Program-made: the position numbers and the translations under genes
Shown: piece by piece, positions 1-35,618 of the stretch
Layout of the letters: each line of letters begins with the position of its first letter
Numbering within the stretch: the stretch's first letter is position 1
Origin: an uncultured virus (IMG/VR IMGVR_UViG_2124908030_000016)
Lineage: Duplodnaviria; Heunggongvirae; Uroviricota; Caudoviricetes
Length of the DNA stretch: 35,618 nucleotides
Direction: 5' to 3' (one strand)
Virus record (IMG/VR): IMGVR_UViG_2124908030_000016
The notes under the pieces: model-generated
What the model was told of the DNA's origin: nothing
Seen by the model: only the letters and a program-made list of their open reading frames with translations
The model's database searches: none

Positions 1-145
1 CTCTGACGCGCTTAAGGGTACCGCTTCCGGGGGCTCCACCTCGCTCGCAGGCTCGCTCGGTCGTTCCGCCGTGTCCTGGTACCCTTAAGCGGTCAAGCGA
101 GGCGCAACGTCCGAAGTGACGTTCGAAAGAACGTTGTTGATTGGT
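1..145 (+). repeat. Family-A upstream element, copy 1 (may extend left of the window): 14-bp perfect inverted repeat CGCTTAAGGGTACC (9-22) / GGTACCCTTAAGCG (78-91), then ACGTTC-GAAA-GAACGT hairpin
   Basis: Near-identical to 1557-1698; ends just before ATG 146. Confidence 0.9.
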
Positions 146-1066
146 ATGAGTGTCGAAAACACGCTCGTTGGCGTTGTGGCGCCGACGAACTGGTGTACGT
201 TCGAGGCGAACCGTGGAAGCAACCGACCTGCCGATGCGAATGTGTTCGACCATTCAGTGTCGCCCCCCGAAGCGCCGGATGCAGGAGCGACGTTCTGCCG
301 GATGCTGGCCTCGGCTGGCATCTCACCCTCGCCCGAGAAGACGACGTTCGTCGTCTTGGGTGGTGATGACGAAGATATCGAGCTCGACGGAAAGCGACTG
401 AAGGCGATGATGGAGTCAGTCACCGGCGCCGACGTCGAAACGTTCGAGACCGGGCCGTACCTGAACAGCAAGGATGCCGGCGAGGAGTGGCGCGAGGTGT
501 TCGAACGTCGTGACCGTGAGTTCGGTGAGTTCGTCGACGAACTGCTAGTGCTCCACGACGGTGAGGAGATGGTGTTCGACGACGTGACGTTCTTCGACGG
601 GAACCGGAATTCGGACGGCAAGACGAACTCAAATGGGTACGACAACCTGACCATCGAGCGCATCACCAGAGCCGTCGATGCGGACCACAGACACGGGATG
701 GCACCCGACGTCGGGCTCCCGGCAAGTGATGAGACGCGCGTCGTTCACGTCCAGGACGTCAACCGTGGTGACTCCGTCTACTGCGGTCGGGCCGACGGTG
801 GTAACTCGCACATCCTGAACACAGTGCCCGATGAGGAGGGCTGGCTCGGTAATCCGTTCTCGGTCGACGAGTACGGTCGTGACGGGGCCATCGCCCGGTT
901 TGCAATGGCGTTCAAGAAGTGCCTCGAGAACCCCGAATTCGCCTCGGCGGTGCGATGCCTCGAGGGTGAAGACTTGGCGTGTCACTGCCACGACGAGCCC
1001 GTCACCGAGGTCACCGAGGCTCCACAGTGTCACGCTGAAGTTATCCTCCAGGAGGTCGAAGGCTAA
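146..1066 (+). CDS. DUF4326 domain-containing protein (C-terminal domain)
   Basis: Motifs VVHV..VYCGR..WLGNPF..L.GEDLACHC..CHAEVI typical of DUF4326; ATG 146 chosen over GTG 116. Confidence 0.75.
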   Translation: MSVENTLVGVVAPTNWCTFEANRGSNRPADANVFDHSVSPPEAPDAGATFCRMLASAGISPSPEKTTFVVLGGDDEDIELDGKRLKAMMESVTGADVETFETGPYLNSKDAGEEWREVFERRDREFGEFVDELLVLHDGEEMVFDDVTFFDGNRNSDGKTNSNGYDNLTIERITRAVDADHRHGMAPDVGLPASDETRVVHVQDVNRGDSVYCGRADGGNSHILNTVPDEEGWLGNPFSVDEYGRDGAIARFAMAFKKCLENPEFASAVRCLEGEDLACHCHDEPVTEVTEAPQCHAEVILQEVEG

Positions 1067-1069
1067 CCA

Positions 1070-1426
1070 ATGAGTTCGAACAACAATACGGACGAGAACG
1101 AGATGCCAGACACAGTCGAGGTCAACGCAGGTGACCTTCACAAGGTGCTGAACAGGCTCGGCCTGACCCAGCAACTCTCACCGAACGCGGACGTCGACTA
1201 CGCACGAGAGCAAATCGGTCACGTCAAGGCCACCATCAACGTCTTCCTCGACTACCGGGAGGCGTACGGTGACTTCGGGTGCCTGACGACTGAAGAAGAC
1301 GGGGCACTAGCGCGACACATCGCAGACGACGTCACGTATATGCCAGCAGAGGAAATCTTCGAGCTGGTCGACTACGACGACTGGACTGACATCGAGCAGT
1401 CGGTCCTGGACCAGCGCTCGCAGTAA
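1070..1426 (+). CDS. hypothetical acidic protein
   Basis: 118-aa acidic ORF starting 3 nt after the previous stop. Confidence 0.75.
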   Translation: MSSNNNTDENEMPDTVEVNAGDLHKVLNRLGLTQQLSPNADVDYAREQIGHVKATINVFLDYREAYGDFGCLTTEEDGALARHIADDVTYMPAEEIFELVDYDDWTDIEQSVLDQRSQ

Positions 1427-1556
1427 GGGAGGCCGGTCACCGTGGCCGGGTAACGAACAACTGTTCGTCGAGCTCATCAGTGGGCCGGCCATCGTGGGCC
1501 CGACGACCAGGTGCGCGATCAGGAGCGACCCGCAACCGCACCGTACCCGCCAGCGC

Positions 1557-1698
1557 CTCTGACGCGCTTAAGGGTACCGGCTTCCGAGGGCTCCACCTCG
1601 CTCGCAGGCTCGCTCGGTCGTTCCGTCGTGTCCTGGTACCCTTAAGCGGTCGGTCGAGGCGCAACGTCCGAAGTAGCGTTCGAAAGAGCGTTGTTGTG
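1557..1698 (+). repeat. Family-A upstream element, copy 2
   Basis: Same CGCTTAAGGGTACC/GGTACCCTTAAGCG inverted repeat, internal CTCGCTCGCAGGCTCGCTCGGTCGTTC and GAAA hairpin; ends at ATG 1699. Confidence 0.9.
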
Positions 1699-1962
1699 AT
1701 GTCGACAATGGAATACGATAGCTACGCACGTGCCGGTGGACAGCCGGCTCCAGACGCCGAACGATGTATCGACTGTTGCTCGTACGCCCCCGTCAACGAC
1801 AGCGGGCGGTGCCCGAGCTGTGAAGACAACAAGCGCGACTACGACGTCGACACGGCATTCGCCAAGCAGTGTGTCGACAATCGAACGAGAAGCCCGCCAG
1901 AGCGTGACGAGGTAGCGTTCATCGAGCACGCACCACAGCCCGGTAACGGTGAATGGCCGTGA
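1699..1962 (+). CDS. small Cys-rich (zinc-finger-like) protein
   Basis: CIDC..CPSC; ATG follows the family-A repeat as in copy 1. Confidence 0.65.
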   Translation: MSTMEYDSYARAGGQPAPDAERCIDCCSYAPVNDSGRCPSCEDNKRDYDVDTAFAKQCVDNRTRSPPERDEVAFIEHAPQPGNGEWP

Positions 1963-2051
1963 GCTACGAGCGATGTGACGGCAAGTGCGGACGACTCGTT
2001 CCGAAAGATGGTGGCGAACTGTGTCCACGATGCAGAGGAGAGCTGTCGTGA
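1959..2051 (+). CDS. 30-aa Cys4 microprotein (CDGKC..CPRC)
   Basis: GTGA overlap with upstream stop; manual translation. Confidence 0.5.
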   Translation: MSYERCDGKCGRLVPKDGGELCPRCRGELS

Positions 2052-2445
2052 GCATCGGTACCTCGGTCGCACTCATCATCTCGATATGGGGACTGCNNNN
2101 NNNNNNNNNNNNNNNNGACACACGGTTGTGATCGCCGGCGTCGACGTCGTCGTCTTCGAGCTCGCGATCAGCAGACACACGATTGTGATCGACGACGTCG
2201 TCCGTGAACTCGTGAACTCGACTGCTGTCAACCAATCAGATATGAACAACCAGAACGCCCCGACACGCTCGCGGTCGCTCGGCGACATATCGCTCTCTGC
2301 ACAGCCCGCGATAGGGGTCGGCCGACGACGCCGTCGCGAGCGCGTCGCCCCGTTCAATCCACCCAGTGGCCGATTGATGCAACCCGATGCAACCCGATGC
2401 AACAGACGGACAGTAGAACCGGGCCGGGCTGTCACACGCCGACGC

Positions 2446-2587
2446 TCGACGGACCCGTCGTTGCGGTCGGTCTTTACTCGGCTCATTTTCTCCGGCGAGT
2501 CAACCGCTACGAGGTAGGTCGACCGGCCTCAAACACCGACTCGGCCGGGTAGACCTACTCCCGTAGCGGTTTTTGTCTTGGAGTGCA
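2446..2587 (+). repeat. Family-B upstream element, copy 1 (hairpin 2503-2570)
   Basis: ACCGCTACG..GTAGGTC / GACCTAC..CGTAGCGGT arms; shares TCGACGGACC, GGCGAGTC, ACTCCCGWAGCG and TTTGTCTTG-NN-GTGYA-ATG with 4358-4583. Confidence 0.7.
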
Positions 2588-3664
2588 ATGAGCCGAGTTG
2601 GCATCCCGACGGACGACGGAGTTGCGGTCGAGCGCGGAACGACGTGCTCGAAAAGAACAGTCGAATCGAATCAGGAGTTCATCGACCAAATGGTGGCAGA
2701 AGTCCCCGCAATCGGTGGTGTTCGTGCAGCGCGCATTGCCCGAAGGCTGGACGGAGCAGAGACCCTGCGCAGTCTCGCGAAGCGGAGTCGTGATGACTTG
2801 ATGACCATCATCTCAATCGGGCCGAAGACGGCTGACACGGTGCGTGAGTGGGCGCTCAAGAGCAAGTACACGTACGCAACTCCGGAGTCACAGAAGACGA
2901 CGCCTGACAACATCCTGGTCCTTGGAGGAGAGAAGATGAACAATCTCACCGAAGACAACGGAACGGAGCGCGTCGCGACGGTGATTGGGAACCAACTCGG
3001 CAAGATAGTTGACCTGGATGACGACTTCTGCGTCGGCTTCGACCGCACGTACGGTGGAAGGGCGGTCCAACACTGGGTCGAGCACCAGTGGGCAACGACC
3101 GACCGGCTGAACATCAGCGCGCAACGGTTCGCCATCCAGTGGGAAGACCACGTCTGCGATGCACAGTTGCGTGCGTGGAATAATGCCACTATCACGCACG
3201 ACGGTGGCTCGTGCCCAGGGTGTGAGTTCAGTGCTGCTGCGTGTGCTCGTGACAACCGGATGGCAGTCTGGGCAGACGCAGTCGTGGTGCTCGAAGACGA
3301 TGACTACCTCGACCGGTCGCTCGAGCGGATTCGACGATACGACCCGACGGTGGTCGACTTGCGCGGTGAGTCGGTTGCCCTCGAGTCGTGGACTCCAACG
3401 CCCAAGCAGACGCTCTCGAACACACTCGACGTCGAAGAACGCACGGAGAGCAAAGAGGAAGACGGAGTGATGACCAGTCCTGGTGAGGTGCTCGAGGCCG
3501 GGACCGTGGCCGAGTGGAAGCGAAAGAACGACGAAGAAACACTCAACGTCGACGACGAGGCGGTTCAGGAGGGTGAGACGTGGTACGACCGGGAAGACGA
3601 GAAGCAGGCACGCAAGCGCTCGGCTGGACAAGGCGTCGGCTCGAAAGGGTTCGCAACGAAATAG
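2588..3664 (+). CDS. helix-hairpin-helix + SLOG(YspA)-like domain protein
   Basis: HhH motifs VPAIGGVRA and IISIGPKTA; NILVLGG and ARDNRMAVWADAVVVL resemble the SLOG RN..M...ADAVV signature; ATG 2588. Confidence 0.55.
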   Translation: MSRVGIPTDDGVAVERGTTCSKRTVESNQEFIDQMVAEVPAIGGVRAARIARRLDGAETLRSLAKRSRDDLMTIISIGPKTADTVREWALKSKYTYATPESQKTTPDNILVLGGEKMNNLTEDNGTERVATVIGNQLGKIVDLDDDFCVGFDRTYGGRAVQHWVEHQWATTDRLNISAQRFAIQWEDHVCDAQLRAWNNATITHDGGSCPGCEFSAAACARDNRMAVWADAVVVLEDDDYLDRSLERIRRYDPTVVDLRGESVALESWTPTPKQTLSNTLDVEERTESKEEDGVMTSPGEVLEAGTVAEWKRKNDEETLNVDDEAVQEGETWYDREDEKQARKRSAGQGVGSKGFATK

Positions 3665-3762
3665 AGCCGACTGACGAACGATGTCACGTCGCGGTGGAAT
3701 GAGCCACACCGTGACGTTGGCAANNNNNNNNNNNNNNNNNNNNCTTCGGAGGTCGAGGACTG

Positions 3763-3900
3763 ATGAGTGGACTGCAAGAGCAGATGGTCGGTGTGACGTG
3801 TCCAGGCTGTGGAAGAACGGGCCTGGTGCCGGAACGTCGGGAGCAGAGGGTGCTCGATGGGCAGGCGGGCTGTCCAGCGTGCGAGGAGGTCGAGGACTGA
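3763..3900 (+). CDS. small CPxCG-type zinc-finger protein (45 aa)
   Basis: MSGLQEQMVGVTCPGCG..CPACEEVED; GGAGG upstream; TGATG coupling. Confidence 0.65.
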   Translation: MSGLQEQMVGVTCPGCGRTGLVPERREQRVLDGQAGCPACEEVED

Positions 3901-4079
3901 TGCGGTCCCGTGGCCGTCTCGACCGTCGTCGGCGTCAGCGGTTCGAGTTCGTCAAGACCTACTGTGCGCTGTGTGGCGACGACTTGGAAGTCACCGTCGA
4001 GCGCTACGAGCGGGCTGGCACGATGAATCGTGACCTGGTCTGTCACCGCTGTGCAGGAACGGAGGGCGAGGACGAATGA
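3900..4079 (+). CDS. small Cys4 zinc-finger protein (59 aa)
   Basis: CALCG..CHRC; GGAGG upstream; TGATG coupling. Confidence 0.65.
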   Translation: MRSRGRLDRRRRQRFEFVKTYCALCGDDLEVTVERYERAGTMNRDLVCHRCAGTEGEDE

Positions 4080-4274
4080 GTTGACGCGATTTCTGCATTC
4101 TCTGGCTGGTTGTGACCTTCGTGTGAACACTGGTGACGGTGCTGGTGAGCGAAAAGCTCGACCACGAGGTCAACGGGCCCGACACCGAGCTCGTCGAGGT
4201 CGAGTGTCCAGACTGCGACGGAACGGGGGAGTGGGAACCACCCGAAGAGCCCGACACCTAGGCGCGCTTCAGCA

Positions 4275-4285
4275 GTTTCTTTTTT
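4275..4285 (+). terminator. possible oligo-T archaeal terminator
   Basis: TTTCTTTTTTG shortly after TAG 4259-4261, the end of the small-gene cluster. Confidence 0.4.
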
Positions 4286-4357
4286 GTGTCGACGCGGTCT
4301 CGAATACTGACTGACACACGCCGAAATTCAGTGCCGTGCAGTCTGTTCGCCGGCTGG

Positions 4358-4580
4358 TCGACGGACCTGCCCGTTGCAGACCGCTGTACTTCATCGGGCC
4401 ATCCACGACGGCGAGTCGCACGCTTCGGGGTTGACCCGCGCCCCGAGCGCGCCCGTTCCGCAGCGACCGCAGGGCGCGCACGCGGTTCCAAAGTCACCCC
4501 CTCTCGGTCCGCTCCGCAGCGACCGCAGTCCCTCGGGGGGCGAGAGTACACTCCCGAAGCGTGCTTTGTCTTGTCGTGTA
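4358..4580 (+). repeat. Family-B upstream element, copy 2 (12-bp inverted repeat GCACGCTTCGGG 4418-4429 / CCCGAAGCGTGC 4553-4564)
   Basis: Shared motifs with 2446-2587; internal direct repeat TCCGCAGCGACCGCAG at 4457 and 4513. Confidence 0.7.
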
Positions 4581-5022
4581 ATGGCCCGAGATAGCCAGCG
4601 GACGGACGGACAGGTTGCAGACGACCAGCGCCAGCGACCGCAGTTGTCGGTTATCATCGCCGGTTCGCGGGGGTTCCTCGACGGTCTCGCTATTCAGTGA
4701 CGAGGACCGCGTCGAGCGCGTTGGTGCGATACTCGAGGCGGTTCCGTGGCCGGTCGACGAGGTCGTGTCGGGGACGGCCCGTGGCGCAGACACGGCCGGC
4801 GAGGCCTGGGCGGAGCACCACGGCGTCCCGGTGGAGCGCTTCCCGGCTGACTGGGACGAGCACGGCAAGAGTGCCGGTCCGATTCGCAATCAGGAGATGG
4901 CCGATTACGCGGACGCGGTCGTGGCCATCTGGGACGGGAAGTCGTCGGGCACTCACAATATGATCCGCACTGGTCGTGAAGACCTCGGCGATGACCGGGT
5001 GTTCGTCTACGAATACCGCTAG
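4581..5022 (+). CDS. DUF2493 / YspA-like SLOG family protein, split by a frameshift near 4680-4700
   Basis: VIIAGSRGF in the frame from ATG 4581; VVSGTARGAD..FPADWDEHGKSAGPIRNQEMADYADAVVAIWDGKSSGTHNMI in the +1 frame. Confidence 0.85.
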
Positions 5023-5044
5023 GCGGGCAGTCAGGTTCCAGTGC

Positions 5045-5871
5045 NNNNNNNNNNNNNNNNNNNNNNNNNNNNNNNNNNNNNNNNNNNNNNNNNNNNNNNN
5101 NNNNNNNNNNNNNNNNNNNNNNNNNNNNNNNNNNNNNNNNNNNNNNNNNNNNNNNNNNNNNNNNNNNNNNNNNNNNNNNNNNNNNNNNNNNNNNNNNNNN
5201 NNNNNNNNNNNNNNNNNNNNNNNNNNNNNNNNNNNNNNNNNNNNNNNNNNNNNNNNNNNNNNNNNNNNNNNNNNNNNNNNNNNNNNNNNNNNNNNNNNNN
5301 NNNNNNNNNNNNNNNNNNNNNNNNNNNNNNNNNNNNNNNNNNNNNNNNNNNNNNNNNNNNNNNNNNNNNNNNNNNNNNNNNNNNNNNNNNNNNNNNNNNN
5401 NNNNNNNNNNNNNNNNNNNNNNNNNNNNNNNNNNNNNNNNNNNNNNNNNNNNNNNNNNNNNNNNNNNNNNNNNNNNNNNNNNNNNNNNNNNNNNNNNNNN
5501 NNNNNNNNNNNNNNNNNNNNNNNNNNNNNNNNNNNNNNNNNNNNNNNNNNNNNNNNNNNNNNNNNNNNNNNNNNNNNNNNNNNNNNNNNNNNNNNNNNNN
5601 NNNNNNNNNNNNNNNNNNNNNNNNNNNNNNNNNNNNNNNNNNNNNNNNNNNNNNNNNNNNNNNNNNNNNNNNNNNNNNNNNNNNNNNNNNNNNNNNNNNN
5701 NNNNNNNNNNNNNNNNNNNNNNNNNNNNNNNNNNNNNNNNNNNNNNNNNNNNNNNNNNNNNNNNNNNNNNNNNNNNNNNNNNNNNNNNNNNNNNNNNNNN
5801 NNNNNNNNNNNNNNNNNNNNNNNNNNNNNNNNNNNNNNNNNNNNNNNNNNNNNNNNNNNNNNNNNNNNNNN
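5045..5871. other. assembly gap (N run)
   Basis: Run of N; shorter gaps at 2097-2116 and 3724-3743. Confidence 1.
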
Positions 5872-6255
5872 CAGTGGGAACTCAACGACGAGCCCGTGAG
5901 CTCCCAGACCGCGACGGTCACCGAGGGCCTCAACGAGCTGCCATACGGAGTTAGCAAGGTCGGCGCAATCACCGGTGGATTCGGCTACGACGCGCTCAAG
6001 CACACCTTGACGGCCGATGACCCTGACGACGTCGTCCCTGACCCAGTGGACGGAACGGTGTTCGACGCCGAGAGCGAGGAATTCGGCGGTGACGTCGAGG
6101 CACGCAACGTGAGCGCACTGAACTGGGCCGACACGCTCCTGGTGCTCACCAACGGAGACTACATTGGGATGTTCATCCTGATGGTCACCGGAAACCAGTA
6201 CGACGTCGGTAACGTCGACATCATCTCGATGGCAGAGCAGGACGAAGACGAGTAG
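5872..6255 (+). CDS. 3' part of a protein with SLOG-like C-terminus (start lies in the gap)
   Basis: AITGG..EARNVSALNWADTLLVL resembles the SLOG motifs of neighbours. Confidence 0.5.
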   Translation, partial: QWELNDEPVSSQTATVTEGLNELPYGVSKVGAITGGFGYDALKHTLTADDPDDVVPDPVDGTVFDAESEEFGGDVEARNVSALNWADTLLVLTNGDYIGMFILMVTGNQYDVGNVDIISMAEQDEDE

Positions 6256-6319
6256 CAGAGCACCACCGCGCCGTTTTCTTTCCGTACGACCAGCGCAGTT
6301 TCAAGCTGGTCAGACAAGA

Positions 6320-6463
6320 ATGGTCATAACAGAAGCAGACAAACCGACTCTACAGGCGTACTACTTCGACAAGAACAACGTGTACCAAATCGTCGACGAC
6401 GACGGGCCTCAGGGAGCGTTCATCTGGGTCAACGGCAGCGACACTGTCACGGTCAAACGATGA
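6320..6463 (+). CDS. hypothetical 47-aa protein
   Basis: ATG 6320; ATGA overlap with the next gene. Confidence 0.5.
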   Translation: MVITEADKPTLQAYYFDKNNVYQIVDDDGPQGAFIWVNGSDTVTVKR

Positions 6464-7260
6464 CACTCACTAACGTCAACTACTGTGGCGAGTTCCGCGC
6501 CGAACGACTTCGCGAAGTCGGTATCGAAGATGCCACCGACCTTGCCGAACAGGAGGCCCACGACCTGGCCGACCAGACGTACGGCATCAGCCAGCGCGAC
6601 TGTGCGCTGATGATTTCGTCAGCGCGAGACCAGGTCGACAACACCGACCCCGTGGTCGAGAAAGACGAACTGGACCGTCTGGTCGGTGTCGGCTCACAGG
6701 GACAACGCGTCCTTCGCAACAATGGCTACCAGTCGTTCCGTGACGTCGCCGAAGCCGATGCGCGTGAGCTCCACGAGACCATCCAGAACGACACCGATCG
6801 GGCGTACAACCACGACACAACGGTGACAGAAGCGATGATAGAGGACGCCTGTGAGCGTGTCGACATCGCTCGTAATCCGGATGCCAGCCCGGACACACCG
6901 TCACAGAACGGCGTCAGCGTGTTCGTGCTGGTCGGGGACGACGCACCCGAGCGTGATGAAACTGACACCGCCGACCGGATGCGCGAGGCGCTGGACACCG
7001 TTACAGAGCCAATCACAAAGTTGCTGGTGACCGAACCAGAGTACGGCCTGGACTGGGCGTCAACCTATCGGTCGAACACACCCCAACCGGTCGGACTCAG
7101 CGCCTATCAACCCCAGCACTACAACGATATCTACCAGCGCAACGAGTCCGTGATGCGAGATGCTGAGCACCTGGTCATCGTCGAGTCCGGGTTCCCCGCT
7201 GGCATCTTTATCTCGATGGCACCAGAATTCGACATCACCGTTCACCACGAAGACCGATGA
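6460..7260 (+). CDS. tandem HhH (RadA/Rad51 N-terminal-like) + SLOG-like domain protein
   Basis: LTNVNYCGEFRAERLREVGI..DLAE and LVGVGSQGQRVLRNNGYQS..DVAEA; C-terminal VFVLVG..YQRNESVMRDAEHLVIV. Confidence 0.55.
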   Translation: MTLTNVNYCGEFRAERLREVGIEDATDLAEQEAHDLADQTYGISQRDCALMISSARDQVDNTDPVVEKDELDRLVGVGSQGQRVLRNNGYQSFRDVAEADARELHETIQNDTDRAYNHDTTVTEAMIEDACERVDIARNPDASPDTPSQNGVSVFVLVGDDAPERDETDTADRMREALDTVTEPITKLLVTEPEYGLDWASTYRSNTPQPVGLSAYQPQHYNDIYQRNESVMRDAEHLVIVESGFPAGIFISMAPEFDITVHHEDR

Positions 7261-7562
7261 CAAAAGACGGCGTCCTGTACGTCCAAGAACAGCTGGCGAA
7301 TAAACTCGAAGACGAGATCACAGAAGCACTCGCTGAACACGAGATCCACGAACCGTTCAGACTCAATCCACAGCTCGGTGGTGGCTGGCACCAAAACATC
7401 GAGAAACGTTGGCCGAACGAGTCTGACATCCCGGTGTACTGCTACCAGGAGCGAGTCGGCACGCTCCACGTCGAGATGGAGTCGACGGTGAAACAAGGTA
7501 TGACTGGTGCCGAGTACGTCGGCAAGAAACTCACCGACTACACAATCACGATCACACAATGA
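7257..7562 (+). CDS. hypothetical protein, paralog of 28011-28292
   Basis: Shared V.(M/L)EST(V/I)K..(M/L)TG.EY(V/I)GKK(L/V)T.Y.I. Confidence 0.7.
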   Translation: MTKDGVLYVQEQLANKLEDEITEALAEHEIHEPFRLNPQLGGGWHQNIEKRWPNESDIPVYCYQERVGTLHVEMESTVKQGMTGAEYVGKKLTDYTITITQ

Positions 7563-8077
7563 ACGTCGGCGCATCGGCATACTTCAGAGAGCAGAGCCGA
7601 ATCTTCGGCTGGTGTAAAGTGACGTTCACGTGTCTGGACCGGAAGATGTTCGTCTCGACGGACCCGGTCGAGCAGTCGTATCTCCAGATCAGCATCGACG
7701 CAGACGGTGTGACGGTCCCGGACCAGTACCTCCGAGTGTCGATAATCGACCAGACCGAACGGCGACTGCCGGGCCCACACTCTGATGACTGGGACACGCT
7801 CCATCGCGTGATGATGACCGTCGTCGACGAGGACCACGGGCTCTGTGAGAGCGGACACAGCGGAGCAAAACGGTGCCCGTGGCGCAAGGGGACCAAACTC
7901 GATGCCTACGTCACCGAGGTCGCATCGGTCACGGGCGCAATCAGCACGTGCCTGGACAGGTGGCACTACATCGAGCCGAGCTGGCCAGAGTGTCACCACG
8001 AGGGCTGTGAGGAGCCGGTCGCCAGCGAAGACATCGACTACTGTTCGCTCGAGCACGAGGCGATTACACAGCGATAG
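7559..8077 (+). CDS. hypothetical Cys/His-rich protein
   Basis: ATGA coupled; C-terminal CHHEGC..YCSLEH. Confidence 0.65.
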   Translation: MNVGASAYFREQSRIFGWCKVTFTCLDRKMFVSTDPVEQSYLQISIDADGVTVPDQYLRVSIIDQTERRLPGPHSDDWDTLHRVMMTVVDEDHGLCESGHSGAKRCPWRKGTKLDAYVTEVASVTGAISTCLDRWHYIEPSWPECHHEGCEEPVASEDIDYCSLEHEAITQR

Positions 8078-8108
8078 AGTTACGTTCATCACACACATAC
8101 GATGGTGT

Positions 8109-8363
8109 GTGAGCCACAAGACGAAGGTCGACGAAGAACTCCTCGACTCCATTCGGTCGAAGTACGGAATCGAGACAGACAAGCAGACAACGTTCTCGCG
8201 AACACGTGATGGTTGTATCGAAGCAATCAGACTCGCGACTGAGCAACTTGGTCACGAGCCAGCGCGACTCGAGTACCAGCGACTGGACATCCTGCCGACA
8301 GTCGAGTACATCGTGCGACTGTTCGGGACCTGGGACGACGCAGTCCAGTGTGCAACTCGCTGA
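8109..8363 (+). CDS. protein with one homing-endonuclease-associated repeat (PF18780-like)
   Basis: CIEAIRLATEQLGHEP..EY....LPT...IVRLFGTWDDAV; start uncertain. Confidence 0.6.
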   Translation: MSHKTKVDEELLDSIRSKYGIETDKQTTFSRTRDGCIEAIRLATEQLGHEPARLEYQRLDILPTVEYIVRLFGTWDDAVQCATR

Positions 8364-8400
8364 TACGACTCACAGAGCTCGTCACGCAGGTCGAGTTCAT

Positions 8401-8477
8401 CCGTTCGTGCGCGACACAGCAGTAGTCCTCTCGGCTCCCTCCGGTCGCCGGTAGAACTATCTACGTGTCGCGCATAC
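8401..8477 (+). repeat. 77-78 bp hairpin element, copy 1 (subtype alpha)
   Basis: CCGTT..TGCGCGACAC-A-GCAG-TAGT..ACTA-T-CTAC-GTGTCGCGCA-TAC. Confidence 0.95.
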
Positions 8478-8498
8478 AGAAGTAGTGAAGTAAAACCA

Positions 8499-9647
8499 AT
8501 GATGGAAACCGTACCCGTTCAGACAGAAAAGCAGCTTGCGAATGATGAACAGCTCGTCGAATACGAGGAAGCAACCGCACAGTCGCGGGCGAGTCAAGAG
8601 GAGGTCGCAGAGGACTGGCTGCGACTGGTCTACGCAGACAGTAATCAGTCAAGCAGGCGTGCCGGTGTCATCTACACATCGGGATACGAGGCAGTACAAC
8701 ACGAGAATCCACGAACCGGTCGTGTCGAGTGGAACCGGCAGGTCGAAGCCGTCCGAACGGAGACGGGCCTCCTTCTGACGAACAATAACTTCGATTCCAC
8801 TGGAGGGCGGTTTGGCTCGAGTCACCGCAACCAGGTTCGTCGTGTGCTCTATCGCAGAAGCCGATCGTGGGAGCCCGACATCCCAGAGTACACGCAGGTG
8901 AGTATGGACCTCCGACTGGTCGAGGAGTTCATCAGTCAATTCCAGATGGACGTCGAACTCGAGGAGATAGCCCACATCAAGAACGAACGAGCGGACTATC
9001 TAATCACGTTCACCGACCACCAGCAACTGTTCATCGGAGACGATGATACAGCCCGGCGTGATCGCGATGGCCGATTCGGATTCATCGTCGACGGCGGTCG
9101 TGCGCCCAGCATCGAGGACGCCCTCAATATGCTGGTCCCCGACCCAGTCCAGCGCGCTCAGGCCAACGGCACGGACGTCGAGCGTCAGGGTGAGTGGTTC
9201 CTCATCCCAGCAGACGACGGCCCCGAGAGTCGCATTCAGAAGCCCGGAATGGGGTCCAAGCCCTACGGAGCAAGCCCGCTGGACAGCCACGTTCCACGAG
9301 ACTGGGCAACGATCAACAACGAACAGGTCATCATCGACGAGATCGCACACCAGGACGACCTCGAGCTCGCCGGTGACACCACACCCGAGGAGTTCGCAGA
9401 CGAGATCGACACACTGCAAGAACTGCTGGAGTTCTTCAAAACGGGGCAGTATCACTACCGCTCGGAGTTCGGCATCGAGGAACTCCGTGATCGACTCCAG
9501 GACGAGCTGTTCATCCGAGGCTCGGTCCGACACCGCGACAACGAGCACTACCAGCTCACCCTGGACGACTGGCATCGCGCGTTCACTCACGGCGTCGAGG
9601 TCATCACCGTCGACGACACTTCGTTGATGCGAGTGCGCTTCGACTGA
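8499..9647 (+). CDS. hypothetical protein with phage-type RQG(E/D)W..H..H..EH motif
   Basis: VERQGEWFLIP..SHVP..RGSVRHRDNEHYQLTL; 382 aa. Confidence 0.75.
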   Translation: MMETVPVQTEKQLANDEQLVEYEEATAQSRASQEEVAEDWLRLVYADSNQSSRRAGVIYTSGYEAVQHENPRTGRVEWNRQVEAVRTETGLLLTNNNFDSTGGRFGSSHRNQVRRVLYRRSRSWEPDIPEYTQVSMDLRLVEEFISQFQMDVELEEIAHIKNERADYLITFTDHQQLFIGDDDTARRDRDGRFGFIVDGGRAPSIEDALNMLVPDPVQRAQANGTDVERQGEWFLIPADDGPESRIQKPGMGSKPYGASPLDSHVPRDWATINNEQVIIDEIAHQDDLELAGDTTPEEFADEIDTLQELLEFFKTGQYHYRSEFGIEELRDRLQDELFIRGSVRHRDNEHYQLTLDDWHRAFTHGVEVITVDDTSLMRVRFD

Positions 9648-9652
9648 ACACA

Positions 9653-9874
9653 ATGACAGACTGGTACGTCGAGGGACCAGGACACACTACTTGGGGCCCG
9701 TACACCTACGATGACGCCGAGGTCATTGCCCGTGCCTACGCACACGAGGCAGACGGTGAGCGGTCAGTCGGACTGTTCGCACACCAGACAAGCGTGTACT
9801 CGAAGATCTACGACGAGGAACTGCCACCAATGCCAGACACAACTGACGTGTCACTGCCCTGGGCTAACAGATGA
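9653..9874 (+). CDS. hypothetical protein
   Basis: 73-aa ORF coupled to the next gene. Confidence 0.65.
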   Translation: MTDWYVEGPGHTTWGPYTYDDAEVIARAYAHEADGERSVGLFAHQTSVYSKIYDEELPPMPDTTDVSLPWANR

Positions 9875-10392
9875 GAGTCTGTGAGAGCTGCCAGGAGCGC
9901 TACGACGACGAGGACCTGATATACGACCCAAACGTCATCACCTGTCGATGGTGTCGCGTGCCGTGGGACATCACTGACTACCCCGAAATACTGGGAGAAA
10001 ACGAGGTGACTGTTCAAGACCGCGGTGGGTACAGGAGGATCAGGAACAAGATTCGGATTGCTGGCATCGACGAGACAGCACACGCAATCTACGTCGACGA
10101 GATCGAGAACCGGCTCACGAAGATCGCTCCGAAGCACGGAGCCCGGTCACAGTACAGTCGAGATCCAACAGGAAAGCGATCGGTGTCGTATCAATCGCCA
10201 CACCCAGAGCCGAGGAGATACAGGACGTGGCCAACACTCCCAAACGGCGACCACCTCGTCGTCGTCGGCGCACAGAAGGGAGCGCAAACGAGCACGCTGC
10301 TGGAAACGTGGATGGGCGAGTGGCACGAACTGAACGCGTTCTACGAGCGACAGTGCGACGTCCCCGACGAGACAGACGTCGTCGAACTGTAG
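9871..10392 (+). CDS. hypothetical protein with N-terminal Cys4 ribbon
   Basis: CESC..CRWC; ATGA overlap. Confidence 0.7.
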   Translation: MRVCESCQERYDDEDLIYDPNVITCRWCRVPWDITDYPEILGENEVTVQDRGGYRRIRNKIRIAGIDETAHAIYVDEIENRLTKIAPKHGARSQYSRDPTGKRSVSYQSPHPEPRRYRTWPTLPNGDHLVVVGAQKGAQTSTLLETWMGEWHELNAFYERQCDVPDETDVVEL

Positions 10393-10468
10393 CCCCGTAG
10401 GGACGACGATTCGATGTCAGACAGATCAATTCCGCAGTCCTGACTAACTGATATGGCTAGCAAACAGC

Positions 10469-11248
10469 TTGCAACGACGACCAGCGACGGCTGTACTGTC
10501 CATCCACAGAGATGGACCGGTGCGACACACGACACCGAAAGGCTACGAGTTTGCCGACCGCGTCGAAATCAAGCAGATAACAAAGCAAACGGCAAACGAG
10601 GTCTACAGACATCACCACAGTTACTGTGGGCCGATTACTGGTCCGGTGTTCAACGAGGGCTCACACGGAATCTACTACCGAGACCAGCTCTGTGGTGCAA
10701 TCTCGTACAACTTCGGGCTGGGAAAGTGCCTCAGTCTGACGTTCACCGAGAACGGAATCACAAGAGATCAAAGCAACGGTATCACCAAGAACATCTGTAA
10801 AGGCGGAAACATCGTCGAGGTCGATCGTATCTGCATCGGAGTGGACTTCCCGAATTTGGCCAGCTGTGCGTTCGCAAAGAGCCAGGATACGTTCATCCGC
10901 AACAGTCGGCAGGGCCCAACGTTCGACACGACCACGAGCAACGTCGACTTCCTGATGACGTTCGTCCGTATCGACCACACTGGGTCGATGATTAAAGCAC
11001 TCTCAGACAAGGGCTGGGAGCTCGTCGGCGTTCAAGAGCCGGACGCAAGCGCATCAAACCGAGATGCACGCGAAATCAACGAGTGGGGCAAGACCCGCTG
11101 GATAAGACCAATCGGAGACGCCCACAGTCGAGTTCGAGACTGCCCGTGTCCCGACGAGAAGATCATCGAACACGGCAAGTCGTACTTCTGTACAAACTGC
11201 CGAGCCTGGTACGGCCACCTCGGCCACGACTGGGCCCCCAACAACTGA
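10469..11248 (+). CDS. Mom-family (GNAT-fold) DNA adenine-modification-like protein
   Basis: HHSY, GIYYRDQLCGAISY, EVDRICI, NLAS, DHTGSMIKA..GWELVG follow the Mom/XF1762 motif order; true start may be ATG 10453 with a frameshift. Confidence 0.6.
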   Translation: MQRRPATAVLSIHRDGPVRHTTPKGYEFADRVEIKQITKQTANEVYRHHHSYCGPITGPVFNEGSHGIYYRDQLCGAISYNFGLGKCLSLTFTENGITRDQSNGITKNICKGGNIVEVDRICIGVDFPNLASCAFAKSQDTFIRNSRQGPTFDTTTSNVDFLMTFVRIDHTGSMIKALSDKGWELVGVQEPDASASNRDAREINEWGKTRWIRPIGDAHSRVRDCPCPDEKIIEHGKSYFCTNCRAWYGHLGHDWAPNN

Positions 11249-11326
11249 CCGTTTCTGCGCGACATCGCACTAACCCGCGTCGACTCCCGATAGTCGTCGA
11301 CGGAGTTATGTGCGTGTCTCGCATAC
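11249..11326 (+). repeat. hairpin element, copy 2 (subtype beta)
   Basis: Starts directly after TGA 11248; TGCGCGACAT..TAAC..GTTA..GTGTCTCGCATAC. Confidence 0.95.
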
Positions 11327-11345
11327 TTATCAGGTAGCGAAGAAA

Positions 11346-11747
11346 ATGAACAACAGACAGCAGAAGATCGTAGAGGCACTCGATCAACTCTCGATGCCAG
11401 AGCCACCAGACGTCGATGATGGGCTGTGGTACTGTGACCGAACGAGTCCAGACTACTGGCGATACAGCGTACCAGACGTCGACGGACCAGCCAAAGACGT
11501 CTGGCTCGAGACCGAGGTCGGCCGAGACAATGCCGGCGTACTCCAGGTCAGGGCTGATGTCGTGCTGTTCGACATACAGGGACTGTTCGAGCTCGAACGG
11601 CGAGCAATCGTCAGTCAGCAATTCGACGGTCACCAACCCCGAGAACAAGCGTTCATCCTGAACGCCCCGACCTATCAGCAACAGATCAACGACGGCGCCA
11701 TCGAATTCTACGAGCAGGCAGTCAGCAACGCACACACCCACCGATGA
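11346..11747 (+). CDS. hypothetical protein
   Basis: First ATG after the repeat; acidic. Confidence 0.7.
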   Translation: MNNRQQKIVEALDQLSMPEPPDVDDGLWYCDRTSPDYWRYSVPDVDGPAKDVWLETEVGRDNAGVLQVRADVVLFDIQGLFELERRAIVSQQFDGHQPREQAFILNAPTYQQQINDGAIEFYEQAVSNAHTHR

Positions 11748-11935
11748 ACTACGAGTACATCATCTCCGAGAACGATGCAGAGAGCGCACGAGAAGCATTC
11801 GCCGAGACGCGGTTCGGCGACAACGAAGTCACTGACACACACGTCTACGACGAGAACGTGACGGGTGTGTTCTTCGAGTCAGACGAAGCGATCGACCACC
11901 GACTGGTCATCTGTACCGACGAACTGGAGGACTGA
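11744..11935 (+). CDS. hypothetical protein
   Basis: Coupled on both sides; acidic. Confidence 0.7.
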   Translation: MNYEYIISENDAESAREAFAETRFGDNEVTDTHVYDENVTGVFFESDEAIDHRLVICTDELED

Positions 11936-12540
11936 TGCACCAGCTCATCCGCGTCGTCGTGGCAACGAGAAGCAACGAAGAAGCAACTAGTATCGCCGGA
12001 GGCCTGTTGAAAGGCAGCGACGCACCACTGTTCGGCCCGTTCGACTACGGCACAACGATGGACGCGGGTGGACGATGGTCTGACTCGATGCCCGAGGTCG
12101 TCCAGGAGACTGGTTCGATTCGCGCCGACACCGAGAAAGGTCGCGAGCTCATCGAAACTGCCTGGACCAAGCAAAACAAGCGACTCAAGCGTGAGTTCGA
12201 CGCCCTCAAAGAGGCCTTCGAAAACGACGTCACCTTCGAGCAAGTCCTCAGCGACGCACGAATCGAAGGTGTCGACATCGAGCAGTACAACCCACTGGGA
12301 CTAGCACAATCCGAAGACGAGCTCTCCGAGACATACTCAACCAGCATCAGGTACGCAATGAGTGAACTCGGCTCGTACAGAGGGCCTGCAATCAATCTGT
12401 ACAATCAGTACGGAACTGGCATCCGACAGCCAGACCAGTACCGAGGACTCATCAGCAATATCGAAGAGGGGACCGGGCAGTACGAAGAACTCTCCGAAGA
12501 GAGTGACTGGTACGTCGCACCCGTCGACGTCCACTACTGA
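11935..12540 (+). CDS. hypothetical protein with FDY..GGRW and terminal VDVHY motifs
   Basis: 201 aa; coupled on both sides. Confidence 0.75.
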   Translation: MHQLIRVVVATRSNEEATSIAGGLLKGSDAPLFGPFDYGTTMDAGGRWSDSMPEVVQETGSIRADTEKGRELIETAWTKQNKRLKREFDALKEAFENDVTFEQVLSDARIEGVDIEQYNPLGLAQSEDELSETYSTSIRYAMSELGSYRGPAINLYNQYGTGIRQPDQYRGLISNIEEGTGQYEELSEESDWYVAPVDVHY

Positions 12541-12836
12541 TGGACGTCGAAGAGCTCCCGTATGATAATTTCCCCGAGTGGTACCCAGACGAGGCCTACA
12601 GCTGTCTGCTCTGTGGACAACAGGGAAACAGTAAGCACAGCGCGTCAATCAACGAGTCCGCACTCTCTCCGTGGAGTAACCTCGCAGACGTCGATCCTGA
12701 AAAGCACGTCGCGTGTCTGCGAGTGCTCAAACAGCTTGGAGAAGGGGAGATCCATCCAAGCTGTCTCAACGAGCTCGTCGATAACGGCTCAATGGTCGAC
12801 CCGTTCGTGTTCGAGATACGCTTCAAATCGAAGTAA
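12540..12836 (+). CDS. hypothetical protein (CxxC, HxxC)
   Basis: TGATG coupling; stop abuts repeat copy 3. Confidence 0.65.
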   Translation: MDVEELPYDNFPEWYPDEAYSCLLCGQQGNSKHSASINESALSPWSNLADVDPEKHVACLRVLKQLGEGEIHPSCLNELVDNGSMVDPFVFEIRFKSK

Positions 12837-12913
12837 CCGCTGGTGCACGACACGGCACTAATCCTTCCGGCTCCTGATAGTCACCGGAAGAAATATGTGC
12901 GTGTCGCGCATAC
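12837..12913 (+). repeat. hairpin element, copy 3 (subtype gamma)
   Basis: Directly after TAA; TGCACGACAC..CTTCCGG..CCGGAAG..GTGTCGCGCATAC. Confidence 0.95.
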
Positions 12914-12928
12914 CTTAACCTGACGTTA

Positions 12929-13636
12929 ATGAAAGTAACCTACATCAACGATACAGTCGCAGAGTTCGTCCGCATCCCGGACATCACCAATCACCAGGAG
13001 TTAGCCATCGTTGGCTATCTACTGTTCCAAGGCCCACTGGACGGAACGAGTCTCGGTGGACTGTTAGACTCCAAACGTACGGACGTCCAGGAGAACATCG
13101 AGCAGTTCAAAGAACGAGAGCGCAAACTCGAGATCAAGAAGATTCACGAGTACATTCGTGACCCACGGGTGTATGTCGTCTCGCGGTTCGAGGACGAATA
13201 CGACACCAACGTGCTCGAGTCCGAACGGACAGGCAACTACAAGATCGTCCGTGACGACGAAGTACGGCCACTGTACCGAGATCCAGCGTACAACGAGCAC
13301 CTCCGGGTCGAGGCACAGTCGGTCTACAAAACCGAGGATGGAGACTGGAACGAGCGCAAACTCCAGACAGTTGCAACAGCCAGCTTCCAGGTCGACGAGG
13401 CGTTCGACGCTCTCGGTCGCTGGGCCGGTGACGACGTCCGTCTCGTCATCGACCCCGAGAGCGACGACCTCGACGGTACGGAGATCACAGACAGTGTCAC
13501 CAGAGAGATGACGAGGGTGCTGCCCGACCAGTTCCTGGTCAATGGCACCGAGGTCCTCACGCCCGATATGGTAATGACTTCGGGTGACGGTGACGGTGGC
13601 GAGAGCGAACAGGAACCTCCAGAGCTGTTCCAGTGA
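12929..13636 (+). CDS. hypothetical protein
   Basis: 235-aa acidic ORF starting 15 nt after the repeat. Confidence 0.75.
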   Translation: MKVTYINDTVAEFVRIPDITNHQELAIVGYLLFQGPLDGTSLGGLLDSKRTDVQENIEQFKERERKLEIKKIHEYIRDPRVYVVSRFEDEYDTNVLESERTGNYKIVRDDEVRPLYRDPAYNEHLRVEAQSVYKTEDGDWNERKLQTVATASFQVDEAFDALGRWAGDDVRLVIDPESDDLDGTEITDSVTREMTRVLPDQFLVNGTEVLTPDMVMTSGDGDGGESEQEPPELFQ

Positions 13637-13932
13637 TGCTCGACAGAGAAGACGAAGTCAGAGCACAGCTCGAAGAGGCATCGGACACCGCGGTGGTCGA
13701 ACTACGTGTCGAACTCCAGGCGTGGATCCGTGACCACGCACGGAGGGTCGACGACGGCGTCTACCACGCCACGGTTCCAATCGACGACCTGAAGCACAAT
13801 GGCAAGTGGCTCGTCGACGGCGGTCCAAACCACTTCGTCAGTGACGGACTGAAAAGCCACTCAGAGATGCCCGTTCGGGTCCGCGACTGGCAGGGACCGT
13901 TCCGCATCAAGGTCGAGTCAATCGATGACTGA
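13633..13932 (+). CDS. hypothetical protein
   Basis: GTGA overlap. Confidence 0.7.
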   Translation: MMLDREDEVRAQLEEASDTAVVELRVELQAWIRDHARRVDDGVYHATVPIDDLKHNGKWLVDGGPNHFVSDGLKSHSEMPVRVRDWQGPFRIKVESIDD

Positions 13933-14030
13933 TCACAGAGACAATCGTTCGGGCAACGTCGAAGGAGTCGCATTCCGTAGCCTACCGGGGCTACTGCAAT
14001 ACGACCGACTCAACGGAGTGAACACAGCCG

Positions 14031-14297
14031 ATGACTGAACGCTGGATAGACGCCCACTCAGTAGGGTGCGTGCTCTGTGGCGGGATGGCCGACGAGCGCC
14101 GAACGGTCAACATCTGGCCCGATCAGATTCCTGAAGGCAGTGCGATCTGGCAGGAAAACCCAGAGCGAGCACAGCTCATCAAAGACATCGCAGACACTGC
14201 CGGGTGTGGCGAAGCACACCCGGAGTGTTTCGACATCACACTCGAGAACGGCCTCGACCCGACAGGCGTCGACCTGGAACCACGTGATCACCGATGA
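14031..14297 (+). CDS. hypothetical protein (CxxC..HxxC)
   Basis: CVLCG..HPEC; pattern similar to 12540-12836. Confidence 0.7.
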   Translation: MTERWIDAHSVGCVLCGGMADERRTVNIWPDQIPEGSAIWQENPERAQLIKDIADTAGCGEAHPECFDITLENGLDPTGVDLEPRDHR

Positions 14298-14767
14298 ATG
14301 ACCCCAACGTCACCAGTTGTCCACACTGCAACGAGGATGTCGACACACTGGACGATCCAAGCATCAAGTCGTTGAGTCGACTCAACGACAACGAGATGGA
14401 AGTCGCAATCAGTGGCAACTGCCCGTCGTGTGGAAGAGCAGTTATCACAGGGGGGACGACGAGTATGGTCAGTATCCCATCGTGGGACTTCGAGCTCAAG
14501 AAAACCCATCACAACGATTACGACCAACAGCACTGGCTCGACGCCGATCCGTGCCCCCACTGCGGATCACTGTTGTTCAACGTCGCACTAAGCGCAGAAG
14601 CACAGTTCGTCGGCGCAGCTGGTCAGTGGAAAAACGAGTTCGAAGAAAACGGTGGGACCATCGACCGTTCACTCAACCAGGCAGACGACGGCCCGTGGAT
14701 CCAGTCTGTCACGTTCGTGCGCTGTTCGAACTGTGAGACGGTTCTGTACGACGAGGACGACGAATGA
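14294..14767 (+). CDS. double zinc-ribbon protein
   Basis: CPHC, CPSCG, CPHCG, CSNC. Confidence 0.75.
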   Translation: MNDPNVTSCPHCNEDVDTLDDPSIKSLSRLNDNEMEVAISGNCPSCGRAVITGGTTSMVSIPSWDFELKKTHHNDYDQQHWLDADPCPHCGSLLFNVALSAEAQFVGAAGQWKNEFEENGGTIDRSLNQADDGPWIQSVTFVRCSNCETVLYDEDDE

Positions 14768-15054
14768 CCGATGAAACGATCACCATCGAGCGCATCGAAG
14801 CGGACAACGACACGCCCGAGTCCTGTCCCGAGTGTGAATGCCCGACTATGTCGATGATCGCAGTCGACGACTCGATCGGTCGCTACAGCGATGGGCACTG
14901 GAGCGAGTCAAACTGTCTGGTCCTCGACAACATCGGGCTCAGGTGTGCGGACTGCTTCGAGCCTATCTGGTCCTCGAAGAAAGCACAGGCACTCGAGTTG
15001 ATCGACGACGCACCGGACGACGCGACCATCACCATCACGGTAGACACCCAATGA
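14764..15054 (+). CDS. zinc-ribbon protein
   Basis: CPEC..CADC; ATGA overlap. Confidence 0.7.
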   Translation: MTDETITIERIEADNDTPESCPECECPTMSMIAVDDSIGRYSDGHWSESNCLVLDNIGLRCADCFEPIWSSKKAQALELIDDAPDDATITITVDTQ

Positions 15055-15230
15055 CAGTAGACACCCACCCTGACGCACCAGAACCGGCAGTCCGAGACGC
15101 AGAGTGCCTTCACGAATACGCCGTCAACGAACTCGGTCACAGGACCTACGACGTGCTGTTCACCGCCAACAGCGACGGCTCCATCGACGGAACAATCGAA
15201 GAAGACGTTGCGATGAACGACAACCAATGA
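15051..15230 (+). CDS. hypothetical protein
   Basis: MTVDTHPD..; ATGA overlaps on both sides. Confidence 0.6.
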   Translation: MTVDTHPDAPEPAVRDAECLHEYAVNELGHRTYDVLFTANSDGSIDGTIEEDVAMNDNQ

Positions 15231-15385
15231 CAAAGAAAGAAGCAACAGTCACGATGCGGTTCGAGTACGACAGCCGGAACTTCGACGAGTTCGACGACGA
15301 GATGATCAAGCGGATGGTCCAAGACACAATGCTGGACCACCCGGAGATCGTCTACGAGTCGATCGAAGTCGATGAGGTCGATTGA
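15227..15385 (+). CDS. hypothetical acidic protein
   Basis: MTKKEATV..; ATGA overlap. Confidence 0.6.
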   Translation: MTKKEATVTMRFEYDSRNFDEFDDEMIKRMVQDTMLDHPEIVYESIEVDEVD

Positions 15386-16037
15386 TTTGGGGCAGTACTT
15401 CAGAGCAGTATGCCCCCAGCGCAAGGAGTACATCTCGCTTCCTAGCGGGATGAAGGTCATCGAGCGCCTGACGAGCGCAGAGTCGATGGTTCGGCTCGCG
15501 TTCCTGCTGTACGACCACGACGCACCAGATGACTACTACGACCACTACGGACGCTGGGCCGGCTCCGATGCCCGACTGGTCGGTGACTACGACGACTCGG
15601 GACTGTACAACGAGCCGGATCCAACAGTCACGGTCGCTCCCCTCAGCAACCCGAAGCTGATCAAAGAAGACACCGAGAGCACAACGGCGCCGAACCGACA
15701 CAGCGTCACGGAGAACTGGACGGTCACTCTGGACTACGCACGATCGCCACTGATCAAGGGCAGTTGGAGCTGGCGTGGCCCAGGGAGCTTCTCCTGTTCG
15801 CATCCTGGCCCCAAGCACCCAGATAGTACGTTCACCGTGGGCTCGTACGTCCAGCTCAGAGACAACGACGACGACAGGCTCGAGGAAGACACCGTCGGCG
15901 TCGTGATGTCCATCGAGAACGACTGGATGGACATCACAGACCGCGTCGAGAACGAGATGGAGGCCCTCGTCGACAGCGAGCTCTACGAGCAAGACGACGC
16001 GAAGCTGATGCCCCGACGAATCATCGGCGAGGCCTGA
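15372..16037 (+). CDS. hypothetical protein
   Basis: 221 aa; acidic. Confidence 0.65.
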   Translation: MRSIDLGQYFRAVCPQRKEYISLPSGMKVIERLTSAESMVRLAFLLYDHDAPDDYYDHYGRWAGSDARLVGDYDDSGLYNEPDPTVTVAPLSNPKLIKEDTESTTAPNRHSVTENWTVTLDYARSPLIKGSWSWRGPGSFSCSHPGPKHPDSTFTVGSYVQLRDNDDDRLEEDTVGVVMSIENDWMDITDRVENEMEALVDSELYEQDDAKLMPRRIIGEA

Positions 16038-16039
16038 CG

Positions 16040-16246
16040 ATGATCATCGACGTCGCTCCACCAGTTGGGTCGGACGAGAAAGACAGGATCATCTTCGCAG
16101 TGAAGAAGACGTACTTCGTCGACGACGACCTCCACGCCGAACACGTCGCCGGGATGAAGACGATTGTGTCGAGCCACAACGGCGAGAAGCCGACCATCGC
16201 GCTCAGCTACGACAACGAAGAGGTCTTCGAAGATGAGAACCAGTAA
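16040..16246 (+). CDS. hypothetical protein
   Basis: 68 aa; adjacent to the upstream stop. Confidence 0.6.
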   Translation: MIIDVAPPVGSDEKDRIIFAVKKTYFVDDDLHAEHVAGMKTIVSSHNGEKPTIALSYDNEEVFEDENQ

Positions 16247-16463
16247 CCCACGCACCAACATCCAGGTCAGCATCCAACCACAACCTGGCTTCGGTGGAAA
16301 GTACCACACATTCCAATACGTCGAGCGAGTCCATACCGTCGACGCCGAGCTCGTCGTCAAGTACGCACCACCAGAGGGGACCTACGAGGTCCTGGAAGAG
16401 CGCTTCGACGCGAAGACGATGGAACTCTGCGAAGTAACGACCGTCGAACAACCCCCGCGGTAA
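16233..16463 (+). CDS. hypothetical protein
   Basis: MRTSNPRT..; stop abuts repeat copy 4. Confidence 0.6.
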   Translation: MRTSNPRTNIQVSIQPQPGFGGKYHTFQYVERVHTVDAELVVKYAPPEGTYEVLEERFDAKTMELCEVTTVEQPPR

Positions 16464-16541
16464 CCGTTTCTGCGCGACACGGCACTAATTCTCCCGACGT
16501 CCCTTCGGTCGTCGGAAGAAATATGTGCGTGTCCCGCATAC
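16464..16541 (+). repeat. hairpin element, copy 4 (subtype gamma)
   Basis: Directly after TAA; TGCGCGACAC..CCGACG..CGTCGG..GTGTCCCGCATAC. Confidence 0.95.
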
Positions 16542-16564
16542 TTCAGACACGGAGTTAGCAACTG

Positions 16565-18289
16565 ATGTCTACAGATGCACGTCGCACTCGAATCGAAGGT
16601 ACGGATGATCTGTTGCGGTCTGTCATCGTTGACCAGGCCAGCGACATCGAACACTCGTGGCGCGAACTGGTCCAGAACGGACTGGACTCGCCATCGGCAA
16701 CCCGCGTCGAACTCGACTGGGACCACGACAAGACGGTCTACCACGACAACGGTGGTGGGGTCGACCTCTCGGCCCAGCGCGGACAGGACCTACTGACCAA
16801 CCTCGGCGAGTCTTCGAAGAATGCCGAGGACGACGAGAGCATCGGCGAGTTCGGCATCGGCAAGGGCCAGTACCTGGCCAAGGGTCGAACAGCACTCATC
16901 GACGGTGACGACGCGCTCCTGTTCGACGTCCAGGGCGAACTGGGGCTGGACGTCGTCTGCGTCGACACTGACGACCTGGTCGAGCAGGCCAACGAGCTGA
17001 CCGGTAACGGCAAACTCAGTCAGTACGTCCAGGACGCCCTCGAGACGTACGGCCGGAACGGGATGACCATCGTCCTCGACCACTACGGCGACGAGGTTCC
17101 CGACTTCGACTACAAGTGGAACAGTCACCAAAGCGCCATCGAGAAGCGGTTCAAGTTCGCCGAGATCGCGACTGCGACGAAGGTGTACGTCAACGACGAG
17201 CGGATCAGCGACTTCTCACCGGGTGGGGAGGTCGAACACAAGTACACCCACGCCGAGGAGTTCAGCGACCCCGCGACTGACCTCGAGCGCGCCCACATCG
17301 CCGTCGGCCACAATACGGGTAGCGACCTGGGTGTCTACTCCAACGGCGTCTACGTCTGCGACGTCGAAAGCCGAGGACTATCCGGTGTCATCGTCACCGA
17401 GGGCAACCTCCGGCTCAACTTTGCGCGCAACGAGATCAAGTCCGGCTGCCATCGCTTCACGGCCATCGAAAACCGTCTCGAGGAGATCCGCCTCGACCTC
17501 TACTCCTCGATGCCGGACAACCGGCTCACGCTCTCGTCGCGCGACTTCCTGGCAGAGCAGCTACTCGATCACGGCAACGAGGAGTTCGTCGACACGGAGC
17601 TGTTCAAGACCATCAACGGTGACCACGTCTCGCTCGCAGACGTCAAGAGCCGGAGCAGTGTCGCCAGTTCCCGTCCCGGCAAGGGTGCCGGTGACAAACT
17701 GTCCGAATCCCTCGGGATGATCGTCCTCAGCGAACTCGATGACGCCACCGGGCGCCTGCTCGAGGTCATCGAGGTCGACGAAGTCAAGAGCAACACCGAG
17801 GACGACCAGAACAGCGGGACTGAGGTCGACATCGACATCGACGTCGAGGACGCAACGGAGAAGGCCGAGTCGATGGGACTCCACACCAGCTACGAGCGTT
17901 TCGGGATGGGCGACCTGAAGCCCGTCCAGCGCACCAAGCTGGCGATCGCCCGTGAGATGGCCGACCGCATCGAGGACTACGACCGCGAGATCTACTACGG
18001 CGAGTCCGACGTCGCCAAGTCCTGGACCGACGCCAGCACCTACGTCACCATCACAGACTCCTCGACGTCCAGCAACGCCTGGCAGGTGTACGCCCCCGAG
18101 CTGTGGCGACAGCTGGTTCACGAGATGGCTCACGTCACCTCCTCGAAAAAGGAGTCCGACCACGGATACGAGTTCAACCGACGCTACCGGAATCTGAACG
18201 ACGACCAGCACGAAGTTCTCTCAGAGGTCATCCAGGACATCCGCGACCGTGGGCTGGACGCCGTCAAGCAGAACGCTCCCAAGTACTGA
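16565..18289 (+). CDS. GHKL (Hsp90/MORC-like) ATPase with C-terminal HExxH metallopeptidase-like motif
   Basis: RELVQNGLDS (N box), DNGGG (G1), GEFGIG (G2), GMT; C-terminal LVHEMAH..HGYEF. Confidence 0.85.
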   Translation: MSTDARRTRIEGTDDLLRSVIVDQASDIEHSWRELVQNGLDSPSATRVELDWDHDKTVYHDNGGGVDLSAQRGQDLLTNLGESSKNAEDDESIGEFGIGKGQYLAKGRTALIDGDDALLFDVQGELGLDVVCVDTDDLVEQANELTGNGKLSQYVQDALETYGRNGMTIVLDHYGDEVPDFDYKWNSHQSAIEKRFKFAEIATATKVYVNDERISDFSPGGEVEHKYTHAEEFSDPATDLERAHIAVGHNTGSDLGVYSNGVYVCDVESRGLSGVIVTEGNLRLNFARNEIKSGCHRFTAIENRLEEIRLDLYSSMPDNRLTLSSRDFLAEQLLDHGNEEFVDTELFKTINGDHVSLADVKSRSSVASSRPGKGAGDKLSESLGMIVLSELDDATGRLLEVIEVDEVKSNTEDDQNSGTEVDIDIDVEDATEKAESMGLHTSYERFGMGDLKPVQRTKLAIAREMADRIEDYDREIYYGESDVAKSWTDASTYVTITDSSTSSNAWQVYAPELWRQLVHEMAHVTSSKKESDHGYEFNRRYRNLNDDQHEVLSEVIQDIRDRGLDAVKQNAPKY

Positions 18290-18304
18290 CAGGACACACG
18301 ACCA

Positions 18305-18715
18305 ATGACACAACGAACACTCGACACTGACGTTCGACGAGAGCAGCTCGTCTTCGACGAGGCCGTTGACTGGGACGACCAGTTCGGCGGGATCAAGCGA
18401 TTCAAAGATCTTCCGCCAGAGACAGCGCGAGCACTGATCGACGAGAACTACGTCGACCCCGACGGCGGACAGAATCGCTCACCGACGATGGACACGCTCG
18501 TCACAGAGGCCGAACAGTTCGACAGCGAACACGTCACGGCAGGCCTGAACGGCTACATAGTCAGTCCAGACCGGCACGACGCACGCATCTCGTTCGAGGG
18601 CATCCAGATCCGTGGCAATCTCTCGATGGACGAGGTCACAGCGTTCACAAACCAGTTCGGAGGCGCAGACGAGCTCACCACCAGCGCATCGAAGTGCCGA
18701 GCGTGGTGGGACTGA
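18305..18715 (+). CDS. hypothetical protein
   Basis: 136 aa; acidic. Confidence 0.75.
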   Translation: MTQRTLDTDVRREQLVFDEAVDWDDQFGGIKRFKDLPPETARALIDENYVDPDGGQNRSPTMDTLVTEAEQFDSEHVTAGLNGYIVSPDRHDARISFEGIQIRGNLSMDEVTAFTNQFGGADELTTSASKCRAWWD

Positions 18716-19065
18716 TGATCAATCTCGAACAGACCGAAGACGAAGTTGGACAAGCACGCAAAGCACTCCAGGAAGGAGGCGATGGAAACATCGAGTTCGC
18801 GAAGAGTGTCCTCGACGATGTCCTCGACGTTCTCGAGGAGACGAACCAACAGCAGGGACTGGAAGGCGAGCTCATCACCGACGTATACGAGATGACCGAC
18901 GGACAGGCGAGTCGCGAAGGATGGACGAGAAGTCGATTCCGACCGCCGGTCATCCTTCTATCAGACGGAACAACTATTTACCCAGCACAAGATTCCGAAG
19001 CAACGGTCCTGGTGCAATGTTTGGTACTGACAATGATGGACAGGCGTTCTTCCTCACGTCAGTGA
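18715..19065 (+). CDS. hypothetical protein, probable frameshift near 19000
   Basis: LSDGTTIYPAQDSE continues naturally as (G)NGPGAMFG in another frame. Confidence 0.55.
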   Translation: MINLEQTEDEVGQARKALQEGGDGNIEFAKSVLDDVLDVLEETNQQQGLEGELITDVYEMTDGQASREGWTRSRFRPPVILLSDGTTIYPAQDSEATVLVQCLVLTMMDRRSSSRQ

Positions 19066-19484
19066 GTGACGACAGTCCGTCGTACGACAACCCACCGAGC
19101 ACGACGATCAGAGGGGAGACCCATCGCGGGCTCCCCTGTATCGTCTGTCAACCCCACGAATACGGCTACACCGGCTACGTCAGGGTTCCAGTCGAGCTCA
19201 CTGACGAACTCCAGTGGGTGAGCGACTGGACGACCGAGGAAGAGACCATCCCGGCAGACGTCGAGGTCCACGGCGGTATCACCTACCCACCTGACGAACA
19301 CGGGTGGGTCGGCTTCGACTGCATTCACGGTGGAGACGTCTGTGTCGACGAGAACGGTGAGCGGTTACAGACCGACTGGCCAGTGCCCGGAATGAAGAAA
19401 ATATGGGCCCCCGATGACGTGATGGACGAGCTCGAGCAACTCGCCGAACAGATCCACGACCAACTCGTCAACACAGACAACTAA
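19062..19484 (+). CDS. phage-type hypothetical protein with GYV..HGGITY..GFDCxH motifs
   Basis: GYTGYVRVP, VEVHGGITY, WVGFDCIHGGD; GTGA overlap. Confidence 0.7.
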   Translation: MSDDSPSYDNPPSTTIRGETHRGLPCIVCQPHEYGYTGYVRVPVELTDELQWVSDWTTEEETIPADVEVHGGITYPPDEHGWVGFDCIHGGDVCVDENGERLQTDWPVPGMKKIWAPDDVMDELEQLAEQIHDQLVNTDN

Positions 19485-19512
19485 CACGAACACTCCAAAA
19501 CAACCACAGACG

Positions 19513-19842
19513 ATGATCCAAAGCGTCCACCGACAGAAAAACGGCATACTGATCGAGACGATGAACAACACCTACGCCTTCCACGCGGTCACCGGAGACC
19601 GCATCCGTGGAGGCACCAAGGTCGACATCGAAGGGACGGTGACCTACGTCGGCGATAGTCTCAACAAGCACTACGTCCGAAGCCACGACTTCGACGAGGT
19701 GCCCCAGGAGGTCATCGACAAGGTCACAGAGCGTGGCCTCACCGTCCTCAAAGACGTCGAGGGCGACTGGGCCAGCTGGAACGGCAGACCCGAGTTCTCC
19801 AACAGCTACGTCGACATCAGCGACGCAGAGCCCGTCGAATAA
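19513..19842 (+). CDS. hypothetical protein
   Basis: 109 aa. Confidence 0.7.
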   Translation: MIQSVHRQKNGILIETMNNTYAFHAVTGDRIRGGTKVDIEGTVTYVGDSLNKHYVRSHDFDEVPQEVIDKVTERGLTVLKDVEGDWASWNGRPEFSNSYVDISDAEPVE

Positions 19843-19859
19843 CCGCACCGCTTTCCTGA

Positions 19860-19937
19860 CCGTTGTTGCGCGAGACAGCCATAGCTCTGTCCGACTCCGT
19901 CCCGTCGTCGGAAGAACTATGTTCGTCTTGCGCATAC
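19860..19937 (+). repeat. hairpin element, copy 5 (subtype delta)
   Basis: TGCGCGAGAC..CATAG..TCCGAC..GTCGGA..CTATG..GTCTTGCGCATAC. Confidence 0.95.
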
Positions 19938-19949
19938 GTAATACTGAAG

Positions 19950-20135
19950 TTGAAAGAAGTCACTGTCAGCGTCGACTTAATACAGGAGTCGACGCACACG
20001 TTCGAAGACGTATCGGAAGACCAAGCAGAGCACAACGCAGTCATCGAGGCTGTCAACGGGGCGATCAAGTCCCTCGGGAGCAATCCCGACCTGCACGCGA
20101 CCATCGTCTCGTTCGACGAGGATGACGATGGGTGA
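19950..20135 (+). CDS. hypothetical protein (TTG start uncertain)
   Basis: Acidic ORF after the repeat, overlapping the next gene. Confidence 0.45.
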   Translation: MKEVTVSVDLIQESTHTFEDVSEDQAEHNAVIEAVNGAIKSLGSNPDLHATIVSFDEDDDG

Positions 20136-20397
20136 CATCACCTGTGGCAAGTGTGGTGAACCCTGGGGACACTACGCAATGCGTCACAACGTCGGTGACT
20201 GGGACGGCGAGCCCGACGACGCCTGGGAGCAGTTCCGAGCAGGCGAGGGCTGTCCAGTCTGTGACTGGGGCGAGAAGGCCGGCGACGTGAGTCGCTCCCG
20301 CGCCGAAGACGAAGACGACCTCCAGAGGGAGCACCTCCAGGACGTGCTCCGCGAAGACGACGGCGACCCAATCGAACGCATCCACGAGCACTTCTGA
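20128..20397 (+). CDS. zinc-finger-like protein
   Basis: CGKCGEPW..GCPVC. Confidence 0.7.
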   Translation: MGDITCGKCGEPWGHYAMRHNVGDWDGEPDDAWEQFRAGEGCPVCDWGEKAGDVSRSRAEDEDDLQREHLQDVLREDDGDPIERIHEHF

Positions 20398-20399
20398 CA

Positions 20400-20591
20400 A
20401 TGAGTGACCTCCTGTACGACGGGACGCCCGTCACAGTCGACGACGAAGAGTCACACCAGGGAGACGTGATGTTCCACATCACCGGTCCCAGAATCGACGG
20501 CTGGGTCTACGAGGACGACGAGAACCTCGAGGAGCTGCCACAGACCCCCGAGAACGCTGTCGCGCTCGACGAGGGTGTGCCACCACAATGA
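20400..20591 (+). CDS. hypothetical protein
   Basis: Acidic; coupled. Confidence 0.65.
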   Translation: MSDLLYDGTPVTVDDEESHQGDVMFHITGPRIDGWVYEDDENLEELPQTPENAVALDEGVPPQ

Positions 20592-20794
20592 CCGACGACA
20601 AAACCTACTACGTCTTCAGCACATCCACCGACCGCGTTTGGATAGTCCGTGCCGAGGATGACTCACCAGACGAAGCGATGGAGTTCCTGAACCAGCGTTA
20701 CGCAGACGCTAGCTGGGACCGACTGTACTACGAGGGCGTCCTCGATCAGTACGTCCCGAGCAGTGGCCAGCGAGATGAGCTGATCAACCCGTGA
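20588..20794 (+). CDS. hypothetical protein
   Basis: ATGA overlap. Confidence 0.65.
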   Translation: MTDDKTYYVFSTSTDRVWIVRAEDDSPDEAMEFLNQRYADASWDRLYYEGVLDQYVPSSGQRDELINP

Positions 20795-21030
20795 TAGACG
20801 AACCTGACCAGCCGACGATCGGACGAGTCACCAGGATGGACGAAGCGGTCGCCGAGCTGCCAGACGAGGAACTGTTCGACGAGATCTCGAGACTGGTCGA
20901 CTACCAGGACTGGGAGATCATCAGCCACAAGCAAGAGACGTGGCTCAGTTGCCTCCGAGACGAGCTGCTCAAGCGGGCCTCTGTCGGTGGTCCACACGCC
21001 GACTACACGGGGCCAGACGATGCCGAGTGA
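20791..21030 (+). CDS. hypothetical protein
   Basis: GTGA overlap. Confidence 0.65.
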   Translation: MIDEPDQPTIGRVTRMDEAVAELPDEELFDEISRLVDYQDWEIISHKQETWLSCLRDELLKRASVGGPHADYTGPDDAE

Positions 21031-21169
21031 CGCCGAAGCGTTCGCCGAGCGATTCGAACGAGCACAACGGCGCTGGCGCGAGTACCAGCGAAACCGTCCC
21101 CAGTACGACGGCGACTGGGCCGAGCTCGTGACGGACATCAACGAGATGATGAAAGACAACGATGAGTGA
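21020..21169 (+). CDS. hypothetical protein
   Basis: MPSDAEAF..; overlaps both neighbours. Confidence 0.55.
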   Translation: MPSDAEAFAERFERAQRRWREYQRNRPQYDGDWAELVTDINEMMKDNDE

Positions 21170-21377
21170 CATCGACCCGGCCATCGAACAGCGCATCAAG
21201 AGCATCAAGGCGAAACAAGAGTACCTCGCCAAACAGCTCGGCGAGCTCGAGAACGGCGAACGAGCGGTAACGCAAGAAGAACTCGACGACATCAAACAGG
21301 CAATGGAGGAGGCCAGACAAGAGATGCAGGAGATCAAAGTCGAACTCGTAGCGCACGGACTGATCACCGATGAGTGA
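21162..21377 (+). CDS. small coiled-coil protein
   Basis: Heptad-like E/K/Q/L-rich sequence. Confidence 0.65.
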   Translation: MSDIDPAIEQRIKSIKAKQEYLAKQLGELENGERAVTQEELDDIKQAMEEARQEMQEIKVELVAHGLITDE

Positions 21378-21525
21378 CGAAGACATCTGCAACCAGTGTG
21401 GCCGTCCCCGGAGTGAGCACGGCCTCGACCAGCGTACACTGGAGCCGACGAAGTGTCCCGCCAAGAGAGAAGAGACGACGACACCTCCACAGGAACACGT
21501 GCGGAGTCCTCGAGGAGACTACTGA
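21370..21525 (+). CDS. 51-aa Cys/His microprotein
   Basis: MSDEDICNQCGRPRSEH..C; manual translation. Confidence 0.5.
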   Translation: MSDEDICNQCGRPRSEHGLDQRTLEPTKCPAKREETTTPPQEHVRSPRGDY

Positions 21526-21548
21526 ACCGCGTCATACCGCTGACCGCA

Positions 21549-21626
21549 CCGTTGTTGCGCGAGACTGACATAGCTCTATCCGACTCCGTCCCGTCGTCGG
21601 AAGAACTATGTTCGTCTTGCGCATAC
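21549..21626 (+). repeat. hairpin element, copy 6 (subtype delta)
   Basis: Differs from copy 5 at only about 3 positions. Confidence 0.95.
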
Positions 21627-21657
21627 TACAGAATGCAGTCAATAACAGTTCAGTCTA

Positions 21658-22518
21658 ATGAGTGATGAAGAACCGGCACTCAGTGAGATGGGGGCCAACG
21701 AACGAGACGCAGCGTCAACTATCAACCTCGACGTCTCGGGGACGGTCGGGCCAGACTACCTCGGCCAGCAGACCACGAACGTCGACGGTCACTTCGCAGA
21801 CCGGCCCGGTGTGCAGAGCCGACGACCAGAGCAAAGTCACAGAGACGACCCACAGATCGCCCGGATGGACACCGGTGAGGAACTGCCAGTGCTCCTATCG
21901 TCGTCGATGAGCGCCGATCCGTGCGAGGGCACCCAGGGGAGTTACACCCAGATCGTCGAAGGCGAGTGCAACCGGTGTGGCTACGACCGACTCGTCCAGA
22001 CGGTCGTCACGCTACCCGGCGAGCGCCGTCACAAGTGCAACGCCTGTAACGCCATCCAGAAGCCTCGCTCGGACTCGGGCTACCGGATGCCAGAGACGTC
22101 GCGTGAGCGGGCCCAGAAAGCAAAGGAGCGAGGCGAGAAGGTCGGGCCGGCTGGCAGCCTCGGCGAGCTGTACGTCCAGTCTGACCGGCGTGTCGAGGCA
22201 ATCAGTGACAAGTCGATCACGCAGTTCTGGGAGGGCGACATCCTCGAGCTCCTCGAGGCCGGTCTGGACAGTGGCCACGTCGCACCCGAAGACGTCATCG
22301 GCCTGTTCGACTGGGGCCGTCTGAAAGATTGCCGACTGGGCCAACTCAGGCCCAAGCAAACCGGACTGGACGGGTTCGGCTGGGTCGGACTGGCAATGAA
22401 GGTCACGCCAGACCACGTCGGGGTTCAGGAGCGAGACCGGCGTGTGCTCCTGGCCGGCACCGACGACGAACAGGCACGCAAACAAGAGCTGTGCGGACTG
22501 CTGTTCGAAGACCAATGA
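21658..22518 (+). CDS. hypothetical protein with zinc ribbon
   Basis: CNRCGYDR..CNAC. Confidence 0.7.
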   Translation: MSDEEPALSEMGANERDAASTINLDVSGTVGPDYLGQQTTNVDGHFADRPGVQSRRPEQSHRDDPQIARMDTGEELPVLLSSSMSADPCEGTQGSYTQIVEGECNRCGYDRLVQTVVTLPGERRHKCNACNAIQKPRSDSGYRMPETSRERAQKAKERGEKVGPAGSLGELYVQSDRRVEAISDKSITQFWEGDILELLEAGLDSGHVAPEDVIGLFDWGRLKDCRLGQLRPKQTGLDGFGWVGLAMKVTPDHVGVQERDRRVLLAGTDDEQARKQELCGLLFEDQ

Positions 22519-22853
22519 CGATAGTCAACGCAACCGAGTACAAGTCACAGTCGACGTACGAATTGATAGACGACCTCGACATCGAGGCCAGCGAGAAGTT
22601 CACAGTCCTGTCTGACGACCAACAGAAAGCGGTCGTCGAGATGCACAACGAGATCTGTGACGACTGGGGCGGTGAGCAAATCACCGTCGAGGACCTGTCT
22701 GACCCACCGGAAGAACTGGTCGAGCACTGGCAGGAGTACCACCCGTGGGCAGGAAACCAGATCCTGACCGAAGTGCTCGAGATGCGCGACACGGAGTACG
22801 CGTTCCTCGTGGAGACCCACAACCTGATGACCGTTGTCGAAATCGAACGATGA
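22515..22853 (+). CDS. hypothetical acidic protein
   Basis: ATGA overlaps. Confidence 0.7.
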   Translation: MTIVNATEYKSQSTYELIDDLDIEASEKFTVLSDDQQKAVVEMHNEICDDWGGEQITVEDLSDPPEELVEHWQEYHPWAGNQILTEVLEMRDTEYAFLVETHNLMTVVEIER

Positions 22854-23191
22854 AAGTCACCACAACCCTGACCATCACGGCGCGATTCAAGGATAGCTTC
22901 GCGAAGCCACGACGACACGAAGAGGCGATGGAACTCGTCGCTCGCTACCACTGTGAGCAGTGTCACAACCGGCGAGCGGGAGTCAACGCAGAGGCCGATG
23001 CGGACGAGCACGGACGACTGACGATCTACATCGACCGCGAGGTCTCTCCGACCGTCCCGGTCGCAGACGTCGCAGACGACGTCAGAGAAGCGCTCCTCCC
23101 AGAGATGGTTGCAGACGTCGAGGCACACCCGTACGTCGCAGAGATCGTCGGGAAGGTCGTCGAGCCATACCGTGCAGCAATCGAACAATGA
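22850..23191 (+). CDS. hypothetical protein
   Basis: ATGA overlaps. Confidence 0.65.
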   Translation: MKVTTTLTITARFKDSFAKPRRHEEAMELVARYHCEQCHNRRAGVNAEADADEHGRLTIYIDREVSPTVPVADVADDVREALLPEMVADVEAHPYVAEIVGKVVEPYRAAIEQ

Positions 23192-23535
23192 CAGACACCA
23201 AGACAAAGACCTACGCAAACTGGACTGACCGAGACAAGCGCGAGCAGTACCGCTCAGCAATCCAGATGTCAGCCGACGTCATCGAAGACCGGCTCGAAGA
23301 GGACCCACACGGTCGGGACGTTTCCGAGCTGGTGTTCAACGAGATCGACTCGTCTCAGTGGATCATCTACAACGCCCGGAACCTCGCTGTCCTCCGATTC
23401 GCAGACAACGAGCCCACGGAGTGGCAGGCGTTCGTCGAGGACGGCGCACACTGGCGAGACGTCATCCAAGCGATGGCATTCACTGCAATGCGAATGGACC
23501 TGTACGGCGAGTGCCGAGAGCGTGATCTGCTGTGA
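23188..23535 (+). CDS. hypothetical protein
   Basis: ATGA/GTGA overlaps. Confidence 0.7.
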   Translation: MTDTKTKTYANWTDRDKREQYRSAIQMSADVIEDRLEEDPHGRDVSELVFNEIDSSQWIIYNARNLAVLRFADNEPTEWQAFVEDGAHWRDVIQAMAFTAMRMDLYGECRERDLL

Positions 23536-24026
23536 AGCGGTACACCATCGCCATCGAGTCGCTGTTCAACGTCGAAGCGAGCACAGAACAAGAGGCACTG
23601 GCGATCATCGAACAGCAGTTCGTCGACGGCGAGATCAGCAAAGAGTGCCTCGAGTTCAAGCCCGTTGCAACCGCAGACCTGAACCCCAATCACAACACAC
23701 CTGAGGACATCCCAGACGGGTTCGTCGACGTCGAGGAGACAAGCCTCACGCTCCCAGACCTCCCCGGCGACTGGGAGTACGGTAACGCCAGCAAATCGAG
23801 ACTCCTCTTCGGACGTAACTCCGGCAGTGTTGGAGGGTATTTCGGCGAGATAGACACCTACGTCAGTGATGGGGAGAATAAGTGGGATCTTCACATCCGA
23901 CCGATTGTCGACAACGGCACCGAGAGCGGAACGCCACGAGGTGAGCCCTCGACCGTCGAGACGTTCGACACACTCCACGAGGCAATCGAAACGCTCCCAG
24001 AACACATCGGAACCTACTACGAATGA
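23532..24026 (+). CDS. hypothetical protein
   Basis: GTGA overlap; 164 aa. Confidence 0.7.
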   Translation: MKRYTIAIESLFNVEASTEQEALAIIEQQFVDGEISKECLEFKPVATADLNPNHNTPEDIPDGFVDVEETSLTLPDLPGDWEYGNASKSRLLFGRNSGSVGGYFGEIDTYVSDGENKWDLHIRPIVDNGTESGTPRGEPSTVETFDTLHEAIETLPEHIGTYYE

Positions 24027-24223
24027 CAGAGCCAGTCAACAGCAAGGAGTGCGACCACGACGTCCTCGAGCTCGTCACTGCCGGCGAGTGGAACGCGAGG
24101 CGATACGAGGACCTCTACCGATGCGCGGACTGTGACTTCGAAGTCGTCGAACGGTTCACGTCTGACGGCTTCTACGACGGCGTCGAGCAGTTCGACATCA
24201 GCGACGTCGAGGAACTCCGCTGA
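24023..24223 (+). CDS. small zinc-binding protein
   Basis: CDH..CADC. Confidence 0.65.
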   Translation: MTEPVNSKECDHDVLELVTAGEWNARRYEDLYRCADCDFEVVERFTSDGFYDGVEQFDISDVEELR

Positions 24224-24232
24224 CACAGCTAT

Positions 24233-24310
24233 CCGTTCGTGCACGACATAGCCATAGCTCTATCCGACTCCGTTCCGTCGTGGGACGAACTATGTTCGTG
24301 TCGCGCATAC
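24233..24310 (+). repeat. hairpin element, copy 7 (subtype delta)
   Basis: TGCACGACAT..CATAG..CTATG..GTGTCGCGCATAC. Confidence 0.95.
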
Positions 24311-24455
24311 TGTGGGTTACAGATGTCGGTCGAACCAGCACCAACCGAACAGCAGAAAGAGAGAACACAAAGAGACCAACACTAATGACAGAAACGTACA
24401 CAGTCGGCATCGACGACCTGTTCTACGAGTCCGAGGACATCGAGGTCGAAAACTG

Positions 24456-24659
24456 ATGCCCTGCTTCGAACAGTTCCCCGACGAGATCGACGAAGAGAGA
24501 GACAGACCAATCGGAGCCATCGGGATCAACTTCAGCTTCCCGACCGACGTCCGAGAGGACGAGACGCCCAAAGAGGCGGTCCAACGCTGGATCGACGAAC
24601 AGAGCGACGAAGAACTCGCCGAGTTCGTCCGCGAGCGGACCTGGGAGTACTGGTACTGA
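24456..24659 (+). CDS. hypothetical acidic protein (preceded by 23-aa ORF 24385-24456)
   Basis: MPCFEQFPD..; stop abuts repeat copy 8. Confidence 0.6.
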   Translation: MPCFEQFPDEIDEERDRPIGAIGINFSFPTDVREDETPKEAVQRWIDEQSDEELAEFVRERTWEYWY

Positions 24660-24737
24660 CCATTTCTGCGCGACACGGCACTAACCCGCATCGGCTCCCG
24701 ATAGTCTCCGATGGAGTTATGTGCGTGTCGCGCATAC
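24660..24737 (+). repeat. hairpin element, copy 8 (subtype beta)
   Basis: Directly after TGA; TGCGCGACAC-G-GCAC-TAAC..GTTA-T-GTGC-GTGTCGCGCATAC. Confidence 0.95.
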
Positions 24738-24757
24738 TTCAACCCGAAGTCAGACAG

Positions 24758-24910
24758 ATGAAGCTAGTTAGTCACGGTCACGTCACGTTCGACGAATCGA
24801 GCGGTGAACGCATCGAAGAGCTGGTCTGGGACGCGCTCAGGGACGCGCCCGGTATCACGGCGACCTGGTACGAGGGAGAGCTGATCATCCTGAAAGACAA
24901 AGCCAAATGA
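24758..24910 (+). CDS. hypothetical 50-aa protein
   Basis: First ATG after the repeat; ATGA overlap. Confidence 0.6.
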   Translation: MKLVSHGHVTFDESSGERIEELVWDALRDAPGITATWYEGELIILKDKAK

Positions 24911-25278
24911 GAACGTTCGACATCACCCGCAGCACGTTCCGAGAGTTCGTGAATGCGGTCGACGGTGAGTACAAGGAGTACGAACAGAAGCAGATCCTCG
25001 AGTTCAAAGACAACGAGACAACTCTCGTCCACGACCCCGATGAGGAAACCATCGAGATCACCCGCTACGAGGACTACGGACTCAGTATCAAAGCGACCCT
25101 TCCGGTCGGCCAGTGCGAGATCTCGCAGATGCCCGACGACCACAACCTGTTGACGATGCTCAGCACCACCGACGCCACAGCGTCGGCGTTCACACGTACA
25201 GCCCGGAAGCCAGCTACCGCGCAAACGGGAGATCAAGATGGGGGACGACGAGTTCCAGGATATGGTGATCACCGATGA
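24907..25278 (+). CDS. hypothetical protein
   Basis: ATGA overlap. Confidence 0.65.
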   Translation: MRTFDITRSTFREFVNAVDGEYKEYEQKQILEFKDNETTLVHDPDEETIEITRYEDYGLSIKATLPVGQCEISQMPDDHNLLTMLSTTDATASAFTRTARKPATAQTGDQDGGRRVPGYGDHR

Positions 25279-25740
25279 GTAGCTACGACACCCGGCTCCG
25301 ATCCGAGCTACACAAGCTGTACGACCACTCAGCGGGCTGGACGACTCTCCTTTCGTGCTTCCGTGACGATCGCGACGCCGACAGACGTCGTACTCCCAAT
25401 GTGCTCATCTACATCACGAGGAGTCACGACTGGCTACGGGGTCGACGTCGGTGACGTGATCATCGCACCAGGCAACGGTGACGTCGACCCTGTCCCAGAC
25501 AAGGACGTCGACCACGTCCTCGGCTACCTGAACGATGCGTTCTACGACGAGCATCCAGAACTAACGAAGATATCACCGGACGACGACCGCTGGCCGACCG
25601 AAGACGACCCGGTGAGCGTACTGGCCGAGGTACAGCTGGAATTCGTCCGTCACGAGCGCTGGTGTCTGACGGCTTATAGCTTCGACCTCGAAGAGGAGCG
25701 CATCAACCACTGGAGCGACCGGAGCACAGTCACCCAATGA
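25275..25740 (+). CDS. hypothetical protein, apparently frameshifted near 25400-25450
   Basis: Coupled ATG 25275 frame stops at 25454; the acidic C-terminal part is in another frame ending 25740. Confidence 0.45.
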
Positions 25741-26054
25741 GCACGACCGCATCAATCAATCTCCAGTACAGCGACGGCACGACATCCGGGTCAGTGACTA
25801 TCGTGTGCAGTCACGACGGCTACCCGGAAAGCATTGTTGACGGACTACTCGCTGACCTCGCCGAGACCTATCGAAAAGAGGGGTTGGCAGCACTCTTGGA
25901 CAACATCATCAGTGACCTCGACACCGCTGATGGACCGCACTTCGCGACTCTCGAGTACAACTACGACGCCACGCTCACTCCCGACGAACAGAGCGTGAGC
26001 TGGGAAGCCCGAGACTACGAATCCGAATCCGGAACGAAAACGAGAGAACTCTAA
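25737..26054 (+). CDS. phage-type hypothetical protein with HDGYP motif
   Basis: IVCSHDGYPE. Confidence 0.65.
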   Translation: MSTTASINLQYSDGTTSGSVTIVCSHDGYPESIVDGLLADLAETYRKEGLAALLDNIISDLDTADGPHFATLEYNYDATLTPDEQSVSWEARDYESESGTKTREL

Positions 26055-26608
26055 TGACACTCGACAGCGACCATCACAAGCAGAATCATCAGACAATGAT
26101 CACGACCACCACCCGCCAGAGCAACGAGGGGAACACAGTCACGATGCTCGGTGGATGGGGCATCAACTGTAACGAGATCCAGGCGGGCGACATCGTCAAT
26201 GATGAGTTCGCACTGAGCAAGTACGGTGAACCGATCCAGTACTCCCAACTCCCAGTTCGGTCGGTCGACGAGCGCGACCCCGGACACGACATCCCGTGTG
26301 CGTTCTGTAACGACGACACGCACGTCCAGGAGCGCCTCGGAAGCTCACTCAAGCACAGCGAGGAAGACATCCTCGACATCACCTACGAGCGTGACGGGTC
26401 GACCCACACTGGGGTCATCTTAAACCTCGACACGAACCACCCAGATGGATGGCAGGTCGTGCTGGTCGGTGGAACAGCCGTGCCACTCAACGACGTCGTT
26501 GAGGTCGGTGATGAGTACGACGGCATCGTCAAGGCCGACTACGCGCTAGTCGGAACCGAGACGCTGGAACTCCACGGCTTCGGCTGTCACGCCTGTGTCC
26601 AGCGATGA
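26054..26608 (+). CDS. hypothetical protein (CxxC pair); start uncertain
   Basis: CAFC..CHAC. Confidence 0.65.
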   Translation: MTLDSDHHKQNHQTMITTTTRQSNEGNTVTMLGGWGINCNEIQAGDIVNDEFALSKYGEPIQYSQLPVRSVDERDPGHDIPCAFCNDDTHVQERLGSSLKHSEEDILDITYERDGSTHTGVILNLDTNHPDGWQVVLVGGTAVPLNDVVEVGDEYDGIVKADYALVGTETLELHGFGCHACVQR

Positions 26609-26874
26609 TCCTCACCGGTGAGTGTCCCGACGGTACGGAGTACCAGCTTGAGGAACGGCCAGACGACGACGTCGACAACTACTCACTCCGGATCGGACCG
26701 ACGTACATCGAGTTCTCGTCAGTCCAGTGGGCAGACCACGTACTCCTCCTGCTCTCCGCCGATGGTGGCGGATACGTGAGCGTCAGTCACGACGTGCCCG
26801 GTCGGGAGTGCGATATCGACGACGAGCTCTGCAACACGCTCCTGGAACTCAACGATGGAGAGACAAACACTTAG
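26605..26874 (+). CDS. hypothetical protein
   Basis: ATGA overlap. Confidence 0.65.
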   Translation: MILTGECPDGTEYQLEERPDDDVDNYSLRIGPTYIEFSSVQWADHVLLLLSADGGGYVSVSHDVPGRECDIDDELCNTLLELNDGETNT

Positions 26875-27175
26875 ACTCAGGGGTGAACAGACACTCTGGA
26901 GGAACAAACACTTTCCTGACGACGAAAACGAGTACAACTGGCAGTTCCACTACGAACAGATGCGACTCACTCGTCGTGATCCACCGGTCACCAAGGAGAT
27001 CATCAACCATCTTCTGGCCAACGGTGTGGTCCTGGGCGACCCAAATCACATCGACCGCGTGAAATTCCTGGACATCATCGACGGGGTCCGGTGGGAGATC
27101 ATCGTCGCGGTCGACGATCTCAATCCACCAGCGCTACTCACTGTCTTCAGTTCCGAACACGAGCAACGACAATGA
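26855..27175 (+). CDS. hypothetical protein, weak resemblance to DUF4258/BECR-type fold
   Basis: ..VTKEIINHLLANG..WEIIVAV..ALLTVF pattern only. Confidence 0.4.
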   Translation: MERQTLRLRGEQTLWRNKHFPDDENEYNWQFHYEQMRLTRRDPPVTKEIINHLLANGVVLGDPNHIDRVKFLDIIDGVRWEIIVAVDDLNPPALLTVFSSEHEQRQ

Positions 27176-27354
27176 CACTCGATCTCACAGCAATCAGCGA
27201 ACGGATTGATGACCTCCGAGACGAACGGGCTCGTCTCGAGCAGCGAGATCCTAACACTACGACAGACGACGTCCTCAACGGGGCCAGACGGACAGCAATC
27301 ATCGCAGAGATTCACCATCTCACGGCAATCAAACATACAAACCACAACCAATGA
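27172..27354 (+). CDS. hypothetical protein
   Basis: ATGA overlaps. Confidence 0.55.
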   Translation: MTLDLTAISERIDDLRDERARLEQRDPNTTTDDVLNGARRTAIIAEIHHLTAIKHTNHNQ

Positions 27355-27611
27355 ACCCAACCACGAGAGTCAAGCACGACGACATCACAATCGACGTTCA
27401 CGACGAGGAAGACGCAGTAACTGTCACCACCGGGTCGTACCGATACGGTCACCCAGGACTGGCACTCACGATCCACTTCGACTACCTCAACGAGCTCGTC
27501 GACGAGGACATCCAGGACGACACCGAGAAACTCCTGGACATCGCCATCGACCGCGCTGTCGGCCGTATCGACACGCTGAACGAAGAGTCCGTACTCAACT
27601 ACGATGACTAA
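27351..27611 (+). CDS. hypothetical protein
   Basis: Acidic; coupled. Confidence 0.7.
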   Translation: MNPTTRVKHDDITIDVHDEEDAVTVTTGSYRYGHPGLALTIHFDYLNELVDEDIQDDTEKLLDIAIDRAVGRIDTLNEESVLNYDD

Positions 27612-28014
27612 GATCAACACGTCGATCGACATCCAGCACGGACTCGAACGAGCGTTCCGAGAAACCCTCCGAGGACACGGAATCAAGCCGAAGAACATCC
27701 CGAACCTCGAGGTCACCGAGACCGTCCTCAACATCGGGGACTACTTCGACGTTGAAGCCTTCCGGGAGTCCCACGTCGGCGAGGTCGACAACATCGACCA
27801 CGTGGTCCACGAAACCTACGCGCCGTACTGGCTCTACCTCACGGGCGTCCCCGAGATCGAGCTCAGCGAGGTCGACCACAACAGTCCGATGCGAGAACTC
27901 GACATCACCGTCGACATCACGACCGACAACGACGGCACTCTGCTGAACACGCGCTACCAGCGACTACTCGGCTGTCTGCTCGGCGACGCCGTGGCACGGA
28001 GGATGGACAAATGA
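27604..28014 (+). CDS. hypothetical protein
   Basis: 136 aa; coupled. Confidence 0.7.
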   Translation: MTKINTSIDIQHGLERAFRETLRGHGIKPKNIPNLEVTETVLNIGDYFDVEAFRESHVGEVDNIDHVVHETYAPYWLYLTGVPEIELSEVDHNSPMRELDITVDITTDNDGTLLNTRYQRLLGCLLGDAVARRMDK

Positions 28015-28292
28015 GTAGCGAGGGAGAGCTGTTCTGTCGCAATCATATCCCCGAGGTCCTCGACGACGTGGACCGTATCACCGACGTCCCGGTGAAGTAC
28101 TGGACGTCGACGGAGCAACGACTTCCCGGTGAAGTCGAACTGGAAGCGGTCGTCAACAAACGGGAAGAACAGATCCTCGTTCAGCTGGAGTCGACGATCA
28201 AAAGAGACCTGACAGGAGGAGAGTACATCGGAAAGAAAGTAACCGGGTACGAGATCGTCGACGGCGCAGAGTCACAGGAAGTACAGCAATGA
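28011..28292 (+). CDS. hypothetical protein, paralog of 7257-7562
   Basis: VQLESTIKRDLTGGEYIGKKVTGYEI. Confidence 0.7.
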   Translation: MSSEGELFCRNHIPEVLDDVDRITDVPVKYWTSTEQRLPGEVELEAVVNKREEQILVQLESTIKRDLTGGEYIGKKVTGYEIVDGAESQEVQQ

Positions 28293-28353
28293 CTGACAAG
28301 CAGACACTCGAACAGAAGGCGTTCGACGACCTCGACGAGATCGCAGACGACAA

Positions 28354-28644
28354 ATGACTCACCTACACGTCACCTTTGACGGCGACGACCCGGACGTCGA
28401 TTTCCCACTGGAGGTTCGTGGGATTGGCGAGTTCCTGTTCGAACAGGCAGGTGGCAACCTCGTCGAGATGTCCGACAAGGAAAAACGCGACTTCGAGATG
28501 TTCGTCGCCGACACCACAGCTCGAGAGGCCATCAACCAGGCACTGGAGATCGCTGACAGCGCACCGACGTTCGACCACGTGTCTGCCTCGGCGGTGGACA
28601 GAGCGAGTGACACGGTGACCGTCGAGTACACCATCGACCAATGA
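28354..28644 (+). CDS. hypothetical protein
   Basis: 96 aa; acidic. Confidence 0.7.
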   Translation: MTHLHVTFDGDDPDVDFPLEVRGIGEFLFEQAGGNLVEMSDKEKRDFEMFVADTTAREAINQALEIADSAPTFDHVSASAVDRASDTVTVEYTIDQ

Positions 28645-28712
28645 AACAGGACCACCCCGATGGCGAAGTCGTGCCCGACAGCGAGATTGAACGTCGCTCG
28701 ATCAACGACTAA

Positions 28713-28790
28713 CCGTTCCTGCGCGACACCGCAGTAGTCCGTATCGCTTCCCTCCGGTTAGCGATAGAACTATCTGCGTGTCACGCATAC
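28713..28790 (+). repeat. hairpin element, copy 9 (subtype alpha)
   Basis: After TAA; TGCGCGACAC-C-GCAG-TAGT..TATCGCT..AGCGATA..ACTA-T-CTGC-GTGTCACGCATAC. Confidence 0.95.
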
Positions 28791-28797
28791 AGTCAGA

Positions 28798-29223
28798 ATG
28801 CGAATGTCAGACTCAAACTACCAGACGTACGACCCGTGCCCACACTGTGGGTCAGAGGGACCGTTCCGACAGACAATCAGTCAGCAGGAAGATCTCGAGG
28901 TCGAAGACGGCGCAGTCACCGATATCGTTCCAGACGGATCAACGTACACAGTCACCGAACTGTTCTGTGTCGGATGTGACCAGGAGATCCTCGAAAACTC
29001 CGCACCGTCGCTCGACAGCGAGGTCTGGACAGAGTTCCAGATAGGAGCCGAGGGACTCAGTGTCACGCTGTATCGAGGCACCGACAGGCCAACCGTGCTC
29101 GACGAGATGTGGCAGGCCTGGGCAGAGGTCGTTCCCGAAGGCATCGAGCCAGGCCACTGGCAGATCATCAGTGAGGCGCTGAACGGCCGAGAACACGAGC
29201 GGTTCATCCTCGAAGATAGATGA
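28798..29223 (+). CDS. zinc-ribbon protein
   Basis: DPCPHCGS..CVGC. Confidence 0.7.
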   Translation: MRMSDSNYQTYDPCPHCGSEGPFRQTISQQEDLEVEDGAVTDIVPDGSTYTVTELFCVGCDQEILENSAPSLDSEVWTEFQIGAEGLSVTLYRGTDRPTVLDEMWQAWAEVVPEGIEPGHWQIISEALNGREHERFILEDR

Positions 29224-29615
29224 GTGAAATCGGCGACCTGATCGAAGGCGCACAGGACCCAGAAACAGTGTTCACGCTCACTGTCGAGATGGCAATTGCA
29301 GACCTGACAGCGTACATCAAACATCACCCAGACAAGATCGAAGAGCTCGGTGGCGTCAGCGACTGGCTCATCGACGTCGCATTGAGCACCGTCATCGAAC
29401 CAGTCCTCAAGGAGTACGGATCCACCACACACACCCAGATCATCGAAGGACAACTGGAGAACCGTGGGATGGAAGCACTCAACGCCAGAAACGGCCTCCA
29501 ACAGTCACTGCTGCTCGACGCATCGATCGCTGTCAGGAACGAGGCAGAGATCCGGATGAACAACCGTCGAGTCATCGACACCGGCCGAACGGAGCGATAC
29601 GGATGGAACAACTGA
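29220..29615 (+). CDS. hypothetical protein
   Basis: ATGA overlap. Confidence 0.7.
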   Translation: MSEIGDLIEGAQDPETVFTLTVEMAIADLTAYIKHHPDKIEELGGVSDWLIDVALSTVIEPVLKEYGSTTHTQIIEGQLENRGMEALNARNGLQQSLLLDASIAVRNEAEIRMNNRRVIDTGRTERYGWNN

Positions 29616-30001
29616 AACGAGCAATCGTCGACGCACCCACGGACCGAGTTGCATTCGACCTCGCTGTCGAAGCACTCGTCCTCAAGGTCACAGAGATAGT
29701 CGAAGAACAGCGAGCGTACCTCGAAGCCAACCCGGACGACTTCGACCACACGGAGGCACCATACGGGTTCCACCCCGAGGATCCAGATGAAGTACTACAG
29801 TCCGGGGACCACGGTGCAGTGATGGGTGCCATCAGCGATTTCGCCCGTCAATTCGATACTGACCACCTCGTCCGCATCGTCGATGGCCGAATCGTCGAGA
29901 CCGGCTTCGAGGTTGTCGGCAGTGGGCCGAACGACCTCGAAAACGGAGATTCGGATTCGAAGCAGAGATCTGGCTCCGCAACGAGCTGGAGCTCCGACTG
30001 A
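29603..30001 (+). CDS. hypothetical protein
   Basis: Acidic; overlapping. Confidence 0.65.
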   Translation: MEQLKRAIVDAPTDRVAFDLAVEALVLKVTEIVEEQRAYLEANPDDFDHTEAPYGFHPEDPDEVLQSGDHGAVMGAISDFARQFDTDHLVRIVDGRIVETGFEVVGSGPNDLENGDSDSKQRSGSATSWSSD

Positions 30002-30052
30002 TGGACCGCAACGTCATCGAGATCTCGCGGGACCCCTACCGAGTCGACAGAG

Positions 30053-30277
30053 ATGAGTGACACTACAAACGTGACGAAGAAGGTCATCCAGATCGCTGGA
30101 TTCCCGACGAGAGTCGCACACCCCGAACACGGCGAGATACTGATCGTGGACGCGACGCAGACCCACGCGTACGGCAAGTGGTACTACGCCTACGTCGTCC
30201 CCGGCGAGGACGACGGCGGACTGATCCGCGACAACACGACCGAAGTCGCCATCCTGGAGGAGCCTCTCGATGAGTGA
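30053..30277 (+). CDS. hypothetical protein
   Basis: 74 aa. Confidence 0.65.
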   Translation: MSDTTNVTKKVIQIAGFPTRVAHPEHGEILIVDATQTHAYGKWYYAYVVPGEDDGGLIRDNTTEVAILEEPLDE

Positions 30278-30446
30278 CAAACACAACTGCCTCGCGAACG
30301 CAACACCCGTGATAGACAGGCAGATCGACGGCGAGCCGATACTGTCGGCAACGCTCGGCGACCAGGTCGAAGTGTACGTCTCCTGTCGGAAGTGCGGACA
30401 GGACCTGACACTGTCGTACGGATACGTAGACAGTGAAACCCGATGA
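30270..30446 (+). CDS. 58-aa HxC..CxxCG microprotein
   Basis: MSDKHNC..CRKCGQ; overlaps both neighbours. Confidence 0.55.
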   Translation: MSDKHNCLANATPVIDRQIDGEPILSATLGDQVEVYVSCRKCGQDLTLSYGYVDSETR

Positions 30447-30946
30447 GCATCATCGGCTTCCTGCACGCCGAGAACACGGATCGACCCGTCGCACCAAGGC
30501 GGTCCAGAATGGGCGGGTCCTACACAGGAACCGGATACGCCGGCTGGATGGTCGAAGACGCTGTCATCGTCTGCAACTCGTGCGCTGAAGCACGGTACAA
30601 CTTAGACGACGCGCACCCGGTCTTCACGGACAGCGAGACCAGGTACCCAGGGACAACCTGTATGGATCACACCGACTGTGAGGCGTGTCCTGACCAGCAA
30701 GGTGACGCACTACTCCCAGAGACAATGTTGGTCAACGAAGGCGACCTCTTCCACGTGTCCGACCGAGAGATGTGGAGCCTGGACGTAGACAGCAAGGCCC
30801 CTGAGTCGGCCGTCAGTGAGGTCCTACGGCAACGGGACCGAATACGGTATGAAGCGCCCGACTGGTTAGCTGACACGCGTGCAGGGCACGTCTCGGACCA
30901 GCCAAACGTCCCAGAGATGGGATCGAGGTACACACAAAATGAGTGA
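30443..30946 (+). CDS. hypothetical Cys-rich protein
   Basis: CNSC, CMDH, CEAC. Confidence 0.65.
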   Translation: MSIIGFLHAENTDRPVAPRRSRMGGSYTGTGYAGWMVEDAVIVCNSCAEARYNLDDAHPVFTDSETRYPGTTCMDHTDCEACPDQQGDALLPETMLVNEGDLFHVSDREMWSLDVDSKAPESAVSEVLRQRDRIRYEAPDWLADTRAGHVSDQPNVPEMGSRYTQNE

Positions 30947-31003
30947 CAACATCAACATCCAGATACGAGAGGAACTGGCGCGCGAGCTCGAGGTGCGTGT
31001 CAA

Positions 31004-31399
31004 ATGACCGACGACACGTTCGACGCCGACGAAGAGAGCGTGACAGACGCCTGGGAAGGCGCGTACATCTACACGAGCTGGGGCTACAACCGTACTACCG
31101 TCAACTTCGCACAGATCGTCGACGTCTCCGGCTCGGGCAAGACAGTCGTCGCACGGCTGGTCCACGCCGACGTCGTTGAGAACGAGCGAGGGTCACAGCA
31201 GATGCGACCAGATGCAGAGCAGTACGGAGACGCGTTCCGACTTCACGTTCGAGCAGTCCGGAGCGACCCGTCGTTCCGTGGGTCGTACCCGTTCGCGACC
31301 GGCGACGAGGACGACGGCACCCGGCTGGACAGCTTCTTGCCGTTCGATAACAGCCCCGACAAGACCGTCCACCAGACGCCTCCGAACCACGGCCACTAA
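31004..31399 (+). CDS. mobile-element hypothetical protein with SWGY..T.VNF.Q motif
   Basis: YTSWGYNRTTVNFAQIV. Confidence 0.7.
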   Translation: MTDDTFDADEESVTDAWEGAYIYTSWGYNRTTVNFAQIVDVSGSGKTVVARLVHADVVENERGSQQMRPDAEQYGDAFRLHVRAVRSDPSFRGSYPFATGDEDDGTRLDSFLPFDNSPDKTVHQTPPNHGH

Positions 31400-31484
31400 C
31401 GAGGACCACATCGCCCGCCTCAGCCTCAGCCAGTCGATGCTAACCAACAGTGCCGGAAAGAACTGGCCTGTGTTGGTTAGTGAA

Positions 31485-31562
31485 CCGTTCGCGCGCGTCA
31501 GCGCACTATCCCTTCTGACTCCCTACTGGTCGTCAGAAGAAATATGTACGCGACGCGCGTAC
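31485..31562 (+). repeat. hairpin element, copy 10 (divergent gamma)
   Basis: CGCGCGTC..GCAC-TAT..CTTCTGAC..GTCAGAAG..ATA-T-GTAC..GACGCGCG-TAC; outer stem compensated. Confidence 0.9.
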
Positions 31563-31596
31563 GACACACGATGCCGAAACTAAACAGTAAACACAG

Positions 31597-32043
31597 ATGA
31601 CACACAGACCCTTCGAGTTCGAGAACCCACCAGCGTGGCCGAATCCAAAGTGGACACCGAAGCAGGAACAGAACTGGATCGACCACATCGAGCCGGTCTA
31701 CAGTCGCATAGAAAGCGAGCTCGGTCGACGAATCTTCAGAGCTGTCTGGCGCCCGAAGAAGCGTGGTGACGGCTGGATGAAGCGCGAGCACGTCAAGCTC
31801 GGGACTCCAGAGGACTACGTCGAGGAGAACGTCAGCGACCTGTTCACGCCGATGACCGACATCACCTCGGTGATGATGCGCCAGGTCGGCCGGTACGACG
31901 TCAGCCGAGAGACGCTGGACGAGGCCGTCGATGCGATCCGGAAGGCCCGTCTCAAGCACCTGGCCGACAACAACCCCGAGCGAGCACGCCAACTGCTCGC
32001 GAACACCGCGTACGAAGCAAGTCTCTACGGAGTCGGGAGATGA
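31597..32043 (+). CDS. hypothetical protein
   Basis: 148 aa after the repeat. Confidence 0.7.
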   Translation: MTHRPFEFENPPAWPNPKWTPKQEQNWIDHIEPVYSRIESELGRRIFRAVWRPKKRGDGWMKREHVKLGTPEDYVEENVSDLFTPMTDITSVMMRQVGRYDVSRETLDEAVDAIRKARLKHLADNNPERARQLLANTAYEASLYGVGR

Positions 32044-32162
32044 ACTGTAAGCACTGTGGAGGCCGACTCTCGATCGGCGACGTCGCAATGATCATCTCAC
32101 GACGACAAGAGAAGATCTGCACGAACTGCATCGCAGAGACAACACGGAGACGGTCAAAATGA
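32040..32162 (+). CDS. 40-aa Cys4 microprotein
   Basis: MNCKHCGG..ICTNCIAE; ATGA overlaps. Confidence 0.6.
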   Translation: MNCKHCGGRLSIGDVAMIISRRQEKICTNCIAETTRRRSK

Positions 32163-32296
32163 ACAACTGTGATTTCTGTGGTCGTGAAATCGACGACTAC
32201 GAGGCACGAGTCGGCGCAGAGTTCCACGAAGACGACGAACCAATCTGCACGAAGTGCATTGCAGAGGAGATGATGAACGAACTCGGGGCCCGCTAA
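32159..32296 (+). CDS. 45-aa Cys4 microprotein, similar to the previous one
   Basis: MNNCDFCG..ICTKCIAE; TAATG coupling. Confidence 0.6.
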   Translation: MNNCDFCGREIDDYEARVGAEFHEDDEPICTKCIAEEMMNELGAR

Positions 32297-32706
32297 TGGA
32301 CCTCACACAAGAGCGACACGAGCCAGCTGTCGGTGACATCTACGAGACAAGCCGTGACGACGTCTACCAGGTGCTGTACATCGACGATCAGATGGTTCTG
32401 CTCCGCGATTCGGACGAAGGTCGAAACGGTGACAACATCCACCGGATGGAGCGCCGTGTGAACTTCACGAAAGAGGTCGATGCAGGATTCTTCGAGCACC
32501 AACCTGACTCGAGTCTCGATATGATGGACGAGGCAGAGCGTGATTGGACTGACGTCGACCTGATCGGTGCCAAAACAGCAGAGAACCTGTACGATGCCGA
32601 GTGCAAGACGGGCCTCGACATCCAACAGGCCGATGACGACGAACTTCTCGAGGTCAGTGGCGTCGGTATGGCCGGCCTCCAGAACCTGAAAGAGTTCACA
32701 GGATGA
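32296..32706 (+). CDS. C-terminal tandem helix-hairpin-helix protein
   Basis: VDLIGAKTAENL..DDELLEVSGVGMAGLQNL. Confidence 0.75.
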   Translation: MDLTQERHEPAVGDIYETSRDDVYQVLYIDDQMVLLRDSDEGRNGDNIHRMERRVNFTKEVDAGFFEHQPDSSLDMMDEAERDWTDVDLIGAKTAENLYDAECKTGLDIQQADDDELLEVSGVGMAGLQNLKEFTG

Positions 32707-33065
32707 CACATCCAGACATCGGAAATCTGACCGAGACCCAGCGAGAGCGCATCGTCCGCGACGTGATCAATCACAAGAGCGAGTCGCGAGCGATCAGCAA
32801 GGAGACGTACAGAGAGGAAGACATCGAGCGGGACAGAGAGCAGTTCAGCACGATGAGCGACGACGAGTTAGTCACGTTCTGGTCTGGGCAGGTCGGCGAG
32901 TGGATCTGTTCGATCGGTGGCGAGTACCCCTCGTTCATCGAGGCGTGGGAAGACGTCAGAGGCGAGTACGAGCATCCAGCGGAGTGGCAACTGGACGTCC
33001 TGCTCGACCACGGTGACGTCAACTACGGCTACCAGTTCCCCGTGTACGAGATGCCCTACAACTGA
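32703..33065 (+). CDS. hypothetical protein
   Basis: ATGA overlap. Confidence 0.7.
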   Translation: MTHPDIGNLTETQRERIVRDVINHKSESRAISKETYREEDIERDREQFSTMSDDELVTFWSGQVGEWICSIGGEYPSFIEAWEDVRGEYEHPAEWQLDVLLDHGDVNYGYQFPVYEMPYN

Positions 33066-33244
33066 TGCCAACCAAACCAAAGACCCTCGCAGAGAACCTG
33101 AAGAAGAAGAATCCGGACGCGAACATCGACCGAGAGTCGACGTGCAAGGACTGTCGGTCCAGAATCGCTCTCGAAGAACTGTACTGGTACAAGCGTCAGT
33201 CGTGGCGCTGCACTGATTGCCATCCGCACTTCAACGAACAGTGA
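33065..33244 (+). CDS. 59-aa Cys4 microprotein
   Basis: CKDC..CTDC; coupled on both sides. Confidence 0.6.
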   Translation: MPTKPKTLAENLKKKNPDANIDRESTCKDCRSRIALEELYWYKRQSWRCTDCHPHFNEQ

Positions 33245-34092
33245 CGACTCCAAACATCGACGACATCCTCGACAGCATCGCATCGCTCGCAGACACACCA
33301 GATGACGAAGACGGCCCATACGACCCAGTACTCGTGTTTGCAGGAGAGGACCTCCCAGACTACAGAGAGAAGCTCCCAGCAGACAACGACCTGATCACCA
33401 AGCACGGCGAAGTTGGCGACGTCAAGTTCTTCGAATACCACCCCCGGATGTGGCACTTCGACGAGGGCGCGTTCGTCCTCGCCGACGGGGACCTGGACTA
33501 CGACGATTACGACTACATCCCGGAGTTCGAGGTCACCATCGAGCCCGACGACTACGTGGCGTACCGACTGGTCGCGCCGATGCTCCACGGCGACGAAGAC
33601 CTGTCGTTCACCCTAGAGTTTAGTGTCGGGGACGAACTGGAGCTTGATATGCCGTTCCGACACAGCCGGTTCAGCCGGCACGAACTCAAGGACCCGGACC
33701 ACACCGGGGAGTTCGTCCCCGACATCGACGAGGACTACGAGGCGTTCGTCGAGTACGTCGCCGAGCGCAACCGACTGGTCGACGGCGCCTCGCCCTACCA
33801 CCTCACGGGAGTGATAGTCTCGGGCATCGAGGACATCGGGTACAACAGCGAGAGCCAGAAGTTCGCGCTCACCTACGCCTGTGAGCCGTACCTGCCGGGC
33901 TCCGAAGAGCGCCTCTGGCCCAGGGACGTCCTCACGGCATATCCCGACTACCCCATCGAGCTCGAGAACAGTGACGTCGACAGCGTCTACGACCTCGCCC
34001 GAGCGGTACTCGCGAAAGACATCGAGGCGTACTACGAGCGCAACAACCTCTACGACTCCAACGACGACCTGATCCTCGTCGACCCGCAATAA
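33241..34092 (+). CDS. hypothetical acidic protein
   Basis: GTGA overlap; 283 aa. Confidence 0.75.
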   Translation: MTTPNIDDILDSIASLADTPDDEDGPYDPVLVFAGEDLPDYREKLPADNDLITKHGEVGDVKFFEYHPRMWHFDEGAFVLADGDLDYDDYDYIPEFEVTIEPDDYVAYRLVAPMLHGDEDLSFTLEFSVGDELELDMPFRHSRFSRHELKDPDHTGEFVPDIDEDYEAFVEYVAERNRLVDGASPYHLTGVIVSGIEDIGYNSESQKFALTYACEPYLPGSEERLWPRDVLTAYPDYPIELENSDVDSVYDLARAVLAKDIEAYYERNNLYDSNDDLILVDPQ

Positions 34093-34095
34093 CCA

Positions 34096-34172
34096 CCGTT
34101 CCTGCGCGACACAGCAGTAGTCCTTCCGGCGCCCTTCGGTTGCCGTTAGAACTATCTGCGTGTCACGCATAC
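34096..34172 (+). repeat. hairpin element, copy 11 (subtype alpha)
   Basis: 3 nt after TAA; TGCGCGACAC-A-GCAG-TAGT..ACTA-T-CTGC-GTGTCACGCATAC. Confidence 0.95.
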
Positions 34173-34181
34173 AGAAATCTG

Positions 34182-34340
34182 ATGAGATGTGCTCATTGTG
34201 AGTCACGGATCCAGTCGGATCGCTTCCTCGAACTCCAGCCCTGTACGACAAGCAGTACAGACGAGCTGGTCCGGGAGAACATCGCGTGGTTCGTCCACAC
34301 CGAGTGTGCGCCCGGCCTGATCGAGGCGCGCTTCGAATGA
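34182..34340 (+). CDS. small CxxC..HxxC protein
   Basis: MRCAHC..HTEC. Confidence 0.6.
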   Translation: MRCAHCESRIQSDRFLELQPCTTSSTDELVRENIAWFVHTECAPGLIEARFE

Positions 34341-34669
34341 ACCACGCAAGCATCCTGAACGCACGACGTGCGCTGTCGAGAGCGCTTCAGAAAGACACCA
34401 TCGACGTCGACGAGGTCGACCGTGCGATAGAGCTCCTCGACCAGGAGCTCGCCCGAAAAGACCTCTACGCAGACTCGGGGACAGACTACCTCGACATCAA
34501 ACTCGACGGAAAACTGATCGTGAAAACTGATCACGACCCGGACAACGATGTCGTCAAAGTAGCAGTCCGCGAACCCGGTGGAAACGCCCAGCGTGAGCTC
34601 GAGAAGTTTAGGATCGACGTCGAGGGGGTCATCGACACCGAAGTTGTCGACCTGACCAACGCGGAGTAA
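34337..34669 (+). CDS. hypothetical protein
   Basis: ATGA overlap. Confidence 0.7.
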   Translation: MNHASILNARRALSRALQKDTIDVDEVDRAIELLDQELARKDLYADSGTDYLDIKLDGKLIVKTDHDPDNDVVKVAVREPGGNAQRELEKFRIDVEGVIDTEVVDLTNAE

Positions 34670-34678
34670 CACCATACA

Positions 34679-35491
34679 ATGACAGACGACCCACTCACTC
34701 AGTACACAGTGGAACTGCTCGCAGAGAAAGCCATCGAGACGTTCCATCAGGATGCGTGCCGGCCCACACCGGACACTGTCCGCGGAATCATCGAGAAAGA
34801 CCTCGAGGATCACGACATCGATCCAGACGACAACCACAAACTCACGCAGAAAATCGTCAACAAGGCAATAGACCAGCTCATCTCGCTAATCATCACCGAG
34901 GTCGAGGAATACCTCAACGAACGTCAGCTCGAGCGAGATGACGACCAGGTCAAGGATGCCGTCTACGATGTGTTCCATCAGAACAACATCGATCCCAACG
35001 AACACACGGCGTTCTACGGCAGTGTCATCTCCAACGCGAAGAACGAACTCGGGATGACGACGACCACCAGAGACCCAGAAGAAGAGGATGTCGTCGTCGG
35101 CCAGCGTGTCAAAATGGGAACCGACGCCAGCCCGTGGTACACCATCACGAGTGTGGGTCGGTACGAGGGTATGCTTCACTTCGCCGGTGAGACAGAGGAC
35201 GGAGAAACGGTCGCTGGACGAACCCGAGGTGAGATACACAAGATGGAGGTCAGCAAAGTCGACCTCTGGGAGCCCGAATTCATCGAGTTCGAAAACAACT
35301 GGCCCGTCTTCGACTGCGACCCCTGTCCGTGCTGTGGGTCGGGGTCAATCACGATGCAGTACGACGTGAGTGCTCAGTTCGACGGCACGAAAGACCTCAA
35401 CTTCCGCATCGACATTCCGAACGAACTCGTCTGCGTCATCTGGGCACGATGCAATGGCTGTTCGACGGTTCTCCACGAAGGAGAACGATGA
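34679..35491 (+). CDS. hypothetical protein with C-terminal zinc ribbon related to 14294-14767
   Basis: DCDPCPCCGS..AQF.G..RCNGCSTVLHE. Confidence 0.7.
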   Translation: MTDDPLTQYTVELLAEKAIETFHQDACRPTPDTVRGIIEKDLEDHDIDPDDNHKLTQKIVNKAIDQLISLIITEVEEYLNERQLERDDDQVKDAVYDVFHQNNIDPNEHTAFYGSVISNAKNELGMTTTTRDPEEEDVVVGQRVKMGTDASPWYTITSVGRYEGMLHFAGETEDGETVAGRTRGEIHKMEVSKVDLWEPEFIEFENNWPVFDCDPCPCCGSGSITMQYDVSAQFDGTKDLNFRIDIPNELVCVIWARCNGCSTVLHEGER

Positions 35492-35618
35492 CAGCAACCA
35501 CCAGCACGATCCTGATCGACGACGACTCACAGGGCGACGGCCGAGTGATGGCGTTCCCGTCGACCGGCGACGACGAGCTGTTCGACGTGTTCCTCCTGGA
35601 GTCCTCCAATACGAGTCG
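35488..35618 (+). CDS. 5' part of a hypothetical protein (runs off the window)
   Basis: ATGA overlap; open to the end of the window. Confidence 0.55.
   Translation, partial: MTATTSTILIDDDSQGDGRVMAFPSTGDDELFDVFLLESSNTS

Follow-up and report, generated by a model that had tools for sequence, protein, structure and literature searches.

A hairpin-punctuated gene array on one strand that probably forms the non-structural arm of a large tailed haloarchaeal virus

Long runs of small co-oriented genes that are interrupted by repeated hairpins raise the question of what kind of element carries them and what function the hairpins serve. The stretch of DNA analyzed here (the window, 35,618 nucleotides) constitutes 35.6 kb of a 123,245-nt contig obtained from hypersaline-lake metagenome runs of a single study, and our statements on gene content cover this window only. 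Gene tiling by GC3 yielded 74 ORFs, with 67 on the plus strand and 7 on the minus strand. The latter are Val/Leu-rich antisense shadows, no family match was found for the three of these seven that were scanned, and there is no credible minus-strand gene in the window. A curated set of 71 plus-strand ORFs covers 85.7% of the window with a median length of 123 aa (50 of the 71 are 150 aa or shorter). Overlapping or abutting ORFs make up 29 of the 70 adjacent pairs, 19 of which share a 4-nt ATGA/GTGA overlap, and this one-strand arrangement runs uninterrupted to both ends of the window. The window contains 867 masked bases (N), which are located at 2097-2116, at 3724-3743 and in one longer stretch:

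5045..5871, no strand, masked stretch (N) within a long plus-strand ORF

Family searches matched few of these ORFs. Pfam (E<=0.01) gave matches for 10 of the 74 scanned ORFs with curated cut-offs passed by 3, PHROG matched 9 of 74, and NCBIfam matched 3 of 74, limited to HhH and sacsin-like GHKL. An earlier sequence-only reading of this DNA had described small ORFans confined to the plus strand, and the ~71 tightly packed ORFs bear this out. That reading also proposed the small acidic ORFans as candidate anti-CRISPR or anti-restriction proteins. PADLOC matched none of the 74 ORFs and no known anti-defence family was found in the window. Since a low protein pI is the usual condition of haloarchaeal proteomes, the acidity of the window proteins (pI < 5 in 57 of 71, median 4.5) is no signal of DNA mimicry.

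As had been proposed, three families of hairpins do stand before gene blocks, with 11 copies of family A and two copies each of families B and C:

1..95, plus strand, family B copy 1 (z -3.6), upstream of the DUF4326 gene
1558..1652, plus strand, family B copy 2 (z -4.6), 93% identical to copy 1
~2500..2572, plus strand, family C copy 1 (z -5.5), followed by TTTTGTCTTGGAGTGCAATG and the HhH gene start
~4418..4564, plus strand, family C copy 2 (z -3.4), followed by CTTTGTCTTGTCGTGTAATG and the SLOG gene start
8399..8482, plus strand, family A copy 1 (89.7 bits), ATG 22 nt past the stem end
11247..11331, plus strand, family A copy 2, 5' edge provides the Mom-like gene's stop codon
12835..12918, plus strand, family A copy 3 (repeat search, fold)
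16462..16546, plus strand, family A copy 4 (100.7 bits), immediately before the GHKL-HExxH gene
19858..19942, plus strand, family A copy 5 (repeat search, fold)
21547..21631, plus strand, family A copy 6 (repeat search, fold)
24231..24315, plus strand, family A copy 7, weakest fold of the family (z -1.8)
24658..24742, plus strand, family A copy 8 (repeat search, fold)
28711..28795, plus strand, family A copy 9 (repeat search, fold)
31483..31567, plus strand, family A copy 10, outer stem with compensatory changes
34094..34177, plus strand, family A copy 11 (repeat search, fold)

Family B copy 1 has an outer stem of 14-16 bp around ~55 nt, and family C consists of two long hairpins that are each followed by an identical TTTGTCTTG..GTG.AATG start region. 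Family A is an 85-nt element for which all 11 copies are intergenic and on the plus strand, separating blocks of 1-8 translationally coupled genes. It folds into a hairpin of 24-29 bp with covarying pairs (z <= -4.4 in 10 of 11 copies). Stem pairing is 77.9%, whereas sliding the partners leaves no more than 51.8%; in 10 stem pairs both sides have changed, and the observed covariation score was reached in none of 500 shuffles. The family-A stem is under selection to pair. Its palindromes are imperfect with conserved outer parts and variable inner parts. In the 3' arm, 20 nt short of the stem end, lies a weak AT-rich TATA-like box, (A/C/T)TAT(G/C)T, with a purine-rich stretch resembling GAAGAA ahead of it. 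The distance from the stem end to the next start codon is 2-35 nt; 9 of the 11 copies have an ATG at 8-35 nt, and in the remaining 2 the start codon is TTG or GTG. On the other side, 7 of 11 copies have a stop codon at their 5' edge and several run into or directly adjoin the stop codon of the gene upstream.

The closest precedent for family A is the set of intergenic repeats in halovirus HF2, where all seven copies of the 58-bp class I repeat are reported to have promoter activity with a TATA box at -26 and a BRE at -33 to -37 (PMC8707807). Like these Haloferacalesvirus repeats, family A consists of tens of nt placed in intergenic gaps, is gene-oriented, heads gene blocks and has an AT-rich box that is predicted to lie ~26 nt upstream of where transcription is expected to begin (PMC8707807). 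Unlike the HF2 repeats (58 or 29 bp), it is an 85-nt, GC-rich element that forms a long hairpin; hairpins are not described in the Results of the HF2 study beyond a 9-bp inverted repeat in one copy (PMC8707807). The two also lack sequence similarity, and megablast of window positions 6300-30000 against the phage collection returned nothing. The 11 elements are most likely repeated promoters, an activity that we infer from their structure and placement.

The minus strand of family A folds better than the plus strand in all 11 copies, which is unexplained by a plain double-stranded promoter. Summed fold energies are -464 versus -382 kcal/mol as RNA and -246 versus -215 as DNA for the minus and plus strands, respectively, and the mismatch cells comprise 23 A.C on the plus strand (equivalent to G.T on the minus strand) versus 11 G.T on the plus strand. 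This asymmetry amounts to 10 versus 7 stem positions, chiefly two conserved C.A positions. The better antisense fold also speaks against the idea that the hairpins work mainly in plus-strand RNA as processing elements, 3'-end/stability elements or terminators, with promoters located elsewhere or being secondary. The absence of a T-run after the stem and of a matching Rfam family is likewise unfavorable to this idea, which we regard as unlikely even though it would account for the uniform gene orientation, the strong RNA folds and the overlap with upstream stop codons. It is also compatible with HF2 transcripts that reach ~35 kb (PMC8707807) and with G001, a related viral contig whose tRNA-like intergenic repeats would suit processing of the RNase P/Z type.

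The following genes have recognizable features or homologues:

116..1066, plus strand, DUF4326 protein (Pfam DUF4326, E 1.9e-12; phrog_464)
2573..3664, plus strand, HhH-domain protein (Pfam HHH_5/HHH_2, below cut-off)
3763..4079, plus strand, tandem CxxC zinc-ribbon mini-ORFs with a repeated 18-nt stop/start junction between them
4615..5022, plus strand, YAcAr-family SLOG protein (Pfam YAcAr, E 1.5e-11, above cut-off; phrog_289, E 6.4e-24)
6460..7260, plus strand, protein with two HhH modules (Pfam HHH_5, E 4.1e-7, Cdd1, DUF4332; NCBIfam RadA N-terminal-like)
8499..9647, plus strand, 382-aa protein of a viral family (IMG/VR loci, phrog_29643)
10469..11248, plus strand, Mom-like protein, candidate DNA-modifying acyltransferase (sub-threshold Pfam Mom; C-terminal zinc ribbon)
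11935..12540, plus strand, 201-aa ORFan (28-30% identity to Natrialbales homologues by tblastn, best E 1e-15)
16565..18289, plus strand, GHKL-HExxH protein (Hsp90/sacsin-like ATPase and middle domain, C-terminal HExxH..H zincin-like domain)
19100..19484, plus strand, MazG-like pyrophosphatase-type domain (phrog_2164, E 1.3e-15; HHTV-2 gp20, E 2e-7)
20400..20591, plus strand, 63-aa ORFan (Halobaculum virus-plasmid homologue, 36% identity, E 3e-6)
27351..27611, plus strand, 86-aa ORFan (Halobaculum virus-plasmid homologue, 37% identity, E 7e-17)
32254..32706, plus strand, small protein with C-terminal HhH (Pfam HHH_5, E 6.9e-6, 26.9 bits versus a cut-off of 27)

The DUF4326 domain is C-terminal to a Cys-rich N-terminal part, and the true start of this gene may be the ATG near 147. 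The SLOG gene likely starts at the ATG at 4582 and the HhH gene at 2573..3664 likely at the ATG at 2589. The start of the MazG-like domain is approximate because the match to ORF 18612-19484 is confined to its C-terminal ~120 aa. With the DUF4326 protein, tblastn retrieved 15 phage records, every one of which is a haloarchaeal virus (including phiH, PhiCh1, SH1, PH1, HHIV-2 and HCIV-1), and the Mom-like and MazG-like proteins also match haloarchaeal virus isolates. A comparative paper predicts a role for DUF4326 and YAcAr SLOG proteins in NAD/ADP-ribose signalling in jumbo phages (PMC7824862). The 382-aa protein has 13 metagenomic homologues, its own protein not counted, and 33 IMG/VR loci; 12 of the 14 ORFs of its family match phrog_29643, and fold comparison with its model (pLDDT 72.8) gave no match above Z 4.4.

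The SLOG, HhH, Mom-like and GHKL-HExxH proteins that the sequence-only reading had named are all present, with HhH domains in three proteins, and the Mom-like assignment of the window's own protein is weak (E 0.02, 15 bits versus a cut-off of 27.1). Five of the six members of its family match Pfam Mom (best E 1.1e-5), and its N-terminal HHSY..G..GAISY-type region aligns with the start of the phage Mu Mom profile (PF25680). Unlike phage Mu Mom, it has an additional C-terminal zinc ribbon. It is related to HRTV-4 gp19 (33% identity, E 6e-21), and its homologues in 26 haloarchaeal plasmid records are closer than the virus-isolate matches, a point that we count against a viral assignment.

The GHKL boxes and the HExxH..H motif of the GHKL-HExxH protein are invariant or nearly so across 42 relatives. 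It shares the N-box, G1 and G2 motifs with Hsp90/TRAP1/sacsin-type GHKL ATPases, and its predicted model (pLDDT 87.8) resembles Hsp90, with the N-terminal and middle domain fold of TRAP1/Hsp90 (Foldseek E 3.7e-14, TM 0.40-0.45). It differs from these proteins in that sequence identity is only 12-15%, in having the HExxH..H domain where Hsp90 has its dimerisation domain, and in being confined to hypersaline mobile elements in the searches made. One relative (41% identity) lies on an IMG/VR contig, within a replication module that also contains PolB, a helicase, exonucleases and thymidylate synthase. At 20 of 24 Natrialbales plasmid or contig loci an ArdC-like gene lies a few kb from the GHKL-HExxH gene, which also counts against a viral assignment, and at 6 Natrialbales loci a homologue of the 201-aa ORFan is located upstream of the GHKL gene.

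Replicons that share genes with the window were examined over their full length in only two cases, and both are tailed viruses. One of these, NZ_CP058532.1 (Halobaculum halophilum strain Gai3-2, 148.9 kb), is a plasmid by label ('plasmid unnamed3'). It is a complete tailed-virus genome that encodes terminase, HK97-gp10, a head-tail adaptor, tape measure, baseplate J, PolB, RNR and ThyX. Like the window it has nearly all of its genes on one strand, and repeated elements stand between the small hypothetical genes that fill tens of kb. This small-gene region contains homologues of the Mom-like gene, the GHKL-HExxH gene and two ORFan genes. The two differ in that matches are limited to 4 of 71 window proteins at 31-43% identity, a number also counted against a viral assignment. 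Its own repeats are AT-rich promoter-like elements ahead of ATG codons, and a CM search for the window hairpin gave no matches.

The sequence-only reading had considered the window a haloarchaeal equivalent of a conjugative-plasmid leading region, in which hairpins on the entering minus (template) strand would act as Frpo-like ssDNA promoters of anti-defence genes. As in Frpo-type bacterial leading regions, there are co-oriented small genes, a well-folding template strand and a promoter-like box within the stem. As this box lies ~20 nt from the stem base, initiation would fall at the base. The more stable minus-strand hairpins, the excess of A.C mismatches on the plus strand and the ArdC-like genes of the Natrialbales loci, with one such plasmid typed as MPF_T, are also in its favor. 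However, the window has no Pfam or NCBIfam match to a relaxase, T4SS, ssb, psiB, ardA or ardC family, the domain of life and promoter type are different, the strand asymmetry comes chiefly from two stem positions, and the two fully examined replicons are tailed viruses. Haloarchaeal plasmids are not known to enter cells as ssDNA, which also counts against this scheme. We consider it improbable. The evidence supports a mobile element's accessory or early-type arm in which recurring regulatory elements stand before the gene blocks.

Still less probable is a genomic island on a haloarchaeal chromosome or megaplasmid, whether provirus remnant or defence island, rather than an autonomous virus. Large plasmids and multi-copy islands do carry homologues of the Mom-like and GHKL genes, but the 35.6 kb lack housekeeping genes, transposases and defence families (Pfam, PADLOC, NCBIfam) and the one-strand arrangement is unbroken at both ends. 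There is also no synteny with 401 sampled Halobacteria genomes, as matches are present in 41 of these and are all <=235 nt, which is not the picture of a syntenic core chromosome. An integron-like array of mobile ORFan cassettes with attC-like sites folded on the bottom strand is the most doubtful, for although the co-oriented ORFans, imperfect palindromes, better bottom-strand fold and 5'-edge stop codons resemble one, the window has no integrase match (Pfam, PHROG), its blocks hold 1-8 coupled genes and not one, the distance from element to next start codon is fixed and short, contigs from four samples (at low depth) have no joints at the hairpins, and no attC core motifs are apparent in the element.

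The window is thus best explained, with a probability somewhat better than even, as the non-structural arm of a large tailed haloarchaeal virus or of the plasmid-prophage form of one, with hairpin-headed gene units. The genes that the window has in common with tailed haloarchaeal viruses point to this origin, and its own contig is most likely viral. The arm would contain early or middle genes and replication-accessory genes of a parent element of at least 123 kb, in which ~70 short genes would be transcribed in one direction as at least 13-15 units, each with a structured intergenic repeat ahead of it. Family-A elements would act as promoters, with transcription predicted to start a few bases past the stem, leaving 2-35 nt to the start codon. 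The hairpin may have a further role, for example as a site of control through a regulator or through DNA supercoiling (cruciform extrusion), or in making the 3' end of the transcript upstream. The counter-defence content that had been proposed narrows to a few genes of linked kinds. The Mom-like DNA modifier and the DUF4326 and YAcAr-SLOG proteins (NAD/ADP-ribose chemistry) are plausible agents of host interference or self-protection, and the MazG-like protein and the GHKL-HExxH ATPase-metalloprotease may be further ones.

The window encodes small genes that are read in a single direction. Tiling based on GC3 defined 74 ORFs, 67 of which are on the + strand, and these 74 constitute the set that was scanned against profiles. 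The seven - strand ORFs were rejected as genes as they are Val/Leu-rich shadows opposite acidic + frames, with the three that were scanned matching no family. The curated set comprises 71 ORFs, all on the + strand, that cover 85.7% of the window with a median length of 123 aa (50 of 71 do not exceed 150 aa). Neighbouring ORFs overlap or abut in 29 of 70 pairs, 19 of them via a 4-nt start/stop overlap. The 35,618-nt sequence has a GC content of ~59%, with A strongly exceeding T on the + strand, contains three N-masked stretches (2097-2116, 3724-3743 and 5045-5871) and yielded no tRNA genes. Pfam matches at E <= 0.01 were obtained for 10 of the 74 ORFs, with only three above curated cut-offs (DUF4326, YAcAr and HHH_5/Cdd1), while PHROGs matched nine, NCBIfam three and PADLOC none. 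Thus, the description of the region as small ORFans on one strand, made by the sequence-only reading, is confirmed, as is its proposal that three families of hairpins stand ahead of gene blocks:

Starts 8399, 11247, 12835, 16462, 19858, 21547, 24231, 24658, 28711, 31483 and 34094, + strand: family A, an 85-nt intergenic hairpin element, 11 copies
1-95 and 1558-1652: family B hairpins, 2 copies, 93% identity
About 2500-2572 and 4418-4564: family C long hairpins, 2 copies, identical start region after each

Families B and C are real but small, and family A is the best defined. A covariance model recovers exactly these 11 family-A copies at 73-101 bits, all on the + strand, with the next matches being their own reverse strands and noise. 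Each copy folds over ~70 nt into a three-segment hairpin with z <= -4.4 in 10 of 11, the exception being the copy at 24231 (z -1.8). In a plain MAFFT alignment the 25-pair structure is 77.9% paired, as compared to no more than 51.8% upon sliding of the partners, and 10 pairs are changed on both sides with none of 500 shuffles matching the observed score. The sequence of the inner stem varies among copies yet its pairing is kept which, together with the covariation, indicates that the pairing itself is under selection. The 3' arm contains a TAT(G/C)T box that is invariant in all 11 copies, is preceded by GAAGAA-like purines and begins 20 nt before the end of a conserved GCATAC. All copies are intergenic with a start codon located 2-35 nt downstream; this is an ATG at 8-35 nt past the stem end in nine copies, whereas the remaining two have TTG (13 nt) and GTG (2 nt). 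Seven of the 11 copies have a stop codon at their 5' edge, and several upstream genes terminate at this stop. A GAAGT-like motif downstream of both families A and B, equally spaced from the AT-box, was dropped as evidence as it occurs in only ~6-7 of the 11 copies; this partly conserved motif may be a Shine-Dalgarno remnant.

By analogy, the closest experimental precedent for family A is halovirus HF2, where all of the intergenic repeats drive a reporter, with a TATA box at -26 and a BRE at -33 to -37 (PMC8707807). Like the HF2 repeats, family A is a repeated, gene-oriented intergenic sequence that heads transcription units (11/11 on the + strand), and the position of its TATA-like TAT(G/C)T box fits the HF2 promoter geometry. 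However, the conserved motifs published for the HF2 class I and II repeats are absent from the family-A alignment (PMC8707807). Megablast of window positions 6300-30000 gave no match to any phage record and none among plasmids. Should the TAT(G/C)T box act as a TATA element, transcription would start a few bases past the end of the stem, 2-35 nt ahead of the start codon. Relative to the HF2 promoters, the new part of this candidate promoter is the selected hairpin, for which three roles can be envisaged. The hairpin may serve a regulator, it may mark 3' ends or processing sites in the RNA of the upstream unit, or it may make the promoter dependent on DNA structure. In the last case the TATA-like box would be presented within a stem, the base of which sets the start site, and family A would be an archaeal counterpart of phage N4 early promoters or of plasmid Frpo promoters. 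We regard it as unlikely that the 11 elements are structure-dependent archaeal-virus promoters of this type that, folded as a cruciform or on a single-stranded template, would time counter-defence genes at DNA entry.

The two strands of family A do not fold equally. Folding is more stable on the - strand than on the + strand in all 11 copies, with summed energies of -464 versus -382 kcal/mol using RNA parameters and -246 versus -215 kcal/mol using DNA parameters. When the predicted pairs are pooled, 296 cells are Watson-Crick, 23 are A.C on the + strand (G.T on the - strand) and 11 are G.T on the + strand. The 23 A.C cells are spread over only 10 stem positions, with two conserved C.A positions supplying most of them, and the 11 G.T cells over seven. 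Since the copies are related, these cells are not independent observations, and the asymmetry is a hint that does not amount to a strand call. An ssDNA promoter of a conjugative leading region would be a hairpin on the transferred (template) strand that restores a promoter, and for this reading, too, the better folding of the - strand is a hint that depends on few positions.

Searches for family A outside of the window returned nothing above chance. Its IUPAC pattern has no match in IMG/VR or in 69 loci, and the covariance model gave a single chance-level match over the same 69 loci (13.4 bits, E 0.6) and none in NZ_CP058532.1, a replicon deposited as a plasmid of Halobaculum halophilum. A 20-kb DNA search of 401 Halobacteria genomes gave no match at any of the hairpins, which is a weak negative as only two candidates were scored per genome. 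An Rfam scan of the window found nothing at the hairpins; it gave only a sub-threshold match to the C/D-box sRNA sR55 at 19233-19296, inside the MazG-like ORF (29 bits versus a gathering threshold of 35, E 0.002), which is probably chance. Within and just past the family-C hairpin ahead of the SLOG gene (4461-4630), there are three occurrences of the 13-nt word GCAGCGACCGCAG, exact or nearly so. An exact 63-mer search with the window found no match in IMG/VR. The window sequence is present in four runs of one hypersaline-lake study (with a depth of ~9-10x in the run that is the likely source, as compared to 1-3x in the remaining three), and contigs from these runs contain no rearrangement joints at the hairpins. 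Loose ends at 8401 and 8481 were rejected as joints as they reflect alignment of the 34094 copy to the copy at 8399.

An integron cassette array is disfavored, as no integrase was matched in the window and each block contains 1-8 coupled genes as opposed to the single-ORF cassettes of integrons. We also do not recognize in family A the paired core motifs of attC sites. The sequence-only reading had likened the window to the leading region of a conjugative plasmid or the early region of a virus. Relaxase, coupling protein and T4SS families were not matched within the 35.6-kb window (Pfam, NCBIfam), nor did any of the 74 ORFs match known leading-region genes such as ssb, psiB and ardA/ardB/ardC in these databases. 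ArdC-like genes occur only beside distant relatives of the GHKL-HExxH protein in Natrialbales, with none in the window. The conjugative part of this proposal is not supported, while that of an early or accessory mobile-element region that contains recurring control elements and some candidate counter-defence genes stands. The layout is a known kind of early/accessory region of a mobile element with the covarying hairpin as the new feature. A further possibility, that the region is syntenic core chromosome, is contradicted by the search of the 401 sampled Halobacteria genomes, where matches are limited to 235 nt or less and occur in 41 genomes.

Terminase, HK97-type capsid and portal genes are likewise not found within the 35.6-kb window (Pfam, PHROG), and the best indirect support for a tailed virus came from matches to the Mom-like protein, which led to NZ_CP058532.1. 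This 148,857-nt replicon encodes terminase, HK97-gp10, a head-tail adaptor, tape measure, baseplate J, PolB, helicase, RNR and ThyX, and nearly all of its annotated genes are on one strand, including ~75 kb of small hypothetical genes. Judged by these genes, it is a complete tailed-virus genome despite its plasmid label. Its small-gene region contains homologues of 4 of the 71 window proteins (43% identity for the Mom-like protein, 31% for GHKL and 36-37% for two ORFans). The genome also carries repeated AT-rich elements of its own directly ahead of ATG codons. Several AT-rich repeat families precede ATG codons in this replicon (L115-L118), and GTAC-rich repeats are also present. The viral contig G001, which carries a GHKL-HExxH relative, similarly has at least 10 structured intergenic repeats ahead of its genes. 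The window has genes and layout in common with a genome bearing the tailed-virus hallmarks (NZ_CP058532.1), with further protein matches to phiH, PhiCh1, HRTV-4 and HHTV-2, and it probably belongs to a tailed virus or plasmid-prophage.

The genes with some relation to known families or to hypersaline viruses are as follows:

116-1066, +: DUF4326 protein, Pfam match above cut-off
4615-5022, +: YAcAr SLOG protein, Pfam match above cut-off
8499-9647, +: member of a viral family found at 33 IMG/VR loci; phrog_29643 is matched by 12 of 14 ORFs from these loci
10469-11248, +: Mom-like protein, Pfam Mom (PF25680) at E 0.02, below cut-off
16565-18289, +: GHKL-HExxH protein
End of ORF 18612-19484, +: MazG-like domain, phrog_2164 and HHTV-2 gp20 matches

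YAcAr-SLOG and DUF4326 are predicted to act in NAD/ADP-ribose-centred conflict systems in a comparative study of jumbo phages (PMC7824862). All 15 phage-record matches of the DUF4326 protein are to haloarchaeal viruses (phiH, PhiCh1, SH1, PH1, HHIV-2 and HCIV-1). The Mom-like protein itself fails the Pfam gathering cut-off (15 bits versus 27.1), and five of six homologues match Mom at E <= 0.1 (best 1.1e-5), and one homologue carries a precomputed PF25680 assignment. This protein is 33% identical to HRTV-4 gp19 (E 6e-21) and matches 26 haloarchaeal plasmid records, with ~41-43% identity among the 12 matches listed. A 68-74-nt stretch of its gene (10944-11017) matches ~30 of the 401 sampled Halobacteria genomes at 77-78% identity, and these matches are presumed to be Mom-like genes of plasmids or proviruses. 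The 8499-9647 protein (model pLDDT 72.8) gave a best Z of 4.4 in a fold search, which is noise level, together with one unnamed BFVD match; neither it nor the 31004-31399 protein has a tblastn match among phages, and the 33217-34092 protein has no usable match in the ESM Atlas. Described anti-CRISPR and anti-restriction families were not matched by the window ORFs (Pfam, PHROG, NCBIfam), the nearest approach being a sub-threshold zinc-ribbon match to Lar (Pfam) and the weak Mom match. The sequence-only reading also proposed the small acidic ORFans as candidate anti-CRISPR or anti-restriction proteins. The pI is below 5 in 57 of 71 proteins (median 4.5). Acidic proteins are the usual condition of "salt-in" haloarchaeal proteomes, so acidity is no marker of DNA mimics or anti-defence proteins. 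Among the small genes, three tandem mini-ORFs at 3763-4079 encode CxxC..CxxC zinc-ribbon peptides and are linked by an 18-nt stop/start junction (two exact copies and a third at 83%). Additionally, there are three paralogous small-protein pairs: 7257-7562 and 28011-28292 (blastp E 1.5e-8), 12540-12836 and 14031-14297 (E 4e-7), and 14294-14767 and 34679-35491 (E 7e-5).

The GHKL-HExxH protein can be placed in the GHKL ATPase superfamily on the basis of its motifs and a predicted Bergerat fold. All 42 sequences compared retain E34, N38, D41, D61, G63, G65, G94, G97 and G99, which correspond to the GHKL N-box (ExxxNxxD), G1 (DxGxG) and G2 (GxxGxG). The model (pLDDT 87.8) resembles Hsp90 and TRAP1 (E 3.7e-14, TM 0.40-0.45), NCBIfam assigns a sacsin-like N-terminus, and two relatives carry PF13589; a profile search of PDB gave only PMS1 at E 0.09. 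In the same 42 sequences, conservation of H519, E520, H523 and H533 is 90% or higher, with a zincin fold of the C-terminal part being putative. There is no tblastn match to phage isolates, and relatives are found in hypersaline material only (42 proteins including the window's cluster, 3 IMG/VR loci, 39 metagenome loci and 27 genome loci). The window's cluster is on a 123,245-nt contig, which is presumed to be that of the window itself. The genome loci are nearly all from Natrialbales, often on plasmids and with several copies per genome; for example, there are six loci in Natrinema hispanicum DSM 18328 and four in strain CDM_6. A gene with ArdC-N and M78-like domains lies within a few kb in 20 of 24 Natrialbales loci, and one Natrialbales plasmid with both genes is typed MPF_T. 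The surrounding module (L044-L067), which is conserved and often on plasmids, contains ArdC-N/M78-like, HalOD1 and RHH genes.

The three IMG/VR contigs with GHKL relatives gave no Terminase_6N match. The relative on G001 is 41% identical to the window protein and is located in a replication module that also encodes PolB, helicase, exonucleases, thymidylate synthase, dCTP deaminase and an integrase. This 31.7-kb contig has a GC content of 40-43% (L001 1100-12930, with L071), and its own intergenic repeat of ~85-90 nt occurs in at least 10 copies on the gene strand, ending ~10 nt ahead of an ATG. Each copy consists of a tRNA-like piece (acceptor-like stem and T-arm), a T-run and a small hairpin, with ARAGORN labelling one copy tRNA-Met, which suggests that these repeats are tRNA-like punctuation of transcripts. 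Two GC-rich metagenome contigs with GHKL relatives of 38-40% identity have a 66-92-nt intergenic repeat in common (L011 5733-5824 and 11975-12066; L017 12457-12522 and 14553-14618).

At least one deposited "plasmid", NZ_CP058532.1, is by its gene content a complete virus genome, and in hypersaline archaea a conserved GHKL-HExxH family moves between plasmids and tailed viruses. The Mom-like protein, DUF4326 with SLOG, the MazG-like protein and GHKL-HExxH are the genes to try against haloarchaeal restriction and nucleotide-signalling defences. One-directional genes of unknown function span tens of kb in large haloarchaeal viruses, and their timing is known only for HF2. Family A provides a well-defined, covarying hairpin-promoter candidate that is directly testable in Haloferax reporter systems.

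Follow-up and report, generated by a model that had tools for sequence, protein, structure and literature searches.

Eleven co-oriented palindromic repeats as putative promoter-plus-hairpin cassettes in a virus-like replicon of halophilic archaea

Eleven imperfect palindromes of 77–78 nt, sharing one orientation, were found in a 35,618-base stretch of DNA (hereafter the window), a contig from a single hypersaline-lake metagenome. We tentatively interpret these elements (probability approximately 0.45) as lineage-specific intergenic regulatory cassettes, in which a core promoter is combined with a conserved hairpin, and which punctuate the gene groups of a virus-like replicon. Each cassette follows the stop codon of a gene group and precedes the start codon with which the next group begins. 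Its right half would act as a core archaeal promoter driving the downstream module, and the resulting mRNAs would be leaderless or have a short leader. The hairpin of approximately 30 bp would wrap this promoter and most likely mark or insulate a transcript boundary; alternatively, it may tie promoter use to the structure of the nucleic acid or to a hairpin-reading factor.

The repeat family and its genomic setting

The family was delineated from direct-repeat families (D1, D2 and D6) and an alignment. All 11 copies listed in an earlier, sequence-only reading were recovered with the same positions, lengths and single orientation, and the consensus given there was essentially right. The invariant blocks in the alignment were CC.TT, GC.CG, TA, CC...GT, GA.TAT.T.CG and CGC.TAC, and the unpaired CCGTT flank and left half were as conserved as the right half. 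Pairwise identity among copies ranged from 59% to 94%. A covariance model built from all 11 copies (R1) scored them at 82–96 bits and detected no further copies on either strand of the window, only weak mirror matches of the same 11 sites. A degenerate pattern derived from the alignment matched 9 of the 11 copies and no site in 100 shuffles; the two escaping copies read CCGCT (12837) and CCATT (24660).

All copies were located between ORFs, on the plus strand and co-oriented with the genes. A stop codon directly adjoined the element in six copies, where the sequence-only reading had counted five, and lay 1–9 nt upstream in four more. A plausible start codon followed 7–34 nt past the element in all copies but the one at 24233, in agreement with the spacing of about 7–35 nt noted before. 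Copy 1 (8401..8477, 77 nt, 90.5 bits; fold −35.0 kcal/mol on the plus and −43.7 on the minus strand) preceded an ATG at 8499. Copy 2 (11249..11326, 78 nt, 93 bits) adjoined a TGA stop and preceded an ATG at 11346, and copy 3 (12837..12913, 77 nt, 88.1 bits) adjoined a TAA stop and preceded an ATG at 12929. Copy 4 (16464..16541, 78 nt, 88.8 bits), also adjoining a TAA stop, was followed by an ATG at 16565 that opens the gene of a 574-aa GHKL-type ATPase. Copy 5 (19860..19937, 78 nt, 86.2 bits) adjoined a TGA stop, and the next ORF probably starts at a TTG at 19950; its identity with copy 6 (21549..21626, 78 nt, 86.5 bits; next ATG at 21658) was 94%. The weakest hairpin was that of copy 7 (24233..24310, 78 nt, 83.8 bits; −25.3 kcal/mol on plus, −33.2 on minus), followed by a module of 427 nt. 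Copy 8 (24660..24737, 78 nt, 92.2 bits) adjoined a TGA stop (next ATG at 24758) and copy 9 (28713..28790, 78 nt, 96.2 bits) a TAA stop; the ATG after copy 9, at 28798, lies 7 nt past the element and thus at the predicted transcription start (leaderless). Copy 10 (31485..31562, 78 nt, 82.2 bits; next ATG at 31597) was the most divergent, with compensated changes extending even into the outer arms. Copy 11 (34096..34172, 77 nt, 87.1 bits) preceded a small CxxC ORF with an ATG at 34182.

The elements thus formed a structured, co-oriented family bounding multi-gene modules, as the sequence-only reading had described, with 1 to about 12 genes per module in a naive ORF call. Its statement that most of the intergenic DNA consists of these elements was roughly true for 8.4–34.2 kb, with the reservation that the gene list is that naive call and several other gaps look coding. 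The genes flanking the elements were not paralogous, indicating that the element spread independently of genes. The proteins were mostly ORFan and acidic, and their nearest neighbours looked viral. The replicon is best read as an uncultured halophilic-archaeal virus-like element, in which the repeats lie within an extended run of genes that share one direction and are mostly ORFans. The leading region of a conjugative plasmid was considered as a setting and is unlikely given these viral-looking neighbours.

The repeat had no match in Rfam, even at permissive thresholds, and was found neither in phage and plasmid records, IMG/VR and JGI metagenome contigs nor in 185,579 species genomes; blastn against phage records also gave no match. 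A search of 226 genomes of haloarchaea and nanohaloarchaea did not reveal it either. In searches with Pfam, PHROGs, NCBIfam and PADLOC, the window yielded neither a recombinase (integrases included) nor a relaxase, an HUH nuclease or a transposase. TnpA, TnpB, RAYT, a rolling-circle Rep and a phage-type RNA polymerase were likewise absent from the window.

Hairpin pairing and promoter-like geometry

The repeat covaried along the stem of its hairpin. Pairing on the minus strand extended to 93.3% of 297 cells, and both-sided (compensatory) changes occurred in 14 of 27 pairs, a number reached by none of 500 shuffles. When the partner columns were slid as a control, paired cells dropped to 29–45%. 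Because of these compensatory changes, which no shuffle equalled, we conclude that pairing of the hairpin is under selection.

The hairpin proposed in the sequence-only reading folded better on the minus strand, which is antisense to the genes and hence the template strand, in every copy. The consensus fold had −36.8 kcal/mol and 27 pairs on the minus strand versus −12.2 kcal/mol and 20 pairs on the plus strand. Individual copies ranged from −33 to −49 kcal/mol on minus and from −25 to −39 on plus; the difference was 3.3–11.2 kcal/mol, and minus was the more stable strand of every copy with RNA as well as DNA parameters. Strand-specific wobble (G.U-type) cells numbered 23 for minus versus 4 for plus, and in two columns an invariant T faced A or G, with all four combinations present. 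Judging from the alignment, the apex could be closed by tandem G.A pairs on the minus strand only. The minus-strand hairpin had conserved unpaired flanks (GTA on the 5' side, AACGG on the 3' side), and its stem terminated 3 nt short of the 3' end of the element, at approximately −12 in the promoter geometry described below. Part of the strand bias is accounted for by composition. Random 78-nt windows of the region (up to 300 sampled) also folded better on minus in 70% of cases (mean −2.55, sd 5.1 kcal/mol), and the four-fold sites of the plus strand were C- and A-rich, from which a wobble ratio of approximately 2:1 in favour of minus was calculated even without selection. The better pairing of the template strand is therefore only suggestive.

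Several invariant bases were unaccounted for by pairing, namely an additional T, by which TAT stands opposite TA, and the TAC left unpaired at the 3' end. These right-half bases, unpaired or asymmetric, agree in position with the geometry of haloarchaeal promoters, for which motifs of the types TTWT, CGAAA and WW have been described (PMC4983044). With the last T of TAT placed at −26, after the TATA box of halovirus HF2 (PMC8707807), TAT occupied −28 to −26, and TA fell at −11/−10 in all 11 copies, coinciding with the haloarchaeal WW element (PMC4983044). The candidate promoter would thus consist of a BRE-like CGGAA or variant, an (A/G)(A/T/C)TAT box, the TA, and a TG initiator approximately 9 nt past the element. 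The BRE window read CGGAA in 4 copies and began with CG in 9; most copies had TG or YR on or next to the predicted +1, with TG at −1/+1. In copy 4, for example, the promoter-like right half (16514..16550, plus strand) contained the BRE-like CGGAA box, AAATAT and TA at −11/−10, with the motif-predicted start approximately 9 nt beyond the element, and all copies shared this layout. Start codons could be assigned for 10 copies and lay at −1 to +26 from the predicted start, none more than 1 nt upstream. By eye, the mirror-image left half of the alignment was without such geometry. The TATA-like box was weak, with an exact TTWT in only 2 of the 11 copies (GTTAT), and the contig sequence was present in none of the RNA runs searched.

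The promoter that had been proposed inside the hairpin is hence plausible, with its transcription start placed by motifs. We infer promoter activity from the TAT and TAC bases that are invariant yet unexplained by pairing, from their fit to promoter geometry, and from the precedents of HF2 and T4-type phages discussed below. A promoter alone leaves unexplained the conservation of the left half and CCGTT, the covariation of the stem and the better pairing of the antisense strand. Intrinsic terminators of archaea are oligo-T tracts; no such tract followed the hairpin on either strand.

Alternative explanations

The strand preference could also mean that the promoter is active as a hairpin into which the template strand itself folds, either extruded from supercoiled dsDNA as in phage N4 or formed on ssDNA as in Frpo/ssi. 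The stem would then supply a duplex BRE/TATA, and the helix end near −12 would leave the template single-stranded where the transcription bubble opens. The fold energies, the wobble excess, the invariant-T columns, the minus-specific apex closure and the position of the stem end all favour this explanation, which we nevertheless regard as unlikely. We know of no archaeal example, the bias is partly compositional, and no source of ssDNA was evident, the window having no relaxase, rolling-circle Rep or dedicated RNA polymerase. Direct support was found neither for a template-hairpin promoter, including the ssDNA-promoter analogy drawn in the sequence-only reading, nor for the cassette recombination considered below. 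The promoters of the N4 virion RNA polymerase (PMC4496689) and the single-strand promoters Frpo/ssi of conjugative plasmids (PMC11541004) are template-strand hairpins more stable than their complements, whose stem bases may partly vary if pairing holds, and serve early genes lying all on one strand. N4 promoters have conserved and variable stem bases, and their template hairpin is stable while the non-template hairpin is melted (PMC4496689); their stems of 5–7 bp, read by a phage RNA polymerase, are far smaller than the hairpin here. Frpo has −35/−10 (sigma-70) boxes and acts on transferred ssDNA beside oriT (PMC11541004), whereas the elements here have no sigma-70 boxes and their motifs are archaeal BRE/TATA-like.

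It is doubtful that the repeat is a selfish or neutral transposase-free palindrome (of the PATE, IS200-IS605-end or REP type) that colonised the few intergenic positions where a tightly packed replicon tolerates it, with hairpin and extrahelical bases kept for a mobilising enzyme and promoter-like features arising by coincidence. Such an origin would agree with the strand-specific, imperfect palindrome, in which bulged bases and unpaired flanks are conserved, with the lack of target-site duplications and of terminal inverted repeats beyond the palindrome at the elements, with left junctions reading YTRA in 7 of the 11 copies, and with the independence from flanking genes. The stems of typical IS605 or REP hairpins are much shorter. 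PATEs with near-terminal palindromes are abundant in haloarchaea, down to terminal-only forms of 52 bp (PMC3119063), and these repeat types share intergenic location, strand-specific folding and the lack of terminal inverted repeats and target duplications. Copies of these types are scattered through the whole genome in either orientation, often differ little from one another and have a link to TnpA, TnpB or RAYT. In contrast, the copies here were all co-oriented and kept a narrow range of distances to the start codons, none of these genes was present in the window, and both the searches of haloarchaeal and nanohaloarchaeal genomes and the pattern scans were negative. Their divergence with many compensated substitutions points to long retention under selection at the present sites rather than recent spread. 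Contigs of four metagenome runs contained no presence/absence polymorphism, a weak argument as contigs drop variants.

An element acting at the RNA level only, without a promoter, is similarly improbable. It could be a site in the polycistronic plus-strand mRNA that serves processing or stabilises 3' ends, like the RNase III sites between genes of T7, or a hairpin in antisense (minus-strand) transcripts like those reported for HF2. Stable hairpins on both strands, the G.U tolerance expected of RNA pairing and the location between cistrons favour it, and in HF2 roughly 70% of the genome is spanned by long counter-transcripts (PMC8707807, section 3.4). Against it stand the lack of an Rfam match, the absence, by eye, of a bulge-helix-bulge motif for the archaeal splicing endonuclease, and a better-pairing strand that is antisense to every gene with no visible conserved promoter for that strand; the invariant TAT, TAC and TG geometry would be left unexplained. 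Very improbable is a cassette system in which the folded strand is a recombinase substrate and modules are gained, lost and reordered (attC-like or PeSL-type shuffling), as entertained in the sequence-only reading. Like integron attC sites, the elements are co-oriented, directly follow ORFs (here ORFan cargo), and show a preference for one strand, with outer arms and extrahelical bases that are conserved and a core that is variable but covaries; moreover, closely similar copies included non-neighbours (8401/34096, 86%; 11249/24660, 89%). The canonical attC motifs R''/R' are RYYYAAC...GTTRRRY, and by eye these were absent from the element ends on both strands. Neither IntI nor another recombinase was present in the window, and modules comprised 1 to about 12 genes instead of always one. 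Cassette exchange was not evident in the contigs of the four runs, in which all apparent element-to-element joints were cross-mapping of paralogous copies; of four real strain breakpoints (24220, 33762, 28307 and 18278), only 24220 lay within 15 nt of an element.

Known intergenic repeats of viruses

The sequence-only reading had put the elements forward as a candidate undescribed cassette or hairpin-promoter system; as a kind they are not undescribed, since promoter-bearing repeats of HF2 (PMC8707807) and promoter-stem-loops (PeSLs) of T4-type phages (PMC2839356) are already known. Most likely, the element is a new family of a kind known from other viruses, i.e. standardised transcription start signals wrapped in a conserved hairpin. 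In PeSLs (RB49/phi1; Arbiol et al. 2010, PMC2839356), a stop codon is followed by a promoter overlapping a stem-loop and by a start codon, as proposed for the promoter-plus-hairpin cassettes here; many copies occur, preferentially beside ORFans in plastic regions, and G-T pairs were noted in their stems. PeSLs belong to bacterial systems: their promoters are of the sigma-70 type, their terminator stems are short and G/C-rich, and their recombination into mini-circles was demonstrated, whereas none was seen here in contigs of four runs.

HF2 and other members of Haloferacalesvirus carry intergenic repeats of 56–58 bp (IR class I) and 29 bp (class II); these contain a BRE/TATA promoter, from which transcription starts within the repeat or at its 3' end (Russ, Pfeiffer & Dyall-Smith 2021, PMC8707807). 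They are confined to particular genome regions, oriented with the downstream genes and placed before gene modules in an ORFan-rich arm, as are the present elements, for which a BRE/TATA geometry is likewise predicted. All nine HF2 repeats that were cloned and tested carry promoters, whereas here activity is predicted from motifs. The two families had no sequence similarity, and the HF2 beta-motif core had no matches in the window. Long palindromes are not part of the description of the HF2 repeats, whereas here the whole 78-nt unit forms a covarying hairpin with strand bias. A second palindromic repeat family, different from this one, fills the initial 1.7 kb of the window, resembling in this respect the region-specific repeat classes of HF2.

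Eleven co-oriented elements and their conserved hairpin

The window contained 11 copies of an imperfect palindrome of 77–78 nt, all in one orientation, starting at 8401, 11249, 12837, 16464, 19860, 21549, 24233, 24660, 28713, 31485 and 34096. All copies were located within 8.4–34.2 kb and none elsewhere in the window. Their number, length, position and orientation, as described in an earlier sequence-only reading, were borne out by the alignment and by R1, a covariance model derived from all 11, which scored them at 82–96 bits. A degenerate pattern matched nine of the 11 copies and gave no match in 100 shuffles. A stop codon directly abutted six copies and preceded four more by 1–9 nt, and a plausible start codon followed 7–34 nt 3' of the element in 10 copies. 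The modules between copies measured 0.4–4.1 kb and held one to approximately 12 ORFs, in agreement with the multi-gene units of 0.4–4 kb proposed before. In the shortest module (427 nt; 24311–24659), the N-terminal 48 residues of the long ORF were very basic and not halophile-like, so that the ATG near 24456 probably marks its true start; in another frame, a 20-codon ORF began at 24323. Pairwise identity among copies was 59–94%, with the most similar pairs mostly non-adjacent, and no paralogy was found between the genes flanking the copies. Module duplication was rejected: there were three weak paralogue pairs among 71 ORFs, none of which joined modules with similar elements.

On the minus strand, which is antisense to the genes and hence the template strand, RNAalifold predicted a 27-pair helix interrupted by a few one-base bulges and topped by a small apical stem. 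Pairing was retained in 93.3% of 297 cells, and both sides had changed in 14 pairs (33 cells). These pairing and covariation values were reached in 0 of 500 column shuffles, and pairing fell to 29–45% when partner columns were shifted. The inner stem occurred in at least five sequence versions, and outer-arm changes were compensated in copies 19860, 21549 and 31485. A sequence-specific dimeric DNA-binding site would not require compensated stem changes. The conserved feature is a single-stranded nucleic-acid structure or a cruciform.

The minus-strand fold was the more stable one in all 11 copies, by 3.3–11.2 kcal/mol with RNA parameters and 0.4–5.6 kcal/mol with DNA parameters (consensus fold −36.8 kcal/mol on the minus versus −12.2 kcal/mol on the plus strand). 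The non-Watson–Crick cells comprised 23 that were G.U/G.T on the minus strand (A.C on the plus strand) and four of the reverse kind. Two adjacent columns each had an invariant T facing A or G, and all four combinations occurred. Closure of the apex by tandem G.A pairs would be possible on the minus strand only. Random 78-nt windows of the region also favored the minus strand (mean −2.55, s.d. 5.1 kcal/mol; 70% of up to 300 sampled windows). Four-fold degenerate sites were C- and A-rich on the plus strand, and a calculation from them predicted an approximately 2:1 wobble ratio favoring the minus strand without selection. Because of both composition controls, and since the copies are not independent, the template-strand folding preference is suggestive only.

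Promoter-like geometry and competing explanations

Two invariant features lay outside the pairing, an extra T making TAT opposite TA and an unpaired TAC at the 3' end. The mapped starts of halovirus HF2 are described with a TATA box at −26 and a BRE at −33 to −37 (PMC8707807), and the last T of TAT was set at −26 accordingly. With this anchor, the predicted transcription start was approximately 9 nt past the element end, and the invariant TA fell at −11/−10 in every one of the 11 copies, which corresponds to the haloarchaeal 'WW' element. The BRE window contained CGGAA in four copies and began with CG in nine; TTWT and CGAAA are given as haloarchaeal consensus motifs (PMC4983044). The TATA-like box was weak (GTTAT in two copies, A/C-TAT in nine), and a weakly conserved TGAAG motif placed TG at −1/+1. 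The 10 assignable start codons were at −1, +1, +4, +7, +11, +12, +13, +15, +23 and +26 from the predicted transcription start. None was clearly upstream of it, and two genes would be leaderless if the predicted start is right. A promoter core in the right half of the element (the 3' half with these motifs) is thus plausible from motif geometry.

The best-supported interpretation is a regulatory punctuation cassette, a candidate promoter of the downstream module inside a conserved hairpin that bounds the upstream module. The core promoter would serve the downstream module and the hairpin would mark the boundary with the upstream one. A plain promoter leaves the conserved left half, the CCGTT flank and the template-strand bias unexplained. 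Of the sequence-only reading, which had proposed a cassette or hairpin-promoter system, the hairpin-promoter part is plausible by motif geometry, but cassette recombination and a leading-region role were unsupported.

The punctuation cassette would be a viral regulatory repeat of a known sort, recorded to date on one metagenomic contig, with its putative promoter assigned by motif. HF2 carries intergenic repeats of 58 bp and 29 bp in separate genome regions; nine were cloned, all drove a reporter, and their starts were mapped (PMC8707807). Like these repeats, the element was intergenic, co-oriented with the downstream genes in all 11 cases and confined to one region. The HF2 repeats are marked by the alpha, beta and gamma motifs of class I or by the class II consensus; the class I beta core CTTTAAGT had no match in the window, and blastn against phage records gave no match. 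The HF2 promoter is defined by functional BRE/TATA and a mapped transcription start, whereas its counterpart in the element is a predicted motif geometry. In the T4-type phages RB49 and phi1, promoter and stem-loop cassettes (PeSLs) are reported at approximately 50 per genome, mostly by ORFans; each is placed after a stop codon and before the following start codon, with its promoter overlapping a stem-loop, and the cassettes also recombine (PMC2839356). The element has the same stop codon, stem-loop and start codon layout with a putative promoter. However, its context is archaeal and its conserved boxes are BRE/TATA-like rather than the sigma-70 boxes TTGACA/TATAAT. Recombination between copies (deletions, mini-circles) marks PeSLs; no true element-to-element joint was found in the contigs of four sequencing runs, in which rare forms are invisible. 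By sequence the element is outside the HF2 and PeSL families, and its anatomy differs too, the entire unit being a single long hairpin with covarying pairs.

Little is known about the organization and timing of haloarchaeal virus transcription, for which the HF2 repeats are the main experimentally tested case in the literature found. The element adds a distinct architecture: its promoter-like core is embedded in a long hairpin that covariation has preserved and that shows an unusual template-strand bias. Were the hairpin to serve solely as a boundary or insulator, the element would be an archaeal parallel to PeSLs, and its 11 natural variants would be useful for promoter studies.

A further-reaching explanation, which we consider unlikely, is a structure-dependent archaeal promoter in which the template-strand hairpin is the form recognized by TBP, TFB and RNAP, or by a viral factor. 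Its parts would be a duplex BRE/TATA, a helix end at approximately −12 and a conserved single-stranded AACGG flap, and the hairpin could arise by extrusion from viral DNA under supercoiling or could form on a single-stranded intermediate of replication or entry. The idea is physically attractive because the helix would end at about −12, where an archaeal transcription bubble would start. Should the template-strand bias prove genuine, the closest mechanisms would be the N4 early promoters, for which a template-strand hairpin that is extruded by supercoiling and more stable than its complement is described as the recognized form (PMC4496689), and Frpo, described as a promoter of the single-strand type in conjugative leading regions (PMC11541004). 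The N4 promoters have a 5–7 bp stem and a 3-nt loop centered near −11 and are read by a virion RNAP; in contrast, the element stem is approximately 30 bp long and centered approximately 45–50 nt upstream of the predicted start, and no RNAP gene was found in the window. In Frpo/ssi, a hairpin on the template (transferred) strand mimics a duplex promoter. The template strand of the element folded better in 11 of 11 copies, an observation that the composition controls weaken. Frpo/ssi are located by oriT and a relaxase, whereas the window had no relaxase or transfer gene, and the proposed analogy to a conjugative leading region found no support. A structure-dependent promoter of this kind would be the first one in archaea to parallel the N4 hairpin or Frpo single-strand promoters. 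It would turn on an entire set of early or accessory modules together and would extend structure-dependent initiation to the archaeal TBP/TFB machinery.

Other, less likely alternatives to the punctuation cassette invoke mobility or RNA. In an attC-like recombination site, the integron core sites R'' and R' (RYYYAAC ... GTTRRRY) form the outer stem. The outer stem of the element was TGCGCGACAC/GTGTCGCGCA, with ends CCGTT.. and ..ATAC. Integrons have an adjacent integrase and usually single-ORF cassettes, whereas no tyrosine recombinase was found in the window and the modules hold one to approximately 12 ORFs. A selfish hairpin repeat of the PATE/REP type, as described in PMC3119063, would share the palindromic, repeated form. 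PATEs, IS200-IS605 ends and REPs are linked to a Y1/HUH transposase (TnpA, RAYT) or TnpB, none of which was found in the window, and such repeats have many dispersed copies in both orientations and strain-specific insertions. Within the window, all 11 copies shared one orientation, and the contigs of the four runs showed no empty/filled polymorphism. For an RNA-only processing or antisense element, the pattern of G.U tolerance would fit; no Rfam family matched the copies. Among named structures, a bulge-helix-bulge processing site was absent, as was the 3-nt bulge of a kink-turn (tandem G.A pairs were present) and, on both strands, the T-tract of an intrinsic terminator. A CRISPR-like or tRNA-like element was also rejected, with no tRNA in the window and no Rfam match.

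Searches for the element and strain variation

The covariance-model search suggested by the sequence-only reading gave no twelfth copy in the window and no significant hit in 226 haloarchaeal and nanohaloarchaeal genomes. These comprised two class-level genome sets (151 and 70), where R1 found nothing significant and an empty result shows little, and the genomes behind five of 27 loci of homologues of a 574-aa ATPase of the window (best E 0.35). R1 also found nothing in 37 metagenome loci around such homologues. The degenerate pattern had no match in genome, viral and metagenome contig sets (185,579 species genomes, IMG/VR and JGI metagenome contigs), and the exact outer-arm pattern had one match in IMG/VR, unrelated and due to chance. 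Phage and plasmid records gave no match (megablast of 22 kb, blastn of one copy), and no described equivalent was found in the literature. The proposed Rfam comparison returned no match at the gathering score across the whole window, and none overlapped an element when E values as high as 5 were allowed (8300–34300). A sub-threshold match to the C/D-box sRNA sR55 inside a coding region (19233–19296, plus strand; 29 bits versus a gathering score of 35, E 0.0015) is probably due to chance.

Contigs of the four DNA runs, which cannot show rare forms, were compared with positions 14,501–34,500. No element-to-element joint in them was genuine: other repeat copies accounted for five of the nine loose contig ends, and apparent joints were paralogous copies overlaid on each other. 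No empty/filled polymorphism of element sites was seen in these contigs. With no recombinase in the window either, the proposed cassette recombination was not upheld. Four real strain breakpoints were found, at 24220, 33762, 28307 and 18278, of which only 24220 was near an element. The breaks at 24220 and 33762 were each present in three runs, and that at 24220 replaced the stop codon of the gene at 24023–24223. The breakpoints indicate co-occurring strain variants with mosaic breakpoints.

Replicon context and other repeats

The source was a hypersaline-lake metagenome, and the sequence was present in four DNA runs of one study and in no RNA run. One window protein was recorded on a 123,245-bp contig. 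ORFs on the plus strand were densely packed in the window, and the encoded proteome was acidic (D+E 18.8%). Three runs of N (2097–2116, 3724–3743 and 5045–5871; 867 bases in total) interrupted the sequence, the longest hiding most of an ORF of approximately 400 aa at 5041–6255.

Searches with Pfam, PHROGs, NCBIfam and PADLOC (up to 55 ORFs) named only DUF4326 (116–1066), YAcAr SLOG (4615–5019), helix-hairpin-helix (2573–3664, 6460–7260 and 32254–32706), zinc ribbons, a MazG-like piece and a GHKL-type ATPase. The same searches detected no integrase, relaxase, HUH/Rep protein, transposase or RNA polymerase in the window, so that the linked relaxase, tyrosine recombinase or HUH nuclease considered in the sequence-only reading was not found there. 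As a lead only, taken from the structural model in the protein atlas, a 363-aa helix-hairpin-helix protein may have a YAcAr-like fold in residues 107–271. The protein-atlas neighbors of two ORFans were mostly viral (Uroviricota) clusters; because the scores were below 0.9, the viral affinity they point to is likewise a lead only. Searches of viral contigs with three window proteins found no related replicon, and the seven largest or closest related loci contained no comparable repeated palindromes.

The GHKL-type ATPase (574 aa; 16565–18289) had a sacsin/HSP90-like N-terminal ATP-binding region, with PF13589 on some homologues. Homologues were found in metagenome protein sets (up to 53% identity), in a Nanohaloarchaea MAG (40%) and, at approximately 34% identity and in many copies per genome, on plasmids of Natrinema, Natribaculum and Natronorubrum (Natrialbaceae); across these sources the best tblastn segments had 26–49% identity. 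The many homologues per genome on haloarchaeal plasmids suggest that the gene is borne by mobile elements. Neither the element nor a comparable one was found around the homologues.

A second palindromic repeat family, unrelated to the 11-copy element, had two copies of approximately 140 nt with 93–100% identity at 1–139 and 1557–1696, which fits region-specific repeat classes. Each copy contained an imperfect palindrome of approximately 84 nt (outer arms CTTAAGGGTACC/GGTACCCTTAAG) and a small downstream hairpin, and folded at −57 to −65 kcal/mol on either strand. A T-rich run, TTTCTTTTTT, at 4268–4285 closed the 206-nt gap that precedes the ORF at 4286; no other clear oligo-T terminator-like tract was noticed among the listed intergenic gaps. 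Additionally, a 75-nt direct repeat (2557–2631 and 4550–4624; 71% identity) covered, at each of two genes, the sequence just before the start together with the opening codons, and may represent a leader or promoter that both share.

Follow-up and report, generated by a model that had tools for sequence, protein, structure and literature searches.

In phage T7, RNase III processing hairpins between the early genes define mRNA ends and protect them, as do the 3′-end palindromes of the Mimiviridae 'hairpin rule'. The PeSL (promoter-early stem–loop) cassettes of T4-type phages, as described in PMC2839356, begin at an upstream stop codon and reach to a downstream start codon. In between lies a promoter on which a terminating stem–loop is superimposed, and the cassettes sit in ORFan-rich regions. 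A 2021 study of the haloarchaeal virus HF2 (PMC8707807) used primer extension and a reporter assay to establish that its intergenic repeats (IRs) are promoters. The IRs have a TATA box at about −26 and fall into distinct classes, which suggests that virus factors control them over time.

Here we describe an ~83-nt element present in 11 copies between 8.4 and 34.2 kb of a 35,618-nt window (the whole stretch of DNA analyzed), which belongs to a ~123-kb contig of an uncultured, virus-like element of haloarchaea in a hypersaline lake. Selection on base pairing at the hairpin carried by the repeat is well supported, and each copy may be a combined stop-and-start transcription signal.

Eleven co-oriented repeats between gene clusters

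Each copy lies between tightly packed + strand gene clusters. An anchored motif returns exactly 11 matches on the + strand and none on the minus strand, all co-oriented with the genes. A covariance model (CM) built from the 11 copies scores those same copies at 78.7–95 bits, and its sole other match in the window is weak (18 bits, positions 2505–2568). The elements occupy real gaps between gene runs, whose members overlap at their starts and stops by a few bases, and the modules between elements comprise 1–10 genes each. In 6 of the 11 copies, an open frame of 33 or more codons ends in a stop codon exactly 10 nt ahead of the stem, and in one further copy this distance is 13 nt; the next start codon follows 8–35 nt past the element.

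Copy 1 (8399–8480, hairpin 8408–8474, CM 91.7 bits, fold −35.0 kcal/mol) is followed by an ATG at 8499, 22 nt past the TAC of the element. Copies with the upstream stop codon at −10 relative to the stem include copy 2 (11247–11329, hairpin 11256–11323, 93.2 bits; TGA, next ATG 11346), copy 3 (12835–12916, hairpin 12844–12910, 86.2 bits; TAA, next ATG 12929), copy 4 (16462–16544, hairpin 16471–16538, 87.6 bits; TAA), where the next ATG, at 16565, starts a 574-aa GHKL-like gene, copy 8 (24658–24740, hairpin 24667–24734, 93.3 bits; TGA, next ATG 24758) and copy 9 (28711–28793, hairpin 28720–28787, 95 bits; TAA), where the ATG at 28798 is just 8 nt beyond the element. Copies 5 (19858–19940, hairpin 19867–19934, 84.8 bits), 6 (21547–21629, hairpin 21556–21623, 86.3 bits, next ATG 21658) and 7 (24231–24313, hairpin 24240–24307, 78.7 bits) form the delta subtype. 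Copy 10 occupies 31483–31565 (hairpin 31492–31559, 79.3 bits), and copy 11 occupies 34094–34175 (hairpin 34103–34169, 87.5 bits), with its upstream TAA at −13 and the next ATG at 34182. All are on the + strand.

The genes flanking the elements are not paralogues (only three weak paralogous pairs among 67 ORFs), which indicates that the element has been kept or copied independently of its neighbors. Such unrelated surroundings, the form of a dispersed intergenic imperfect palindrome and the similarity of copies lying far apart (copies 1 and 11, 87% identical at 25.7 kb; copies 2 and 8, 88% identical at 13.4 kb) would fit a selfish family of the REP/REPIN or MITE kind, in which the copying mechanism maintains the pairing and the virus gains no function. 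We regard this as very unlikely, given that none of the 11 copies is inverted, that their register to the stop and start codons is fixed and that their flanks are conserved yet asymmetric. In addition, no target-site duplication was seen by eye, no transposase family was found among 39 ORFs scanned with Pfam and 45 scanned with PHROGs, and the element is absent from every relative and every other record searched.

Compensatory changes in the hairpin

Each copy can be folded into an imperfect hairpin of 67–68 nt with 27 bp and an 11-nt loop. The 10-bp outer stem is constant and the bulges are fixed; the inner stem and loop vary, giving four or five subtypes. Outside the delta subtype, the outer stem is followed by one unpaired base (column 21), and four pairs deeper the T of TAT (column 65) forms a bulge, both in line with the original prediction; in copies 5–7 a 3 × 3 internal loop replaces these two single bulges.

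Every paired swap listed in that prediction is present in our alignment (A2): GCAC/GTGC in copies 2, 3, 4 and 8 versus GCAG/CTGC in copies 9 and 11; TAAC/GTTA in copies 2 and 8 versus TAGT/ACTA in copies 1, 9 and 11; GAGAC/GTCTT in copies 5 and 6; and, in copy 10, an outer stem altered on both arms to CGCGCGTC/GACGCGCG. The five inner stems said to differ in sequence and still to pair are there as well.

Pairing statistics were compared with 500 shuffles, which ignore the relatedness of the copies. Standard pairs fill 86.2% of 297 cells versus 76.5 ± 1.1% in shuffles, 13 of 27 pairs are changed on both sides versus 6.0 ± 1.4, and the covariation score is 0.282 versus 0.113; none of the 500 shuffles reaches the observed value in any of these measures. 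For further pair types, 15 of the 500 do. When the structures are slid by 1–3 columns as a control, paired cells amount to 19–50% and 0–2 pairs are changed on both sides. Compensated changes are also seen between close copies, copies 2 and 8 differing at two pairs (G-C to A-T and A-T to G-C). The claim that the fold is under selection thus stands, on pairing above the shuffles together with compensation between close copies. In every copy, folding is far stronger than in dinucleotide shuffles: with RNA parameters, z ranges from −2.1 to −7.5 on the + strand and from −6.1 to −10.2 on the minus strand, and the weakest folder is copy 7 (−2.1 and −6.1, respectively).

A putative gene-boundary cassette

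The sequence around the hairpin has a consistent order. A conserved, T-rich 5′ flank, T[AG]ACCGTTnn, contains the stop codon of the gene that closes the upstream cluster. In the 3′ arm, a purine-rich tract leads to an invariant TAT (GAAnTAT) and then to CGCATAC, and an A-rich leader of 8–35 nt separates the element from the start codon. Haloarchaeal promoter motifs, as given in PMC4983044, comprise CGAAA as BRE, TTWT as TATA element and, at −10, a WW element. The GAAG or GAGT preceding the invariant TAT, together with the TAT itself, resembles the BRE/TATA pair of that description in sequence. The TATA-like tract, which reads CTAT, ATAT or TTAT, is weak, and in 8 of the 11 copies it is not notably A/T-rich. 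No canonical A/T-rich box is found elsewhere in the region; the window contains 26 A/T-rich 8-mers, and GAAGAAATATGT accounts for three of these, one each in copies 3, 4 and 10. The + strand has no T run after the hairpin, so the hairpin is not a classical terminator.

We tentatively favor, at somewhat below an even chance, a model in which each repeat is a composite cassette at a gene boundary of a haloarchaeal virus, comparable to the PeSLs and the HF2 IRs, and separates two clusters of small, translationally coupled genes. The cassette would comprise the upstream stop codon, the hairpin, a 3′ arm with BRE/TATA-like sequence and a short leader. In this model, the host RNA polymerase would start the downstream unit from the 3′ arm, and the hairpin would form in transcripts reading through from upstream, where it could serve as an attenuator, a processing site or a 3′-end protector. 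A virus factor may recognize the constant outer stem and bulges, with the variable apical part setting classes of units. No RNase III was seen in the window, and the enzyme is not known from haloarchaea.

Three distant viral relatives (L019, L020 and L021) have only the 574-aa GHKL-like ORF in common with the present virus, so that the argument from them is one of analogy rather than synteny. In each, this gene sits behind that virus's own repeated boundary element. The element of L019 is a tRNA-like minihelix repeat with 13 copies on the gene strand and none on the other, a strand specificity suggesting that it acts in RNA. In L020 and L021, a T-run motif, CCGTTTTTGCGCG, similar to the 5′ flank of the present element, is followed by a TATA-like box. 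Distant relatives have ordinary TATA-type promoters ahead of the one shared gene.

Strand bias of folding

The minus strand was predicted to be the better folder, and this holds for all 11 copies with both RNA parameters (mean −41.4 versus −33.6 kcal/mol for the + strand) and DNA parameters (−21.7 versus −19.2 kcal/mol). Approximately 3.4 of the 7.8 kcal/mol advantage in RNA comes from two adjacent, mostly inherited columns, and the strand bias is therefore not independent evidence from 11 copies. The excess of C.A mismatches on the + strand fold is real, with 21 C.A/A.C versus 5 G.T (about 18 versus about 5 had been claimed) and 20 mismatches of other types. The near-invariant C.A position, however, accounts for 7 cells rather than the 11 originally assigned to it, a number reached only by adding the 4 cells of the adjacent column. 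Counted by column, C.A exceeds G.T by about 9 to 3 (one-sided binomial P = 0.07 against 1:1), which is not significant against the 1.3–1.7:1 predicted from base composition (P = 0.15–0.29). The two arms are equally conserved (15.95 versus 15.53 bits), so the 3′ arm shows no extra constraint overall. The same bias would be explained by an antisense RNA or by added constraint on the 3′ arm. In every one of the 11 copies, the + strand folds less well than the minus strand, an observation that a role in sense RNA leaves unexplained.

One explanation is that a hairpin of minus-strand DNA, in a cruciform or in single-stranded DNA, is itself the signal, acting as a structured promoter, of the kind used by the virion RNA polymerase of phage N4 or represented by Frpo of F, or as a priming site for the complementary strand. 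The mismatch excess and the DNA folding energies point in this direction, and a minus-strand edge of 1.2 kcal/mol (DNA) persists after in silico repair of all wobble-type cells. The hairpin is located just 5′ of every gene cluster, on the template strand of those genes, and its conserved loop edges, TCC...GTC, read GAC...GGA on the minus strand, where the sequence would permit tandem G.A pairs. If upstream RNAs end at the T-rich 5′ flank and downstream ones begin past the hairpin, the hairpin would be present in no RNA. We nevertheless consider this explanation improbable. The gain with DNA parameters is small (2.6 kcal/mol) and partly inherited, and the mismatch bias is not significant when composition is taken into account. 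The promoters of phage N4 have stems of 5–7 bp and loops of 3 nt, unlike the 27-bp stem and 11-nt loop found here. No RNA polymerase or primase was identified among the 39 + strand ORFs scanned with Pfam and the 45 ORFs scanned with PHROGs, ~88 kb of the contig lying outside the window. Furthermore, a 123-kb dsDNA genome offers no obvious long-lived single strand, and the shared gene of the distant relatives is preceded by TATA-type promoters.

It is also conceivable, though unlikely, that the functional fold is in minus-sense RNA, with long counter-transcripts across the early region being processed, stabilized or stopped by the hairpins. The minus-strand RNA advantage, seen in every copy with z values down to −10, would be expected, as would the pattern at columns 29/61 and 30/60, where a pyrimidine opposite A on the + strand corresponds to a purine opposite U on the minus strand, the outcome anticipated where G.U wobbles are tolerated. 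There is precedent in PMC8707807, which reports transcription from both strands over about 70% of the HF2 genome and cites a haloarchaeal RNase that cuts at RNA duplex ends. Against an antisense role, the strand-bias statistics are weak, and both the invariant TAT and the asymmetric flanks (5′ ACCGTT and 3′ CATAC) go with the sense orientation and with the starts and stops of genes.

Recombination at the repeats

The repeat region is made up of ORFans, as judged by Pfam and PHROGs scans, and the GHKL-like gene is found in three otherwise unrelated neighborhoods, each time beside boundary repeats and in L019 bracketed by them on both sides. These features could be explained if the repeats were mainly recombination sites that shuffle gene modules, either as portable homology, for which module shuffling via PeSLs is documented in PMC2839356 and PMC4122927, or as folded single-stranded recombinase sites. 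The construction of the element is compatible with the latter and similar to attC: a constant outer stem, a variable paired center, fixed extrahelical bases, one polarity and a better bottom-strand fold. We judge a recombination function to be quite unlikely. Copies that are 70–92% identical with short identical runs make a poor substrate for homologous exchange, neither integrases nor transposases were detected among the 39 Pfam-scanned and 45 PHROGs-scanned ORFs, and the modules contain 1–10 genes rather than single cassettes. No rearrangement at the elements was found in four DNA runs of the one study holding the sequence. Two 'goes back' joints and loose ends at elements in those data, compared by eye with the flanks in the window, were attributable to cross-alignment of other copies.

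Comparison with known systems

The present element shares with attC, Frpo and the N4 early promoters an imperfect palindromic form with extrahelical bases, one polarity, a better bottom-strand fold and a variable center between conserved ends. It differs from attC in that the outer stem lacks AAC...GTT at its ends, the modules are multigenic and there is no sign of cassette movement; the integrase of attC systems and the virion RNA polymerase of N4 were likewise not found in the scanned ORFs (39 Pfam, 45 PHROGs). Similarity to the hairpins of T7 and the Mimiviridae lies in the placement of long, imperfect hairpins between co-directional viral genes, although sequence conservation is much higher here than in either of those sets.

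The HF2 IRs are also intergenic repeats of a haloarchaeal virus that head early and middle transcription units, but they are 58 and 29 bp long, A/T-rich and, in the accessible text, not described as hairpins (PMC8707807). Searches of the present sequence with HF2 IR signature motifs gave 0 matches per 8-mer, with the gamma motif at chance level, and the repeat region had no match in a phage collection by blastn or tblastn.

With the PeSLs (Arbiol et al. 2010, PMC2839356; Comeau et al. 2014, PMC4122927), the similarity extends to repeated intergenic cassettes, an ORFan-rich early region, one polarity and a span from stop to start codon. PeSLs serve as exchange points, whereas no exchange at the repeats was seen here. 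PeSLs carry bacterial sigma-70 boxes and short G/C stem–loops at variable positions; the element described here has an archaeal host, a putative promoter and one long 27-bp hairpin that is conserved in sequence, keeps its bulges at fixed places and shows covariation in its inner stems.

Fold and covariation of the repeated hairpin

The 3′-arm-anchored motif occurs 11 times on the + strand of the window and 0 times on the other strand, and a covariance model built from these copies (R1) scores them at 78.7–95 bits. R1 detected no additional strong copy, either elsewhere in the window or in five related viral records and the viral and metagenome pattern matches. Each copy contains a hairpin of 67–68 nt. 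A 10-bp outer stem, TGCGCGACAC/GTGTCGCGCA, is followed by one unpaired base, then by a 4-bp helix with a bulged T on the opposite strand and by six more pairs, in which C.A is frequent. Beyond a small bulge, the apex consists of a 7-bp inner stem and an 11–12-nt loop with conserved edges (TCC…GTY). The bulge pattern is as originally predicted, with an unpaired base after the outer stem and a bulged T; the exception is copies 5–7, the predicted delta subtype, where a 3 × 3 internal loop replaces the two single bulges. Folded alone as + strand RNA, the hairpin has 27 bp, at −23 to −38 kcal/mol and with z-scores of −2.1 to −7.5.

Selection on the base pairing of the element is supported by the alignment. 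Standard pairs fill 86.2% of the 297 cells of the 27-pair structure, compared with 76.5 ± 1.1% in shuffles, and 13 pairs are changed on both sides, compared with 6.0 ± 1.4. Neither value is reached by any of 500 shuffles, which ignore the relatedness of the copies. Sliding the structures by 1–3 columns brings the paired cells down to 19–50%. Compensated pairs separate even the closest copies: two each between copies 2 and 8, 1 and 9, and 9 and 11, and four between copies 3 and 8. Every paired swap listed in the original prediction is present in the 11-copy alignment. Conservation of the two arms is equal overall.

Strand preference of the fold

The fold had been tentatively assigned to the minus (template) strand. 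In energy terms that preference stands: the minus strand is the better folder in 11 of 11 copies, with more negative z-scores, and averages −41.4 kcal/mol under RNA parameters (+ strand, −33.6) and −21.7 kcal/mol under DNA parameters (+ strand, −19.2). As secure evidence it does not hold. The pairs comprise 251 Watson–Crick, 5 G.T, 21 C.A/A.C and 20 other cells, 9 of these 20 coming from copies 5–7 forced into the common register. The 21 C.A cells occupy nine columns, with 11 of the cells in the adjacent columns 29/61 and 30/60, and G.T occupies three. Nine columns of 12 give a one-sided P of 0.07 against a 1:1 ratio; set against ratios of 1.3:1 to 1.7:1, which the base composition of the arms or of the region would predict, P is 0.15–0.29. 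In silico repair of the two shared columns lowers the minus-strand RNA advantage from 7.8 to 4.4 kcal/mol; with all wobble-type cells repaired, 2.6 kcal/mol (RNA) and 1.2 kcal/mol (DNA) are left, because pyrimidine–pyrimidine mismatches and loop edges become purine–purine on the minus strand. The strand bias is consistent and arises from several sources, but 11 related copies do not make it statistically secure; the few columns, the non-significant P values and the contribution of the shared columns all weaken it as an inference.

A better fold of the non-coding strand poses the question of whether the signal is RNA or DNA, and sense or antisense. Two readings place it on the minus strand, one as a DNA-level hairpin of the template and the other as a structure in antisense RNA. 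The folding energies side with both and the column statistics with neither, and we consider each of them unlikely. A further reading, to which we give very little credence, is that the palindrome extrudes as folded DNA and that the transcription or priming machinery recognizes the hairpin of the template strand, with its G.T wobbles and possible tandem G.A pairs, which the coding strand does not have. Were it true, the element would be the first of its kind in an archaeal virus, as a structured-DNA promoter or a single-strand initiation signal, and the variable apical stems would be class-specific address labels.

Genes of the window

The 35.6-kb window has a G+C content of 56–65%, and on the + strand A strongly exceeds T. 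Plausible genes are nearly all small and on the + strand, their products are very acidic (D+E ∼20%, K+R ∼9%), and within clusters they overlap by a few bases at their starts and stops. Genes across three N-masked stretches (2097–2116, 3724–3743 and 5045–5871) are unreadable. Pfam matches were obtained for 6 of 39 ORFs scanned and PHROG families for 9 of 45, seven of these nine matching only families without known function. A DUF4326 protein (146–1066) is matched by tblastn in 15 phage records, every one a haloarchaeal virus (e.g. phiH, PhiCh1, SH1, PH1 and HCIV-1). A 574-aa ORF (16565–18289) has 42 homologues in a metagenome protein collection, the closest at 50–53% identity, and two of the 42 carry the Pfam domain HATPase_c_3 (PF13589). 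Its own protein cluster sits on a contig of 123,245 bp. The window sequence is present in four DNA runs from one hypersaline-lake study and in no RNA run among the public runs listed. Our reading is that the window belongs to an uncultured haloarchaeal virus or virus-like element; all 11 known copies lie on one contig, of which 35.6 of ∼123 kb were read.

Gene boundaries and a candidate promoter

The elements fill true gaps between gene clusters, which are modules of 1–10 genes. Open frames of at least 33 codons end just upstream of the stem: in 6 of the 11 copies (2, 3, 4, 5, 8 and 9) the distance from stop codon to stem is exactly 10 nt (window positions 11246, 12834, 16461, 19857, 24657 and 28710), and in copy 11 it is 13 nt. 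In an mRNA that included the hairpin, a ribosome terminating at 10 nt would thus extend to the foot of the stem, a possible link between translation and the fold. The 5′ flank is conserved as T[AG]ACCGTT, and a start codon follows 8–35 nt downstream of the element. Only three weak paralogous pairs were found among 67 ORFs; since the flanking genes are not paralogous, the element is conserved, or copied, independently of its surroundings.

In the 3′ arm, the bulged T forms an invariant TAT, with GAAG, GAAC or GAGT before it and CGCATAC after it. A BRE (CGAAA), a TATA element (TTWT) and a WW element near −10 have been described for haloarchaeal promoters (PMC4983044). The GAAnTAT and CATAC segments bear a likeness to these BRE, TATA and −10 motifs that amounts to a weak match (PMC4983044). 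The TATA motif of halovirus HF2 begins at −26 (PMC8707807), and with that spacing a putative transcription start would fall ∼4–8 nt past CATAC; the fourth base after CATAC is A in 8 of 11 copies. No canonical A/T-rich box was found elsewhere in the element region. The window contains 26 A/T-rich 8-mers; GAAGAAATATGT accounts for three of them, in copies 3, 4 and 10, and plain T-runs that follow stop codons (4276 and 6274) account for another two.

Two further ideas on expression across the boundary were rejected. Pairing of the stop-codon flank with the leader in a closing helix would couple translation across the hairpin, but cognate flank pairs (−7.35 kcal/mol) are no more stable than non-cognate ones (−7.53 kcal/mol; permutation p 0.60). 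Shine–Dalgarno motifs, considered as proof of internal first cistrons, are sparse after the elements and elsewhere alike.

We favor, tentatively and stopping short of calling it probable, a composite boundary cassette resembling the promoter-early stem-loops (PeSLs) of T4-type phages, in which the hairpin would act in read-through sense RNA and the 3′ arm would hold a putative promoter.

Occurrence beyond the window

Exact-pattern scans gave single matches, with no clusters, in unrelated records: one among viral contigs, eight among genomes taken one per species and nine among metagenome contigs, in collections that do not include the window's own record. R1 rejects the viral-contig and metagenome-contig matches and finds no copy in the five related viral records (best E 0.09). 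No close relatives were found among viral contigs through two other ORFs, and megablast, blastn and tblastn searches of a phage collection with the repeat region and the 574-aa ORF gave no match. No Rfam family, CRISPR repeats included, matches the window at gathering score, and a CRISPR-repeat mimic or other Rfam family was rejected on this count. Matches at E-values up to 10 around copies 4, 7 and 8 are at chance level only (≤14 bits, well below gathering scores); MIR5638, at copy 4, is the only low-scoring one to overlap an element. In the literature on intergenic hairpin repeats of haloviruses and archaeal viruses, we found no published description of such an element; the same literature includes the HF2 repeats and a pleolipovirus origin hairpin (PMC13107129).

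Mobility and recombination would offer other explanations for a dispersed palindrome. That the element is a selfish palindrome, multiplying on its own account, seems to us very improbable, given that 11 of 11 copies share one orientation. REP/MITE-like mobile palindromes have copies in either orientation, target-site duplications and a presence in many genomes. The element differs from them in its uniform orientation, in its 0 copies in the five related viral records and in giving only single chance matches in the three collections; target-site duplications were judged by eye only, and none was seen. Recombination sites are an unlikely reading as well: in the four DNA runs, all from one study, there were no true joints indicating rearrangement or exchange at the elements and no new element variants. 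Read joints and loose ends at the elements, compared by eye with the window flanks, represent cross-aligning of other repeat copies.

At window position 24220, contig matches from two of the DNA runs (X3 and X4) extend to just before copy 7 and then continue into unrelated G+C-rich sequence, and another X4 contig continues through copy 7. The break is possibly a strain difference starting at the element edge, or a related genome.

Other structured sequences in the window

A unique long hairpin at 2505–2590, AACCGCTACG...CGTAGCGGTT (−46.6 kcal/mol, z −5.3), has an upstream stop codon within its 5′ arm and is followed by TTTTT, GGAGTG and an ATG at 2588. It looks like a hairpin-plus-T-run terminator and is the only extra R1 match in the window (18 bits, minus strand). 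Plain T-runs, TTTCTTTTTTGT and CCGTTTTCTTTCC, lie directly after stop codons at 4259–4290 and 6253–6285; they look like ordinary archaeal terminators, and hairpin elements are absent from that part. Upstream of the 11-element region, a 117-nt segment occurs twice, at 9–139 and 1565–1696, with 93% identity between the copies; both have a perfect stem of 14–16 bp, CGCTTAAGGGTACC/GGTACCCTTAAGCG, around ∼55 nt and a second small hairpin after it. These segments are a different structured repeat from the 11 elements.

Boundary repeats of distant relatives

Five large viral contigs carry a homologue of the 574-aa ORF, with otherwise unrelated neighbors. This is the only gene common to the window and the contigs found through it (24–41% identity), and comparison with these relatives is therefore by analogy. 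In one of them (L019, 40% G+C), the homologue of this GHKL-like gene is bracketed by two copies of a different repeat, of which L019:700–13000 has 13 copies on the gene strand (+) and 0 on the other. The repeat is a tRNA-like minihelix of ∼60 nt, with a covarying acceptor-like stem and a T arm containing GGTTCGATTCC, and each copy is followed by a small hairpin and then a start codon. ARAGORN reports only one tRNA-like gene near these repeats (6876–6969). The minihelix repeat is strand-specific and would act in RNA; it looks like tRNA-type punctuation of viral transcripts.

In two other relatives (L020 and L021), the shared gene is preceded by a post-stop-codon motif, CCGTTTTTGCGCGCC, like the 5′ flank and first stem bases of the window element; the next features, ∼70–90 nt past it, are a TATA-like box and a small hairpin, then the start codon. 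Across L020:8000–20000 and L021:9700–10000, an intergenic post-stop-codon motif, CCGTTTTTGCGCGCCGCCCGC, is present in seven copies and shares CCGTTT.TGCGCG with the 5′ flank in the window. A second family in these contigs has a TATA-like box, then CCTACCCTGAGTAG and a GGGA(C)AAAAATCCC mini-hairpin (6–7 copies).

Around one and the same gene, L019, L020/L021 and the window thus each place a repeated boundary element of their own, three different ones in all. By analogy, the three-virus pattern fits a general 'boundary cassette' role and also host-type promoters in one lineage or more.

Comparison with known systems

The element shares features with several known hairpins but lacks their defining features, as far as these could be compared. 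Integron attC sites have R″/R′ outer boxes ending in AAC…GTT, a nearby integron integrase and single-ORF cassettes; here the outer stem is TGCGCGACAC/GTGTCGCGCA and the modules hold 1–10 genes, and no integrase family was found in the window among 39 ORFs compared with Pfam and 45 compared with PHROGs. Promoters of the phage N4 type have a stem of 5–7 bp and a 3-nt loop and are read by a virus-encoded RNA polymerase. The stem here has 27 pairs and the loop 11–12 nt, and the same window scan (39 ORFs, Pfam; 45, PHROGs) contained no polymerase family. The archaeal bulge–helix–bulge site, cut by the splicing endonuclease, has two 3-nt bulges on opposite strands with a 4-bp helix between them. The order of 5′-strand bulge, 4 bp and 3′-strand bulge recurs here, but the bulges are 1 nt each and copies 5–7 have the 3 × 3 internal loop, and a site of this type was rejected.

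To our knowledge, very little is known about the organization of early transcription in archaeal viruses, and we know of only one tested case in haloviruses, the HF2 repeat promoters, which are unstructured. Here, every cluster boundary is marked by the same conserved, covarying and bulged hairpin of 27 bp, and distant relatives fill this role with structured repeats of other kinds: tRNA-like minihelices in one, a T-run with a TATA-like box and a small hairpin in another. The pattern is suggestive of a general design of large haloarchaeal viruses, in which structured boundary signals set off 'punctuated' gene modules. The element, a short one, is amenable to tests in Haloferax reporter systems.

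The nearest halovirus case is the set of HF2 intergenic repeats, experimentally demonstrated promoters that are shorter than the element and not described as hairpins (PMC8707807). Of their signature motifs, the beta motif CTTTAAGT and the class II motif CCCTTTAC occur 0 times in the window; the gamma motif CGTCTNNTAGAG occurs twice with one mismatch (chance expectation 2.8), neither time inside an element.

PeSLs are repeated intergenic cassettes in ORFan-rich regions that serve as exchange points (PMC2839356, PMC4122927). One of these studies gives their layout as an upstream stop codon, a sigma-70 promoter overlapped by a terminating stem–loop, and a downstream ribosome-binding site and start (PMC2839356). 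The layout here is the same, transposed to an archaeal host: (i) a repeated intergenic unit is bounded by an upstream stop and a downstream start; (ii) a stable stem–loop overlaps or adjoins putative promoter elements, among them the invariant TAT of the 3′ arm; and (iii) the setting is rich in ORFans (Pfam 6/39, PHROGs 9/45). The suggested design of structured boundary signals has parallels in giant viruses, with their hairpin signals, as well as in the PeSLs of T4-type phages.
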